A stretch of DNA of 64,000 nucleotides from Lytechinus pictus (lineage: Eukaryota), in assembly GCF_037042905.1 (NCBI RefSeq), contig NC_087247.1, forward strand, positions 27,838,001 to 27,902,000. Direction: 5' to 3'. Below the pieces are notes generated by a model, which worked only from the letters and a program-made list of their open reading frames with translations, did no database searches and was not told the origin of the DNA. The position numbers were made by a program, and so were the translations under genes. Below are positions 1 to 64,000 of the stretch, in pieces; position 1 is the first letter of the stretch, and the number at the start of each line of letters is the position of its first letter.

Positions 1-1017
1 TATACATGGGAGAAAATGTGAGTTGATGATACCATTTAAAGAGATAAAAACGTATTTCAAAATAAAAATATCAACACCAAATTACCATTTCCAATTCAGT
101 GGTCCTTTACTCCTTTAATGTCAATAACAGTCATTCTACTACAAGTAGGGCATACAAGAGTGTAGGTATACATATCATAAAATGGTTATCAAACTTATCT
201 GGATACTAACAAATGTTTGGTTGAAATCTGTCACATAGCCACTCATTTACTATATCTTACAGGAAAATTTGCTAATAACTGGTAACAATGACTAGTTCTA
301 TAGACCAGTCATGGTTTTGTGATGAGGATGATTTATCGAATAACTAGGATCCACATCACAACTTTTTAATACACATTTTGCTTGTGCATTAGAATAATTA
401 CACACCCTCGTTACCTTTGAAACTGCCTTACGCCCTCGGCTATGCCTTGTTCCAAAGGTATCTCATGCATTTCTTACTAATGCCCTCAATGATATGTGTT
501 ATTGTACAAAGCCTAGTTAGGTTGTTGTACGCAACAAATGGGAGGCTGAATATGAAACATTCGTTCCATTCCACATGTACCATCCAAAATTTACCATTGC
601 ATGGCTGGGAAGGTGACATCACCAAAAAAATATGATTAAATTCATTACACTTAGTAAATAAATGCAGGTGCAATACACATATGGGTCTACTGGCTAAATC
701 TGCACTGCTCTTGTGATGTGTTTAAGGGATTTTGGTTTTGGCTTTCACTAATTCTTTCCTCATTTTCATAAACGTAAGAAAAATCAATCATTGCTCATAT
801 TTTCACTAATTTCTGTGGCATTGTACAACACAAACAGTGAATATTCTTACTTGTGCAATGGTACGACATTTCGCATTCGGTGAAAGAAAGGGACAATCTA
901 TCTTTCACCTCGTACCACCGCATGCCTTTTCGCTATTTGCATATTTGTACATTAAAACATCAATGGAATCACTTAACAGATCTTGATAATGAAATGAGGG
1001 TGACGCTAAAAACTCAC

Positions 1018-1227
1018 CACTTGCACCAGCAACCTTTACAGTACCAGGGGCATGGGTCTGCACTTCTCTTAAGAGCTTGACCATCTCTTCTTCTTGATCT
1101 AGTCTTCCAGAGAAGTCCATGTAGAATTTGGATCCCAGTATCAAACCCAGCCACCCGTCCGGTTGATAGTACTCCTCCATCATCACAGGAATGATCCTCT
1201 TTTTGAGCTGGTAGGCGTATTCTGCCT
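1018..1227 (-). CDS. ARM-TIR gene, coding exon 8 (TIR end)
   Basis: EAEYAYQLKKRIIPVMMEEYYQPDGWLGLILGSKFYMDF...|gtgagt; ends at a phase-1 donor, next exon not found in the window. Confidence 0.9.
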
Positions 1228-4200
1228 CTGTTCTCATAGGAAGAAACACAACCAGTGAGCAACAGTGGGTGGTATTCTGAAAGCCATGGTTTAGTTAAAC
1301 CTAAGGTCCATCTTACAAAGAGTTGCGATTGATCCGGTCAATCGCAAATATGGACAGCCAGCAAAGTCAACATATAAAATGCATGTTTATTTTAAAAAAA
1401 ATATAGATATGAATGTATATCCATAAATTCATTGATTTCTTGACAATTTGGTGTGTTCTCCATTGTTTACAAAGGACAGTTTTCAAATTTCCTGTAAAAA
1501 TTATGACACTGATGGATTTCCATAGAGTTACGATTGATTGGATCAATTGTAACTCTTTGTAAGACAGGGCCCTGGATTGACTTAGACTACACATTCATGG
1601 AGTGCCAGATTGTGCCAGTTATATCAACCCATTTACCAATCAAAAGTTATTCTTATCCAGCAGCAGACAAGTGTCAAAAGATCTACTGAGTCATGAAAAT
1701 GGAAAGAATAGGAAAATAGAAAAATAGAAAAAGTATAACAAATTTTTATGAATTAATTGGTAATTAAGTGCCAAGAATATGGACAAAATATTATGAAGCC
1801 CAGCATTCCAAAGGAGTGTGGTTTAAGATTCTAGTTTAGACTCGGGTTAAACCTAGGTTTGATCATCATAATACCACTCAATGAGCTTAAAGAGGCAGGT
1901 AACTGAGAAGTAATAATGGGCATGTTAGGTTATCAGCGCTAGTATGTCTGGGAATAGAAAGCGAGGGAAATTGGTAGACTGAAGAACCAGGAGTGTTTTT
2001 CATGAAAGGACTTGTCAGACGTTTTATCGGACAAATCCCATTTAATCCGACAGTTACCATAGTAACAGTGCTTCTCAGCCAATCAAATTCAAGGAAAGTT
2101 GTCAGATCTAACAACTTGTCGGACAAAAATTTTGATGAAGTGCTCCCCTGAAGTCACTCTGAAAGAAACATCAATTTATGATGCAGGGTGTTAATTATGG
2201 TGTAAGAATCATGGGTCCCGTCCCATAAAACAATGGTTAGCGATTGATTGTACCTTTGATTTTTGTGATTAATTGTACATTGCAGTCAATGCAATCAACC
2301 GTAGAAATTTATTCTGCGATCATTCTAAGCTTTGCATTACAGACTCCTGGTAAAAGTCTAGAACTTGGGGTTATTGTAAATGACAATTCTGAGTTCAATT
2401 TAATTTGTATCGTCCAAATTTTTATGACACTAATTTCAATGTCAATTCAATTTATTCAACCATAAAAATATGTATATACAAATCATACAGTGTACATAAT
2501 TATGCAATAAATAGTACAAAATATGGCTAGGACCATAAAAAAAAGCAAACTGCTTGTAGATAATGCAAATATGGCTGACCATAGGCTTTTTTGCAATTCC
2601 ATAAAATATTCAACCCATTTGTACATCTGACAACCTGTTTTTTCTATTCTTACTTTATGGGATGGCCCTCTAGTTTAAACTTAAAACTTTAATTTAAACT
2701 CAGGATACTAGCTCCAGAATGCTATCTAATCTAATGATATCTAATTTGGAGTGACTGGATCAAATAATGCAAAACTAATTCTGTGGACGGACATACCTGT
2801 TCTGCAATTTGGGCTCTCCTTGTACCGCTCCGAGATGCACATAAGAACTATATATGATTTCTCCACAGCCTCTGCCATTGCTTGCAGTGTAGAGCCATGC
2901 ATATGATCAACATCAAGCCATACCTGGTAGCCAGCAGTCTTCAGGAATATTAAACATATATATCTTTTCTTTAAATTTCACTTTACTCTGCATTCAAACA
3001 AGATATATACAAAGCAACAATTGTTATATTACATAAATCAGTAACAACAGTTAAGAGTATCTGAATTAAAAATCATTCAAAATGTACAATTTTAGTCATG
3101 ATTATAGTTAAAAATATTAAGAAGCATGGAATGCATGAGACTGCCATAAAAAGCAGTATTAAAGGATTAATTGGAAGGCCGCCTCTGAAAGATCATCAGC
3201 GAGTAAATAATTTAAAAAATACAGATCAGTTTAATATGAAATACTGGCACCATGTATAAATATGTAATTATTCATCATATAAAATAACATGGGATACTAT
3301 ATTTTATCATGACATCTACAAAAAATGTCAATGCCAATGTCCCAAGAAAATTATATCATCTTGTTTATCTAAAAAATGTGTTGGTCATTACATGCTGATA
3401 GAGACTTTGCCATTACAAACAGTAGAAAATTGTGTATAACCTTTCCCAAGATGTGTACTGCCATCAATCCAAAGAAAGGAAAGATTATATATCTACAGTA
3501 ATAGGATAAATTCACTGTCAAGAGTACTGAAAAATCAGTAGTCCAGGGGGCATTTCATTAAACTGATCCTCAGATATGAATGACTTTAAGAACAGCTTTA
3601 CGAATAACTGGTGACACTCTATTGAAGTAAATGGTTTATCAAAGATTATTATTGGAGTTAAGATTGATTTGATCTCTCAAGAAAGGGTCACCAGTTGTTC
3701 GCAAGGTCGTTCGTAGCTTATGAACAGCTTTATGAAATGGCTACCTGACATCATTTAATCTTCACTTACTCGGAGATTATCTCTTATCTTCAGAACTATC
3801 GGCTGTGATCCCCATTGGTAACTGATCATGATATGTTTAGAACTTTCCATCCCTCCTGCTTAATATGAACATACAAATTATGAAATTAAAAAAATATATA
3901 TATTTAGGATCCTACAAATTTGGAGTTTAATCATGATTTTTAGTCTATGACAAACCATGTTACAAAAAAATAACAATTGTAGATATTGATTATAAATAGC
4001 TCTTACTTTTGAAGGGAACCAAGAACTGTATATAGAAATTTTCATCAAGAAAATAATGATGAACCTTCAGAATTTGATTTGTAAATTACAGTGGTGGGTC
4101 CAGAATTTCAAAATAGAAGTGGTGCAAAGAGCATGTGAATGGAGGGGTCACAGGTGACAACTTCCTTAGTTTAAAATGTATGTATGATTAATGGGCGTGC

Positions 4201-7200
4201 GCACCTGACTGGATCCGACACTGTATTTTACATGTTTGACATAAAATGCTCAGGTCATCTTTATATATCTTCTTAATACCTAGTTCCCACTGTCAAAGTT
4301 TGCGCCACGATTAAAATGGTGGTTTCAATTGTGGAAGTAATTGAAGTGATCGCACCAGATCAATCATGGCAATCTTATTGATTGTAGAAAATGTATCAAC
4401 GGTTCAGCAATTTTTTGTGATCACCTACGATAGGCCAATCGTGGGGATAGTACAGTGGGACAAAGTATTAGTCCCTCTTACCTTGCATTTCTTCAGCCGT
4501 TTTGTCATTTTCCACCTGCTTGGCCTGCCCCTTGGTGATTACCCATAATGCCCCTTTTGCTGCGTCTGATACGTTTGATTCCGGGGATTGCGTGAGCGAC
4601 TCCAGGAGCTTCACACATTCTCCGTTCTCAACAATCTTCTGACGGCCTTCATCCGAGAAGGCCAGATTCCATATAGTATTGGCAGCAGCTTCTTGGGTGT
4701 CCGTGCTCCTGTCCTTTAGCATCTTGACCAACAGAGGGAGCCCTCCAGCTTCTAGAATCTGTTGATTAAATTGGAATTTTTTTTTACATTCTCTTAATCA
4801 ATCTCATGGGCCAAGTTTGTCTAATAGGACTACTACGGGACCAAACTATGATAATTACAATGTTGATGGTGTGAAGATTTATATTACGGGACTTTAATTT
4901 CAATTTCAATTTCATTTCAATTTCCAATATCAGTTTCAGTTCCAATTTCAATTCCAATCTTAAAGTTGACATAAGAAGGAAATAAATATCCTGGAATATG
5001 GTATGTAAGGAAAGCATATTACATATATAATCTGTTTATCCACATATAATACCATAAAAGTCGTCTGGCACCTTGGTATCCTCCACTAAAATGCCTCCAA
5101 AATAGCATCTCTAACGAGCCAGGAAACTTCTCACGATTTCCACCTCAGTCTATGTGACGTCACGTCATGCCTGCCCTCTCATTATGTTCCCCGGATGTTC
5201 CACATAAAATCATACACAGAGCTCCAGAAAATGTTTTCCTTTTTTTTTCAAAAGTTAAAAACTCAGCTAAATAATGGTTGTGTACATATTCCTTTGCCTT
5301 ATATATATCGCTGATATAATAAATAATAATTATCGGGCTTACGATTTCGAAATATTTGCGGAAACATTCTTTTATGTCACATTTTCTTCACTCATTTTTA
5401 TTTTTTTGTGTGTTGAAATCTTTGAACGTTCGTGTGCCGAAGACCGGCCTGACTTTGAAAGTAGATCCGGTCGATTGCTTTCCCCCGCCCCCAAGCTCTA
5501 CGTACACGTGCGGTGTTTGTTTACATTTGTTTCGACTCTCGCTTTCTGCTTTATACTGGATCACGCGCTAGAATGGAACAGAACGATCTTTTTATGGATT
5601 TTGAGGACTTTCAAGAGGAAGGTGAAGAGGAAAGTGATGAAGAGAGCTACGAGGACGACGGTAGTTGGGAGGACGCGTCAACGAGTGAGGAAGGAGAAGA
5701 CGATGGAGAAATCGGAGAAGAGGGAGTCGTTGACGATGACTATAACGCTCCTATGCCAGCCGCAGCCACCGAGGCCAGCGCCAGGGGAACGGCCCGCCTA
5801 GGAGCCGAGGGAGCACCCGATGTTCCGCAACCGTATCTCCATGAACCACCACCGAGACAAGATGACGATGATGGCCTTTTTAACGACGGAGATGCTCCCC
5901 GGGATGTCGATCCTCATCGGTTAATGAATAATGATTGGTTAGTTATTGTCTAATTATCTGACTTAGCTTAGAGACTCCATTCATTTACTAATAATACCAC
6001 GTTTCTTAGTTGCTTGCCTTTGTGACTTAGTCACTGTCACTTGTCAATTTGACGGACAGTGTCAGTGTCTCTCAGGCTCAGCTAGCTCAGTTCGTTCAGT
6101 CGGGATTGAAATATCATTAGATCTTATTCGTTAGTGGCTACAATTTTTTCTGTCATTGTGTGTATTTGAGTTTTGTCAGACGTGTATCAATCAGATATGA
6201 TTATTTACGTCTGGGACCGACCTTTAACGTCACCATCCGAAAGATGGTGACGTAACCAGTAATTTTAATTTGAATGTAAAAGAAAATAAAAACGATAAGG
6301 TTATATCACCGAGCAAACGCTTTTATGGAATTTAAAAAAAATAATTCACCCAACAAGTCCGAAGCTGAGCTGAGTGAGACTTCAGTACCGGTAGTAGCCC
6401 AACACTATTCAGCACCTGCGAACAATTTTATTGCCACGTTTTTCTTTAAAATTTATCTTACATGAAGGATGGTAGAAAATTGACTAGTGTATGCATTGAA
6501 TACATTTAGGAGGTACAAACATGATGTAATAAGTATCGCATGAGGTCTGCTTTATATTATTATTAGCTCTAATATGTCAAGTCTCTTGCAAATATACAAT
6601 TGACCCCCCCCCATGGAATGGAGAGCACCACTACAGCACTAGTTTTGTGTTAAAATTTGATCCAGATGAGGTGTTGTCCACAAACAGCGTATCTTCATCT
6701 ACACGTACCCACTGCCAGGATTTTTCAAGGGGGGGGGGCACATTTCCCCAAAAAAAATTGACAAACAAAATGAAAAAAAAAATACTCGCTTTCAAAGGGA
6801 GGGGGCACGAGTCAGATGTGCCCCCCCCCCCCCCCTCCCTCTGGATGTGCCAGTGCCCACTGCACATAATTTGCATCTTTTCCCCAAAATATCTCATAGA
6901 CTTACATTGCATTAAAATCCGCAGGCAAGAGGAGTCTAAAAAAGATGATTAATACTGATGTTTCTTCTTTTTTTACTTTTAGGTGTCTATGTGGTGGCCA
7001 CTGCAGGGTGGAACCTTCATTCTCTGCAGGTGACAGCACATGTTGCAGGGAGATTCCTGAAGTTTCATTTGAAACGGACGCTTTAGGCGTAGACTGTCTC
7101 ACTACAACAGAGGCGTTTGAGTCAGCCATCCTGAACCCAATATCTTTATATATTGGATGGATGGAGTACACGGACAGGTGGAGGCGAGCAGCCAGGGCCT

Positions 7201-10200
7201 TTGGTAACCGAAACAATGAGTAAGTATCATGGTCATTGACATGGACTTTACCTCCTTACTAGATAATGTATAGCCTTCAACAGTAATCAGAAAAATTTTG
7301 TTCTTGATTAATATATTTTCTGTGCATTAGTTTTCAAAGAGGCAGGGTAAAATGAAATTATTTGGGGTTATGCAATGTTTGACATATTAACCAGGAAATT
7401 AGTGTAATTATTTTTGTGTCTAAGCTGGATATTTGTTTTTTTTTTCAATTTGAAAGAAAGTTTTTAAAATAGGAAGACTTTTTTAAGCAGGCACTTTATC
7501 AGGTACATGTAGTGTCATGCTCTTCATGTATTTTTATTTACATGTATGGACCTGACCAAGCATGGTAAATTGACAATGTCTCTTACATGTACATGTTTTT
7601 TTTCTGATGGTGTTACAGTAATAAAAACTTGGGGTTTATATCATTCTTGCGGCAAACAAAAAATTGAAGGGAATTTCAAACCATTGCATACATGTATTTC
7701 TGGTTTTAGTATTTTAATTTAAGTCTCTCTTTACATTAATCTTCTGTATTTTTATTTTGCAGGAAATACAGATATGTGGCTTATAGAAAAGTTGTCCGCT
7801 GGTGTTGGGGTTTTCTCGGCAAAGACATAAGGGTGCAACTACCTGCCTGCATACACTCAAAAATCATGCGAGCCTATCCTGATGGTGCTGGAATTTACAA
7901 GGGGACAGTTCTGCGAGTATTGAGAAGATAAATGACTTATGTATATATATATCATAATTTTGTTTTGGCAGTTTTTTGCTACGTTTCAGCACTCAAAATG
8001 CAAAGCTCTGTACATTGATCAGTATTTGAAGATGCCATCCATTAAATTTTAAATGTTTGAAAGTGTACTTACATGAACCTTATATATGTACCTTCACTCA
8101 CATGTAGTTATCTTCTGATTTTGATGTTACTTACATCAGTGTGCATGTCTCTCTATACTGTATAATATAATGAGTTAAATTGACTGTATAGATGCATTGT
8201 TCATTCTGCATGTAGAACTGGTTTCTACTTACTAAATTTGTTATTTGTTTAAGTGGATTTGGAATTCAGAGTTTTCAAGACATGTTCGGACCTTAGGGGT
8301 TACATTATTTGATATGTCATATTATCAAGTACAGTTCATTATTTTCCTTGTTTTGATTATTATCATTAGCATTAGGCCTACATGTATGATTTATCTTTAT
8401 AGGAAAACATTTACATGTCTCATCTATTGGAAATCAAAATGTAAATGGTTTGCAGGTGAAAAAATCCTGCATTTGATGGTTTTTAATAATTATTTTTTAG
8501 AATTATATATAGTAACAATTGTAAATATAATAAGGATACATTGTACAGGTGAAGTTACTTGTCGAATGGTCATTCTGTATTGACGTACATGTAGCTGTGC
8601 AGATATTGATTTTTAGTCCATTATCTGTTTCAAAATATTGAGTTATATATGTTTAATTCCTGTATGGAAAGCAATGTTTTTGTGTTGCATCTTAATACCA
8701 TGAGAAAGTGATAACATACATTTATTCCCATCTCAGAGTGTAATTCAGAGTAAAATTGTTTTTAAAGAAGTTTCATTAGACAAAAACATTAGTTAATGGG
8801 TTTATGGACTTGCACAATGTATTCTAACTTCGTCATCTTCATCAGTTTGTTATTGCTTAGCTGTTTGGGTGCCTGGTAAATAATGTAATGTCTTTTCTTC
8901 CTGTTGCAGATATTGATAAATGAAGTCATTTAATTGTTTAAAAGGCCATATATCTTTTACAACTGTACTTGTATTTTGAATTCAAAATAATTTGAAATGT
9001 ATTGGATCGAACTATCTTGGTATATGCCTTCTGTGATTGTAATATTGAACTATGGTCCATGTATATTTTGCTTTATTTTGATGGTGTTTTTTTTTTATTT
9101 GCGTCTAGTCAAAGTCATTTGGGAATTACATGTAGATATGTATTTTCTTGCTTTTTCCAAGGCCCTTCTACTTGGAAATCAAGTAATGAAGATGAGTTAG
9201 TTTGCCTTTTGTAATGTACATGTAGATGATAATTCTGAAGAAACAAATAGACTTATTAGGAATTTTGAAATTTCCTGTCTGAATTTTTTTTCTTTTGATG
9301 AATGATGCTTAAATGATTGTTGATGTAAATTACAGGGCAATTCTATAAAATATGTGCGTCCGAACCCCTATATTTGGGACCTTCCTGAAATTTTCTGTCT
9401 CTGATTTTTGGTTCTTTTGACAGTCTGAAATGCTGTCAAATGACCATGACTTGGCCAATTTATCAAGTGAAGACTAGAAAAATTAGGTCGGATTTTCAAA
9501 AAGGTTTATCATTTTATGGAATTGCCCTACATATTTATGTGTGCTTTATGAAAGGGATCACAATGTTCAAGACTTTCTTGGGAAGCATAGAACCCCATTT
9601 CTAGCTTTCACACTGAATTGGACTGCACATTCAATATGAAAATTAAGTTTTCTTTCGTACTCATTTTCCTTTCACAAGGAATATTCAGTTTCAGTAGCAA
9701 GTACATGTACAAACCAGAAATTTAATTTCATTATTCAAACATCCCTAGGAAGTCTTGAGCATTCTATGACTGTTCTAATAGAGGAATAGATACGGTAATT
9801 GTGTTTTATAAGATGATGATTTGAGGGAAGTGGTGATGTGCTGCACTGCTGATGCTGCTATTATGAGTGTTGATACAGAGGAAAAGTGAGCAATAGATAA
9901 CGGTGGCTGTGATGAAAATGAAGACGACCAAGCATGAGAAGTGAACATGTCAAATATAAGATGCAGTGGATCCTATTAAGTTACTGCTGGTAGCAGAACA
10001 CACACTTTTTTTAAAACTCCAGAGCAACAGAGCTTGTCATTGGGACACTTACATATTGTGAAGTGACATTGGAGGATTTTGTGCTAACTTTTTGTGAATT
10101 TTTTGGAAATTTTTGTTGAAAAATGTAAATTTTCAAAAATTTAGGGAGACCCCCCCCCCCCCCTGCTGTGTATGGGCATTGGTACCAAGGTACTTAAAAA

Positions 10201-13200
10201 GTTGGGTCAAGTCAAACGTTTCTCAAATACACAACCAATACTTCTCTATTTCCTTTGTTCTCTCTTTCCTTCCTTTTCTTACTTTCCCTTTTTCATAATT
10301 AAAAAAATCATGAGGTGTATAATATAAAATAAATTTAATGTTTGAATTCTCATTGATGGACATCTACCATCAGGGTTTGTGCTCCCTCATTGTGTAACTG
10401 CCTATCCCTACTATTCAATAAGAAAAATAAATTAGGATGTGGATCTTGCCCCACCCCCCATCAAAATACCATGGTAATTTAAAACATGAAAATCTGGGGA
10501 AACATATTTTAACAGAGTTTTCAAGAGGGCCGACAGTCCCCTGTCCCTCTCCCATGATATTTTTCCATTCTAACAAAGAAGGAAAAAAACCTGGGGACGT
10601 TTCATAAACTTTTTTTAACAAACTTGCAATAACTGTTTGAGGTGCAAATAGGCCTATGGATCACGTTGATTGGCTGAGGGTAAACTTTGTCAAAGAAATT
10701 GTGCATTTATTATTATGACAAGGAACAGGAATAAGATCATTGTCCTTATTAGTTGTAGCGCTGCTTCGAGGAACACTTACGGTACCCCTCCCGCTTTATC
10801 AAAGGATTCCTCAGATTTTTTATGTATTTCTATCGCAAAACCACGGGTTCATGGCCAATGATGAGACAAAAAATTATGAGAAGGTCTAAGTTTGGAATAT
10901 GGTGCCATATTCTGAAAAGGTCTGCAATCCTATAACAGATGCATTCAAATATTAAAATTTTGTTATAAAATTGATATAAATTGTATGAAAAAGATGTGTA
11001 AAGACACATGTACATTTTTCATAAAATAAATCGAGATGGGTAGAGAAGATATTTTCACACCCACCCCAGTGGCACATACTTAATACCAAACTTTGATCTA
11101 CCTCCAGACCTGCCATTCATGAAGAGAATAAATAATTGTATTAAAAACAAAGTAGTTCAGATGTGTTTCTCTAAATGCACAACTTTTTATTGGCGATGAA
11201 AACAAAATATATATGTAAGTCTTGGTCAAAACAAATGTAATATCAAATCATCAATATAGAAAAAGAACAGACTGACAAGAAACCAACTTCTTTTCCAAAG
11301 GCTATGAAAATTTTTTTGATATAGATACTAACACTGAAAAGTAATTGTACAGCAATGAATTTTGATGACCACAAGATGCATGTATGCAAGTACTTGGGGC
11401 AGACCCCGGATTTTCCAAAAAGGGGGCACATTTTACCCAAGGAAAATTTGACGAGAAAAAGAAACGAAATAATTATTATACACATTGAAAATATTGACTC
11501 TCCAAAGGAGGGCACTGATCAGAAGCCCCCCCCCCCCCCCCTGGATCTGCCACTGCAAGTACTAACTAGCATAATTTTGTTAATGCAAAACAAGGCCTGT
11601 AATAATGCAAATAAAATTGATGAGTACATATACACGTACAATAAAAGTGTTGAAAAGTACCAAGCATACTGTCAAACAACTTTTTTTATAATCCCTACAT
11701 TTTTTTTCAACTAATCCAACATCTCGACAATTCCTGTCAAGTTATTGAGGTTGAGAAGTACAAGTAAAGCAATGGTGTTGAAAAGAACCAAGCATCTAAT
11801 GAAGTACACCTAACATAATTCTTTTTACATATAATACAAACAAAAAACTAAAACATCAAAAGTTTCTAAGCATACTTTCTGATAAGGTTCAGATCTTGAG
11901 ATGAATAGTACTTACTGCTTCCTAATAAAGCATAAGAATAAACTTCAGAGTCCATTGAATCAGATAATCTTTACATAAACATACATGTACATAGTGTAAA
12001 TCTACTAGTCTAAATACTGCTCTAAGTCTAGAAAAAAAGTGTTTATATCGAACAATCAGTATTCCACCTTCAACAAAAATTTAACAAATGTACCATCAAA
12101 CTGACTTGAGAAACAAAATCTGGAGACCTTTCTTGCAAAAACTCCCCTTTTTGAATCATCAAATTACAAATAAAATGCATATAATGACAAACATGTTTTC
12201 ACCACTGGAGATAGTTAGTGCAGTAATGATTCAGAACTTTATCACTTCAAAAACTCTGACAATCTTTTAAAAATATAAAGCATAAGTCATCTTACAAACA
12301 AGGTGGAAAAATAGCAGCTAATGCATACATGATTGTAGACCCTTATCATTCATTTGGCAATAGCTAATTAAATACTATGATAAAAATATAAATGAGTTCT
12401 CACTGAATATATATCATATTATTGCAACATGAGTAAGACTTTTCTGGCAAGTTAGAGGGAATTGTCATTTTTAAACATGTTCATACCATTTGAAGATAAA
12501 CTCCAGTTTCAATTGCATCAAGCTCCAACTTGAAATGACAATTTATATAAACGATGCAGAACGACACTGCAAAGATGGCAAAAGTCAAGTTATGATCATC
12601 TCGCAATGAACATACATCAGGCAGCTCACCACAAACTTATTTCATCAAACAAGAATTAGGAAGGACAGCCAAATTCTTTATGAAGCCTTCCATAATGAAA
12701 ATATAAATGATGTCAATCTCAATGAACATATCGTATTATTGCAACTTGTCTAATTTTGGCAAGTTAAAGGAAATGCATCAATACTTATTCAAAGATTAAC
12801 TCCAGCTTCAATGTCAAGCCATAATGTGTCAAAACAATGTCAATATGTACACATACAGTGTAAATGTATATTGCAAAGGAACACTGTAAAGACTATGATT
12901 TTAAAGATGTCAATGAATCAGATATCAAATACAGGTAATTTTGTATGGTTCAGCCTTCCATAGAACATACATGTATTATGGAAAATAATGTGCAATATAC
13001 CAATTAAAGGTAAAAAAGAAAAATAGATGGCTGTGGGCCCAAAAGATTTGACTTAGGCATATTTTCCTTCGTTAAATTCTCATAATTGTTTTCATGTCAA
13101 ATGATATAAATTTGAATTAGCACTTGTATTTTCCATCAATCTACAAACATTACATATAGATGTATCATGTACATAGAATCCTGACAGGAGCAAAATAGTT

Positions 13201-16200
13201 CCAACAATAGGTAGGAATCACAGGGTGCCACAGGTACTTGTTTGAGAGCTTTCCTTCCAGGAATAGATAGGTTAATGTTCACAATGTCATCTCTACTCCT
13301 TTGAAAATCGACGATGTACCTGTAACTGATCAATGGCCTCTGCTTTACTTGGACGATCAACTCCTGAGCACAATGGTGGCTTTCCCTCCAGTTCTGGGAT
13401 GGTAGACCGGATCTTTTGTTTTCCAGACACTAGTTGCATTGTCTCTTCCATGAGTGTTCTCACATAATCTATGAAAAAAAATATATCAATTTCAAATGTA
13501 TTTAGTATCTAAAAGTCACAAGAAAAAAAAAAAAAAAAAATCAAAATTACATGTAAGTAAAGAAAAATAAGCAAGAAGCACTTGCTTCTCTTCTATTATA
13601 TGCAATGTGAAAATGAAACAAATACAGAAAATACAAAACCTTGTGAAAATCTGCTTAATAATAAAAAAATAAAAAAATCTTATAATCGCATTACATTGCC
13701 ACCATGACATGCACTGGCATATCATTCAGGAGGCAAATGAATAAACACACGCATGGCAAGTATTTCTAACAATGCAGATCTCTATGTGAACTGTCTTTAG
13801 GATACTTCTTCATAATTTATTGATTTTATTACCTTACAAAATATCAATCACCTAGAGTACAGACGACAAAATTCATAAGTACATACACATTAACATAAGA
13901 CCCCCTATTTTCTAACAATTATTTTACAGGGGAAGGGAGGTTGAAATATACTCACTGAATGTGCAAGCTGTCAACACTTTGGAAACTGTGTGGCCGCCTT
14001 CTTTGGCTTTGGGGTAATTGATACGGTACATAGGTGTCCCATCTGCCTTAGTTGCATGACTTCGACCAGCATTCTCATTCCAGTGCAAGGCGGCAAGATG
14101 TAATCTACAAATAATCAGAGTACAAAGAAAAAAATAAAATAATAACTGTAATCGATTTTAGTACAAGATGTTCTCTACCACGATATCACTATTGGGCTTT
14201 ATACATGTACAGTACATGTAGACATATCATGACTAATATGTAAAAACTTTAATCTATTTTATTAAAACTATGACAAAGCTTTTCTTCAAGAATATGATGA
14301 AGAATAATATAGAAATCTTTGTAATGAGGTTGAGGGCCATTTACTTTCAATCACCGCTTCGGTCAAGCACGTATTTCCACACTCATTCAACCCAAAAATC
14401 AACTACATAGACTTGCAATTTTTTTTACCTGCACTTCATCCCGGCATATGAGTAGGCCAGCATCTTAGGACACCAATAGAGCATCACACTATGAAAGGCC
14501 TCGACTGAACTGGTCTGGTCAACAGGAGACATTTTCTTCATGTCATTCAACAGTCTGGTTTTTGATAGTTCCTCAGACAACTTTTCAAACGGTTTCGTAC
14601 CTGTGAATTTAAAAAATAAAACAGGAGTTAGGCGAGGCGTCAAAACCCCAAATGCGTTCCAACGCGTGCATAGCCATTGTTCCATAATGAGAGTGTGCAA
14701 AGGAGTTCCAAGAGATTAGTACGAAGTACCGTTATATTCTACATTAAAGCTAATTTGCATAATCCGTACACGCTGGGGAACGGGGCAATTATTATCTCGA
14801 TCGCTATTGGCTAATCCGCCGGAGCGTCGCACGAGAATACACTGAATAGTGCAGGTTCACATACACACACACACACACAGCGCGCCAGCGTACACTTCAC
14901 ATAAATTGAGGTCAGTGTTCGGCGTGCACGTCGGATCAACATTTGCAGCGAAGCTTTGCAGCGCGTGAGGTGCGGGCGGATCTACGAGAGGGGGAATATA
15001 GGCGAGCGGCGAGAGGCCAAAATTTGGGACTTTAATCCCCCCGACTGGATCAAAGCAAAAACATGCATCATTTTGAAGGAAATTTTCAGAATTTTTTAGA
15101 ACTGAGAATTAAAAGTGTCGCACAGTGTAGCTTCACCATGGAAACCAGCCTTGAATAGGCCACGCCCATTTTTGTGATAAATGCAAAGCAGTAACTTATC
15201 ATTTATATTTGTTAATTAATTACACTAATTTATATATGAATATAGACTTTACGAGGATAAAATCACTACAGATTGAATGATATGATAACGGCTAGCAACC
15301 AAATATATATTTCATCTATATTTGATTTCAAAACTGTTGCCTAGCAACATTTTTTCCCTAGCAACCATATTCATTTTTCAATATTCTCTTATTTTTTGAC
15401 CAGATTAATTCATTTTATCATTTTTTTTTAGTTTTTAATTTGTAAAAACTAATGAAGAAGGTGAATTTTGATGAAAAAGGGATAAAAGAGGATAACTAGG
15501 ATGTATAATGCATTAATGATCATGAAAAATTACATTATTGCCATGTTTGATTAACCCCTGCATGTGACGGATATCACTAATATGTTTGTGTGTATTTACG
15601 ACTATATCGGCATCATTTTATGGATTTTATAATATTGTTATAAATCATTCTTAGATACCCTGCTGTGTCACGTTATCTGTTCTAATCTAAATAATAGAGT
15701 ACTTCATAGATTTTTCCGTTACCTATGGAAACCATTGTGTTGCCTAGCAACAGCATTTTCTCTAGCAACCATCACTTTTTGGTGATATTTCAAGCCTGTA
15801 ACCTCCCAAAAAATTCCCTTTTTTGTCCTCAAAATGCATCTTATATTATTCTAAGCATTTATGACAATTAGTTTCACCCATCTGGTCAGGCAGTCGGCAT
15901 ATTGAGAGAGGGCATGGCTGTATGCAGACATTTTTTTCCTTGGGGTGGCAAAACGATTAAAAAAATTCCAAGAAACAAAGCGAGGGAGCGAAGCTACTGA
16001 GTTTGGCAAGGGGCGCTTTTTCAGTAAATTGAAGGATATCTTGCACACTTTTGGTGAATTTTGTGAAAATTTTCAGTTTAAAAATGTAACCTTTCACAGC
16101 ATACGGCAATGGGAGAGGAAATGGGTAGTTTGTTATTTGGAACTTTTTATCGTACATGTTAGGAAGGGAAATACATATCCAAGACCATTCAATAAGTTTT

Positions 16201-19200
16201 AAAGTGTCTGCAATGGGAAAACAAAATTATTTATCAGTATGGCAAATATAATTACTAAACTGTAGTGATTGTGAACTCAAAAGCTAATTACTTTTGGGGG
16301 TACCTACTAAAATGTGTAAATCACAATGCTCTATCAAAGTTTTTATCTGCAATTCTGGCATTTTTCCTGTGTTGCAAGGTTCCCCCCCCCTTTTTTTTTT
16401 ATCATACCAATGCATGGGCAATGGGACAGTTAACACAATAGACTACTTGCAGACCTTCAAGCTGTATTGCTGGTTTATCTGCACAACCTGGTGAAAAAAA
16501 GCTTTCCAATGATCACCTGCCCTGATTTAAACACAGATCAAGAGATCTTCAGTATGTCGTAAATCTATCAAGTAGACAACAAAAATTACTCTAATCTGAG
16601 CCTGTTGCTCACTAAAACCGGTTAGTCCCTATACATTCTTTATGGGCATTACTGATTTCAGCAGTTAATTAGCAGGTCAAATATCTGTTTAAGTAGAATT
16701 AATTAGGAGTAGGCCTCTCATCAAGCTAACGGGCAAAGTCCTAACCATTGAAGTTATGAGTATTTATTTAAGTTCTTTCTATAAACCTCCTAACCAATCT
16801 TCCTCCCTTCCCCGAAAAGCCATCTCCGATCGAGGAAATGTAATTATTGGGGATTTAAACAGTTACAGCATTATCTGGGGGTATGGATAAACCAATGAAA
16901 TGGAAAACTTGAGGAGAACTGGTCAGATGCAAATCAGATTGCATCACCGAACAAAATGTGAGAAGGTTGTGCTTGACCCTCTCCCGCACACTCAACATCG
17001 ACCGATTGGGCTGAAGGTGAATGCAGACATCACTCCACGCACAGTTCCCTTTCACAGACGTTTCACCCTGAAGAAAGCAATCTGGGAGCAGTTTGTCATA
17101 TATCCGAATACCTACCCACAGGATCTTCCAGCACTCCGTACTCATTACGACACATTTGGAAAGCTGTTGAAGAAATCATCACATAAAAATATTCCACGAG
17201 GAGGCCGTATACAAACTATTCTCCTGGCTTGACGGATGACGAAGCTGCTGTACAATAAAATTTTCAGGAGCTTTGAGAATTACCCCTTTGGTGCCGATAC
17301 ACTTGAATGTGGGGGGAAATAGACAACTGCCATTATGGATAGTAACAAAATAAAGTGACAGTGATTTAACAAATCAATGGATATGACTCACTACAGCAGA
17401 AAAGCCAGGAAAACAATTCGGATCATTGAAAACGACTATGCGACTATATCTCAAACTATACCCCTAGTGACCACCGACCAAGTGACCCACTATCTTCTTG
17501 TGTACAGTCATGGTCACCCTATTTATTGCCCGCGAAGGGCCAACCTCCCTAAAAGAGCAGAGACAGCGTCCCAACTGAAGAGTCATTTGAAAACACAAGA
17601 CAATTCAGCATGAACGTCTTGTCTGCTTGTGCTATGCTATTATAATGAAGAGCAACAAGGAACCTGGATTAGATGTCCTCTGTGAGCAGATCACACTTCT
17701 TGGACCTGTTGCAGCCCAATGGCTGCTGACATATTAATCGACTGTTTGCATGAAAAAAATATGGCAAGAGGAAATTGAGGGTAGTTGCCTAACTCGAGCT
17801 AGGCAAAGACCCAATCAGCCCAAGGAGTTACAGAACCATCTCTCTACTCTGTCACACACACAATCCCTTTGAAAGGCTCCTGCTTAACCGCATTGCTCCC
17901 TTTGTGACTGAGTTCCTCATTCAAGTAGGCAAGATTCAGGCCAGGAAAGTCCTTTACTTATCAAGTACTGAATCTGACTCAGTACATCAGATGGTTTGAG
18001 GAAGGTCTGAAAACTGGAGCAGCCTTTGTTGACTTCTCTGCAGCTTATGAACCAGTTAATCATAGGGTAGGCCTACTTACGAGGAAAGTCATTGTGATGA
18101 CAAAGGACGTCAAGTTGACAAGGCTAATTCAGAACATGCCCCCAAACCGGTTGTTTGTGAATCTCAGTGGTTCCAGCAGCAAATGGTGGAGGCAGAAAAA
18201 TGGTCCCCCACAAAGAATTGTCCTTGTCCAAATACACAAACGACCAACTAATCCACCCAAACACCAAGAGCTACCTATGCTGATGAACTGTGCATTGCCT
18301 CATAAAAGCAGAAGAGGTGGAAAAACATTCAGTGATGCTCTGGCATATCTGACTCTTTACTATCCAGAGAAAATCCAACTTAGCGTCTTCCACCTTAACA
18401 ATAGAGATGCAGACCGGAAACTGCTGGTCAGATGGTGTTGAAACTTGAAAGTGAATGAAACATGCCAGCAAGCCTGCCTACCTTGACGTCACTATTGCGT
18501 ACAAAGAACATATTGCCGAGACAAAGGCAAAAGCTGGAGAAAGGAACAACATCAAAAAGAGGCTTGCTAACACGATATGGGGAACAGATGCCAAACCATC
18601 CGTTCAAAAGCTCTGCTGTACGCTTCAAGTTTAACCCAATCCTCAATGCTGCTTGCAGAGCAATTTCCGACTGTCCGCTACCAAAAGAGAAGATGATCTT
18701 TACCTAGTGTGTGGCACAGTCCCCCACACATAGAGGTATCAGAATGGGTGGAAAAACAAGCAAAGAAAAATATGTCCTTCTTCCACTCTTTAACTATGAA
18801 CCTGCCAAAAAGAGACTCGAATCCTTCACTTCACTTGACTGAATCCCTTGATGGCTATGCACACAGTCAAAGGATCCCCCTATAATGGTCAAACCACCTC
18901 CAGTCTATGACGCAAAAGCTTTCCATGTGACCTAGCGAATCACGCCCCCGGGTTCAAGTGACGAATGGTCATCCTGACTATGTCTTAATCGCCTATGGTC
19001 TGGATCAGGAAGGTGCAAGTCCTTAATATGCAGTTCGGGGCTACAGCAGGGATGCAGACACTATCTACGACTGAGGGGAAGATCAGACAGTGCATCACCT
19101 TTTGGTTTGCACCCCCCCCCCCCACCAGAGCCGTGCGCTTCCAAAGATCTGGGGCCCGTTTCATAAAGAGTTACAACTGTTGTAACTTTGCCATTATGGC

Positions 19201-22200
19201 AACTACCATGGCAACCTTGATTCTGATTGGCTGATGAGCCCTGTTACCATGGTAGTTGCCATAATGGCAAAGTTCCAACAGTTGCAAGTCCTTTATGAAA
19301 CGGACCCCTGGAGTCGTTCAACCCAAAAGCCAGATCTTGCATGAACCCTCTACTACACAGGACTTGTGTAGTGACCCGAGAAGATGGGCACAGAGCAAAT
19401 ATTGCCCTTTAAAACCATGCAGTATACTATGACCAAAGAGAGCCTAGGTGTGCAGGAGTTTGTCTCTCCAAAAGGTGGCTTTTTAAGGGGGTATGTAGAT
19501 ATGGGGTAAGATTGTTAGCATCGAATGTCTTTGCTCATTCACTGGCAAATTGTAATTTTCACCTTAAAACACTAACAATCAGAATATAGGCACCTTTTCA
19601 GCAAAGTTTTAGCCTAACCGACAACCCCATCAGGAACCAATTAAGTCCCTGCTCCCTCCCCCATCAAACAACCCTTGAGCAAATAATCATTTTTCCCCAA
19701 ATGTCAGATTACCATAAATAGGTGTCTTCTACCAGTAAGATAATTAATGACAAACTTCTTCTTAGGTCACTACAGATGTCGTGTCCTGTTAATGGTACAA
19801 GAATTACATGATATTTTCCTGTGAAAAGACTCTCGTGCAGTGGCAAAGGCAGTGGCAGTTCATAGCTCTGGTAGGAGGGAGCAGACACAAAAGTTTTGTA
19901 TCCTATGATCATCCTTACAGTTACAGGTAGTTTCTCCTGCCCTATTGTAGCCCCATAGGCGATTCAAACGAGATCAGGTAGGCCATTCTTCACTTGGACC
20001 TGGATAGTGATGTACTAAGTCCATAGGTGAGATTGTGCATCACAGACTGGAGATTGTTAGACCAGAGGGTGACGCTTTCATGCGTGCAGAGTCATCAAGG
20101 GATTCTGTTGAGCGGAGAAAACTGTGTCTAGATTTGAGTCTCTTGGCAGGTTCATGGTTGACGAGTGGAATACTATGTTCTTGATTTTTTTTTCTTTCAT
20201 CTGTGCTGATGACTTCTCTTCTGACGTACGGTGGGGCAATAATACAGAGTAGGTAAAGATTACCCACTTCTGTTAGTCGCAAACAGCCAGTGATGGCTCT
20301 GCAAGCTCCATTCAAGACTTGGGGTCAATATAGCAGCAAGGGCTGCATACTCAGCAGTGGAGAAGCATAGAGCAAGAGCTGTGGTACAGATAGATTTGGC
20401 ATCTGTCAATTCCCAATCTGTCTCCCAGCTTCTTCAGAATGATATTCCTTGCTCCAAATTTTGCATTTGTTTTGGCAGCATGTTCTTTCTATGAAAAAAG
20501 GTCTAGAATGACGCCAAGGTAGGTTGGCTTTTTACCACCTGACCCTCAGGTTTTGATCTGCTCTCTGTTTTTAAGGTGGAATACACTCTTATTGGGGGGT
20601 CTTTTTGGAGATGATTTATAGGACAGTAAGGAGTTAGACTTGCCAGATCATCACTGAGTTCGTTTTGGCACACTGATGATTGATTATTACTTTAGAGATT
20701 ATTGCACAGTTCAATGTTTTCCCACTCCATTCAAGCAGCGATACAAAATTATGGCTGTAATTTAGATGTTCCAGCCTTATTATATGAACAAATCATCATT
20801 ACAAATACAGATTAGTATGTTTTAGCAATACTGTAGGGGTATCATCCCAATTACATCAGTTTTAGATATATTCTCAGACATATTTCTTATACCATGGATG
20901 TCTTTAAAGATTTACATTACTTGATACTTGATGTAGTGATCCCTTTGGCAGCTCATACAGAAGCTATACTGGGATGATGAATAAAGTGAGCCACTGGAAG
21001 GAGCATCATGAAGTGCAGAAATGGTGATGGATAGACATAGCAATTTTTTATATGTACAGTTAAACATGCTATGCTGAGTGCAAGTAAAAACCAAGCTTTT
21101 GAATTTAAATCATTTGGGATCCAACAGGGGGCTGCATCATTCTGATGGCAGGGAGAGCAGCCTCCTTGAAACTGGGCATTCCTTTGGTGTTGGCAGCTGA
21201 GCTGGGTAGGTTGTTCCAGTTCCTTATCGTTCTTGGATAGAACGAGAACTTGAAGGGGTCGATTGTGGCTTCAGGTATGATGTACTTCAAGTTGTGATCA
21301 TGTCTTGTATAAAATGTTGCTGGGGTGACGATAAGTGGAAGAGTTATGAAGACATGATGGTAGTGGATTTTGTGAAAGAGGGAACATTGGGCAAGGATTC
21401 GGCGTGTGTGTAGTGCATCCAATTCCAATGACGTCACAAGAGATGAAGGTGATGTGGAAATCCTGTAGTCCGAGTACACGAAGCGAGCCGCTGATCTTTG
21501 TACTTGCTCAAGCAGGATTCCAGGCCTCACAGCCATATACTAGTTGGGGGCGCACTAAGGATGTGTAGGCACTCGACTTCACATCTCTTGTACAAGAGGA
21601 AAGAGTCCAAGAGTACGACTTGCTTTCTGCCGGACGAATTGGCAATGCTTGTTCCATCGCAGATCAGAAGAAACTGTAACACCCAAGTAATTGTAGTTGC
21701 TAGCTCTAGGGATTACACTATTTGTCAGATGATACTGCTGGATGTTGGGAGTGCATTTGCGTGATCTAAATCTCCATGGAACGAACAGTAGCGTTAGTGT
21801 AAGCCCGACAATAGTGGCATGTGTACCTGTTTTTCCCGAAGCTTTTCTCGAAGCTTTGTCGATGTCCTTTACATGTGTATGCATGTTGAGAGGAATCCTT
21901 TTCTTTCAGACATCTTTTCTTAAACTGAGTATTTAAGGCATCAGTTTTTAACATCCGGAGTCACTGACACTATCGCTGTAGCAGAAAATACCTGAAGGAC
22001 AACATCAAAGACCACTTAAGCTGATATGCCTCCTCTCCATATTTAGGGACTTTTCTTGTATGCCCCTCCCTTGTTGTCTCAATAGATGTGTGCAAACATC
22101 ATGCCATATTACATAATGACACTTATATAGACATAGAAAACATCTCCCAATTTAGTAAGCCTTTCTATCTTTCATGGTTTTCTTGGCCTTTTCTTGGCCT

Positions 22201-25200
22201 AATCAGGAATGATAGCTCAGTCGATAGAGCGGGGGTTTCGGATTCCGGTGACCTTGATTTGATTCCCACTTGGTACATTAGTGCTCTTTTGTAAGGCGCA
22301 TCCTCATTACCATGTTACCAGGTTTTGGAGAGGACATTAAGCTGTCGGTCCTCTGGGTTGTTTGCTTACAAGCATTCATGCTTTCTTAGTAATCAGGTAA
22401 ACAACCATCATATTAAGTCTTAAGATCCCAGGTTTTCATACTTTCATCCCTCTGATTTCTTGAGTTATCAAATTGAAAGTGACATGAAAAGTTCCCTGTG
22501 ATTTAACTTCTGACACTTTAATAGTATTAAAGTTTCAACAGAAACTTGTCGAACTCACAACTTTGGCATCTTTGGGCTACAGCCTCCACCCAGACACAAC
22601 CTTGGAAGTTGGACATGCATGGGTGATTAGGTATTATTTGACAAAACAGATCCATTTGTTAACCATTCCATATTCACTCGAGGAAAGTGATCTGAATATG
22701 CAGCCAAAAGCCTCTGCCAATGACTTAATGGAGTATAGGACGTCCCTGAAATTGAAAAAAAATATCTGTACAAGCCTTAGGTGAAGACCCACTTTATGAT
22801 CAAATCAGGGACTGTGCCTGAAGAGTAGTGTTGTCCATTCTAATATATCATCAATGCTATACCTACTGTAGCACACTAAAAAAATGTTATGTACCCAGCT
22901 ATGAATCCTCCAAACCATATTATTCTCTTTTTATCTTCAACATTTAAATTTCTCTTTAAAGCTGCTCTTTTATGTATGATAAGTTTAAATGCCATGCTCA
23001 TCGCACTGTTTAGAATTGGTAGACAAGCAATATACAAACAAGGATAAATGATTTTTTTTAGAAATAAGAGAAATGAAGTGGTGTCCTTTAATTTACCATT
23101 GCCAGTATGCATGTAGGTATATTATTGAAAGGGATGGTCCAGGCTGGATAATCTCTATATCTCAACTAATAGAGTAAAATTCACAAAGCAAAATGGTGAA
23201 AATTTGATCAAAATCGGATAAGAAATAACAAGTTATTAAATTTTAAAGATTTGCATTATTCCGGTGAAACAGTTTTATGTATATCTTTATGAATATTCAT
23301 TAGGTGGGCTGATGATGTCATATCCCCACTTCTTCTTTTGTAATTTATTATATGAAATTAGGTTTATTCAAAATTGTTCTACCAAGAACTAAAACAATTG
23401 GATTGACAACTGATTAAGTACATTAGTTATTATTGCCGCAAATTATTTCATCATAATGCAGACACATCATTTACGCATGTATGAAATAATGAAACATTTA
23501 GGATTTCATGTATTAATATAAGAAAAAGGAAAGTGGGGATGTGACATCATCAGCCCACCTAATGAATATTCATGACGATGTGCATATAACTGTTTTAAAA
23601 AATATTGATAAACTCTAAAATTCAATAACTTTGTTATTTGTTATCCGATTTTTAAGAAATTTTCAGCATTTAGCTTTGTGAATTTTACCCTATTTATTTA
23701 AATAGAAATATTTTCAGCCTGGACCATCCCTTTAACAAATAGTACTGCACACTTAAAAGTGGATTATTTTCCTCAAGATTTTTAAGGGGAAAAATACATC
23801 GTTGCTAAGGTAAATAGTGTTGCTAGGCAATGGAACTGTGTCAGTAGATAATGGTACAACTCCGGAATGCTGTTTGCCTATCGATAACAAACTATCATGT
23901 TAATTTTCTCAATATTTTTACTCTAAGGCACAACTTCCTCAGCACATTTGGCCGAGAGGAAGAGTGGTAACATAGCCGTTGCTAGGGAATATTGTTTCTA
24001 GGCAACACCTTTGTCTCCAAGGAAGCTATAAAATAGTCAGTTTGTTGAATGATTATTGAAAACGAGGTTGTAGGCATCTATATGATAATTGTGTCAGTAT
24101 TATTGCTCATAATGGACTATTTTTCCACAGATTTGTCCAGGGAAAAGAGTGTTAACATAGTCGTTGCTATGGAAAATAGTCGTTGCTAGGCAATGAATTG
24201 GTATCCATAGGTAATATGAAATGGTCATTTTGTTGTTGTTCTATTGAAGACAAGATACTACATGTTAATTGATCAGGTATTATTAACTCAATCAACTTTG
24301 TCACCACAAAATATAAAGTATGTGACTTGTACATACATGTTTCAATGCACGCAGTCAAAATGAACATAATATGGCGATTTGTACAATGTGAAGGGGTATG
24401 TCAGTTAGAGCTTAGCAAATTTATTTGAGGTTCGCAATGGTTAAAATGGGGGTTTTCAGTTCTTTTTATTATTTTTCAATGATACTTCATAGAATTTCAT
24501 TGGTGTAATTTATTTGGTTTAATTTAACCTAGTTAAAAAGTTGAAAGTTAGGTTTGAAATGGAAAAATAAGTGGTTTACTTAAGGAGCTAAATGGTTGCT
24601 AAGGAAATTTTTGTTGCTAGGCAACAGTTTCTGAGAAAATGTTCATAAAATTCATGCTAAGTTGTTTTTCAGTAATTCTTCTTACAATATATAGTGGATC
24701 TATCCTTTGAAAATAAGAAAAAATACCTGATAATTCAAATTAATGAGTAAAAAATCAATATTCACAAGAAATATTCAATAAGTATTTAAAATGGGCGTGG
24801 CTTATTCAAGGCTGGTTTCCATGGTGATGCTACACATTACACCATTTTTAATGCCCAATTCCGAAAAATTCAGAAAATTTCCTTTAAATTGATGTATGAT
24901 TTTGCTTTGATCCAGCCGGGGGGATTAAAGTCAAGAAATAAGGCACTTTTTGGCTTCTGGCCGCTCACCTAATAGGGGTTGCCTGGGGCTAGCTTCCTGT
25001 ACAAAGTAGGCCCTACCAATTAAAAAAAAAAAATCCGTGTTTACGAGAGTCGCGCAAGCAAAACGGTGGCGGATTAGGACATGCTTTTAAATTGTTTTGA
25101 GGGGCGAACGAGTGAAAATATATTTTGTATACCTTTCGTTATGAACTCCCGTTCTCCATGACGAAATATAATTGACGAAAGGAAAGTAAAACAGAAAAGA

Positions 25201-28200
25201 AGTCACAAACATCTCAGAATAGTTTGCGATCTATCAGGACATGTTTTAAAATTGATTTTAGGTATCAACAAGTTAAAATATATTTGATATACCTTTCGTT
25301 GTGATCCCTTGTTCTCCGTTAAGAAATATTAAATACGTCTTTTCTCGACGATGTTGGAAACGTAAATAAAACAGAATAGAAGTCACAAACATCTCAGATG
25401 GGTGTGCGATCTATCACAACATGTTTTAAAGCTGTTTTTAGGGGTCAACAAGTTAAAATAGATTTGATATACCTTCCATTATTATCCCCTGTTCTCCGTA
25501 AAGAAATATTAAAGATGCATTTTCTCGACAAAGTTGGAAACGTCGATAAAACAAAATAGAAGTTGGTAGCATCTCATATTTATTGGTGATACATATTTTT
25601 CGAGGGGTCAACAAGTTAAAATATATTTGATATACCTTTCGTTGTGATCCCTTGTTCTCCGTTAAGAAATATTAAATACGTCTTTTCTCGACGATGTTGG
25701 AAACGTAAATAAAACAGAATAGAAGTCACAAACATCTCAGATGGGTGTGCGATCTATCACAACATGTTTTAAAGCTGTTTTTAGGGGTCAACAAGTTAAA
25801 ATAGATTTGATATACCTTCCGTTATTATCCCCTGTTCTCCGTAAAGAAATATTAAAGATGCATTTTCTCGACAAAGTTGGAAACGTCGATAAAACAAAAT
25901 CGAAGTTGGTAGCATCTCATATTTATTGGTGATACATATTTTTCGAGGGGTCAACAAGTTAAAATATATTTGATATACCTTTCGTTTTGATCCCTTGTTG
26001 TCCGTTAAAAATATCAAATACGTCTTTTCTCGACGATGTTGGAAACGTAGATAAAACAAAATAGAAGTCACAAACATCTCAGATGGGTGTGCGATCTATC
26101 AGGACATGTTTTAAAATTGTTTTTAGGTGTCAACAAGTTAAAATAGATTTGATATACCTTTCGTTATGATCCCTTGTTCTCCGTTAAGAAATATTAAATA
26201 CGTCTTTTCTCGACGATGTTGGAAACGTAGATAAAACAAAATAGAAGTCACAAACATCTCAAATTGGTGTGCGATCATTCAGGACATGTTTTAAAATTGT
26301 TTTTAGGTGTCAACAAGTTAAATTATATTTGATATACCTTTCGTTGTGATCCCTTGTTCTCCGTTAAGAGATATTAAATGCGTCTTTTCTCGACGATGTT
26401 GGAAACGTAGATGAAACAAAATAGAAGCCACAAACATCTCAGATGGGTGTGCGATCTATCAGGACATGTTTTAAAATTGTTTTTAGGTGTCAACAAGTTA
26501 AATTATATTTGATATACCTTTCGTTGTGATCCCTTGTTCTCCGTTAAGAGATATTAAATGCGTCTTTTCTCGACGATGTTGGAAACGTAGATAAAACAAA
26601 ATAGAAGTCACAAACATCTCAGATGGGTGTGCGATCTATCAGGACATGTTTTAAAATTGTTTTTAGGGGTCAACAAGTTAAAATAGAGTTGATATACCTT
26701 TCGTTATGATCCCCTGTTATCCGTTAAGAAATATTAAAGATGCATTTTCTCGACAAAGTTGGAAACGTAGATAAAACAAAATAAAAGTCACAAACATCTC
26801 AGATGGGTGTGCGATCTATCAGGACATGTTTTAAAATTGTTTTTAGGTGTCAACAAGTTAAATTATATTTGATATACCTTTCGTTGTGATCCCTTGTTCT
26901 CCGTTAAGAGATATTAAATGCGTCTTTTCTTGACGATGTTGGAAACGTAAATAAAACAGAATAGAAGTAAAAAACATCTCAAATTGGTGTGCGATCATTC
27001 AGGACATGTTTTAAAATTGTTTTTAGGTGTCAACAAGTTAAATTATATTTGATATACCTTTCGTTGTGATCCCTTGTTCTCCGTTAAGAGATATTAAATG
27101 CGTCTTTTCTCGACGATGTTGGAAACGTAGATGAAACAAAATAGAAGCCACAAACATCTCAGATGGGTGTGCGATCTATCAGGACATGTTTTAAAATTGT
27201 TTTTAGGTGTCAACAAGTTAAATTATATTTGATATACCTTTCGTTGTGATCCCTTGTTCTCCGTTAAGAGATATTAAATGCGTCTTTTCTCGACGATGTT
27301 GGAAACGTAGATAAAACAAAATAGAAGTCACAAACATCTCAGATGGGTGTGCGATCTATCAGGACATGTTTTAAAATTGTTTTTAGGGGTCAACAAGTTA
27401 AAATAGAGTTGATATACCTTTCGTTATGATCCCCTGTTATCCGTTAAGAAATATTAAAGATGCATTTTCTCGACAAAGTTGGAAACGTAGATAAAACAAA
27501 ATAAAAGTCACAAACATCTCAGATGGGTGTGCGATCTATCAGGACATGTTTTAAAATTGTTTTTAGGTGTCAACAAGTTAAATTATATTTGATATACCTT
27601 TCGTTGTGATCCCTTGTTCTCCGTTAAGAGATATTAAATGCGTCTTTTCTTGACGATGTTGGAAACGTAAATAAAACAGAATAGAAGTAAAAAACATCTC
27701 AAATTGGTGTGCGATCATTCAGGACATGTTTTAAAATTGTTTTTAGGTGTCAACAAGTTAAATTATATTTGATATACCTTTCGTTGTGATCCCTTGTTCT
27801 CCGTTAAGAGATATTAAATGCGTCTTTTCTCGACGATGTTGGAAACGTAGATGAAACAAAATAGAAGTCACAAACATCTTAGATGGGTGTGCGATCTATC
27901 AGGACATGTTTTAAAATTGTTTTTAGGTGTCAACAAGTTAAATTATATTTGATATACCTTTCGTTGTGATCCCTTGTTCTCCGTTAAGAGATATTAAATG
28001 CGTCTTTTCTCGACGATGTTGGAAACGTAGATAAAACAAAATAGAAGTCACAAACATCTCAGATGGGTGTGCGATCTATCAGGACATGTTTTAAAATTGT
28101 TTTTAGGGGTCAACAAGTTAAAATAGAGTTGATATACCTTTCGTTATGATCCCCTGTTATCCGTTAAGAAATATTAAAGATGCATTTTCTCGACAAAGTT

Positions 28201-31200
28201 GGAAACGTAGATAAAACAAAATAAAAGTCACAAACATCTCAGATGGGTGTGCGATCTATCAGGACATGTTTTAAAATTGTTTTTAGGTGTCAACAAGTTA
28301 AATTATATTTGATATACCTTTCGTTGTGATCCCTTGTTCTCCGTTAAGAGATATTAAATGCGTCTTTTCTTGACGATGTTGGAAACGTAAATAAAACAGA
28401 ATAGAAGTAAAAAACATCTCAGATGGGTGTGCGATCTATCAGGACATGTTTTAAAAATTGTTTTTAGGGGTCAACAAGACACAATAGATTTGATATGCCT
28501 TTCGTTATGATCCCTTAATTGTTCTCCGTTAAGAAATATTAAAGATGCATTTTCTCGACAAGTTGGAAACGTAGATAAGACAAAATAGAAGTCAGTTGGT
28601 AGCCTTTCATATTTGCGATCTATCAGGACATCTTTTAAGATTGTTTGAAGGTGTCAACAGGTTAAAATATATTATATATGCATTTCGTTACGATACCTTG
28701 TTTTCCGTAGAGCATAGGCGGTTCGGGGCGCGAGGGACTCCCCCCCCCCCCCCCCCCCCCCCCCTTGGACGAGCAAAAAAGATAGAAAAAAGGGAAAAGA
28801 GGAGGGAAAAGAGAGGAGTAAAAAGAAGAGGAAGATGAGGGAAAGACTTGGGGGGAAAAAATCTTTCATGTCACTCTATACAATTTTCGCTCGTGCTTCG
28901 CCCTCGCATTGCCTGTTAGGTGATTTTCATATCTTGTTCAATGAGTTTAGATATCAAGTTTGAAAGTTAATTTACAAAACACATTTCACCTCGGAAATTT
29001 AACTTCATTATTTTGTGTGATTTACAAATTGATTTTTAAAAAGTGCTCTGTAAACATGTCAGTTTTATGGTCTGAATATTAATATTTTCTGTTCGTGCTG
29101 CGCACTCGCGAATTTTGATTGGTACCTATTATTCTCGTGCATTCCATAAATTTTCAAAATATCCCTTTTTGGGTCTGTGTGTGCTATCGCGCCTTAGCTA
29201 GCGCTGCACGCTTGCATTTTGATTGGCGAGTTATGTATGTCTCAATATTGATTATACAACAAACTACTTGAAATCCCCTTTTCATTCATGACAGTTTATC
29301 AAAAAAATTGGCTCACGGTTTGCGTTCGCATTAATGGTTAAATATATTAACTTGATGCATCATATTTATAGTTACAAAGGTGCTTGAAATGTCCAGATTT
29401 CAGGCCATAATATCATCAGATTTCGCGCCCTCATTATGCATTCATGAATATTTAAGATATTTCGGGTGATTTCATGCAACTGTCTAGAGTGGGCCATAAT
29501 GTGCCTGCACTGTACATCTATAGGTCCTTGGTTGAAGTCAACGATCCTATATAGCTATAACGACCCCTTGAACCTGAATTGGGTCAATTACGCCGTCTAG
29601 CACGTTTTGAGAACAATGGATGAAGGTGTGAAAATCACAAAGCAGCTAACAAAAGGGAAAATCCGTTTCAATTGACGTTATGCTATAGATTGCGTATAGC
29701 GGTTTGAATGTGAAACCCTGAACATGCTGAATGCCTACTACTGTGTACTAGTAGGTCCATGGTTATAGACTCTATTATAGTTGCGTGCATGTCTTCTCCA
29801 AGCCGATTCATAGCTTGTCGATGGCTTTAATGCACGTAAAATACAAATATACATGTAACTCTAGGTCCCATTATAGGGCATTTTTAACGGAATCGCCGAT
29901 GAGATAATTTTGACAAAACAAAAATGAATCACACTAATTATGCAGCAGCTATGTTTCTAAACATTACATGATCAAAGAAAAGACACGGGATGATATTTAT
30001 TAAATTTGTTAATGGCGGCTGGTCTTTATGATAAAAACATAGGTCTATTTTATCTTTAAGACATGAGAAAACAAATAAATCAATTATATAATTAATGTGT
30101 GTGTTTTACTTTTTACAAACGTGTATCAATCGAACATGCTTGACTTGCACGTAATTAATTTCCTCGTAATTTTTCTCTTATGGCTCGACTGTATTGATCT
30201 TTTATTTTCACTTTGCCGATACCATAATACGAGTAACGACTCGTGAAACGGAAATGTGTAGATTATCTATTATCTAAAAGTCAGATCCGACTTGAAGAGA
30301 AGTGATTATCACATAAAGGGTCGTAATCAGTCATGCATTAAAGTTTTATATCTACCGGTATTAGAAATATGTATTTGTACCCGACTTTGTTACATTTCTC
30401 TTAATGCTGGCTTCCAATCGTAAAATTGTGAGTGGAATTGTTTTGCACAAGTCCGGCTGCCTCCGACTGCACAAGCTTTGACCCCCGTTGACTACCTGTA
30501 GATCCACGGCCAACCGTCGCGACGCGTCGTCTCGACTCTACTGGGTATTGGAGAAGTACCAGGCCAGGGTCGAGTCACTTATACAAGAGCAAGTTCTGCA
30601 TTTGCCGGACTTTTGAAGAGCCTCTATTTTGAGGCTCGGGTTGTGGAGTATGGATTTTTCGTTTATTTGGTTCTCTGGTTATTTTATAATTTTTTTCTTT
30701 TACGGGCATTATAACTATTCCCTTCTACTACCACAGTGCGCCCCCACAAAAAAAACTATACACTTTTGAAATGGCTGCCAAATAAAAAATATATCACTTT
30801 GGGGGGAAAGACTTGCATGTTATGGAAGCCATTAAAATCAACTTTCATATGACACCAAAAAGTTGAAATACTATCACGATTGAGCGAACACTGCCTACTG
30901 AAACAAATGGTATGATAATTATGCTGGGCTGGAATTAGCCTTCCATTTTTTGTCAGTTTTTGAGGGGCAAATCCAGATATTACGGGCAAATCATTTGGCT
31001 TTGGAACTTGCAATGTTAAGGGCGTTGTGATAAATTATTGATCAACCAGTTATGAATGTTTAAGCAAGTTTCATGAATTATTAAATTGAACAAAAATTAC
31101 ACATAAATTACACAAAATTACACATCTTGGGCAACATTTCAACATTATCATGTGGCTCTCAGCAATGTGTTCATTGGAGTCAGGAAAATAGGGGGTGAGA

Positions 31201-34200
31201 TTTGACGTAAGTGGGAGAAGTAGGTTGATGGAAAAATGGTCAACAGAACATTTTAGCCCCCCTCCCTCTCTCTCGCCCACCCCTTCTGTTGAGTGACTGA
31301 TTTTTATTGTCATGTACGCGTGAAGTCCAGAGCAGAATGTTAATTTAATTATAATGATAATTGGGGCATCAACTTTTCCTATCAATCAACAATTTATCAA
31401 TAAATCAACTATTTCAATGGGCAATGTAATCAATCAAACATTCAGTTTTTCAATAAAGTATTTCATAAATTATAATCAAGTCAATTTCTTGGTAATCATT
31501 CAATAAAAAGAAGAAAAAAATTACTATCAGCCACTGGTCACTTCAGTGGCAAATAAGTTTTTAATAGGCTACCATCCAGGAAGTGAGAGGGGTCTGGGAA
31601 ATTGAGGGGGGTGGAGATACATAAGAATTTTATTTGTAAAATGACAAAAAGATGATGAATGCCCTTTCAACCAAGTCTTACCATATCTCGCCCTCTCGCT
31701 TGTAACAGGTACCATCACATTACTCTGACTCACAAAACACACTGCTTAGGTCTACAAGATGAATAGGCTACACTAAATTTACAATTCCTGTTCACTCAAC
31801 CATCATTCTTACAAGATTAAAAAATCATATTTGTTGGGGAAAATCCAGCATAAGTGTTACCTTCCCCTTAAAAATCCCAAACTTAGGATTTTTTTTAAGA
31901 AGTCACCATGCAATCAAATTTTGCCTCATTGTGATGTCAACCATACGATAAATAGACATAAGGAGAAAAATTCGTCCATAATTGACATCGTATACCATTA
32001 TGTTACCTGGTTATTGATCATTCGTTCTCTGTATATGAGGTTCATGGGTCGAATCTCGAACCAACTAAAGAGAGTTGCAGCTCCGTAATTAGCTTGAAGT
32101 AGAAGTTCGCCTTGGTGAGAAACACTCATGAAACTGTTCAGTCTAGGACCTACCTTTAATTTTCAAATGAAATTCAATCTCGACAAGCATGCCCCTTCCC
32201 CCACTGTCATGCCATCACAATCGCCATAATCATAATCATTGTAATCATCAAAACTAGGATTATTATCATAATTAATCTCAGCACCTTCATCACTGTCATT
32301 ATCACCGTCATCATAAAACATTAATAAATTCATCATAAAACATTAATAAATCATCACCGCGGGCGGCGGAGCAGAGGATATATCCTTTGTTCATAGGGTG
32401 CATCATTATTGTCCCCCACAGCAAAATATTATCCTCTGATCATCACTATATTGCTACCATAATCAGCAATCTTGTCGTAATAAATATTCTCGTGATCAAT
32501 TACCATCATTATTACCATCACCATTATAACAACATTATAATTATTATTATCACCATTCTTGTCATTGCCATCATCGTTGGGATTACAATCATAATCATCA
32601 CCATTATCATAATCAGCCATCATTACCTTTCTTTTCGATGTCATCATCACGATCATAATGTCTTTTTTTATTCACACATCATTATGTTTATAGATTAAAA
32701 AACAAAAAAATGTTATTATCGTCATCATCATTACCATCGCTTTCATCCTCATCCTCCTTATCCTTCTTCATTATCACCAACATCATTATTACCATCACCA
32801 TTATATCATCCTCGATCATCATTCCGTTTTCACAAACGCTGACTACTTGTAGTAGTTCCGTCATTGGACAATGTGGTTTGGGAGGATTCATTGGGGTCAA
32901 GAAAGCACAATTAGAGATTATCAGAGATCGTTGCGTAACTTCAGTTGAAACGGATTCTTCCTATTGTTAGTTGTTAATTGTAATTTTCACACCTTCTTTG
33001 TTCGCAACACGTGCGAGACGGTGTTAGTTAATCGAACCCATTCAAGTCGCTCCAGGGCATTCACTTCAAAGCTTCAAAGGGACTTTAAGAGTTATCTTTC
33101 CTAAAACGAAGTAACTCAAGTGCATTGGGGTCTTGAGAATAATTTAAACAAATTCTTGACCACTACGAACTACTCAAAGAACGAATAACAAAGGAGATTA
33201 AGAACTGAACATGACTGGGAAATGGGAATGGATGAGGATTTCAACAAGTTGTATGCATAAATACGAATGCTAGTACCCATGAGCATTGGAGGATGCAGGG
33301 GGGCACAGTCGGTCCATGCCCCCCATTTGAGAAGCAAAATAAACATTTGTAATGTAAAAATGCAAGTCAATCTTCATCATTTCATAATTTCAAATCAATA
33401 CTCGTTTCTTCATCATTTTGAGTTATTTAAAGAAATATACAAGTAATTTGCTCAGCCATTTCATGATATTAAGAGAAGTCATAACAAATATTGAATAATG
33501 TACATTGCTTTATCCAAGTTTCCATCCTCATGATTTTGCGTTCCTAATGCCTCGGTCATATTTGCTCTACGGCGGCCGTACGGTGAGTCGGAAACACCTG
33601 TTTTATCCATTTTTATTCAGACCACGTGTTTGTAGCTATTACAAAAAAAAATGTTAAAACGGTTGTTTTTGACTCGCCGCACGGCCGTCATAGAGCAAAA
33701 ATGACCGAGGTAAGGTCAGGGAATGTTGCAGGAGTTCACCCCCCCCCCCTCCACTTAGATAAAAAAAAATTGCTTGTAATTTTTTTTTTATGAAAAGACC
33801 TAATGGGGGGGGGGGGAGTGAAAACCTCTGTCAAATTTTCATTGAACTCGAACTCTACCTTTCAAAAATTCTGCGTACGCTACTGCAAAAGCTAGAGCTA
33901 TTGGAGCTATACGTGGCGTAAAGAGAAGATTGTTTCATAGCGGCAAAGCTCTGCCTCAAGTACCTTGTATTGTGTATGCTTGCGCGCACATGGTATCTAA
34001 ACTGATATTAAGCGTGCGGGTACACCGCAAGAACGATACTGAGTCGTGACTAAACTTTTCTGAGGACTAATTCGGAGGAATCACGTACCAGTGACAATGC
34101 GGCCGTATTTGTCAGCGTTTTTGGAATTATTATAGGCACGGTTGTAGTCACATCTTCAGGAGCGAACAGAGCTCTGCAAGCTGATTCAGTGGGTCCAGCG

Positions 34201-37200
34201 CCTGTAGACGTTGTGCGCAGTCGCCGCGGTTGATCGAACGCTTTGACGGATCGCATTTTACTTCCGCTGGTAGCCAAAACAAAATTTATTTCCCTTTCCA
34301 TCTTTGTCAGGAATTTACGGGAATTATATACATATTTTTGGAAGCTCACATCATCAGGTACTAATACCTTGGTCACATTTGCTCTAGGGCGGCCGTACGG
34401 CGAGTCGAATGCAGCCATTTTATTCATTTTTATACAAACCACATTATGTAGCTCGTACATAAAATGTTAAAACGGCTGTTATTGACTCGCCGTACGGCCG
34501 CCGTATAGCAAATGTGACGAAGGTGTAAGCATGAATAAGCGATTCGCCGGAGCAAAATTTTTGCGTCCAGGTTCTTGTCCCTTTGAATACTTGTCACGCC
34601 TTCCAACCAATTAATTACGGCACACATCGTCATTCATTATACTAGTAGTTGCACCCTCACAACATTTCACGGCAAACAATTGAGGTAAGGAACTTCTCTA
34701 CACGCGCCAATAAATTCCTCTAGGCTTGCCAGCCCAATGCCCGGGAACAATAGAAGTGCCAGAACGCGACTGCACGGGCTCGTTATGTCACTCCGCGATG
34801 ATCGCAAGGGTGCTCTATTGATATGCAAATTCAACCTCATTAACTTCGTGGCGTGCAAGCCCGTGCATGAAAAGTAATGAGGGCGTGCAAACGCGTTTGC
34901 ACACCCCTCCCGGATATTGACGTCCCGCCTTAAACTTAAATGTAAAATATTCTCATTGCTTCCTGTACTTCTTTGATCCAATGTAGTATGTACTATTTTG
35001 TAATTATCAAAATGAAAAGGATTAGATAAATAACTTACACATGGTGTATATCTATAAAAGTCTGCATACCCATCACAGTCATCATTTGTTGTGCCATCAC
35101 CCTTTTTCGTCATGACACGATTAAGACACAATCTACAGTATCTTGTTTTTTTATGTGAATTCGCATAGCTAAATAAATTGACATTTGATATTGACTCGCT
35201 TCTCAGGTCGTGATACATGCATGTTCTCTTATCACAGTCAATTCAAATCTCACTCTGCACACCATATGTACCATAAATCAGCATTGGATGTACATGTAGG
35301 CAAGTTTAAGTTCATACATTATTCCTTTCACACTGAATTTAGGGAGACCAAAGTTAAGACACATTCTCCTGCCTAAAAATTGTGACAACCTGACTACTTG
35401 CACATCAAAGCTGAATTATCAAAATTGGTAGGGCATCATTAAATTGTTAAAATCGCCCCTGCAAATTTTACTGGCAAGTAATCGTTTGTTTTAGCAATCA
35501 AGCAGTTATCATTGTTTTGCATCCACTAATCTTCACTAAATATGTTACTTAACATGCAAAAAAACTGTCCTAGCAATACTAACCTTGCCTCATCCACTCT
35601 CTTTGTCCATGATTCTCTCCATGAGAGCATGCAGGATAGACGTCACTGTGGTTTTCATGTATGTTCCGCATGTGATTTAGGATAGACTTGAACTTGGCCA
35701 CCATGACCTCTCCATCACCATCTGGGGTTGATGAGGCGCACCAATAAACATGGTTGTTGATGGACCGCTTCCATCTGCCAACAACTTCACAATCTTTCAG
35801 CTTGGACACTGCGATGATCTTTTTCTTCAGACCTAAGATGATAATTCAACCAAGTTTCTTATTCAATATATCTATGCATGTCAATAAGAAATGATCTCTA
35901 CACAAGGGACTGTTACTATCAGAGCAAACATGAAAGAAAACCTTACTTTCAGAGGATACAATTTCTCATTGATGGGCATATGGTGACCAAGCCCCCCCCC
36001 CCCCCCCATCATGTTCTGAAAATAAAGGGGAAAATGGAGGAAGGACCTGGAATTATTCTTAATTCAACATAATGGACCGGACATTGTTCTCAATTCAACA
36101 TAATACATAACAAAACATAAAAACAAAGGATAATTATGAGAAATGAAAGTACTTCCTGCATACCTTTCGCAATATGCCACACATCATATCTATGATTGAT
36201 GTCAGGATAATTCTCTCGGAGCCATTTAGCCACTTGGAGGTGCCTATCTGTCACCAGCATACGTATATTGACCCCCTTCTCCTTCAGACTAGTGAGTCCC
36301 CTTGCCAGACCTTCCAACTCCATCGCATTGCTATTGCGAACTTCATTGCTCTGTAAGAAAATATAAGGATGCAACAACAATTTAAATACCAATTTAGGAA
36401 ATGTGATAGGAAAAAAAAATGGCAAATTGATTCCCTTTGCAATGAAAAATTCTGAGTAGAAGAAATACATTTTGAAAGAGTAATGTGGCTTAAAGTTATA
36501 AAAATAACTTTTTTTTCAAGCTATGCATACATATATCTATATAACAATGCATGCCAGTTTAATTTGATCTGTTCGATTCCCATAGCACTCACCCAAATAT
36601 TGATTATGAATTGTAAAAGAATTGTAAAAGAAAATTTCTTGCCATACCTGGACCAATTGCACATCCAAGATTTTGTTCCTCTTGAGATCCATCAAGGTGT
36701 ACGATCCATACTTTGCACAGTGGCCCGGAGAATCAGACCGCCCATCACCACCAAGGATGAGAGGCTCCCCTTCTGGAATTTCGTTGATCAGCTTCCTCTG
36801 CTCCTTCTTGGCTACTCTGATGACTGCTGGCTGAAGGTACTCTCGCTGGTGTTTCATGAATGTTTCCACTGTAATGGCCTTCACATTCATGTGTCGCAAG
36901 ACACGAAGCACTTTAGTGGGACTACTTCCTCCAAACAGAATAGCACCAGACAAAAGCATGTTGCCCGCGTAGATGTCACCAACCTTTGGCTGACTGAGCC
37001 ATTCCCGGCGAAGACCACAGTCTAGGCAGGTTGTCACAACTTTCAGTGCAGATCCTAAAGATTGTGAAGAAACTTTTTCCACATGCACATTCTTAGAAAG
37101 GCAAGAGATGCATACTTCAAAGAGCTCCATCAGGTTACTCTCAAACACGATAAACTTCTCCTGCATTAAAGGGCTCTTTGGTTCAGATCTGTAAAGAAGA

Positions 37201-40200
37201 CAAACAACAAATAGAAAATAAGAAGAAAGAATTCAGGATTACAAGTATTCCGAGGCATTACTGAAAAGAAAAATGACAAATACAGTTGAATTTGCATGTA
37301 CTGATCACAGGTAGTTGCATATTCACCATATATTATTTAGATCAGGTTTTATATTTATGTATTTTTGTGATGTCAAACAGCTTTGTATTTTACTAAAATT
37401 AATGAACAATGTCAAGAATAGGGTATTGTATATTTATGTCAAATGAATTTAATAGGATAAAACAAAATTTACCTTGACTGCCCTTCTTTGCGTGGTGAGT
37501 TGGTCTCTTCACCTGGAATATATGTGGGGTCCTTGGTCTCATCATCCACTGGTTCATCATCTGCTGGTTCATCATCCGTTGCTTCATCCTCGACATCATC
37601 CACTGCTTCTTTTTCAACATGTTGGTTGGCTGCTTTCAACACAAAAATTCCTTCAGTCTGTGTGACTGCATCACAAAGATCTGCTGCACGCTCTTTCGGA
37701 AAATTCACTTGCTTTCCTATCATGAAGAACATGAAAATGTAAAAGCAACATATTTCCTATTACACTACATGTAGGCTACTTTCCTATTTGGACTGTAAGA
37801 CTCAAGAATAAATTAGAACAGTAACTAAAAAAAAAAAAAAAAATCTAAATGAAAAACTGCAAAACAAAAACAAGAAATAAAACTAAACAAAAATCCTGGA
37901 GACCATAGAAATAATTTGTGGCTCAAACTGTTATCACATCTCTCGGGATCATTCAACAGATTTCTGTCTCAGTCAAATGGAAATTACATGTACCATCACT
38001 TAGGAATACGGAATGTACGTGTATAAACTTGACATTGAAGATTTTTATGTATCCTCCTTTAAAAAAAAGGGGGGGGGGTCATAATCTGGTAAAAAATTCC
38101 TGTATTATACATACAAGTAAATTTGTTCACATTGAATATTAGAGATAAGTCGACGTTATTATTACTGAAAATTTCAGGTTGTCAACACCCAAGCCTCCCA
38201 TGATCATGAACATTGGTGGTGCATGTATTATGCTCGATTAGAACGCATTCAAAATGATCCTCCATTTATCAAAATCACAAAGACTTGCTTTTATCATTTT
38301 CTCCACTTACCCTTTGACACAGTGATGGGCTTTACTTGCACTTTGCAGGTGCGCCTCTGTTTCCGAATGCCAACTCTCCGATGAACCATCTGAAAATTGA
38401 TTAGTTTATTAATGGTTACTCACAAGTATTTTGACTGAAGAGACACATGAATCACTTGGTAGTTGAAATAGAAACTAAAAAGTTGCAACTCCATGAACCT
38501 AAGGATGTAAATTAGTTAATGCTACTGAAATAAATGTGCATTTTGGATAAGTGATGGTTCTTGAGTTACTTTTGCTACACTACCAGGACTACATGTTGTA
38601 TGCATTCAAACTGTTATGAACATTCTGCTTCTGATCAAAACATCCATGATGGCCATTAACATGCAGAAAAAAATTTGTACATTTCCCTCCAATATCCATA
38701 AAACATTTGTGTCATGTACTGAACTTGTTTAATTTGCTTTAAAAAAAATCTGCCTATGGCATGAAATAGAAAAAAAAGTACTATCCTTGATAACACCCAT
38801 GACAATTATATACTGTACAAATACACTCTCCCCCATACACACACAGTGTATGGTTTACTTCAATTTTTAGAAAGTTGGAGGTGAAGAAATTTTTTCAAAA
38901 AACAAATCCAGTTTCATCAAAATAACCTGTGCAACAACAATACACCCAGGGTTGAGGGACATTGTGCCCCTCATATATTATCCAATTTGTCAAGAATAAT
39001 GAATAAATAAAACAAACAAGACAAACAAGCTGAAAATTTCATCAATATTAAGATGTAAAAAAAAAAGATGGTTGAATAATTACATGTACATTTTAAAAGT
39101 TCTGCTTATTTTTCACTTAAATGGTTATATGCATGCACAATTTAGTCACATGTAAGCAAATGAGAGAATCTACATGTACATGTATGATGTCCCTCAATAT
39201 TTCTTTTGTTCTTTGTTTGAATTACAGTACACAACATTTCTTTTTAAAACAGATTTGGCAATGAGGACCAGCTTGACTGAACCATAAAATGTTAAAACAA
39301 TGGCAATTCCATACGTTCAGGGAGAAAGAAAACTTTGTTTCACAGGACAATTGAGAAAATTAAAATATTTTGAATATTTATATAAAAGAAATAGTGAGTG
39401 ATGTCATCAGTTCCTTCACTTGCCTATTTTGTGACATTAGTTCTTTAAAATGTCATACATGAAAACTTTACATTCGATTTTGATGAAATTTTCAGTGTCA
39501 TGCTTGCTGGAATTTTCTCCTTTATTCAAATCAACTTTTTGTTGGAGTGGACTTGTCCTTTCATGTCATAGCATTATCGTTCAATAGTTCAATTTCACCT
39601 ACCTTCACCGAGCACTGGAAACCTTTACTACGCCCAAGAATATCTTTGGTACGTGCCGAGGCTCGTTCCTCATCATCTTTCCGTGTATACTCCTCGGTTA
39701 TCTCGACAACCTCCTACCAAATAAAGTAGAGAAGTAACTATGGTCATCATGATCTCATGAATATAATTTTGGTGGGGAAAACAAAATACGGTCATGACAA
39801 TGTAAAAAGCAGTACAAACAGAACCTATAAATACTGTACATTGAAGAGTATAGAGTTGGAGAACAGGAGAGAGAAAAGTCCTACGTATAAATCTGCTAAG
39901 ATTAAACATATACATTGATGTGTTATCAGAAACTAAAGGAAGTTAAGGAACACTTATTCAGGTCATCAAGTCAACATTGTGAATATACTGGTTATGCTCT
40001 CTCTGATCCCTCTTTTGCTTGGAGATCATGTAGTAAATTTTACATCTTACTCAAAATCAAGAAAATTAATATCATGTGTGCTACATGTAGAATGTGTAAC
40101 GACATCCAAAAGTTGCAGTTGGTGCAAGGGTGGGGGGGGGGGGCATGTTGTGCCTCCTATGATTTTTCTTATTGGAAAAAAAATTAATAAACAAGATGAA

Positions 40201-43200
40201 TTTGGAATGTGTATACAACGTCCCTATTATTCAATTGGGAAATATCGTCACCGGCATGGCATAAAAAAATATTTGACGACCCATCAGACCCAAGCACTGC
40301 TGTTCAGACCTGACCGAAATTGAATAAATTTGCTTTTCCTTTAGACCAAAGCAAGTTGTCAGAAGTAGAACACCAGCATTCAACATTTACCGATACACCA
40401 ATATGACTGAGTGTTGAGCTTCACACTCTATATATAGATATATATGAAGGCCTACATTACACATCCCCCCCCCCCCTCATATTGATGTTTCATTTAATGA
40501 GTCTAGATTTGGCTCTAGACATGTAAAATATCCATATTTGATTGTTGGAACTAACATTAGACACCCGTAATGATGAGAGGCAAGTCTAGATGTAGATCTA
40601 CTCTAGATTCTACTCTGAAAATTATTTTTGCCCAAATGACCTATCGTGACAAAAAAAATAATACACTGATTAGACTCCTATTAAGTCCTAACATGCCTTA
40701 TTAAATTCTAGATGATTTACTCACTTTCTTCCGGCTATATGAAGTTCGTTGTCGTTTCCTACGAACATCCTGAGAGGTCGGCGAAGTTGCAGTTCCAGCC
40801 ACTGGCTCCAGCGGTGCCGACACTGCGCTCACTGGAGTCTGAGAGTACTGAGAGTAGTCTTCACCATCATGTTCATGCTCAAGGCCAACAAATGTAGATG
40901 ATCTATCTGGGTCCTGATCATCCAATGATGATGAGGCAGACGGGACAACATTAGCGGAAGGACATGAAGGGCTAGCCAATGTTGAAGTACTAAAGTTAGA
41001 TCTCACTTTAGGAGATACATGTAGAAGGGTGCCATCACGGTGTCCATGTCCACTGCCACTGGCAGGGTCAGCAGTAGGATTGTAGATATGGGGAATGGCA
41101 TTTGCCAGCAGCTTCGGAGGCAATTTACGTAGTCCCAGTTCAAACATTTTGAGCTGTGTCTGATCATATTGTGATTGATCAAAATGCAGGCTACACACAT
41201 GAATATGTCTCACCCTTGAGTGGTCGAACACACGGTGTCTTTTGATAAAGTTGATCCATGCCATTTGGTAGGAGCTAAACCTACCGGTACCTCCAGGTCG
41301 AGGCATCGGCCCTGGCATCGTATGTACAGTAGTGGTTGCATAAGTCGACGAACAATGCATCACCATGCATCGATACCCTCCGGAATCCTTCTTTTTTGCC
41401 TTCCCCTTTTCTTCTTTCTCCAAACCTGACGGCCCATCACCATCCTTCATTACTAATCTCTACACAGACAAGCACTATAAAGCAGAAAATCAGACTATCA
41501 AAACAAAATTACCAAATTTCCGAGAGTATAAAATCCAAGCAGCAACGGAGTAACCGGGTCACTAGAGCATAACTTTAGCGGAGCGTGCAACTTACCAGCC
41601 CCACAGGCCAGGCGCCTCCAACCTTGTCGATTCCGCTCGCTTGTGTGCAATAGCCGCATCACTCGCGGATAGATATATCACAACAAATGTCGTCGGCTTG
41701 CATTTGACAGTCGAGAAATCGTGATTTAAACTTCCCTTTTAACTAATATCCTCACATTAAGTATTTCTTCGATGGGATGATTTAGGCTAAAAAACATAGT
41801 TGATTATGTGTATAGTCACAATTAAGTTTGAAATATCGACGATAGTTTAACACACTTCGTTCTATTTGCTCCAAGTTTCGCAAGTATGTTTGTTCATTAC
41901 AGTACAGTATACCCACACACCTTGCACCACTGTGGTTTCTCTTCCCCCCCAAAAAAAGTCTATTACATGATATAAAAATAATATTTTGGGTATTATAATG
42001 TTTTGTGTTGTTTATCTATTCAAAATGAATCGAAAGAAAACAACAAATTGACTCGTAATAACATCATAAGCTCTCAAACAACAATGTATCGGGAGTATAT
42101 CGACGAAGACTTTCCACACAACACAGGGCCCCACCACTTTGTCAAAACAAATAGTGCCATGACGTGACGTCACACAAAACGAACCGAATTCACGCCGTGA
42201 GAATTGGCGTCGATGACTTCCATATTTAGGTAGTTTTAATCGCTTATTTTTAATATTTTCAATTCGTTTTATTGTCTTAAATTAACTTATTGATATTAAG
42301 TAGGTTGAAAGCTTTCTAATGATGTAAAGATCTCTACTTTTGTGATCGTCTTCTTATATCAACTTTAATATTAATGTCAATCTAATTACAAAAAACGTTC
42401 TACATCATATGCACGTATATATTTGTATGTATCATAATATATATATATAAAAGAGGCAAAGAGGTAATGCATTATACTAGTTCCAACAGAGTTTACTTTC
42501 AAGTCCAAATTTTCGACGTAAATCCCACGTCTTCTTCAGGGTTACAATATTTTGTCACTGTGAGCTTTATTGTAACCCTGAAGAAGACGTGGGATTTACG
42601 TCGAAAATTTGGACTTGAAAATAAACTCTGTTGGAACTAGTATAATGCATTACCTTTTTGCCTCTTTTATCTCATCTATGTCCAACACGTGAAATGTAAT
42701 ATCGTTATATATATATTATTATATTTGCATATATTATAATTATCCATAAATTATCCAATTATCCATAATTTTTTTGAATGATTAAATGAATAGCCATTTA
42801 ATCAACATTACTTTTCCATACCAATGACAGTTTGGCCTATTATCAGTTTATTTCATCAAACAAACTTGTCTTAGGCTAAGAAGGTATTTTCTATTGGCAA
42901 ACAAGACTAACTAAAAATAAAGCGAAATTATATCATGTTTAGCAAAAATGGCTGTGAATGGGTAATAGGTGAATATCCTGTAGACATTAGAAAATGTGAT
43001 AATTTACCAAAATAGGTTGGGAATTACCGCCAAATATTTTTCAGTATTTTCGCATTAAGCACTGGAATAGATCAATCTGGTAGCATGATCTTCATGAAAT
43101 CCTCTCTAAAATGTTTTCTCAGATAGAATTCATTTGTAAATTCCTTTGAATGCCTCCAAGTTTCTTCACTCACAAACTTGCAATAACATTTTAAAAGATG

Positions 43201-46200
43201 CCACTAAGATTGATAAAGAAAAACTTCGCAAATCACTTAGAAAAAATGTGTTTTCTATAGCTGAAAATAAGTCTTAAAAGTCTGAATTCTGACTTCAGTC
43301 TGAAAAGTGGCATCCCTGCAATTCAGTTCTCAAATATAAAAAATATATAAAAATTGGAATTTACCTTGCATTTATTACTATCGTGGACAGCTAACCTACC
43401 GAGAGCTGAAGCGATCTCTCGGTCACACAACCCTCGGAACCTCTTGTCGGGGCTCTTCAAAGCATCTCGAAGGATGCCTACCAGGTACTCTAAGGTATCT
43501 GTAAATAATTTCAATCAATTTTCACAAATGAGAATAAGGAATACAATTTTTAAGAATCTTTAGAAACTATCAACAGCTACACCCTGTAAGCAAGGGTGGC
43601 ACCAGGGTATTTTGATATGGGGGGGGGGAGGACAACTTGGGCTTTCTCATTTGATATACACATGTAATATGAGTTACACGACATATAATTCTTGACTTTT
43701 TGAGCTCATCTCTCTTCCTTTTTTCTTTTCTTTCTTTTACTTAAACAAGTGGAACGTCTTTGGCAGTCTCGCCTGCATTACGTGATTTAATATAGCAACA
43801 AACGAAAAAATTCATATAATAAAATACTATGTCCATTGACCCAAATTGGCTTTTGACCATAATCATGTGACCAAAGACGTGTGCAAAACAATCATTCATA
43901 CTTGATTACACTTATGTCTATGTTTCATGAATTAGATCTATAAACTTTTAAAGTTATGATGACAATTCCACAAATTCCCCCAACATTACCAAAGTTTGTT
44001 GACCTCACAAGTTTCATTAACTAGGTCCATATACTTTCGAAGTTATGACAACATTTCAAAAGCTTAACCTTGGTTAAGATTTCGATATTGATTCCTCAAA
44101 CATGGTCTAAGTTCATTGACCCTAAATGACATATGACCTTGGTCATGTGACCTGAAACTCAGGCAAGATGTTCAGTAATGCTTGATTACTCTTATGTCCA
44201 AGTTTCATGAACTAGGCCGTTATGATGAGATTTCAAAAACTTAACCTTGGTTAAGATTCCAATGTTGACTCCGCCGCCATCGCAGTCGGAAAAGCAGCAC
44301 CTTTATTACTACTATTTTATACAATCAAGAAAATTTGACTAACCAGGATCATCATTAAAATCATATTTTAAAAGTCTTTCCATAGATCAAGAATAAAAAT
44401 TGATAAAAATAAAAAAAATTATTGGGTAATGAGCAAATTGCATAAAAAACAGAACTAAAAAAAAAAAAAAAAAAAAGACTGATTGATAATATTGTGTTTA
44501 AAAACCCCATCTACTAGTATATACTTTACCAGCTTCCTTTTCTACGAGAGTCTCTTCCTGTCCTTCCTCAATGATATAGGCAAGGGTTATCATACAGATG
44601 GTTTTAAAAAAAGGGTCACCCTCCAGGTACGGTTGCATCTTTTTGGCCACACCCTCTTCCCGAAACAGGTGCCTGTTGCCGGGCGTGGTCGACATATTGC
44701 ATAGGATGCTCAGGGAGACGCGGATTAGAGATTGAATGTCCTTTAATGAAAAAAGTACAAAAAGAAACTTGTGATAAGTGCAGTAGAACCTGTTAGCAGC
44801 CATCTCTCTACAGCAACCAACTCACTATTGTGACCACTAAAATAGATTCCCATCAAGACAGTTTATGTCTAAGAACCTGTATATAGCAGCCACCTGTCTT
44901 TGAATTTGAAGGCAACATTTTTTGTTTCCTGTGGATGGTCTCACTACAGCAAAGTTTAAATGTACTCCACATGGGGATCAAAATCTAGTGAAAACACAAG
45001 TGATGATAAGATAAATAATAATATGGACATTTTTAACGCCCCGGCATCCATCATAAAAAGATGTTTCATGGCACAGAAAAGAATAGGAAAACAATGAAAA
45101 TCTAATCAAAAAGGGGGAAGAATTACAATTACCTATAGTGTAATATATTACCATGAGAGCCTTGGCAGATTTTTTTTTAATTTGATTGAGTGAGAGCAAT
45201 TCAAGAAAACCTACAGACTGTTTTACATGAAACTGTAACTAGTAAATTCATGAGAAAAAGGAAAAAAAAAGACTGAACTTTACGAAATAGAATACTGGAT
45301 TATGGAGGTAAAATGAACGTTTAATACACTTCAGATACATATTACCACAAGGTGTTCAATAAAGCTGTTAAGTTATCCATGTCCACTCAAACTGTGTATA
45401 GTGGCCACCGAAGGGAAATGACAAAATTGGTCAATGCTATAGACAGGTGGCCATTATAGACAGGTTAGGGGCCATCTTAGATTTACCATATATTGTAAAT
45501 ACTGTGCAATGTACTGGACAGAGAGTATTTTTTTTAATGAGTTAGTTTTTTTTTGTATGATATTGCATACATGTATCTGTTTCAATCCACCAAACACCTA
45601 TGATTATTGAATATAATCATTATTCTAAGAGTAAGATTCGTGTTTAGATTCAGCTGCAAGTGCAAGGACTATTCAACTACCGTCAAGAGTCCAAAGTTTC
45701 AGTGAAGCTGATTAATAGTGGCCACTATAGAAGGTGAGATATTGACCAAGGGATGCAATGTTACTATGGTAGTCACTGACTACCATAGTAACATTGCTCA
45801 ACATCCAACAAAATAAAGTTTTTTTTTAAGTTTCTATCTTAGTCACCACTGTGGGTGCCATTTGTAAAAAGTATTATTTAAGCAAAATATGTACTATATA
45901 ATTGTTATTTAAGCATGATATGTCATTATTCATAAATAATACAAAATGAAATTTAATTATTTGTAAATAATTATTTGAAATTATAATTGTTAATAATGAA
46001 TAAGAACTAATTTGTTTACTATTATTTATAAATAATTAATATTCAAAACTAATTATAAATAAATTGAAGGGACAAACTATATAATTTACAAATAAAGAAA
46101 ATATTTTCAATTTTTTTTAACTAACAATATTTGGAAAATCTTCATTTACTATTAAAAAAGGAAATGACATTTAGTATTATTTATAATTGGCATAAAATGT

Positions 46201-49200
46201 TTAAATAATGTTTATATAACATATAATTTACTTATACTTTTACAACAGCGCCCTTTAAACAACTGAATAAAGAGGTATTATACAACAGGATCCTGGGTCC
46301 CGTAACACAAAGGTTAGCGATTGATCGTACGCTTGATTTTCACGATTGATTGTACACTGTAGTCAATGGAATCAATCGTAGAAAAATGTTCTACAATCAT
46401 TGCTAAGTTTTGTGTTACGGGCCCCAGATCTTATTACAGGAAACGGTAATACTTCCGATAGAAAGGAAATGTTTGCTGCAACTGTGTATCCTGTACTCAA
46501 TTTACTCCAATTTAATCAACCATTTATTGTAAGGTTATAATGCTGATACAAAGCTTGCATAATTGCAAGTGCAACAGATTACTGTATTTTTTCAAATATT
46601 TCGAATCTAAAATATCTAGTTTACTTTAAATTAATGATACATTTGGTATTATTATATAGACATATATACTTTATAGTCATGTGATTCTTTTTTCCATCTT
46701 GATATTATTCCTGATAGACACTGTAGCTGATATAAATAAATGTAAAATTCATGATTTATGTTTCCTTTGATTAATTTTGATAGTAAAGGAAAAATCACAG
46801 CCACATTTTTGACAGTCAGACCGCAGGTCCCTATGCTAATGAGCAAAAAGGCCAGATTCATCCAAATCATCTCGTGGCTGAATCCTCCTCCTTGCAAAAT
46901 CTTGCGATTCGTGAGATTTTCTTTCTCTAAGAATTTACCTGTTTTAACCTCAAGTTAAATGAAATATTATAGCACCATCAGATAGAGTAAATGTTACTCT
47001 TTCATATTGGTCATTTATTTTGTATACAATATTTTGTTAAATAAGTAAATTTCTGGCCTGAAAATGTGCCTCAAAACTGAATTTTCTTCCTCTGTTTTCT
47101 TTTGCAAATTGTGCAAAACTTTTTATTTTGAGCCTCAATAATATCTACTGTATATCACCATAAAGCTGAACTTCTGTACTTTCTCACAATGCCACTCTTG
47201 ATATGCGGCACCTTTTAATCAGGTCAAGATCACACTTTTCCCACCAAGGTACAAGACGAGATTTCTGAAATTTTGTACTTGCATGAAACCCAGAGTTCTG
47301 ATTGGCTGGATAAGGTTCACAGAACAACAGGTGCGGGGTATTTGAGGAGATTATCACATGGGAAGTGTGACCTTCCCATGAACCCAGACACTGGAACCGT
47401 TGGAATTTGCCTGTGTGTGGTCTCTTTGACCAATCAGAGTGCAGTATTCTTGTTTTCAAGCTGCTTTATGTACTTGGCAAATGAAAAGTGTGATCTTGAC
47501 CCGATTAAACCAATTCTTATTTTGAAACCTATATCATTTTAAAGCATACATATTCAGCTATATCATGATCTAAAATCATTTGGGCTCAAACAAAAATAAA
47601 GTGTGAAAATAGCAGCTTTTGTCAGGTGAAAATAATTATTTTGTAGCATATTTTAGATCAAAATTTTAACCTATATTACAAAATCTTTGAATAAATTCAA
47701 ACACATGACCTGGAAGAATGATTTTTCTTCTTTACAATGATACCAAATTCATGAAATTCGATGCACAATTAGAGCAGCAATGACCGAATGAAAAGAGGTG
47801 TTTCGGTCCGCATCAAGCTCACTAAATATGCAAAACATCTCAAGTCATGAATATCACTTGGATAAAAGAAGCCACTTTCTTGGGACCTGCCGTCTGACTG
47901 TACATTAAATCACAAAATGAAATATCTTTGAAAGACTCACATTGCATAAAACATAAAAATGTAAGAACCTTAAACCAACATTTTTTCTTGGCTCTTTCTT
48001 CATTCCTTTCATTAATTCGGAAGAAACAACAAAATATAAAACTCAATGCTTTTCCCCCTTTTCTTTATAATATACAAATTCTTTCATTCAAAAATTTTGC
48101 TCACACTTTTCTAGGTTTATGAACATTTTAATTCCTTTAATTAACTTATTGCTTGCACTATGCATTTGTAAACTTATGTGAACATACCAGACAAAAATGA
48201 TATATATATATATATTTTTTTAATTTTGGGGGCTACTTTAAACAGTGGAGAAGCTTAAAGGCAAGTCCAAGAATTCGCGCGCGTTATGTATGGGACATTT
48301 CAGAGGCTTTAATGACCTGAAAAATAGCGTTAAATGAATTTGATTAGATTGAATACCCTCATGATGGTAGACATCTAGGAGAAGAATAATCATGCAAAAA
48401 ATGATATATGACCTTGACCTTTTAGAGAGAAAAGATGTGTCGTTACGTATGGGACGCAAAAAAAAGACAATTAAAAAAAAAAAAAACATTCAAGTTGAGA
48501 ATTCTCTGAAAGTATTTCATTTGACAACTTGTAAGTTATTGTGATAGAAGTCACAATACTCTAGTATATCTAAGGCAAGTTTCATGTCATAAGCCAAATC
48601 CCTCTAATTACAGACTCTAATTAAACAAATTAATGACATGTTACGTATGGGACAGTTACGTATGGGACATTTTGTCCCCATAGAGAACGTACACAATTTT
48701 CCCCATATTCAAAAAATTGAAATAATTTAAAATATGGAAATAACAAAAGAGTTTCTTTCTTTTAAAATTTTCTATTGAGACATATTTGATATGACTGAAA
48801 AGGAAATAAGTAATTTCAACTTTTTTTTCATGGTTCATGAATTTCTTATGTATTTCTATTGTTTTTTATTTTTTTCATATTTTTCAATTTTCACAATTTT
48901 TTCGCTTCAATCGTTTTCATTATTCAGTATTCATAACAAATCAGTCTTTAAAAACTAAAGAAAAGGTAAATAATCACTTTTTAGAGCACTCTTGAAATTG
49001 GTTTTTCTCCATTCACTTTGTACACAAATCTCCCAATTGACATTATGTGTAAATGTCCCATACGTAACATGTTGTCCCGTACGTAACATTTTTTTAATTA
49101 ACTTTTAATTAAAAAGTAAACTCTATTTTTGAAACTTTTTGTGGTATAACATTTCCATACTTAATGAATTAGAACTTCCCAGAGATGCAACAATACAAGT

Positions 49201-51943
49201 ATTGTATTATGAGAAATAACTTAAAAAAACATCCTCAAAATGTTACGTATGGGACATTCCATCCTTGGACAAGACCTAATTTGCATAATTAATTAGATGA
49301 CACCACTTTTTTCCCCCAAAAGTAATAAGATGTTAGGGGGTCCATGTCCCACCTATGACTAAATCTCAGAAGTTTTGTTATTATTTTCTATGAGTTTTTA
49401 AAATTGTCCCATACGTAACGCCCATTTTACCAATTATGCAAATTAGGTGCTCCAAATTAGCATAAAAATGCATATTATCACAGTTTTCCTAATGAAATTT
49501 TAAAATTCAACATTTGGGCTTTCTTACCCCACCAAAGATAACTTCTTAAATTAAAGATGAAATTTTTCCTTCCAGGGTGACCTTTTCTTGGACTTGCCCT
49601 TTATCATTGCATTGCATGGGGATTTTCTGTTTATTTTTTCATTTTATTTTTTAGGTTTCTCTTGAGCATTTAGGGGGGGGGGGACAACATTGCCCTGGGC
49701 CCTGAACCCTCATGTATACAACCTTTTCTCTGGTACAAACCGTGGTGTTTACTCACCCGCAGTGATATTTTTCCTCTGTATTTATCAATATTGTGTGAGC
49801 AAAGTTTCACCATTCCTTCTTCTCCCATTTTCAGGGAGAGGACCATACTGGTTTCGCTGAGGTTACATAAATGGTTGTAAATAACAAAGGCAGTTTCCCA
49901 AGCCCCTTTCACTCTGAATAGTCCATCGTCCTCAAACTTAATCAGGGCAGATACCAGAAGTTCTATGAAAGATAAGATGTATTGTGAGAAAGGCAAGTAA
50001 TAAGCAAATAAAAGTATATTGAATGAATGAACTTAAAATCAATGTGTGTCACAAAAGAAGGCAAACAGCTCTTTTCACATGGGAAACCTAATCCCTTTTA
50101 TAGATTTATGTCAGAAAAAAAAGTTAAATACAGGATAGAATACAGTAGGTGTCTTCACATAATCTTTTGATGAGGCTGTGTTCAACTTTAATATCTTATA
50201 GTATAATGCGACTGTAAGATTTAGAAAGTGTATTTTTTCTTTGAAATATTTAACATGACGTCAGAGACGTTAATTGAGTTGTAGCATCATTTATCTGGGT
50301 CGATAGAGGGCGTTGGAAATTTGCCTTGCCAAGATCGACCAAGATTTAAAGTTCAGCCCGTCGTGACTTTACAGTAGAATTCAAGATAATCGGTACAAGT
50401 CCAATGTTGTAAGTAAAAGGACCTTTATATTTCCGTAATGTAATGTTTAACTGAATATATGGAACCAAAATTAACTCGAGACGATAATTAATTTGTTGTT
50501 AATTTAGCTCATAACTTTGGTGAAAGTGTTTGGAGTTTACGTATAGAATACACGTGTGATAAACGTATATTGACATTGTACATTGATAGGTAATTGGACA
50601 TGCACATGAAGAGTGTTGCGTAATAGCATATCGGTACGGTACTGTGTGGTAATCTCGCACACAGTGCATAGTAGGCTATTCATGTTCAGAGTTGTAAACG
50701 AAATGGAATGTCAAATAAACAAATGTTGTTCTTTGTTAGCTACATTTGGTTCTAGTTGTTGAAAAGGATACAGTATATGTATGAGTTTGGAAATAAGGCA
50801 TTAATGCCAGTTTTTGGTGCATTTTAAAGCCCTGATAATTACAAATAACACATACAGTGAAGGTGAAATGAAAGCCTAGTTATTGGTTTGAGTAAAGTTA
50901 TTGCTAGTCAATAATGCCTCAGAGTATATAGTTTAGAGGCAAGGTAATATTTAAGTATCGTAGTTGATATAAAGGACAAATGAGACAAAGTAAAGGTTTT
51001 GTTTATTTAACCGCATATAGCAAAGTTTATTCAAGGTCATTTGAATACATTGACAGAATTTGATAGGTAAATTTGTTACAGGAAACCAGAATATTTATTT
51101 ATGCAAGATTCAAACGTCACAAATAATTTGTGCAATACATAGACTATTTATTTTATCTCATGCAAGTACATAAATGTAACTGCATATACAGATGCTTATT
51201 ATTTGTTTATATTTTTATGCTACAGATTGAACATGCTCGATGGTATGCTCGATGGTATGCTAGATGGTATGCCCAGATTGTATACTTGATGCATCGTATG
51301 ATAACTGGAAATTCCGCGTCACCGAGTCTTTTGTTTGAGTACTGTCTACTGTCAAGTCACTAGTAGTTATACGTCACAGCGACTGGTGCATGTCATTTAC
51401 ATGTAAATAATTAATGTTCATTTTCAAAGTTATATGTAGGCCTGTAAATACTTACACATGATGAACATTATCATACATTCAAACTATATACACATAATCA
51501 TATAAAAGGCATGGCTAATAAAAGTGATCACTTTGTGCTTTAAAGTGGAATACTTCCATTTACTCCAATAATACTGGTAATGGCTAAAATGTCTTTTCAA
51601 ATATTTTACTTCAAGTTCAAGTTATATTTTTTTTCATGAAATAGAACAATATGCTACACGCACTTTGGGTATATTTTGATTACTTCCCTTAGGGAATAAG
51701 TACAAATAATTGAGATCTTTGTATACTGTTATCTTTGAAGGGTCATCTCTCATTCTGTACAATTATCTCACCAGCTCCACCACTGTCACAGAATTCCTGG
51801 CAAAAATTGGTCTTGTCTCCAGATTTCCAGAAGGCTGCATCCATCTGTTCACAAAGAAGAGCTGCCTTCTGGGTTGTCCAACTTTCTAGCTTTTTAAGAA
51901 CATCAAGAATGTCCCTCATCTTATCAATTTGATTGGGTTCCAT
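1018..51943 (-). CDS. ARM-repeat + TIR-domain (TIR_2-type, SARM1-like architecture) host gene, 3' end off window
   Basis: Eight GT-AG exons join in compatible phases: 51943-51772, 49962-49757, 44740-44530, 43498-43365, 4758-4482, 3855(or 3858)-3770, 2938-2797, 1227-1018 (about 479 codons). ARM motifs LAVHDSNKCK|ILEAGGLPLLVKML and AAANTIWNLAF; TIR motifs HIMISYQW, VWLDVDHMHGSTLQAMAEAVE, SPNCRTEAEYA, IIPVMME, PDGWLGLILG. In-frame TAG upstream of the ATG. Confidence 0.88.
2797..2938 (-). CDS. ARM-TIR gene, coding exon 7 (TIR core)
   Basis: TAGYQVWLDVDHMHGSTLQAMAEAVEKSYIVLMCISERYKESPNCRT|gtatgt. Confidence 0.9.
3770..3855 (-). CDS. ARM-TIR gene, coding exon 6 (TIR start)
   Basis: KHIMISYQWGSQPIVLKIRDNLR|gtaagt; tandem NAGNAG acceptor (3858 or 3855). 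Confidence 0.88.
4482..4758 (-). CDS. ARM-TIR gene, coding exon 5
   Basis: caacag|ILEAGGLPLLVKML...AAKGALW...MQ|gtaaga; phase 0 to 1; completes the ARM repeat begun at 43365. Confidence 0.9.
5573..7931 (+). CDS. KolX-like protein: acidic N-terminus + P2X7 cytoplasmic ballast-like Zn-binding Cys domain, 256 aa, 3 exons
   Basis: Exons 5573-5937, 6983-7219, 7763-7931 (771 nt, GT-AG, open). WCLCGGHC...CCREIPEV...CLTTTEAF...YRYVAYRKVVRWCWGFLGKDIRVQLPACIHSKIMRAYPDGAGIYKG follows the P2X7 C-terminal pattern WCxCG..CC..C..RHxAYR..W..LPSC..IR..FP..YxG. Confidence 0.88.
9335..9527. mobile_element. 193-bp MITE with 4-bp TSD (Sola2-like ends)
   Basis: TACA|GGGCAATTCTATAAAAT ... ATTTTATGGAATTGCCC|TACA. 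Confidence 0.65.
13293..14600 (-). CDS. Kolobok transposase exons 8-10 (catalytic E and C-terminus)
   Basis: 14600-14429, 14104-13956, 13468-13293: QTSSVEAFHS..WCPK, LAALHWNEN, PPL..RPSKAEA..HRRF, stop TAG at 13295-13293. Confidence 0.88.
13293..41450 (-). CDS. Kolobok THAP-DDE transposase, 877 aa, 10 coding exons, frame intact
   Basis: Exons 41450-40725, 39713-39603, 38389-38311, 37716-37473, 37188-36648, 36350-36164, 35832-35584, 14600-14429, 14104-13956, 13468-13293 (2634 nt), all GT-AG and phase-compatible. THAP: CMVMHC..W..VCSLHF..AIPHI. Core motifs GDGRSDSPGH, VTDRH, YDVWH, QTSSVEAFHS, LAALHWNEN. Confidence 0.9.
16560..19140 (+). pseudogene. Degenerate non-LTR retrotransposon (Ingi/Vingi-like endonuclease-RT)
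   Basis: Frameshifted fragments HTQHRPIGL..TVPFHRRF, MDMTHYSRKARKTI, WWRQKNG, FHLNNRDADRKL, LNAACRAISDC. Boundaries approximate. Confidence 0.7.
19152..19307. mobile_element. Palindromic MITE with CTG TSD (Harbinger-like)
   Basis: ctg|gggcccgtttcataaag ... ctttatgaaacggaccc|ctg. Related older MITEs at about 1305-1572, 1990-2150, 2213-2349, 3546-3745 and 46296-46424. Confidence 0.75.
19960..20690 (-). pseudogene. Second Ingi/Vingi-like 3' fragment, opposite orientation
   Basis: LNGACRAITGCL..LYLLCIIAPPYVRR..RLKSRHSF; TALALCFSTAEYAA upstream. Boundaries approximate. Confidence 0.7.
21105..21760 (-). pseudogene. CR1/L2-group LINE 3' fragment (RT C-terminus)
   Basis: YLGVTVSSDLRWNKH..KASRTLG; LEQVQRSAARFV..TRHDH..SFYPRTIRNWNNLP. 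Confidence 0.8.
22205..22405 (+). mobile_element. Degenerate tRNA-derived SINE
   Basis: A-box-like TAGCTCAGTCGATAGAGC and B-box-like GATTTGATTCCC, followed by a non-tRNA body. Confidence 0.5.
23130..23731. mobile_element. Kolobok-type MITE, about 600 bp, largely palindromic
   Basis: TIR AGGGATGGTCCAGGCTG, flanks TGAA / TTAA, inverted internal blocks. Confidence 0.75.
25075..28710. repeat. 180-bp tandem satellite, about 20 monomers, with higher-order repeats
   Basis: Exact 180-bp period 26101-28440; variant pattern recurs every 720 bp (26281, 27001, 27721); 343-bp dimer at 25266, 25609, 25952. Confidence 0.95.
32210..32825. repeat. Degenerate (CAT/ATC)n microsatellite
   Basis: Runs of catcatcat/attatc; gives spurious I/H-rich and M/D-rich ORFs. 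Confidence 0.85.
33548..33712. mobile_element. Palindromic MITE, same family as 34365-34525
   Basis: cctcggtcatatttgctctacggcggccg ... cggccgtcatagagcaaaaatgaccgagg. Confidence 0.7.
34365..34525. mobile_element. Palindromic MITE with TAA TSD (Harbinger-like)
   Basis: taa|taccttggtcacatttgct ... agcaaatgtgacgaaggtg|taa. Confidence 0.75.
35584..37188 (-). CDS. Kolobok transposase exons 5-7 (catalytic D, D region)
   Basis: 37188-36648, 36350-36164, 35832-35584: KFIVFESNL, GDGRSDSPGHCAKYGSY, SNAMELEGL, VTDRH, SINNHVYW. Confidence 0.9.
40725..41450 (-). CDS. Kolobok transposase exon 1 (THAP zinc finger)
   Basis: C2CH THAP signature; donor gtgagt at 40724, phase 0. Confidence 0.85.
42447..42670. 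repeat. Penelope-like inverted pseudo-LTR palindrome with hammerhead-like cores
   Basis: 103-bp arms (42447-42549, 42568-42670), 2 mismatches, 18-nt loop; CTGAAGA-A-GACGT(gggattt)ACGTC-GAAA-ATTT-GG at 42578-42612 and mirrored on the minus strand. Confidence 0.7.
43365..43498 (-). CDS. ARM-TIR gene, coding exon 4
   Basis: tttacag|DTLEYLV...LGRLAVHDSNKCK|gtaaat; phase 1 to 0. Confidence 0.87.
43744..44305 (+). mobile_element. Probable Helentron-associated (DINE-1/HINE-like) repeat, degenerate
   Basis: Starts AACAAG, has internal tandem units (ttgacc..catgtgacc..aagtttcatgaa) and a GC-rich 3' segment. Confidence 0.4.
44530..44740 (-). CDS. ARM-TIR gene, coding exon 3
   Basis: DIQSLIRVSLSILCNMS...TLAYII...EA|gtaaag; phase 0 to 1. 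Confidence 0.85.
47215..47508. mobile_element. MITE, about 290 bp
   Basis: TTAATCAGGTCAAGATCACACTTTTC ... GAAAAGTGTGATCTTGACCCGATTAA. Confidence 0.7.
48258..49600. mobile_element. 1.34-kb non-autonomous TIR element with reiterated internal motif
   Basis: TIR A(A/G)GGCAAGTCCAAGAA, TTA on both flanks; at least 8 copies of GTTACGTATGGGACA in both orientations. Confidence 0.7.
49757..49962 (-). CDS. ARM-TIR gene, coding exon 2
   Basis: tttcatag|..ELLVSALIK...NLSETS...ISLR|gtgagt; phase 1 to 0. Confidence 0.8.
50213..51378 (+). mobile_element. Solo LTR, 1166 bp (BEL/Pao-like), in a host intron
   Basis: TGT...ACA ends with perfect 5-bp TSD GCGAC (50208-50212, 51379-51383); internal splice-like signals on the plus strand. 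Confidence 0.75.
51772..51943 (-). CDS. ARM-TIR gene, first coding exon
   Basis: Acceptor ttttcag just before 51979; MEPNQIDK...DSGGA; donor gtgaga, phase 1. Confidence 0.7.
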
Positions 51944-52029
51944 CTGGCTTTCTGGCTAATTTTCACCTATATCGAATACCTGAAAATACAAAAACCAATT
52001 AAAATTTACTATCAAATTTGTAAAAAAAT

Positions 52030-52525
52030 CCTTTTTGTTTCATTCATTCTTTCTTTCTTTAAACTTTTCTCTGCTTCCTTCTCCCTTCCTCTTCGTTTTT
52101 TTTCTCTCCTATTACTTTCTTTCTTTTTTCATTCTCTCCTCCCTTCATTCTTTCCTCCCTCACTTCATCCTTTCATTCTTTATTCTCTTTTTAATTCCTT
52201 TCCCTTATTATTTCTTCCCATCCCATTCCTTCCTTCCTCCCTTCCTGTTTTTCTTCTTTCTTTGTTTCTTTCAAAAGCAAACTTTTTTTTCCTTAATTCT
52301 TTCTTTCTTCCTCTTTTTTTTCTTACTTTCTTTTTTATCCTTTATTTTTTCTTTCACACATTTATTTATCCATCTTCCCTTCCTTTCTTCATTCATTTCA
52401 AAGAATGAATGACGGAAATCTTTTTTCTTTCTTTTTTCCTTCATTTTCCCCTTCCATTTTTTTCTTTCTTTCCCCTCAATTTATCTCTCCTTCATTCTTT
52501 CGGTCAATCTCCCTTCCTTTTCTTT
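52030..52525. repeat. CT-rich low-complexity tract
   Basis: Nearly pure pyrimidine on the plus strand. Confidence 0.85.
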
Positions 52526-53533
52526 ACAACATTGTGTAAATATTGATGGACTCTGAGTCTAGCCTTCTAAGTTCTATGTTGATTTTTTTATCAAGTCAGA
52601 CCTGGCTCCGTCAATCCGGCTTGCCTTGGTCGTTCCGCTCGTGCAGCGTGCTTTGTCGATTGTCCCGTAATCCGTATTTCATTTTGTGAAATCTGGTCAC
52701 CCTGGCCTGGGCCTGGTCTTATGCTGGTGGCTGGCCCTGGTTGGGCTACCGTACCACATTATTTTATATAGATCTAGCTAGTTTAACAACTTTAAGTGAG
52801 AATATAAATTCCTAACGTAACGTAAAGTAAAACTAAGTAAACTGTCTGACCTACCGTTTACTGCGGCAGCCCGAACACGTAGGATGGGGGATCGGGTGTC
52901 CGGACACTTTATATTTTTGAAGCCTTCTTTTTTGTCTTAAGAGTTAAGATTACACTAAAAATATGAATTCAATAGTTGTAATCATCTTCTATTTTGTTCT
53001 CTATAATATTTTCTAAAATTTTGTACTAAAATTTGATGAAACTTCGCTTGTAATTTTTTCCAAATGACTTTCTAAAATTGATCGTCCGGACACACAACCT
53101 GTCCGGACACACAACAACTGGGTAGGCCTATACTAGACGTGTCGAGGTCCCCGGGGCAAACCTACCGTAAAAATGGGTAATATAACATGAATAATGGAGC
53201 TAAGCCCGGGCCTAGCCTAGGCTGACAAATCAATATTTTTAAACTTCTTATTATTTATTATCAAAGTAAACTCAAACAATAACAATAAAAACACACCTGC
53301 TGACCCCTCCTGTACTGTAACGTTAGTAGCTGTAAACCCAAGTTGACCATAGGCATAGGCCTAATCAATCAAGCGGTCGGTAGCCTATGTCAAGTGAGCC
53401 AACAATAAGCCAGCCAACAGCAAGCCAGCCAACAGTTCCAGCCAACAATATCGCGATATAAGATAGATCAGATACAGGATTTTGCGCAAGAAGAGAAGCG
53501 TGCATTCTTGTAGAAATCAAACAAACGGGGTCA

Positions 53534-53998
53534 GGGCTACACGGGCCTAATCACTAGTGGCAGGCCATAGATATTCATTCGAGCCAACCCATTGCCATTT
53601 TTTTTAATTTTGATATGGCTGATTGACAAAGTGTATGCATATGATTTTCCATCTAACACTGATTCTATTTTTGGTAATTACTGAACTTCCTTTTCCCAAA
53701 TTGGAAAGAAATATCACCAATTTTGGACTGTATTTTGACTGGCGGAAGGATTAGGGCTATTTTGCTGTTTGAGGTGATGAATCTGCTCCCCCCGACGCTG
53801 TCTTCAAACACGCCAATTTATTTTTAAAATGAGCCAGTCGAAGGACCCTTTTCTGGTCAGATATGGATTGCCAGATATATATCCTATCCACTGGTAGTAA
53901 ACATTCGACCCCCGAATTTCATCCTTATTTTTTATGAATTTTTTAAAGTGCCAATTTAACACACGAGTCTATGGGGAATGAATTAGGCCTGTGAGACC
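53534..53998. mobile_element. 465-bp MITE in the left foldback arm
   Basis: TCA TSD (53531-53533, 53999-54001); imperfect TIR ..CACGGGCCTAAT; absent from the right arm. Confidence 0.7.
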
Positions 53999-54001
53999 TC
54001 A

Positions 54002-55345
54002 GGTGGGATTTCCCTTCTTTCAATTTGTAAAGAAAAACAACGGGCTAGTGCTTTAGTTTTAGTAGCCCACACCCCTATATACTCGATGTTTTTTCGTATA
54101 TTGAGGAGTAAATTTCAACTAAAAGTCCTCTTTATAAAATACAATTGGAAGATTGCTCCTGAAATATATTTTGGGTGTGTGTAGGGGGGTTTCCCTTCTT
54201 TCAATTTGTAAAGAAAAACAACGGGCTAGTGCTTTAGTTAATTTAGTAGCCCACACCCCTATATACTCGATGTTTTTTCGTATATTGAGGAGTAAATTTC
54301 AACTAAAAGTCCTCTTTATAAAATACAATTGGAAGATTGCTCCTGAAATATATTTTGGGTATGTGTAGGGGGGTTTCCCTTCTTTCAATTTGTAAAGAAA
54401 AACAACGGGCTAGTGCTTTAGTTTTAGTAGCCCACACCCCTATATACTCGATGTTTTTTCGTATATTGAGGAGTAAATTTCAACTAAAAGTCCTCTTTAT
54501 AAAATACAATTGGAAGATTGCTCCTGAAATATATTTTGGGTGTGTGTAGGGGGGTTTCCCTTCTTTCAATTTGTAAAGAAAAACAACGGGCTAGTGCTTT
54601 AGTTTTAGTAGCCCACACCCCTATATACTCGATGTTTTTTCGTATATTGAGGAGTAAATTTCAACCAAAAGTCCTCTTTATAAAATACAATTGGAAGATT
54701 GCTCCTGAAATATATTTTGGGTGTGTGTAGGGGGGTTTCCCTTCTTTCAATTTGTAAAGAAAAACAACGGGCTAGTGCTTTAGTTTTAGTAGCCCACACC
54801 CCTATATACTCGATGTTTTTTCGTATATTGAGGAGTAAATTTCAACTAAAAGTCCTCTTTATAAAATACAATTGGAAGATTGCTCCTGAAATATATTTTT
54901 GGTGTGTGTAGGGGGGTTTCCCTTCTTTCAATTTGTAAAGAAAAACAACGGGCTTGTGCTTTAGTTTTAGTAGCCCACACCCCTATATACTCGATGTTTT
55001 TTCGTATATTGAGGAGTAAATTTCAACTAAAAGTCCTCTTTATAAAATACAATTGGAATATTGCTCCTGAAATTTATTTTGGGTGTGTGTAGGGGGGGTT
55101 TCCCTTCTTTCAATTTGTAAACAAAAACAACGGGCTAGTGCTTTAGTTTTAGTACCCCGCACCCCTATATATACTCTATGTTTCTTCCGTATATTGAAGA
55201 GTAATCTAGAATGAATTTTCTTTCTGATAAAGATTGATTGGAAGATTGCTCCTAAATCAAATTTCGGGTGTGTGAAGGGGAGTTTCCCCTTCTTTCAATT
55301 TGTAAACAAAAACAAATAGTTAGTGCTTTACTTTTATTAGCCCAT
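54002..55345 (+). repeat. 181-bp satellite array, left arm, about 7 monomers
   Basis: Period 181 (repeated ORFs at 54337, 54518, 54699, 54880); degenerates inward. Confidence 0.95.
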
Positions 55346-56006
55346 TACAGACGTTTAGCGAAAAATGTCAAGGCTTATTAAGCTCCCCCCCTCCTCCTCG
55401 GGCTAGATAGGGTTAAGGGGGCTACGGCCTTCTCCACCATTAACCCCACTTATTTTTGTTTTGAAGCAAGATAATACGCGAAAAAGAGCATTGTGAAACA
55501 GAAATATAATTCGCACTGTATAGGCTTTTTAAGTGGTGTATAATGCAAATTAACTTTCAATACCCAAGAAATTTTCTCGCTTGGTCACTTGTTTCTATAG
55601 CTGTTATTCTGACTCTCTTTTGTTATCAACACTGGCGTACAGATGGAGAGGGGGATGGCTTTTGTGGGCTGGAGCCCTCATAAATTCCAACCATTTTTTT
55701 TTCAATTCCCTCGAAGTTATATACAAAAAATATGAATTTATATATATACACTACTCAAAAAAAGTTAAGGACCACTTTTTAAAACGTACATAAAGATTTT
55801 ATACAAGGTGTTTTATTCCTGGAAATACCTCAGTACAACTGTCCTAAATGTCCTTAAACACGCTGTAATCAATTTCACGCATGGGTGGTTTCAGTTGTTG
55901 CACAATGTCTCTCGCATCACTGCACATCCTGAAAAGTGGGCCCCGAGGGGTATCAGCTACCGACATGAAGTGGTAAAAACGAATGTCTGAGTGTCTTTCA
56001 GGCAGT

Positions 56007-57039
56007 TCAGTAACGAGTGTGACCACCTCCTGCAGCAATAACGGCTTCACAGCGCTGTCTCATGGAGCTGATGAGGCGATTGATGTCTCTGACGTCCAGT
56101 GCATCCCATGCAGCCTCCAGAGCCACACCCAGCTGCTGCAGTCCAAGTGGATGGGCTTCGAGCTGCTCGAGACTCCTCCCCATCATGTCCCAGACGTGCT
56201 CTATCGGGTTTAAGTCCGGGGACCTCGCTGGCCACTCCATACGCTCAATCCCCTGGCCCTCAAGGAACTCGGTCACCACCCTAGCTCGGTGGGCACGGGC
56301 ATTGTCATCCATGAAAATGATGTTTTGTCCCACATTTTCTGCAAATGGCACCACTATAGGTTCAAGGACCTCATCCCTGTACCTCACGTACTCCTGTCAT
56401 TGCTCCCCCTGGGACCACGTAGAGACGAGTACGGTTGGCGTAGGTGATGCCTCCCCACACCATGACGCTGCCTCCCCCATAACGGTCATGTTCTGCAATA
56501 CAGGGGTCTGCAAATCTCTCTCCTGGTCGCCTCCAGACTCTCGAACGTCCATCATTGTGGTCAAGGGAAAATCTGCTCTCATCTGTGAACAGAACTCTAC
56601 GCCATTGCTGTCTGGTCCATCTGACATGCTCCCGGGCCCAGTTGAGACGAATTCTTCTGTGAGCAGGGGTGAGTGGGACACACTGAGCTGGCCGTCTGGC
56701 ATGCATATTGGCTCTGTGAAGTCGGTTACGGATTGTTTGAGTGGAAACAATCACTCCAGTTGCTGCAGCGAAGTCATTGTTGAGGCGGCGTGCACTGTGA
56801 AAGCGGTTGCGGAGGCTGAGATTCGTCAAGTAGCGATCATCTCTAGGGGTTGTCGAAACTGGTCGGCCACTGCGGGGTCTCTCGGAGTATAGCCCTGTCT
56901 CTCGGTGTCTTTGATTTGCTCTGCTAATGACACTGTGTGACACGCCCATCATTCTGGCTACTCTTCGCTGACTGAGGCCAGCTTCCAGCATCCCTAGGGC
57001 TCTGGCTACATCTTTTTCACTTAGGTGGTGTCTTGGCAT
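56007..57039 (-). pseudogene. Tc1 DD34E transposase, full length, one frameshift
   Basis: MPRHHLS..HTH..RSGRP, FTDESRF, VMVWGGI, DDNARAH-(34 aa)-SPDLNPIEHVW, GGHTRY; frameshift near 56385. Confidence 0.92.
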
Positions 57040-57080
57040 TGCTGTTGTAGGCAAGTTGTTGATTGTACAGACTAAAGACG

Positions 57081-58034
57081 GAATGATGGGCGTGTCACAC
57101 AGTGTCATTAGCAGAGCAAATCAAAGACACCGAGAGACAGGGCTATACTCCGAGAGACCCCGCAGTGGCCGACCAGTTTCGACAACCCCTAGAGATGATC
57201 GCTACTTGACGAATCTCAGCCTCCGCAACCGCTTTCACAGTGCACGCCGCCTCAACAATGACTTCGCTGCAGCAACTGGAGTGATTGTTTCCACTCAAAC
57301 AATCCGTAACCGACTTCACAGAGCCAATATGCATGCCAGACGGCCAGCTCAGTGTGTCCCACTCACCCCTGCTCACAGAAGAATTCGTCTCAACTGGGCC
57401 CGGGAGCATGTCAGATGGACCAGACAGCAATGGCGTAGAGTTCTGTTCACAGATGAGAGCAGATTTTCCCTTGACCACAATGATGGACGTTCGAGAGTCT
57501 GGAGGCGACCAGGAGAGAGATTTGCAGACCCCTGTATTGCAGAACATGACCGTTATGGGGGAGGCAGCGTCATGGTGTGGGGAGGCATCACCTACGCCAA
57601 CCGTACTCGTCTCTACGTGGTCCCAGGGGGAGCAATGACAGGAGTACGTGAGGTACAGGGATGATCGGGTCCTTGAACCTATAGTGGTGCCATTTGCAGA
57701 AAATGTGGGACAAAACATCATTTTCATGGATGACAATGCCCGTGCCCACCGAGCTAGGGTGGTGACCGAGTTCCTTGAGGGCCAGGGGATTGAGCGTATG
57801 GAGTGGCCAGCGAGGTCCCCGGACTTAAACCCGATAGAGCACGTCTGGGACATGATGGGGAGGAGTCTCGAGCAGCTCGAAGCCCATCCACTTGGACTGC
57901 AGCAGCTGGGTGTGGCTCTGATGGAGGCTGCATGGGATGCACTGGACGTCAGAGACATCAATCGCCTCATCAGCTCCATGAGACAGCGCTGTGAAGCCGT
58001 TATTGCTGCAGGAGGTGGTCACACTCGTTACTGA
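57081..58034 (+). pseudogene. Tc1 DD34E transposase, 5'-truncated inverted copy, same frameshift
   Basis: Starts at MMGVSHS; same frameshift near 57645; two extra 3-bp insertions. Confidence 0.92.
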
Positions 58035-59106
58035 ACTGCCTGAAAGACACTCAGACATTCGTTTTTACCACTTCATGTCGGTAGCTGATACCCCTCGGGT
58101 CCCTCTTTTCAGGATGTGCAGTGATGCGAGAGACATTGTGCAACAACTGAAACCACCCATGCGTGAAATTGATTACAGCGTGTTTAAGGACATTTAGGAC
58201 AGTTGTACTGAGGTATTTCCAGAAATAAAACACCTTGTATAAAATCTTTATGTACGTTTTAAAAAGTGGTCCTTAACTTTTTTTGAGTAGTGTATATGTA
58301 TATATGTCCGTGTGAGGGTGTGTCAGTGTGATGGTGTGTGTTTGTGTGTGTGTGTGTGTACGCGCACTTGCCACTTGTTAATACAAACGTATTGAAGGAA
58401 TTAGGGAACTCGCTCCACATACCCGAAATTTCTTTATGGATCAATCTTCCCAGGAGGGTGGGATCACTATTTTTTTTTTACTTTAGGACTAGCCCCTTGT
58501 TTGTAAGTTCCCTAGATTGCAAATATGTGAAACCCCCTACAAACAACTGAAAGCTCTACCAGGAGCAATCTTTCTATTTGCTTTCAACAGGCAATCTTTT
58601 TCCATTATATCATTCTCAATATTTTTAAAACATCGAGTATATTATAGGAGTGCGGGCAACTAAACAAATCAGCCCTAGCCCTTCTTAGTATCCAAAAATT
58701 GAAATGAGGTTTCATAAACTTCCTACAAACAACCGAATGGTCTTCTAGGAGCTATATTTCCGTTTGCTATCAGGAGGTTTTTTAATTTTATTTAATCCCC
58801 AATTACTGTCAACACTAAAATAAGGACAAAACAAGGATATAAATAATATATAGGAGTGTGGGCTACTGAAATGTAGGCACTAACCCCCCCCCCCCTTTAT
58901 AAACGAATTGACAGAAGGGAAACTCCCCTCCACAAACACCCGAAATTTCTTTCAGGGGCAATCTTCACTTTTGCTTTTCAGTCAAGAATACTTTCATTTG
59001 TATTCACCCCTCAATAGTAAAAAAGAAATACTTTTTAAAAGGGCACAAATAATAAGAGAGGGCCAGTGAACCTTATCAAAGGACAAGCCCCTTCATTCTA
59101 TCAATA

Positions 59107-61438
59107 CAGTGCGTATCAATAAAAACTGGACAGTTTTGAAAAGTCTATCAAAAATTCTTTTCAAATTATGATGTCTATATTTTGATGTTTATGGATGCTC
59201 TGAAACCTTATATTTTAAATGCAATTTTAAGAAATAAATTTTGTTCATGCTTGAACGAACACGAGATTTGTCAAGGGTTCAAAAATAGGTTTGTGCAGAA
59301 ATGAGAGGAAACAAAATATATGGTCATTAGACTTCCTGCTAAGCAGTAAACTTCCTCTTAACATTTTCATTAGTTTTGCCATTGTTTTTAAAATTATGTT
59401 TCAAAATTCACTCACAAACTTATTTAGTTACTTTAAAAAAAAAGTTATTTTTTAGGATTGCATATTTAATAATTGATAAAAGTCAACCCAAGAAATGCCT
59501 AATTGCATTTTTTTTTGGCCTCAATTAGAGGATTTTATTTACAACAAAACAACATAACACATTATGAAAATGAGCATACATGACATTACAGGAAATTTCA
59601 GAAATTAAAACAAAAATTTACATAATAATGTAATTGTGCAATAATCTTACGTAATCTTTAACATAAATTAAAAAAAACATTAAATGGAAACATGAAATTC
59701 ACAGTGTTTCAAATATATTCCATAATCTCTTTGGGTAGATGAACATATCTTTTCCTGTACCGAGGTTTCATTTCTATTCTTCTTTCTATTTCTCTTAAAA
59801 ATATGAATTTCAGATCCAGTTTAATTTGACCAGTAAAATTATTACTGGTCCAGCAAAAATTGTACTGGCCCAGTTTAATTTGACCAGTAAAATTATTACT
59901 GGTCCAGCAAAAATTGTACTGGTCCAGTTTAATTTGACCAGTAAAATTATTACTGGTCCAGCAAAAATTGTACTGGTCCAGTTTAATTTGACCAGTAAAA
60001 TTATTACTGGTCCAGCAAAAATTGTGCTGGCCCAGTTTAATTTGACCAGTAAAATTATTACTGGTCCAGCAAAAATTGTACTGGTCCAGTTTAATTTGAC
60101 CAGTAAAATTATTACTGGTCCAGCAAAAATTGTACTGGTCCAGTATAATTTGACCAGTAAAATTACTGGTCCACCACAATTTGTACTGGTCCAGTTCAAT
60201 TGGACCAGTAAAATTATTACTGGTCCAGTTAGTTTGACCAGTATATTTGTTACTGGTCCAGTTAAAATTATACTGGTCCAGTTAAATTTGACCATCAAAA
60301 AATTACTGGTCCAGCTTATAGCAGACCAGTATATTTTGTTCCAATTTCCAGAGTTACCAATTAAATTTTACTGGTGTAACTGGTCCAGCCTTACTGGTTT
60401 TTCCTTCTGGGATTGCCTTTCTTTTCGTTTCCACTCATGTTTCTTAAAACGATGACTTTGTGAATGCACCAAAGTGCGATAGTCAGAAGTAAAACTAATT
60501 TTTCGTCTACTTCATGTTTAAACAAAATTTTAATGATTGATTTCTAAATCTTTATGAAATATTTGCTGGATTATTTTTTTCAAAAATTCAAAGAATGGTT
60601 TGTTCAAATCACAAGAAATGAAAGCGTGATGAATATCTTCCTCTACTTCACAACGAGAACAGATGTTATCATTTACCAAACCCCTAATTGTTAATTGTTA
60701 GTTGTTAATAGGGTGAATTTGCTGTACTTTATTCAAATCATTATAATTGTGTGTTAGATAGGATATTAAATTATCAATTCTAACAGAAAAGGATTTATCT
60801 GCTTGTTGCATAAAATAAAATGGTTTGAATTGATTACAAGCTCTCAAATTCCTAATTACAAATTGGGTCATTCTTGGTTGACAAAAAATGTTAGTATGAA
60901 AGAATATTCATTGCTAAAAAAATAATTTATTGAAATGAAAACGTAAAGTAAATATACAGCTTTGTACGTGACATTTGCGACCAAAATCTGAAAACTATGG
61001 CAAAAATAATCTGCTGATTGGCAAGAAGTCTTATAACCATACACTTCATTTCCTACCACTTAGCGCAATCCTATATTTGAACCCCCGACAAAACCATCTC
61101 GTGTGCACTCAAGCATGAACAAATTAAAAAAAAAAACATTTTGAATTTGATCGATAAGATTTCAGAGCATCTATGAACATCAAAATATAGACATCATAAT
61201 TCAAAAGGGTATTTTGATAGACGTTTCATAACTGTCCCGTTTTTTGCTGTAAACCAAGAGGCAGTTTTTACTTGCACGGTGCACATTCACTTTTAATGTA
61301 TATAAGTGAAATTTCAAATTACTTCACCATGGCACCTCGCACTGATACACAGAATGTTTTCATCCCGGGATAGCTTTGAAGCTGCTGAAAGGGATTATTC
61401 TTCAAGGTTCAAGGTTCAAGGTTTATTGATACGCACTG
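59107..61438. mobile_element. Non-autonomous Tc1/mariner-like element inserted in the satellite
   Basis: TA|CAGTGCGTATCAATAAA ... TTTATTGATACGCACTG|TA; longer IR (about 59120-59260 vs 61100-61246); flanks rejoin into one satellite monomer. Confidence 0.75.
59815..60400. repeat. 54-bp tandem minisatellite built on ACTGG(T/C)CCAG cores
   Basis: About 6-7 near-exact 54-bp units, then degenerate copies. Confidence 0.92.
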
Positions 61439-61444
61439 TAAAAT

Positions 61445-63275
61445 TGAATAAAAAGGGTCACCCCCTTCAAAAATACGATAGCTTTCTTCATTTATCAGGA
61501 ACTTTTTTTTTTACATACTCCTCAATATTCTTAAAACTGGAGTATATAGAAGTGTGGGCTACTAAAACTAAAGTACTAGCCCTTTCTTTTTGTTTACAAA
61601 TTGAGAGATATTAACCCCCCCCCCTCCACAAACCCAAAATATATTTCAGGAGCAATCTTCCAATTGTATTTTATAAAGAGGACTTTTAGTTCAAATTTAC
61701 TCCTCAATATATATAAAAACGTGGAATATATAGGAGTGTATATGAGTGTGGGCTACTAAATCGAAGGCACAAGCCCCTTGTTTTTCTTTACAAATTGAAA
61801 GAAGGGAAACCCCCCTCCACACACCCAAAATATATTTCAGGAGCAATCTTCCAATTGTATTTTATAAAGAGGACTTTTAGTTCAAATTTACTCCTCAATA
61901 TACGAAAAAACATAGAGTATATAGAGGTGTGGGCTACTAAAACTAAAGCACTAGCCCCTTGTTTTTCTTTACAAATTGAAAGAAGGGAAACCCCCCCTAC
62001 ACACACCCAAAATATATTTCAGGAGCAATCTTCCAATTGTATTTTATAAAGAGGACTTTTAGTTGAAATTTACTCCTCAATATATATAAAAACGAGGAAT
62101 ATATAGGAGTGTATATGAGTGTGGGCTACTAAATCGAAGGCACAAGCCCCTTGTTTTTCTTTACAAATTGAAAGAAGGGAAACCCCCCTCCACACACCCA
62201 AAATATATTTCAGGAGCAATCTTCCAATTGTATTTTATAAAGAGGACTTTTAGTTCAAATTTACTCCTCAATATACGAAAAAACATAGAGTATATAGAGG
62301 TGTGGGCTACTAAAACTAAAGCACTAGCCCCTTGTTTTTCTTTACAAATTGAAAGAAGGGAAACCCCCCCTACACACACCCAAAATATATTTCAGGAGCA
62401 ATCTTCCAATTGTATTTTATAAAGAGGACTTTTAGTTGAAATTTACTCCTCAATATACGAAAACACATAGAGTATATAGGGGTGTGGGCTACTAAAATTA
62501 AAGCACTAGCCAGTTGTTTTTCTTTACAAATTGAAAGAAGGGAAACCCCCCTACACACACCCAAAATAAATTTCAGGAGCAATCTTCCAATTGTATTTTA
62601 TAAAGAGGACTTTTAGTTGAAATTTACTCCTCAATATACGAAAAAACATAGAGTATATAGGGGTGTGGGCTACTAAAATTAAAGCACTAGCCCGTTGTTT
62701 TTCTTTACAAATCGAAAGAAGGGAAACCCCCCTACACACACCAAAAATATATTTCAGGAGCAATCTTCCAATTGTATTTTATAAAGAGGACTTTTAGTTG
62801 AATTTACTCCTCAATATACGAAAACACATAGAGTATATAGGGGTGTGGGCTACTAAAATTAAAGCACTAGCCAGTTGTTTTTCTTTACAAATTGAAAGAA
62901 GGGAAACCCCCCTACACACACCCAAAATAAATTTCAGGAGCAATCTTCCAATTGTATTTTATAAAGAGGACTTTTAGTTGAAATTTACTCCTCAATATAC
63001 GAAAACACATAGAGTATATAGGGGTGTGGGCTACTAAAATTAAAGCACTAGCCAGTTGTTTTTCTTTACAAATTGAAAGAAGGGAAACCCCCCTACACAC
63101 ACCCAAAATAAATTTCAGGAGCAATCTTCCAATTGTATTTTATAAAGAGGACTTTTAGTTGAAATTTACTCCTCAATATACGAAAACACATAGAGTATAT
63201 AGGGGTGTGGGCTACTAAAATTTAAGCACTAGCCCGTTGTTTTTCTTTACAAATTGAAAGAAGGGAAACCCCACC
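61445..63275 (-). repeat. 181-bp satellite array, right arm, inverted, about 10 monomers; degenerate copies also at about 58400-59100
   Basis: Reverse complement of the left array; includes a 373-bp dimer variant (61795 / 62168). Confidence 0.95.
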
Positions 63276-64000
63276 TGACCCCGTTTGTTTGATTTGTACA
63301 AGAATGCACGCTTCTCTTCCTGCGCAAAATCCTGTATCTGATCTATCTTACATCGCGATATTGTTGGCTGGAACTGTTGGCTGGCTTGCTGTTGGCTAGC
63401 TTATTGTTGGCTGACTCTACTCCGGCCGGTCGGTACGGTCGAAAGGCAGCCGGAACTCTCGCGCGGTAATTTAGTTGGCTCGATCGACTCTCTGGTGTGT
63501 TCACTAGCGCTAGCTTGCTGCTGCACAGAGATGGCGCTCTTTAACCTAAATTCCTGAACAGAACTTAGCGTCCGTCTCTTGGCAATAAACCGAATCCAGA
63601 TAATGAACTCATCGATCTGAATTTTTCAATTGACAGAGAAGAAATAGGTAATGTTTTATATGAATTTTCCAGAAACATTTTTTGTAAATGTTGGTTTCTC
63701 TTTTTACGTCTACAATAATTTAGAGTTTAGACTGCACTCATTGACTCAATTTGGATTTCAGCAATGCCAACGGTCCCATGTGTTGATAATTGTGTGTGCT
63801 GTGACTCAGTGTGAGTGTGATTAGCCAGGAGGCTCCTAAATTTGCTGAAACTAACGTATGCTTACTCTCCAACTCCAAGGAGCCAGGGATTGCGTCCCAT
63901 TCATGTGCATGTACCGCAAAAAAACTTAAACTTTCGCCCCCGAGATTTCTACTTTCTTTCTCAAAGATCTAGATCCAACGAATAACGTTGTCGTTGAAAC

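Follow-up and report, generated by a model that had tools for sequence, protein, structure and literature searches.

The window analyzed here, a 64,000-nucleotide stretch of Lytechinus pictus DNA (contig NC_087247.1), carries a Kolobok transposon of 37.4 kb at positions 4960 to 42368. It is a real, structurally complete two-gene Kolobok of the Kol0 (KolX-bearing) lineage; although itself new, it is of an established type and calls for no new kind of system. The explanation that we favor, and regard as highly probable, is that the element is young, low in copy number, structurally complete, transcribed and probably autonomous, and that its exons are intact by youth with no maintenance by the host. 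Its main value is as a fully documented Kol0 Kolobok in an echinoderm: its ends are exact, it has a second copy, its nested insertion is dated, and its gene models are reproduced by RefSeq (for the second copy) and by a spliced contig. We know of no Kolobok element that has been shown experimentally to transpose, and intact, expressed, near-identical copies are what a test of Kolobok transposition requires.

Structure of the element and its two genes

Kolobok elements are recognized by a TTAA target-site duplication and by termini of the form 5'-RR...YY-3', which separate them from piggyBac (PMC9587614). In the window, the left TTAA lies at 4960 to 4963, where homology with the second copy begins, and the right TTAA lies at 42365 to 42368. 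The left terminal inverted repeat (AGTTGACATAAGAAG; 4964 to 4978, plus strand) starts with 5'-AG, that is, RR, and is identical in the second copy; the right repeat (42350 to 42364, minus strand) reads CTTCTTATATCAACT, with the reverse complement AGTTGATATAAGAAG, and 14 of the 15 positions of the two repeats match. The 5'-AG...CT-3' termini fit the 5'-RR...YY-3' pattern, and TTAA was found at both ends of both copies, at unrelated sites. A CRE-like subterminal motif of 17 nt, TGTGACGTCACGTCATG, is present 190 nt from the left end (5153 to 5169) and is the perfect inverted partner of a right copy (42158 to 42174) located 191 nt from the right end. piggyBac resembles the element in its cut-and-paste movement and TTAA-specific 4-bp duplication but has 5'-CCC...GGG-3' termini and a transposase of a different DDD family. 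Identity with piggyBac was rejected on the AG...CT termini, the THAP/Kolobok-type core and the presence of only weak Mutator/MULE Pfam matches.

The transposase and KolX genes are convergent, each being read inward from its own end of the element, and their 13 coding exons all are open in the window copy. The transposase gene is on the minus strand, and its spliced model in the window copy has 10 exons, with every intron GT-AG, and encodes 877 amino acids to the stop. Exon 1 (40725 to 41450) encodes a THAP zinc finger (residues C28..C33, C86-x2-H89 and AIPHIY; Pfam THAP, 1.8e-7; PF05485, 32.3 bits versus a cutoff of 23.9). Its junction with exon 2 (39603 to 39713) is confirmed by the second copy, the spliced model of which is identical to the 876-amino-acid RefSeq protein P0152. 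Exon 2 is the loose end of the spliced contig, and its acceptor also is used by RefSeq host-transposase chimeras. Exon 3 (38311 to 38389) and exon 4 (37473 to 37716), an acidic linker, are supported by both the spliced contig and the model. The first catalytic residue, D535 (GGDGRSDSPGH), is in exon 5 (36648 to 37188); the second, D602 (LVTDRH), is in exon 6 (36164 to 36350) together with the D-x-x-H motif (DVWH, 623 to 626). Exon 7 (35584 to 35832) carries an H2CH-type motif (NHMRNIHENH...PACSH), and exon 8 (14429 to 14600) carries the third catalytic residue, E746 (SSVEAFHS). Exon 9 (13956 to 14104) and exon 10 with the stop (13293 to 13468) complete the gene.

An N-terminal THAP domain and an H2CH motif are usual in Kolobok transposases (PMC6004289). 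The D535/D602/E746, DxxH and H2CH blocks align with Repbase Kolobok transposases in the supplement of PMC9587614 (Kolobok_1_AP_2p, Data S5), as well as with intron-less paralogues in the L. pictus genome. Pfam analysis of the DDE core gave only weak Mutator/MULE matches, below the cutoff, and beyond these no other transposase family in Pfam matched the protein. Judging by family membership, the THAP domain and core would bind the 15-bp terminal repeats, the symmetric 17-nt boxes or both, and the RNase-H-like core would cut and paste the element into TTAA.

The KolX-like gene has three exons on the plus strand, and the combination of its best splice sites encodes 256 amino acids. Exon 1 (5573 to 5937), which is predicted only (donor GTTAGT), encodes an acidic N terminus (35% D+E) ending in ...NNDW. 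Exon 2 (6983 to 7219) encodes a Cys-rich core, CLCGGHC...TCCREI...DCLT, with motifs that match the KolX alignment (PMC9587614, Fig. S6); taken alone, exon 2 had no Pfam match. Exon 3 with the stop (7763 to 7931; YRKVVRWCWGFLGKDIRVQLPACIHSKIMRAYPDGAGIYKG) matches P2RX7_C (PF20478; 25.8 bits, cutoff 23.5), and its top PDB match is a weak one to P2X7 residues 544 to 590 (E value of 0.86). The splicing is predicted from the quality of the splice sites, from motifs and from a k-mer share fitting the exon fraction. The second gene is a predicted KolX gene, encoding a Cys-rich, P2X7-ballast-like protein with a putative role as an accessory factor; a second gene of this type marks the Kol0 lineage. 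The convergent pairing of a transposase with P2RX7_C is found at at least 11 other loci of the L. pictus genome.

The element occupies 96.9% of an intron of 38,606 bp (43364 to 4759) in a conserved, immune-type ARM-TIR-SAM gene. The flanking host exons are on the minus strand, the upstream exon (43365 to 43498) ending in ...AVHDSNKCK and the downstream exon (4482 to 4758; Pfam Arm, 7.9e-13) beginning with ILEAGGLPLLVKML; when they are joined, ...HDSNKCK runs directly into ILEAGGLPLLVKML, with the junction inside the Arm repeat. The transposase gene has the same orientation as the host gene, and the element inserted at a TTAA within the intron in that orientation. A first-pass annotation had described a Kolobok with a DDE transposase and KolX in an ARM-TIR intron. 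The class holds on termini, motifs and Pfam; the TTAA duplication and 14/15 repeats that it had placed at 4960 to 42368 are matched exactly by the ends of the second copy. Its estimate that the element makes up about 97% of an intron splitting an ARM repeat agrees with the value for the 38.6-kb intron, and the two convergent, stop-free spliced genes that it had reconstructed are those given above (877 amino acids in 10 exons and 256 amino acids in 3).

A second copy and a nested insertion

Alignment of the second copy (G000:C28:100463-124574) with the window begins precisely at 4960 and ends precisely at 42368. This copy is bounded on each side by a TTAA of its own, its inverted repeats are intact and its flanks are unrelated to the window locus; therefore, the boundaries are biological rather than due to chance, and mobility is proven. 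It encodes a transposase of 876 amino acids and a KolX of 257 amino acids and differs from the window copy by 0.6% substitutions. The exons of the window copy most probably are intact because the copy is this young. The assembly holds two near-identical copies of the family and no empty-site haplotig for either insertion. Two copies are fewer than is usual for a family in active amplification, and this counts against our favored explanation. An older copy (17 to 27% diverged) and MITE-like relatives are present in the same genome, so the lineage has persisted in L. pictus.

Intron 7 of the transposase gene is 680 bp in the second copy. In the window, it contains a 20.3-kb nested transposon (14631 to 34929), absent from the second copy, with 13-bp inverted ends (GGCGAGGCGTCAA and GGCGGGACGTCAA) and a TTA duplication (14628 to 14630 and 34930 to 34932). 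The basic Kolobok element is about 16.4 kb; besides the nested block, the DNA taken for nested insertions comprises two small indels of 574 bp and 97 bp. The window copy therefore reaches 37.4 kb because one transposon recently landed in intron 7, not because of preservation by the host. The nested block holds LINE reverse-transcriptase scraps and a 180-bp satellite (25187 to 28708). It belongs to a family of at least 40 copies with ends that are 97 to 100% identical, the paired ends lying 9 to 20 kb apart elsewhere, and with flanks of TTA (12 copies) or TAA (3 copies); the ends of the window block are 100% identical to those of other copies. The family is very young, abundant, TWA-targeting and PIF/Harbinger-like. 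The nested block shares with PIF/Harbinger elements the 3-bp TWA duplication and short inverted repeats starting with GG but carries LINE scraps and satellite, and a search of it for a DDE_4 or Myb-like ORF gave none; it looks nonautonomous. A member of this family inserted into intron 7 after the Kolobok did, already carrying the old LINE fragments and the satellite array.

These observations resolve the apparent paradox of intact exons amid decay, which arose because one composite transposon landed in the intron. The view that more than 20 kb of partly decayed insertions had accumulated in the element gives way to a single 20.3-kb insertion plus the 574-bp and 97-bp indels. The alternative suggestion of a recent insertion of preassembled cargo was close to the truth in its recent event, but the cargo is a separate nested transposon and not part of the Kolobok.

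Transcription and the host gene

A spliced contig spans transposase exons 2 to 10 with seven GT..AG joints. Among them is the intron 7 join from 35584 to 14600, the junction that the first-pass annotation had singled out for checking; it was found exactly. That the run from which the contig derives is RNA is a guess, which the joints and three junction reads in the raw data support. The stranded raw RNA reads are in sense orientation to the transposase. They are few (16 and 5 in approximately 8 million each), and this low expression counts against our favored explanation. The contig has window-copy alleles at three of four diagnostic coding sites and at all five diagnostic sites in the 3' untranslated region; at the fourth coding site (13976), a window allele is deduced from the one difference in that part of the exon, the position of which was not given. 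Window-copy alleles occur on both sides of intron 7. Taking the contig as RNA, as we infer it to be, the window transposase gene is transcribed and correctly spliced. Intact ORFs, intact termini, transcription (on the same reading of the contig) and more than one recent transposed copy thus all were found.

The only RefSeq models of the window copy are in-frame chimeras, in which host ARM exons are joined to transposase exons 2 to 7 and which end at the large intron. These are isoforms X2 and X3 of LOC129282890 (712 and 616 amino acids); the host donor and the exon 2 acceptor both are in phase 0. Another L. pictus annotation has a normal 583-amino-acid ARM-TIR-SAM protein across the invaded intron. 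The expectation that automated annotation would split the element into unrelated genes was right insofar as the element is misannotated, but the error is a fusion rather than a split. It is a caution for annotation that, in RefSeq, a 37-kb intronic element led to a model that fuses a transposase in frame to an immune-type ARM-TIR gene.

Two less favored readings bear on these models. In one, which we consider unlikely, the window copy is intact by youth yet no longer autonomous: the 21-kb intron 7 and exon capture by host splicing block the full-length transposase, and the source of the spliced transcripts is individuals or alleles without the nested insertion. The RefSeq models at the locus do stop at exon 7, short of E746, and a full 876-amino-acid RefSeq protein exists only for the second copy, with its short intron 7; the nested family also is so young that the insertion may be polymorphic. 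However, the contig has window alleles on either side of intron 7, and animal genes routinely splice introns of 21 kb; at this very locus, the host gene removes one of 38.6 kb. In the other, which is extremely improbable, the relevant product is the host-transposon fusion, the insertion acting as a gene trap that carries ARM exons in frame into transposase exon 2 to give a nascent captured transposase with a THAP-less core. Isoforms X2 and X3 are exactly such a chimera, consistent with the shared phase and the common orientation of the two genes, but the fusion protein has neither the THAP DNA-binding domain nor the catalytic E and ends by intron read-through, so that it looks like a splicing by-product, and the 583-amino-acid model runs normally across the intron.

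A stronger form of our favored explanation can be put forward only tentatively, namely, that the family with its two copies is an autonomous Kolobok that is active at present and also forms a natural gene trap at the host locus (X2/X3), with its own mRNA still assembled across the 21-kb intron. If true, the locus would show, as it happens, the first step in a host-transposase fusion, and the family would be a candidate source for the first experimentally tractable Kolobok transposition system.

Selection and relation to known systems

The copies differ at 82 of 12,964 noncoding positions and at 6 of 2,631 positions of the transposase coding sequence; only 2 of the 37 indels, both of 3 nt, fall in coding sequence. 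Four transposase changes are nonsynonymous, versus 12.9 expected from the noncoding rate (P = 0.004). The parent lineage presumably was still being selected for a functional transposase, with the host not maintaining the window copy, but this deficit could also be read as host-level constraint. Purifying selection on the window copy was one of two readings offered in the first-pass annotation; we regard such domestication, of the copy or of its family, with the transposase and KolX genes kept open for a host function, as very unlikely, somewhat more so than the loss of autonomy discussed above. In its favor are the deficit of nonsynonymous changes and indels, the very low copy number (two), the transcription and correct splicing of the transposase gene, and the repeated domestication of Kolobok transposases in Xenopus, sometimes with DDE motifs kept (PMC6004289).

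The dN/dS ratio against the sister copy, however, is 0.57 on only six changes, which is indistinguishable from 1, and KolX has four nonsynonymous and no synonymous changes; neither supports domestication. Each copy has private nonsynonymous changes, and the window KolX has a derived Cys>Ser change in the Cys-rich motif. Intact inverted repeats and TTAA duplications are kept at both unrelated sites. The nearest annotated L. variegatus protein is only 63 to 71% identical to the transposase; therefore, no conserved orthologue is annotated there. The reasoning from exons kept open among decaying insertions falls, since the nested DNA arrived in one recent event and is absent from the second copy. 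A domesticated transposase gene would be expected to lack transposon termini, to have one syntenic orthologue across species and to show a dN/dS well below 1; on the grounds given, domestication is not supported. Copy number had been suggested as a further test; the family is low copy, but the second, transposed copy argues against domestication. Hikosaka et al. (2018, PMC6004289) drew on copy number, synteny and dN/dS to ask whether XKol genes of Xenopus are active or domesticated. The XKol genes resemble the window transposase in their Kolobok THAP-DDE-H2CH architecture, and some are low copy and expressed. The domesticated Xenopus genes, however, keep synteny between species and no longer have a transposon context (PMC6004289), whereas the two L. 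pictus copies retain inverted repeats and duplications, occupy unrelated loci and lack a close annotated orthologue in the congener.

The closest known system is Kol0 (Kolobok-1_XT type; Kapitonov & Jurka 2007; Kojima & Bao 2022, PMC9587614), with which the element shares TTAA, 5'-RR...YY-3' termini, short inverted repeats, a THAP and DDE transposase with DxxH and H2CH, and a second gene, KolX, resembling the P2X7 cytoplasmic ballast. Kol0 is listed in vertebrates, annelids, cnidarians and sponges in the text of PMC9587614, whereas the host here is an echinoderm. The window element further differs in its intron-rich (10 and 3 exons), convergent genes, in its 17-nt CRE-like box 190 nt inside each end, and in its length of 37 kb by way of the nested transposon.

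The P2X7 receptor C-terminal ballast and zebrafish Nanor resemble KolX in the match of exon 3 to P2RX7_C, in the best PDB match (P2X7 544 to 590) and in the shared motif order CxC..C / CC / C(I/L)T / YR..W..LG / LP.C. Unlike the ballast, KolX is not a receptor tail but a stand-alone, transposon-encoded protein of 256 amino acids with an acidic N terminus, and its spacing is CxCxxxC rather than CxCxxC.

Ends, copies and nested insertion of the element

The element at 4960-42368 is a young, expressed Kolobok transposon of an already known type, Kol0, enlarged by one recent nested insertion, and it probably is autonomous. It is flanked by TTAA at 4960-4963 and at 42365-42368, and directly inside these sites are terminal inverted repeats that match at 14 of 15 positions (left, AGTTGACATAAGAAG; right, as the reverse complement, AGTTGATATAAGAAG). 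A sister copy, reversed in orientation, lies at C28:100463-124574, and its homology with the window begins precisely at 4960 and stops precisely at 42368. This C28 copy has the same inverted repeats, the single mismatch included, but lies between unrelated flanks with its own TTAA on both sides. The ends therefore are real, and those assigned in the first-pass annotation from the TTAA duplication and the 14/15 repeats are reproduced exactly. The unrelated flanks and separate TTAA also led us to reject a haplotig of the window locus as an explanation for the sister copy.

The whole 812-Mb assembly was searched with one exon and both termini. Only two near-identical copies were found, the window copy and the C28 copy, along with a left-end copy that is older (73-83% identical), a 175-bp scrap of the right end, and about 20 MITE-like relatives that have the terminal 60 to 210 bp in common (72-85% identity). 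When both host flanks were compared with the same assembly, all matches were to the window locus itself or to unrelated old repeats, and no insertion-free allele was found. The basic element is approximately 16.4 kb long; the window copy has 574 bp and 97 bp extra compared with the C28 copy, and the latter carries a separate 7.7-kb insertion in intron 1. A 17-nt motif, TGTGACGTCACGTCATG, occurs as a perfect inverted pair at 5153-5169 and 42158-42174, 190 and 191 nt inside the element ends and upstream of both inward-reading genes. It includes a CRE-like TGACGTCA and could be a transposase-binding site or a common promoter element.

Most of the additional length lies in transposase intron 7. 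In the C28 copy, the equivalent of 14630 is joined directly to that of 34930, leaving out a block at 14631-34929 that is bounded in the window by a TTA duplication and inverted ends (GGCGAGGCGTCAA and GGCGGGACGTCAA). Each 300-bp end of this block is present in 40 or more places in the genome, at 97-100% identity. Because the block is absent from the C28 copy, is TTA bounded, and has such closely matching ends, we conclude that the nested DNA came in a single recent step, carried by one composite transposon, and not as the "over 20 kb of nested, partly decayed insertions" described earlier. The cargo comprises LINE reverse-transcriptase fragments with frameshifts, together with a satellite array that spans 3.5 kb (25187-28708; unit, 180 bp). 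Paired ends of the same family lie 9 to 20 kb apart elsewhere, one further copy also being 20.3 kb, and the family is a very young one, of 9- to 20-kb transposons. Target sites read from pattern matches with exact flanks (n = 15) were TTA in 12 cases and TAA in 3. A TWA target is typical of PIF/Harbinger elements, which the nested family resembles in this respect. A search for a transposase, in which eight ORFs of the block were compared with Pfam, gave no significant match; a weak GIY-YIG match (E = 0.013) was below the cut-off.

Transposase and KolX genes

The transposase gene is on the minus strand and comprises ten exons with GT-AG borders: 41450-40725, 39713-39603, 38389-38311, 37716-37473, 37188-36648, 36350-36164, 35832-35584, 14600-14429, 14104-13956, and 13468-13293. 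They encode 877 amino acids up to the stop. This model is backed by three independent lines, namely, intron-less paralogues, a spliced contig with reads, and RefSeq identity. The intron-less paralogues in the L. pictus genome align over the exon joins, the large one included. The same exon structure in the C28 copy yields an 876-amino-acid protein that is letter for letter RefSeq LOC129282034 (P0152). The stop-free 877-amino-acid THAP-DDE transposase of the first-pass annotation thus holds.

Analysis of the protein revealed a THAP finger (Pfam, 1.8e-7), the blocks GGDGRSDSPG (D535), LVTDRH (D602), DVWH, and SSVEAFHS (E746), and an H2CH-like stretch. Beyond THAP, Pfam gave only subthreshold Mutator/MULE matches. 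The blocks align with those of Repbase Kolobok transposases, as given in the PMC9587614 supplement.

The second gene, KolX, is on the plus strand and is predicted to encode 256 amino acids; its exons were chosen by the far-best splice sites. Exon 1 (5573-5937) is acidic (35% D+E), exon 2 (6983-7219) contains WCLCGGHC...TCCREI...DCLT, and exon 3 (7763-7931) contains YRKVVRWCWGFLGKDIRVQLPACIHSKIMRAYPDGAGIYKG. Exon 3 scored above the Pfam P2RX7_C cut-off (25.8 versus 23.5 bits), and its best match among solved structures, a weak one, was to P2X7 residues 544-590. Exon 2 alone gave no match in Pfam and nothing meaningful in the PDB. KolX is the second protein of the Kolobok Kol0 lineage and corresponds to the P2X7 ballast fold (PMC9587614); the motif order of the window KolX is that of the KolX alignment printed there. 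Together with the transposase blocks and the P2RX7_C score, this bears out the reading of the element as a Kolobok with a DDE transposase and a KolX-like gene. At least 11 other loci in the L. pictus genome have a related transposase convergent with a P2RX7_C exon, 7 to 10 kb apart. The sole hint of KolX expression is that RNA-like runs contain 0.28-0.33 of the region's words, approximately the exon fraction.

Residue 141 of KolX belongs to the CxCC motif in the ballast-like domain. Its codon (7038-7040) reads AGC (Ser) in the window copy; in the C28 copy and in the older copy L043, it reads TGC (Cys). Hence, Ser141 is a derived change private to the window copy. The idea that it destroys a conserved zinc ligand was dropped, since only about half of known KolX proteins have Cys at this position.

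Divergence, relatives and transcription

Substitutions between the window and C28 copies amounted to 82/12,964 (0.63%) in noncoding DNA, 6/2,631 (0.23%; 2 synonymous and 4 nonsynonymous) in the transposase coding sequence, and 4/771 (0.52%; all nonsynonymous) in that of KolX. Nonsynonymous changes in the transposase are below the noncoding expectation (4 versus 12.9 expected; P = 0.004), and dN/dS within its coding sequence, from six changes, is 0.57. KolX appears to evolve neutrally. Of 37 indels between the copies, just 2 (each of 3 nt) fall in coding sequence. We read the two copies as recent descendants of a lineage selected for a working transposase, each having accrued private changes since. 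The pattern is no evidence that the host protects the window copy, and the earlier suggestion of purifying selection on it (domestication) is unsupported.

Relatives outside L. pictus were sought with P0152, which has identical architecture, standing in for the window transposase. The closest proteins were from L. variegatus (63-71% identical), Diadema (60-63%), and S. purpuratus (a fragment, 69%); the annotation of the congener L. variegatus includes no conserved orthologue. A 358-amino-acid moray eel fragment (P0159, Gymnothorax javanicus) is 69% identical over 359 amino acids, a match on a par with those of the nearest urchin relatives and better than those of the L. pictus paralogues (about 51%). 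This hints at horizontal transfer of the element's Kolobok lineage between marine animals. In runs X5-X14 and X24, from a second species, 14-16% of the 31-mers in the transposase exon region are present, as are 5% of those in the KolX region; judging from these shares, a nearly identical element, or a portion of one, appears to exist in another species.

Read support was assessed in four public runs against the matching part of the C28 copy. A spliced contig of 2,537 nt has seven GT..AG joints that coincide exactly with those of transposase exons 3-10, its loose end corresponding to exon 2. That its run is RNA is a guess, backed by the contig's joints and by junction reads among the raw reads. 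The stranded raw RNA reads on the transposase are few and in sense orientation, and three span the exon 4/5 joint.

Where the two copies differ, the contig has the window base, not the C28 base. Of four diagnostic coding sites, three (37574, 36739, and 36249) are listed with the window allele; at the fourth (13976), the window allele is deduced from one unplaced difference within the exon piece. All five diagnostic 3'-UTR sites also are of the window type, and the contig has one private difference. These sites flank intron 7 on both sides, and the raw RNA reads carry window-type bases also. It follows that a window-type allele, with or without the 20-kb nested insertion, is expressed as RNA in which 35584 is joined to 14600, the junction singled out in the first-pass annotation.

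Host gene and neighbouring repeats

The host gene and the transposase are both encoded on the minus strand. The exon upstream of the invaded intron (43498-43365) ends in ...AVHDSNKCK, and the downstream exon (4758-4482) reads ILEAGGLPLLVKML... and matches Pfam Arm (7.9e-13). In another annotation of L. pictus, an ARM-TIR-SAM protein of 583 amino acids (P0264) aligns exon by exon over the window and connects precisely this pair of exons. The S. purpuratus orthologue is 83% identical. The intron measures 38,606 bp, 96.9% of which is the element, in agreement with the 97% originally estimated.

RefSeq places LOC129282890 at the locus, with isoforms X2 and X3 (P0151 and P0001; 712 and 616 amino acids). 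In both, host ARM exons (...HDSNKCK) are followed in frame by transposase exons 2-7 through a join from 43365 to 39713. They end by read-through immediately past 35584 and include neither the THAP domain nor E746. Gene-trap host-transposase transcripts are plausible, since the genes are co-oriented and the host donor and the exon 2 acceptor both are phase 0; X2 and X3 may be real transcripts of this kind or an annotation artefact.

Other repeats were noted in the window. The left flank (4844-4959) is an old repeat too, and a hairpin MITE (42447-42670; 103 nt, 98% complementary) lies about 80 bp beyond the right end of the Kolobok; its family is large, with hundreds of matches at 76-96% identity. 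A 2.5-kb palindrome (55% G+C) at 55746-58295 consists of two Tc1/mariner-like copies arranged head to head, the transposase ORF being frameshifted in each, and a 98.6%-identical copy is at C28:146347-147670. Tandem arrays at 53987-55089 and 61700-63140, on both window strands, have a unit of approximately 181 bp and keep a single long open frame per unit (NTIGRLLLKYILGVCRGVSLLSICKEKQRASALV...).

What the first reader, a model, noticed from the sequence alone, without database searches (positions are those of the whole stretch)
5573..7931. Transposon-borne stand-alone P2X7 ballast domain: possible guanine-nucleotide sensor for transposition
Seen: Cys pattern WCxCxxxC..CC..C..LPAC plus RYxAYR and YKG motifs, behind a very acidic N-terminal region of about 120 aa, with no channel domain. 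Established: the vertebrate P2X7 ballast binds two Zn ions and GDP/GTP; P-element transposase (also THAP-containing) uses GTP as cofactor. Inference: Kolobok may supply nucleotide sensing on a separate subunit, with the acidic tail acting as a DNA mimic or histone-binding region. The biochemical role of KolX is not known to me.
Basis: partly seen in the sequence, partly recalled or inferred. Interest (0 to 1): 0.75.

Follow-up and report, generated by a model that had tools for sequence, protein, structure and literature searches.

The report
KolX ballast gene of Kolobok transposon
This small, spliced sea-urchin gene is the already described "KolX" partner gene of a Kolobok cut-and-paste transposon; it folds like the zinc-binding tail of the P2X7 receptor but keeps only one of that tail's five GDP-contact residues, so the proposed GTP-sensor role is not supported by sequence and remains untested.

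Summary
Window 5573-7931 (+) is a three-exon gene for a 256-aa protein. It has a 121-aa hyper-acidic, disordered N-terminus (net charge -37) and a P2X7 ballast domain, with no channel part.

- **Family and fold:** Pfam P2RX7_C scores E 4e-11. All seven Zn cysteines are kept. The AlphaFold model matches only P2X7 structures (VIA Z 10.4-11.5).
- **Transposon context:** the gene lies inside a 37.4-kb element flanked by TTAA, with AG...CT termini. It faces a THAP/DDE transposase. I found the same convergent pair in 7 of 7 loci from five echinoderm species and a brachiopod.
- **Prior publication:** that KolX is a ballast fold and the likely source of the P2X7 tail was published by Kojima & Bao in 2022 (PMC9587614). 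Stand-alone sea-urchin ballast proteins were described by Rump et al. in 2020 (PMC7016195). This scan had also found KolX on at least five other pieces of this genome.
- **GTP-sensor idea:** of the rat GDP contacts R546/H547/R574/R578/K583, this clade has R/Y/H/M/D. It has lost even the R578 that other KolX-like proteins keep.
- **Selection and expression:** the domain is under strong purifying selection (pN 0.12, pS saturated). A spliced RNA contig exists.
- **Most likely role:** a zinc-scaffolded partner of the transposase, with its ligand unknown.

Already known; low interest.

The parts
4960..4963 (.). Left TTAA target-site duplication
   Evidence: Read directly. It is matched by a TTAA at 42365-42368.
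4964..4978 (+). Left terminal inverted repeat, AGTTGACATAAGAAG (5'-AG terminus)
   Evidence: The inverted match 4956-4978 against 42372-42350 is 91% over 23 nt, E 4e-4. Contigs from other copies stop matching the window at 4971 (records 1 and 7).
5153..5169 (.). Subterminal 17-bp TGACGTCA-containing box, repeated in inverted orientation at 42158-42174
Evidence: A 17/17 inverted match lying about 190 bp inside each end.
5407..5572 (+). KolX 5' UTR, as far as the RNA contig reaches
   Evidence: The spliced 2212-nt contig X1 record 4 begins at 5407.
5573..5937 (+). KolX exon 1: acidic disordered N-terminus (residues 1-121) and the first two bases of the W122 codon
   Evidence: Net charge is -37 and pLDDT is below 50. 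The YLHEP motif is at residues 88-92.
6983..7219 (+). KolX exon 2: Zn-cysteine cluster (C123, C125, C129, C142, C143, C160) and the first helices of the ballast domain
   Evidence: The splice joint 5936/6982 is seen in contigs.
7763..7931 (+). KolX exon 3: basic helices KYRYVAYRKVVRW and LPAC230...YPD...YKG, then the stop codon
   Evidence: This exon alone hits Pfam P2RX7_C at E 1.6e-5. It aligns to rat P2X7 544-590. The splice joint 7219/7763 is seen in contigs.
13293..14603 (-). Last three exons of the Kolobok transposase (open pieces 13296-13463, 13924-14088, 14425-14603)
   Evidence: Homologous to the 3' exons of the THAP-transposase genes in L003 and L004.
14604..35578 (-). Transposase intron swollen to about 21 kb by inserted repeats (180-bp satellite at 25073-28708; 145-nt inverted repeat pair at 15028-15172 and 24788-24932)
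   Evidence: The equivalent interval in L. variegatus L003 is about 355 bp. The repeats are shown.
35579..41450 (-). Upstream transposase exons: DDE-core pieces 35579-35809, 36090-36470 and 36537-37166, acidic piece 37469-37732, and the THAP exon 40701-41450
   Evidence: Pfam THAP E 1.8e-7 and a weak Mutator-like hit. The open reading frames are listed. tblastn finds them in six other loci.
42350..42364 (-). Right terminal inverted repeat (AGTTGATATAAGAAG on the minus strand; the element ends ...CT)
42365..42368 (.). Right TTAA target-site duplication

Best explanation
The gene is KolX, the second gene of a Kol0-lineage Kolobok DNA transposon. The element spans window 4964-42364, has TTAA target duplications and sits in a sea-urchin (Lytechinus pictus) ARM-TIR gene region.

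**Shown**
- The protein has a disordered, hyper-acidic 121-aa head.
- Behind it is a compact helical ballast domain in which seven cysteines are placed to hold two zinc ions, as in P2X7.
- The last 71 residues are very basic (+14, pI 11.2).
- The domain has stayed under strong purifying selection.
- It always travels tail-to-tail with the THAP/DDE transposase.
- It is spliced into RNA.

**Inferred**
- KolX is a non-catalytic partner that the transposase needs or is regulated by.
- The zinc cluster is structural.
- In P2X7 the two basic helices clamp GDP and also bind calmodulin. In KolX I take them to be a binding face for a phosphate-rich or protein ligand, such as the transposase, the transposon-end DNA or a host factor.
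- The acidic head, with its conserved [YW]x[FHY]EP motif, either masks that face in cis or docks on a basic partner.
- In this echinoderm clade the ligand is probably not GDP/GTP bound in the P2X7 manner.
For: **Identity**
- P0001 equals the three-exon model.
- Pfam P2RX7_C: E 4.4e-11, 43.5 bits against a 23.5-bit cut-off.
- PDB by sequence finds only P2X7: E 1.5e-5 with the single protein and 5e-13 with the family profile.
- The AF2 model has pLDDT 80-96 over residues 110-248.
- The top 14 Foldseek matches are all P2X7, and nothing else scores below E 4.
- VIA Z is 10.4-11.5 with 124-134 residues aligned.
- The seven Zn cysteines are kept in all full-length relatives but one (P0023).

**Transposon context**
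- TTAA/AG...CT ends with a 15-bp TIR, as defined for Kolobok in PMC9587614.
- The convergent KolX-transposase pair is present in the window, L003, L004, L005, L006 and L007, with a remnant in L002.

**Selection**
- For exons 2 and 3 against L. variegatus, 37.6 of 306 nonsynonymous sites differ and 72.4 of 93 synonymous sites differ.

**Expression**
- A spliced 2212-nt contig exists, plus a few sense-compatible raw RNA reads on exon 1.

**Charge**
-.

**Background**
- A soluble ballast domain folds on its own, and its two GDP helices also bind calmodulin (PMC9574498).
Against: - No experiment bears on the function of KolX, and the partner or adaptor role rests on co-inheritance and selection only.
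- I could not co-fold KolX with the transposase.
- Raw RNA reads were very few in the two libraries read (depth about 3 on exon 1 in X15, none in X16).
- The spliced contig differs from this copy by several bases and one codon, so another copy or allele may be the expressed one.
- In S. purpuratus (L002) an intact KolX gene sits beside only a remnant of the transposase, so some KolX genes may live on without the transposon.
- The TTAA flanks cannot by themselves prove one single insertion, because every Kolobok targets TTAA.
Confidence: 0.6

Rival explanations
1. KolX binds GDP/GTP in the ballast pocket and supplies nucleotide sensing to the THAP-containing transposase in trans, by analogy with the GTP-dependent P-element transposase.
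For: The fold and the two pocket helices are conserved. R204 (rat R546) is invariant in all 32 relatives and Y208 (rat Y550) is kept in every relative that covers the position. More distant KolX-like proteins keep both R546 and R578 (PMC7016195). The isolated human ballast domain binds GDP (PMC9574498).
Against: In this protein and its clade only 1 of the 5 GDP contacts is kept: the residues are R/Y/H/M/D against rat R/H/R/R/K, and K583 is replaced by an acidic residue. The neighbouring R237 that might compensate is not conserved in the clade. No binding data exist for any KolX.
Confidence: 0.12
2. KolX is a brake rather than a helper. It would be a transposon-encoded regulator that sequesters or inhibits the transposase, for example by the acidic head mimicking DNA on the THAP or DDE surface, and so limits copy number.
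For: The head is extremely acidic and disordered (net -37). Acidic or Ser-rich heads are conserved in composition across phyla. The gene is conserved along with the transposase.
Against: There is no direct evidence. Purifying selection and strict co-inheritance fit a required cofactor at least as well. The conserved short motifs in the head point to specific docking rather than generic polyanion mimicry.
Confidence: 0.15
3. KolX acts on the host rather than on the transposase, for example through chromatin or histone binding by the acidic head. Alternatively, this copy is a domesticated host gene like zebrafish nanor.
For: Nanor and the P2X7 tail are proposed domesticated KolX derivatives (PMC9587614). 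The S. purpuratus locus L002 has an intact KolX with only a transposase remnant.
Against: This copy lies inside the TIR-bounded element with an apparently open transposase. [DE][DE][FYW] histone-chaperone-type motifs are not enriched, 7 observed against 8.7 expected.
Confidence: 0.1

Closest known systems
KolX protein of Kol0-lineage Kolobok transposons (Kapitonov & Jurka; Kojima & Bao 2022, PMC9587614)
   Same: It is the second gene of a TTAA-targeting element with RR...YY termini, encoded beside a DDD/E transposase. It shows sequence similarity to P2X7 residues about 476-595 with seven conserved cysteines.
   Different: There is no difference of kind. This echinoderm clade has an unusually acidic head (net -22 to -37 in most members) and has M or K where other KolX-like proteins keep the R578-equivalent arginine. 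This copy's element is swollen to 37.4 kb by insertions in a transposase intron.
Cytoplasmic ballast domain of vertebrate P2X7 (PDB 6U9V/6U9W, 8TR5, 9E3M; Pfam PF20478)
   Same: The fold matches (VIA Z about 11, 124-134 residues aligned). All seven Zn-ligand cysteines are kept, as are the KxRxxAYR and LPxC...[FY]P...YxG helices.
   Different: KolX is not fused to a channel. It lacks the P2X7 segment upstream of residue about 470 at the sequence level. Four of the five GDP contacts are changed. It carries an acidic N-terminal head instead.
Stand-alone ZCD/ballast proteins of Metazoa, including sea urchin, and zebrafish nanor (Rump et al. 2020, PMC7016195)
   Same: It is a short protein made of little more than the Zn-coordinating ballast module, found across Metazoa.
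   Different: That paper did not link these proteins to transposons, and it reported R546/H547/R578 as kept in its sea-urchin sequence. The clade studied here has Y and M/K at the last two positions.
Second proteins of other two-gene cut-and-paste transposons, such as the Myb-like protein of PIF/Harbinger (from my own knowledge)
   Same: It is a small non-catalytic partner gene inherited with the transposase. This is the working analogy for the proposed role.
   Different: The fold is unrelated. For Harbinger the partner's role in nuclear import and end binding has been shown by experiment, whereas nothing has been shown for KolX.

Membership tests
KolX of Kol0 Kolobok transposons | Encoded inside an element with TTAA target-site duplications and 5'-RR...YY-3' termini | tested here: met
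   The left end reads TTAA|AGTTGACATAAGAAG (TTAA 4960-4963, element from 4964) and the right end reads ...CTTCTTATATCAACT|TTAA (element to 42364, TTAA 42365-42368). The definition is taken from PMC9587614.
KolX of Kol0 Kolobok transposons | Accompanied by a DDD/E transposase in the same element | tested here: met
   The THAP exon scores Pfam E 1.8e-7. The DDE-core exons are open and are homologous to the THAP-transposase genes beside KolX in six other loci. The DVWH (DxxH) signature and the catalytic residues were read by eye only, not aligned to curated Kolobok sequences.
KolX of Kol0 Kolobok transposons | Similarity to the P2X7 C-terminus with seven conserved cysteines | tested here: met
P2X7 ballast domain (Pfam PF20478 P2RX7_C) | Scores above Pfam's gathering threshold | tested here: met
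   43.5 bits against 23.5, residues 116-248 on profile positions 75-190 of 192. Exon 3 alone scores 25.4 bits.
P2X7 ballast domain (Pfam PF20478 P2RX7_C) | Ballast three-dimensional fold | tested here: met
   The AF2 model has pLDDT 80-96 over the domain. Only P2X7 chains match it, with Foldseek probability 1.00 and VIA Z 10.4-11.5. This is a predicted structure, not a solved one.
P2X7 ballast domain (Pfam PF20478 P2RX7_C) | Dinuclear zinc site ligands (rat C477, C479, C482, C498, C499, C506, C572) | tested here: met
   C123, C125, C129, C142, C143, C160 and C230 align to them. They are kept in all full-length relatives but one (P0023). Metal content itself cannot be tested with these tools.
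P2X7 ballast domain (Pfam PF20478 P2RX7_C) | Guanine-nucleotide pocket residues R546, H547, R574, R578, K583 | tested here: not met
   The aligned residues are R204, Y205, H232, M236 and D241, so one of five is kept. The residue list comes from PMC7016195.
P2X receptor channel | Extracellular ATP-binding and transmembrane channel domain | tested here: not met
   P0001 has no Pfam hit other than P2RX7_C. The N-terminal 121 aa are acidic and disordered.

The most novel reading that the evidence does not exclude
The echinoderm Kolobok clade shows a KolX that has given up the P2X7-type guanine-nucleotide pocket (R578 to M/K, K583 to D). It nevertheless remains under strong purifying selection, together with a hyper-acidic head and a [YW]x[FHY]EP motif conserved from brachiopods to hemichordates. 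If so, the ancestral job of the ballast fold would be a zinc-scaffolded docking adaptor for the transposase or a host partner. GDP binding in P2X7 would then be a later or dispensable feature.
Probability: 0.25. Interest if true: 0.45.

Novelty: already known. Interest (0 to 1): 0.2.

Why it matters
KolX is the proposed ancestor of the P2X7 receptor's enigmatic intracellular tail, and neither protein has a known biochemical role. A young, open, expressed two-gene Kolobok in a laboratory sea urchin would be a workable system for asking what the ballast fold does. The clade-wide loss of most GDP contacts suggests that nucleotide binding may not be the core function. As a discovery, however, this window only adds another copy of something published in 2020-2022 and already met several times in this scan.

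Tried and rejected
- **Exon 2 searched alone:** Pfam and PDB sequence searches gave nothing significant because the piece is too short. The full-length database protein P0001 settled the family.
- **Histone-chaperone-type motifs:** I looked for [DE][DE][FYW] enrichment in the acidic head. There was none, 7 observed against 8.7 expected from shuffles.
- **[YW]x[FHY]EP motif:** I tested whether it belongs to the Pfam or PDB-alignable part of the ballast. It does not align; Pfam matches start at profile position 52 or later and the PDB profile match starts at residue 473.
- **dN/dS as a ratio:** synonymous sites are saturated in all three comparisons, so only proportions can be given.
- **Repeat in intron 1:** an Rfam scan of 4900-9300, prompted by the highly covered 88-bp module, found no family.
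- **Steps not run:**
  - I did not run the large protein-representative search, because the family was already clear.
  - I could not inspect the pocket geometry, because model coordinates are not exposed.
  - I did not attempt an empty-site test for the 37.4-kb element.
Full report
**Observation**

On the + strand an ATG at 5573 opens a reading frame that ends at a GT donor after 5937. It resumes at 6983 after an AG, leaves at a GT after 7219, resumes at 7763, and stops at TAA 7929-7931.

- Exon 3 alone hits Pfam P2RX7_C at E 1.6e-5, 25.4 bits against a 23.5-bit cut-off.
- Exon 3 also aligns to rat P2X7 residues 544-590.
- Exon 2 alone is too short to score.

To reach a full-length record I queried the word search with the open frame 5465-5950, scored on residues 37-158. 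This reference includes 36 untranslated-leader codons, which brought a 256-aa target inside the tool's length window. The search returned P0001, "uncharacterized protein LOC135153562 [Lytechinus pictus]", 256 aa and 100% identical. Its sequence reads exactly as my three-exon model. Later whole-protein steps, including the alignments built on it, used this database id; the selection test used the exons by reference.

The same two splice joints, 5936/6982 and 7219/7763, both GT..AG, are present in assembled contigs of public runs. One is a 2212-nt contig that starts at 5407 and runs past 8500.

**What the protein is**

P0001 scores E 4.4e-11 (43.5 bits) on Pfam P2RX7_C and nothing else. By sequence, only P2X7 chains in the PDB match: E 1.5e-5 with the single protein and 5e-13 with a 32-sequence family profile.

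The seven cysteines C123, C125, C129, C142, C143, C160 and C230 align with rat C477, C479, C482, C498, C499, C506 and C572. They are kept in all full-length relatives but one (P0023).

An AlphaFold2 model built on alignment A2 has pLDDT 80-96 for residues 110-248 and below 50 for residues 1-110. Foldseek's 14 best PDB matches are all rat, mouse or human P2X7, with probability 1.00, and the next hit is at E above 4. VIA-align gives Z 10.4-11.5 with 124-134 aligned residues and rmsd 3.5-5.1 Å over chain residues about 393-595. The ballast fold is therefore confirmed, on a predicted model.

The charge distribution is strongly split:

| Segment | Composition | Net charge | pI |
|---|---|---|---|
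| Residues 1-121 (head) | 42 D+E, 5 K+R | -37 | 4.05 |
| Residues 186-256 (last 71) | 18 K+R, 4 D+E | +14 | 11.2 |

**Is it transposon-borne?**

Yes.
- A 15-bp terminal inverted repeat, AGTTGAYATAAGAAG with one mismatch, begins at 4964 and at 42364 on the opposite strand.
- Each end is abutted by TTAA (4960-4963 and 42365-42368).
- TTAA duplications with RR...YY termini define Kolobok (PMC9587614).
- A 17-bp TGACGTCA-containing box lies about 190 bp inside each end.
- Contigs from other copies stop matching the window at 4971, which supports the left boundary.

On the minus strand the element carries a THAP exon at 40701-41450 (Pfam E 1.8e-7) and DDE-core exons.

Comparison with the L. variegatus locus L003 showed that the last three transposase exons lie at 13296-14603. 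They are only 5.3 kb from the KolX stop. One transposase intron (14604-35578) is about 21 kb here against about 355 bp in L003. That intron holds a 180-bp satellite and an inverted-repeat-bounded insert. This explains the 37.4-kb size of the element.

The tail-to-tail KolX/transposase pair recurs in every locus I fetched:
- L. variegatus (L003)
- the brittle star Amphiura filiformis (L004)
- a second, distant L. pictus family (L005)
- the starfish Patiria miniata (L006, where the transposase is unannotated)
- the brachiopod Lingula (L007)
- S. purpuratus (L002), where only one transposase exon remnant survives

One caveat applies. Because all Kolobok elements target TTAA, the flanks alone do not prove a single insertion event.

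**Selection and expression**

I handled the exons separately and pooled only the counts. The ballast exons differ from the L. variegatus gene at 37.6 of 306 nonsynonymous sites and 72.4 of 93 synonymous sites. Synonymous sites are saturated, and the S. purpuratus and Amphiura genes give similar figures. The domain has therefore been kept by selection over a long time.

The spliced contig differs from this copy by several bases and one extra codon. One difference is A7035T, which turns S141 into the Cys that the family consensus has (GDCxCC). It may therefore come from an allele or another copy.

Raw RNA reads were sparse. Depth on exon 1 was about 3 in X15 with first mates on the minus strand, and none in X16. 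About 6% of each run was read.

**The GTP-sensor idea**

The rat GDP contacts are R546, H547, R574, R578 and K583 (PMC7016195 citing McCarthy et al. 2019). The alignment around them is gap-free and anchored by KxRxxAYR and LPxC....[FY]P.

| Rat P2X7 contact | This protein | Close echinoderm relatives (P0001-P0014) | More distant KolX-like proteins |
|---|---|---|---|
| R546 | R204 | R | R |
| H547 | Y205 | Y | H, Y or K |
| R574 | H232 | H or Q | V in most (also M, L, T) |
| R578 | M236 | M or K | R in most |
| K583 | D241 | D | mostly S or P (also A, T, D) |

The distant group includes other L. pictus families, Patiria, Diadema, Lingula and Xenopus.

Rump et al. had found that R546 and R578 are the two contacts conserved across Metazoa. 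This clade has lost one of them and has an acidic residue at a third position. R237, next to M236, is not conserved. This weakens a P2X7-like nucleotide site for this protein, but sequence cannot exclude a remodelled one.

**The acidic head**

Acidic or Ser-rich heads occur in most full-length relatives, with net charge from -5 to -37. The trait is therefore old, and it is most extreme in this clade.

The head is not featureless. Short motifs survive saturation of synonymous sites: DLxMDFE, DDGE[IV]GE, NxGDA and RLxxN. A [YW]x[FHY]EP motif lies 31-48 residues before the first zinc cysteine in 17 of 18 full-length relatives, from Lingula to a hemichordate. This motif lies outside what Pfam or the PDB profile aligns.

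Histone-chaperone-like [DE][DE][FYW] motifs are not enriched, 7 observed against 8.7 expected. Nothing tested here speaks for or against a DNA-mimic role.

**Most likely mechanism**

The fold, the zinc ligands, selection, co-inheritance and splicing are shown. It is inferred that KolX is a non-catalytic partner of the transposase. The zinc cluster would be structural.

In P2X7 the two basic helices hold GDP and also bind calmodulin (PMC9574498). In KolX they would be the binding face for a protein or phosphate-rich ligand. The acidic head would mask that face or dock on a basic partner through its conserved motifs.

The rivals are a GTP sensor (about 0.12), a self-limiting brake (about 0.15) and a host-directed or domesticated role (about 0.10).

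**Novelty**

Kojima & Bao 2022 (PMC9587614) state three things:
- Kol0 Kolobok elements encode KolX.
- KolX adopts the cytoplasmic ballast fold with seven conserved cysteines.
- The P2X7 tail and nanor derive from it.

Rump et al. 2020 described the stand-alone domains in sea urchin. A full-text search for ballast + P2X7 + transposon found no later functional work.

This scan's earlier notes report the same gene on at least five other pieces of this genome. I checked their central claims independently here and they hold. The finding is real and correctly read, but already known. The only additions are the clade-specific erosion of the GDP pocket, the conserved head motif, and this copy's swollen transposase intron.

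Noticed in passing
window 6157-6244 (KolX intron 1): An 88-bp module collects about 1000-fold RNA-seq depth in two libraries. Almost every read runs on into sequence unlike the window on both sides, so it is a piece of an abundant transcribed repeat located elsewhere. It has no Rfam match and occurs once in the window.
   Followed up: partly
window 14604-35578: One intron of the transposase is about 21 kb here against about 355 bp in the L. variegatus relative. It contains a 180/360-bp satellite array (25073-28708) and a 145-nt inverted repeat pair (15028-15172 and 24788-24932) that may bound a nested element of about 9.9 kb.
   Followed up: partly
window 7035: This copy has Ser141 where the RNA/assembly contigs (A>T) and most relatives have Cys (GDCxCC). 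The contigs also carry an extra codon after 5741. The expressed KolX may therefore come from another copy or allele.
   Followed up: partly
P0001 residues 88-92 (window about 5834-5848) and relatives: A [YW]x[FHY]EP motif lies 31-48 residues upstream of the first zinc cysteine. It is conserved in 17 of 18 full-length KolX-like proteins from brachiopod to hemichordate and lies outside the region that Pfam P2RX7_C aligns.
   Followed up: partly
L002 (S. purpuratus) 10001-11965 and 14797-14925: An intact KolX gene, whose protein cluster has 26 member sequences, lies next to only a single remnant exon of the transposase, inside a gene with a faint nSTAND NTPase hit. It is a candidate solo or domesticated KolX.
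   Followed up: no
L004 (Amphiura filiformis) 10001-12945: The brittle-star KolX is 71% identical to the sea-urchin protein over the ballast domain although synonymous sites are saturated. This could reflect very strong constraint or old horizontal spread of the element.
   Followed up: no
window 42447-42670: A 103-nt inverted repeat, 98% complementary with an 18-nt loop, lies just outside the right end of the Kolobok. It is hairpin- or MITE-like.
   Followed up: no
window 5153-5169 and 42158-42174: An identical 17-bp box containing TGACGTCA lies in inverted orientation about 190 bp inside both transposon ends. It is a candidate subterminal binding site and is already the subject of another note.
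   Followed up: no

Follow-up and report, generated by a model that had tools for sequence, protein, structure and literature searches.

A young Kolobok transposon in a phase-0 intron of a Lytechinus pictus ARM-TIR gene and the host–transposase chimeras predicted from it

Does a transposase gene that lies within a host intron, on the same strand and in a compatible phase, become joined to the exons of its host? The question is raised by an ARM-TIR gene of Lytechinus pictus in the window (the whole stretch of 64,000 nucleotides that was analysed; NC_087247.1, positions 27,838,001 to 27,902,000). A reading of this DNA from its sequence alone (the sequence-only reading) proposed that the insertion in intron 4 is an exon trap that yields fusion isoforms and could switch the gene among full-length, TIR-less and de-repressed forms. 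The element is a young Kolobok DNA transposon, which lies in sense orientation in the phase-0 intron 4. The explanation that we consider probable is that of a recent, apparently autonomous Kolobok forming a nested transcription unit, with host–transposase chimeras that are at most minor or were made by annotation.

Table 1. Positions of host, transposon and transposase features in the window
Feature	Positions	Strand	Remarks
Host exon 4	43365–43498	−	Residues 197–241; internal to two RNA-like contigs (2276 nt, 1435 nt)
Host intron 4	4759–43364	−	38,606 bp
Host exon 5	4482–4758	−	Begins ILEAGGLPLLVKML; canonical partner of donor 43365
Kolobok element	4964–42364	−	Inverted terminal match; contig C28 copy ends at identical TTAAs
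Nested insertion	14631–34929		20,299 bp in transposase intron 7; TAA duplication
Two candidate AG acceptors	41459–41476	−	Exist in the sequence; colinear (unspliced) in an RNA-like contig
Transposase coding exon 1	40725–41450	−	242 codons; THAP domain (Pfam E = 1.8e-7)
Transposase coding exon 2	39603–39713	−	37 codons; phase 0 at both ends; acceptor natively used from 40725
Transposase coding exon 3	38311–38389	−	Joints 39603 to 38389 and 38311 to 37716 in a 938-nt contig
Transposase coding exons 4–7	37716–37473, 37188–36648, 36350–36164, 35832–35584	−	D534, D601, H2CH motif
Transposase coding exons 8–10	About 14600–14429, 14104–13956, 13468–13293	−	Carry E745

The host gene is intact and encodes 582 amino acids, with Pfam matches to Arm (residues 242–274), TIR_2 (343–460) and, below the Pfam cut-off, a weak SAM_3 (512–549). 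Exon 4 closes on a full codon (AAG/gtaaat; donor GT at 43364–43363), and exon 5 likewise starts in phase 0 (aacag/ATT); the boundary between them is unbroken (SNKCK/ILEAGG) in the S. purpuratus protein and in an older L. pictus protein. Only about 1.2 kb of intron 4 is original intron sequence, the remainder being transposon. The proteins of L. variegatus and S. purpuratus are plain ARM-TIR proteins. The allele in the window differs from the other allele at 12 of 582 residues, and with L. variegatus used to polarise them these differences divide 5:7, which indicates that the host allele is not decaying. No insertion-free haplotig was found in the genome assembly, where the flanks are single-copy save for short repeats.

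Kolobok elements are recognized by a TTAA duplication, by inverted repeats that end in AG, and by THAP (C2CH), DDE and H2CH parts in the transposase (PMC6004289). The element in the window spans 37.4 kb (core about 16.5 kb) between TTAA target-site duplications at 42368–42365 and 4960–4963. Its terminal inverted repeats are 15 bp long (AGTTGAYATAAGAAG); the two ends, AGTTGACATAAGAAG and AGTTGATATAAGAAG, are identical at 14 of 15 bases and conform to the RR/AG-end pattern (PMC6004289). The transposase gene has 10 exons and encodes THAP, DDE and H2CH parts. D534, D601 and E745, which from sequence comparison are the putative catalytic residues, are invariant across 17 homologues, as are H682, H687, C697 and H699, and the element is apparently autonomous. 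A sister copy on another contig (C28) is 98.4–99.0% identical over about 16.5 kb and has the same TTAA bounds and different flanks; two near-identical copies at different sites indicate recent mobility. The nested insertion, whose inverted ends (GGCGRGRCGTCAA) are PIF/Harbinger-like, is missing from the sister copy.

The sequence contains the splice sites on which the sequence-only reading relied. The AG at 41476–41475 opens an exon at 41474 that reads CLSV-stop, and the AG at 41461–41460 opens one at 41459 that reads RLV and then continues in frame into Met at 41450. The donor that ends the THAP exon (AAA/gtgagt) matches host exon 5 in phase 0, and the phase-0 acceptor at 39713 is also confirmed. 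These agreements do not exceed chance: phase matches are expected at odds of 1 in 3, as had been cautioned. Among the 14 AGs in the 250 nt upstream of the transposase ATG, only one (that before 41459) reads into the open reading frame, and it belongs to an in-frame TAG that would otherwise end the frame. By a crude count, the pyrimidine tracts score 14/22 at 41474, 14/22 at 41459, 16/22 at 39713 and 9/22 at the canonical acceptor 4758. The transposon acceptors are transcribed 35 kb before the canonical acceptor.

Use of these sites was examined in four runs, namely two sets of RNA-like contigs and two sets of raw stranded RNA reads, in which depth at host exon 4 is low (2–5 raw reads; contig depth 14–25). 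The splices seen are those native to the transposon (40725 to 39713 to 38389 to 37716), the first of which occurs in both contig sets and in one raw read. Contigs cover 40728–41129, 41100–41400 and 41375–41622 of the transposase 5′ region, and because the last of these is colinear with the genome, the transposon mRNA keeps both candidate AGs within an unspliced 5′ UTR. This UTR reaches at least 41622 and probably starts near 42282. The same colinear contig rules out a native 5′-UTR intron (donor CTG/GTAAGT near 41597, acceptor 41474), which would have accounted for the good acceptor at 41474. The sister copy was rejected as the source of the transposase RNA, the contigs matching the window allele at 40846–8, 41213/6 and 41558–41619. 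A second transposase allele, with 41370C and CAGTGC inserted after 41071, is expressed too.

On the host side, exon 4 sits in the interior of long contigs that do not branch, and there is zero depth over 42824–43221, between this exon and the element. The downstream 1401 nt of the 2276-nt contig and 854 nt of the 1435-nt contig have no placement within 37650–43364, and these contigs probably continue to exon 5. Neither a joint from 43365 nor the sequence of the loose ends there was reported, so the evidence for splicing to 4758 is indirect. In the four shallow runs, from RNA donors not proven to carry the insertion, the proposed joints of 43365 to 41474, 41459 or 39713 did not appear, nor did any joint of 40725 (to 4758 or elsewhere) except that to 39713. 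At this read depth, rare chimeras may exist. A search with a junction peptide (from residues 197–330) gave no match in a collection that apparently holds no fragments from these runs and is hence uninformative.

One of the proposed joints recurs independently in public gene models. Isoforms X2 and X3 of LOC129282890 (XP_063952821.1 and XP_063952822.1) join host 43365 to transposase 39713; the window sequence, spliced at GT/AG sites, yields both exactly, and they differ in their 5′ ends. Isoform X1 is encoded by two mRNAs, one of which may carry host exons as 5′ UTR by way of the 41474 acceptor. They terminate at 35581–35579 by reading into transposase intron 7, and the product consists of a 241-aa ARM N-terminus and a transposase that lacks THAP and E745. 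An exact look-up in public assemblies returned no record of X2. Extra isoforms in the NCBI pipeline are usually supported by transcript alignments. The same annotation shortens the host gene to 329 aa, so that the full-length host protein is no longer modelled, and splits the transposase into 713 aa and 193 aa; both splits are explained by two very long introns.

On the probable explanation, the Kolobok element transposed recently into a TTAA of intron 4 and acts as a nested transcription unit, presumably from its own promoter. Its mRNA spans most of its own 5′ region, passes unspliced through both AGs before the ATG, and then runs from the THAP exon to 39713, 38389 and 37716. The host gene would continue to splice exon 4 to exon 5 over the 38.6-kb intron, and the 43365-to-39713 chimeras, either products of annotation or, at most, minor by-products of splicing, would probably have no function. 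Several points count against this explanation: both X2 and X3 model the chimeric joint, so some chimeric RNA may exist; the full-length host protein has dropped out of the NCBI models; the transposon acceptors are transcribed earlier than the canonical one and have better tracts; and the RNA evidence is shallow and comes from animals not proven to carry the insertion. A host–transposase fusion is plausible but unproven. The exon-trap proposal keeps its sense orientation, its compatible phase and the NCBI models, and lacks a fusion joint in the four runs.

A possible, if rather unlikely, alternative is a nascent fusion, in which a reproducible fraction of host transcripts would join 43365 to 39713 and yield the TIR-less ARM-transposase of X2 and X3, with less full-length ARM-TIR in carriers. 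The exact reconstruction of both models speaks for it, as does 39713 itself, whose use as an acceptor is proven, whose pyrimidine tract scores best and whose joint is in phase 0 on both sides; the route also fits transposase capture, which runs through transposon-borne acceptors (bioRxiv 10.1101/2020.05.07.082677). However, the joint is absent from the two contig sets and two raw RNA runs, where exon 4 stays internal to unbranched contigs, the peptide search yielded no protein fragment, and the product has lost THAP and E745, whereas known fusions mostly retain the transposase DNA-binding domain (bioRxiv 10.1101/2020.05.07.082677). If instead the predictor assembled X2 and X3 by linking host evidence to unconnected transposase evidence on the same strand, there would be no chimeric RNA at all, in keeping with the four runs and with an annotation that also splits both genes across their long introns; the presence of two distinct fusion isoforms weighs against such a pure artefact, which we regard as improbable. 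Hardly credible is the full scheme in which 41474, 41459 and the joint of 40725 to 4758 are all used and switch the gene among ARM-only, ARM plus whole transposase, and de-repressed THAP-ARM-TIR forms. The one point in its favour is compatibility of the sequence. Against it stand the colinear 41375–41622 contig, the sole joint seen from 40725, the in-frame TAG to which the 41459 AG belongs, the nonsense-mediated decay to be expected after the premature stop at 41474, and a host protein that is not SARM1-like. A regulated switch among forms of the gene is unsupported.

Our verdict is that the locus is an ordinary young intronic transposon, and its practical value lies in annotation. Because of the transposon and its nested insertion, the public annotation breaks two genes, the intact ARM-TIR gene of 582 aa and a transposase of the 876-aa type, into four loci, and it carries two fusion isoforms with no label as host–transposon chimeras. 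Should the chimeras prove real, the locus would offer a very young case of transposase capture from beyond the vertebrates, with a TIR-domain gene as host and a transposon of the little-studied Kolobok superfamily. It is unlikely, although conceivable, that the insertion stands at the second step of the birth of a fusion in an immune-type gene of an echinoderm; 39713 would then, in carriers, capture part of the ARM-TIR pre-mRNA into a TIR-less chimera and lower the full-length dose, and the young, possibly polymorphic allele would be open to selection.

Comparison with known systems places the host, the element and the predicted fusion. Like SARM1, the host pairs a TIR domain with ARM repeats on one polypeptide. 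However, its order is ARM-TIR-(weak SAM_3), whereas that of SARM1 is ARM-SAM-SAM-TIR, and its best 60 PDB sequence matches (Vac8, importin-alpha, beta-catenin) include no SARM1 chain; autoinhibition of the TIR domain of the SARM1 type, which had been invoked for a de-repressed form, is therefore an analogy only. The element resembles Xenopus XKol/T2-MITE in its TTAA, AG-ended inverted repeats and THAP/DDE/H2CH transposase, and its length is of the same order as the 7–14 kb of full-length Xenopus copies (PMC6004289). It differs in its bigger core (about 16.5 kb), the 10-exon transposase gene, an additional gene near the 3′ end and, in the window copy, the 20.3-kb nested insertion. With CSB-PGBD3, SETMAR and KRABINER, the locus shares a sense transposon in a host intron, a host donor upstream, a transposon-borne acceptor, and host and fusion forms side by side in gene models. 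The known fusions have become fixed, are conserved and expressed, and in most cases retain the DNA-binding domain of the transposase, whereas the L. pictus element is young (98–99% identical to its sister copy) and no RNA of its predicted fusion was seen in the four runs. Because that fusion skips THAP and drops the invariant E745, it is unlike a selected host–transposase fusion.

The ARM-TIR host gene of Lytechinus pictus, on the minus strand, has its exon 4 (43498-43365) closing with a whole codon followed by gtaaat, and its next conserved exon starting at 4758, preceded by aacag. The corresponding protein joint (SNKCK/ILEAGG) is unbroken in the S. purpuratus and older L. pictus proteins. 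An ARM-TIR protein is what the older annotation of LOC129257501 gives (583 and 582 aa), and the L. variegatus models that share its 90% cluster and S. purpuratus LOC100890026 are likewise ARM-TIR. All host exons falling inside the window are intact in the window allele. Between this allele and the other, 12 of 582 residues differ, dividing 5:7 once L. variegatus is used to polarise them; no insertion-free haplotig is present in this assembly.

Features of the locus (window coordinates)
Feature	Position	Content	Basis or remark
Kolobok element	4964-42364	minus-strand transposase gene	TTAA-bounded match to second copy (contig C28)
Nested insertion	14631-34929	20,299 bp, in transposase intron 7	TAA duplication, GGCGRGRCGTCAA inverted ends; missing from second copy
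Tandem array	about 25076-28708	~180-bp periodicity	inside nested insertion
3' part of Kolobok core	4964-9704		common to second copy
Dispersed repeat	4844-4963	120 bp of host intron adjoining Kolobok 3' end	about 75-80% identity, dozens of copies
Hairpin	42440-42680	perfect-looking, MITE-like palindrome	original host intron remnant, just outside Kolobok 5' end
High-copy repeat	39441-39639	immediately 3' of transposase exon 2	depth tens of thousands in RNA contig sets; many loose ends at 39521 and 39561

Within the host intron, 4956-4978 pairs with 42372-42350 as an inverted match containing TTAA at both element ends, with AGTTGAYATAAGAAG next on each side; a second pair, a symmetric 17-mer, lies 197 bp inward from either end. 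The element boundaries are set at the TTAAs because these are the exact start and end points of the match to the second copy, which is 98.4-99.0% identical and is itself interrupted by a 7.7-kb insertion at 40384/5. The TTAA duplication, AG termini and transposase residues of this Kolobok element match the published definition (TTAA duplication, AG termini and transposase motifs; PMC6004289). Since the 20-kb block has a target duplication and PIF/Harbinger-like inverted ends, and the second copy lacks it, it represents an insertion nested within the window copy.

The ORF at 41450-40701 encodes a THAP domain (Pfam E=1.8e-7), and the donor of the THAP exon, after 40725, is phase 0. The gene product of the second copy (XP_054773944.2, 876 aa) maps onto ten exons in the window, of which the final three (about 14600-13293) lie beyond the nested insertion. 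Among 17 transposase homologues (echinoderms, molluscs, amphioxus, hemichordates, ticks and others), D534, D601, E745, the H2CH residues H682/H687/C697/H699, and THAP residues C86 and H89 are invariant, and THAP residues C28 and C33 nearly so.

The 209-aa transposase ORF, used as the query of a profile-free search, retrieves XP_063952822.1, isoform X3 (616 aa) of LOC129282890, whose cluster mate is isoform X2 (712 aa). Both join host exons 1-4 straight to transposase exon 39713-39603, run to a stop at 35581-35579, and are reproduced exactly when window exons are joined at GT/AG sites; the junction 43365>39713 (donor exon end > acceptor exon start) proposed in the sequence-only reading is therefore present in computed models. 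The native THAP transposase, cut short by that same stop, is annotated as isoform X1 (713 aa), and its C-terminus as LOC135153563 (193 aa); LOC129257501, formerly 583 aa, now has only 329 aa, from host exon 5 onward. Across 1-51943, the current annotation breaks up the transposase gene and an ARM-TIR gene that is itself intact, giving four loci.

RNA was examined over 37650-43600 in two Logan contig sets (X1 and X2, distinct from the isoforms), which have an exon-like depth pattern, and in two stranded raw runs (X15 and X16). Joint 40725>39713 occurs in contigs of both sets and one X15 read, and 39603>38389 and 38311>37716 in one 938-nt X2 contig; these joints represent native transposase mRNA, THAP exon included. 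The X1 contigs agree with the window allele wherever the second copy differs. Depth is zero at 42824-43221, between host exon 4 and the element, which argues for the element's own promoter over host read-through. A 271-bp back-joint (41379>41109) in X15 reads suggests transcription of a further array of the kind found at L005 1146-2574 (G000:C4:23079975-23081395). That array has four 355-bp tandem units, 93% identical, derived from the THAP exon start and leader (window 41470-41109; 84-87% identity).

Two contigs, of 2276 and 1435 nt, contain host exon 43365-43499 in their interior. Their downstream 1401 and 854 nt are placed nowhere in 37650-43364, and the contigs probably continue into exon 5. 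No joint from 43365 is listed in the contig sets or raw runs over 37650-43600, at a raw host-exon depth of 2-5 reads. Because of this depth, and because contigs drop rare variants, low-level chimeras may occur.

The case for exon trapping correctly noted that host and transposase share the minus strand, that host exon 4 and the THAP donor are both phase 0, and that the AGs at 41476-41475 and 41461-41460 yield CLSV-stop and RLV-Met. Only 1 of 14 AGs within 250 nt upstream of the transposase ATG reads into the ORF, and it is part of the in-frame TAG that would otherwise end this reading frame; the phase and frame matches are no more than chance would produce. The AGs before 41474 and 41459 lie in unspliced 5' UTR, as a contig is colinear with the genome across 41375-41622, and use of the 41474 acceptor would introduce an early stop and probably lead to nonsense-mediated decay. 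Judged by pyrimidine content (16/22 and 14/22 vs 9/22), the transposon acceptors seem better than the canonical acceptor, and they are transcribed earlier, which makes occasional capture of the host transcript via 39713 plausible. Nothing supports a regulated switch or the suggested THAP-ARM-TIR form, the joint reported from 40725 going to 39713. Most likely, a young transposon gene with its own transcript is nested in the host intron, and the host gene still splices across it.

In the host protein, Pfam recognises Arm, TIR_2 (343-460) and, below threshold, SAM_3 (512-549). Its best 60 sequence matches in the PDB include no SARM1 chain, those at the top being generic ARM proteins; SARM1-type autoinhibition is thus carried over to it by analogy only. 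The 43365>39713 model follows a known route, the capture of transposases by host genes (bioRxiv 10.1101/2020.05.07.082677). Whereas selected host-transposase fusions mostly keep the DNA-binding domain, the fusion predicted here would contain neither THAP nor E745.
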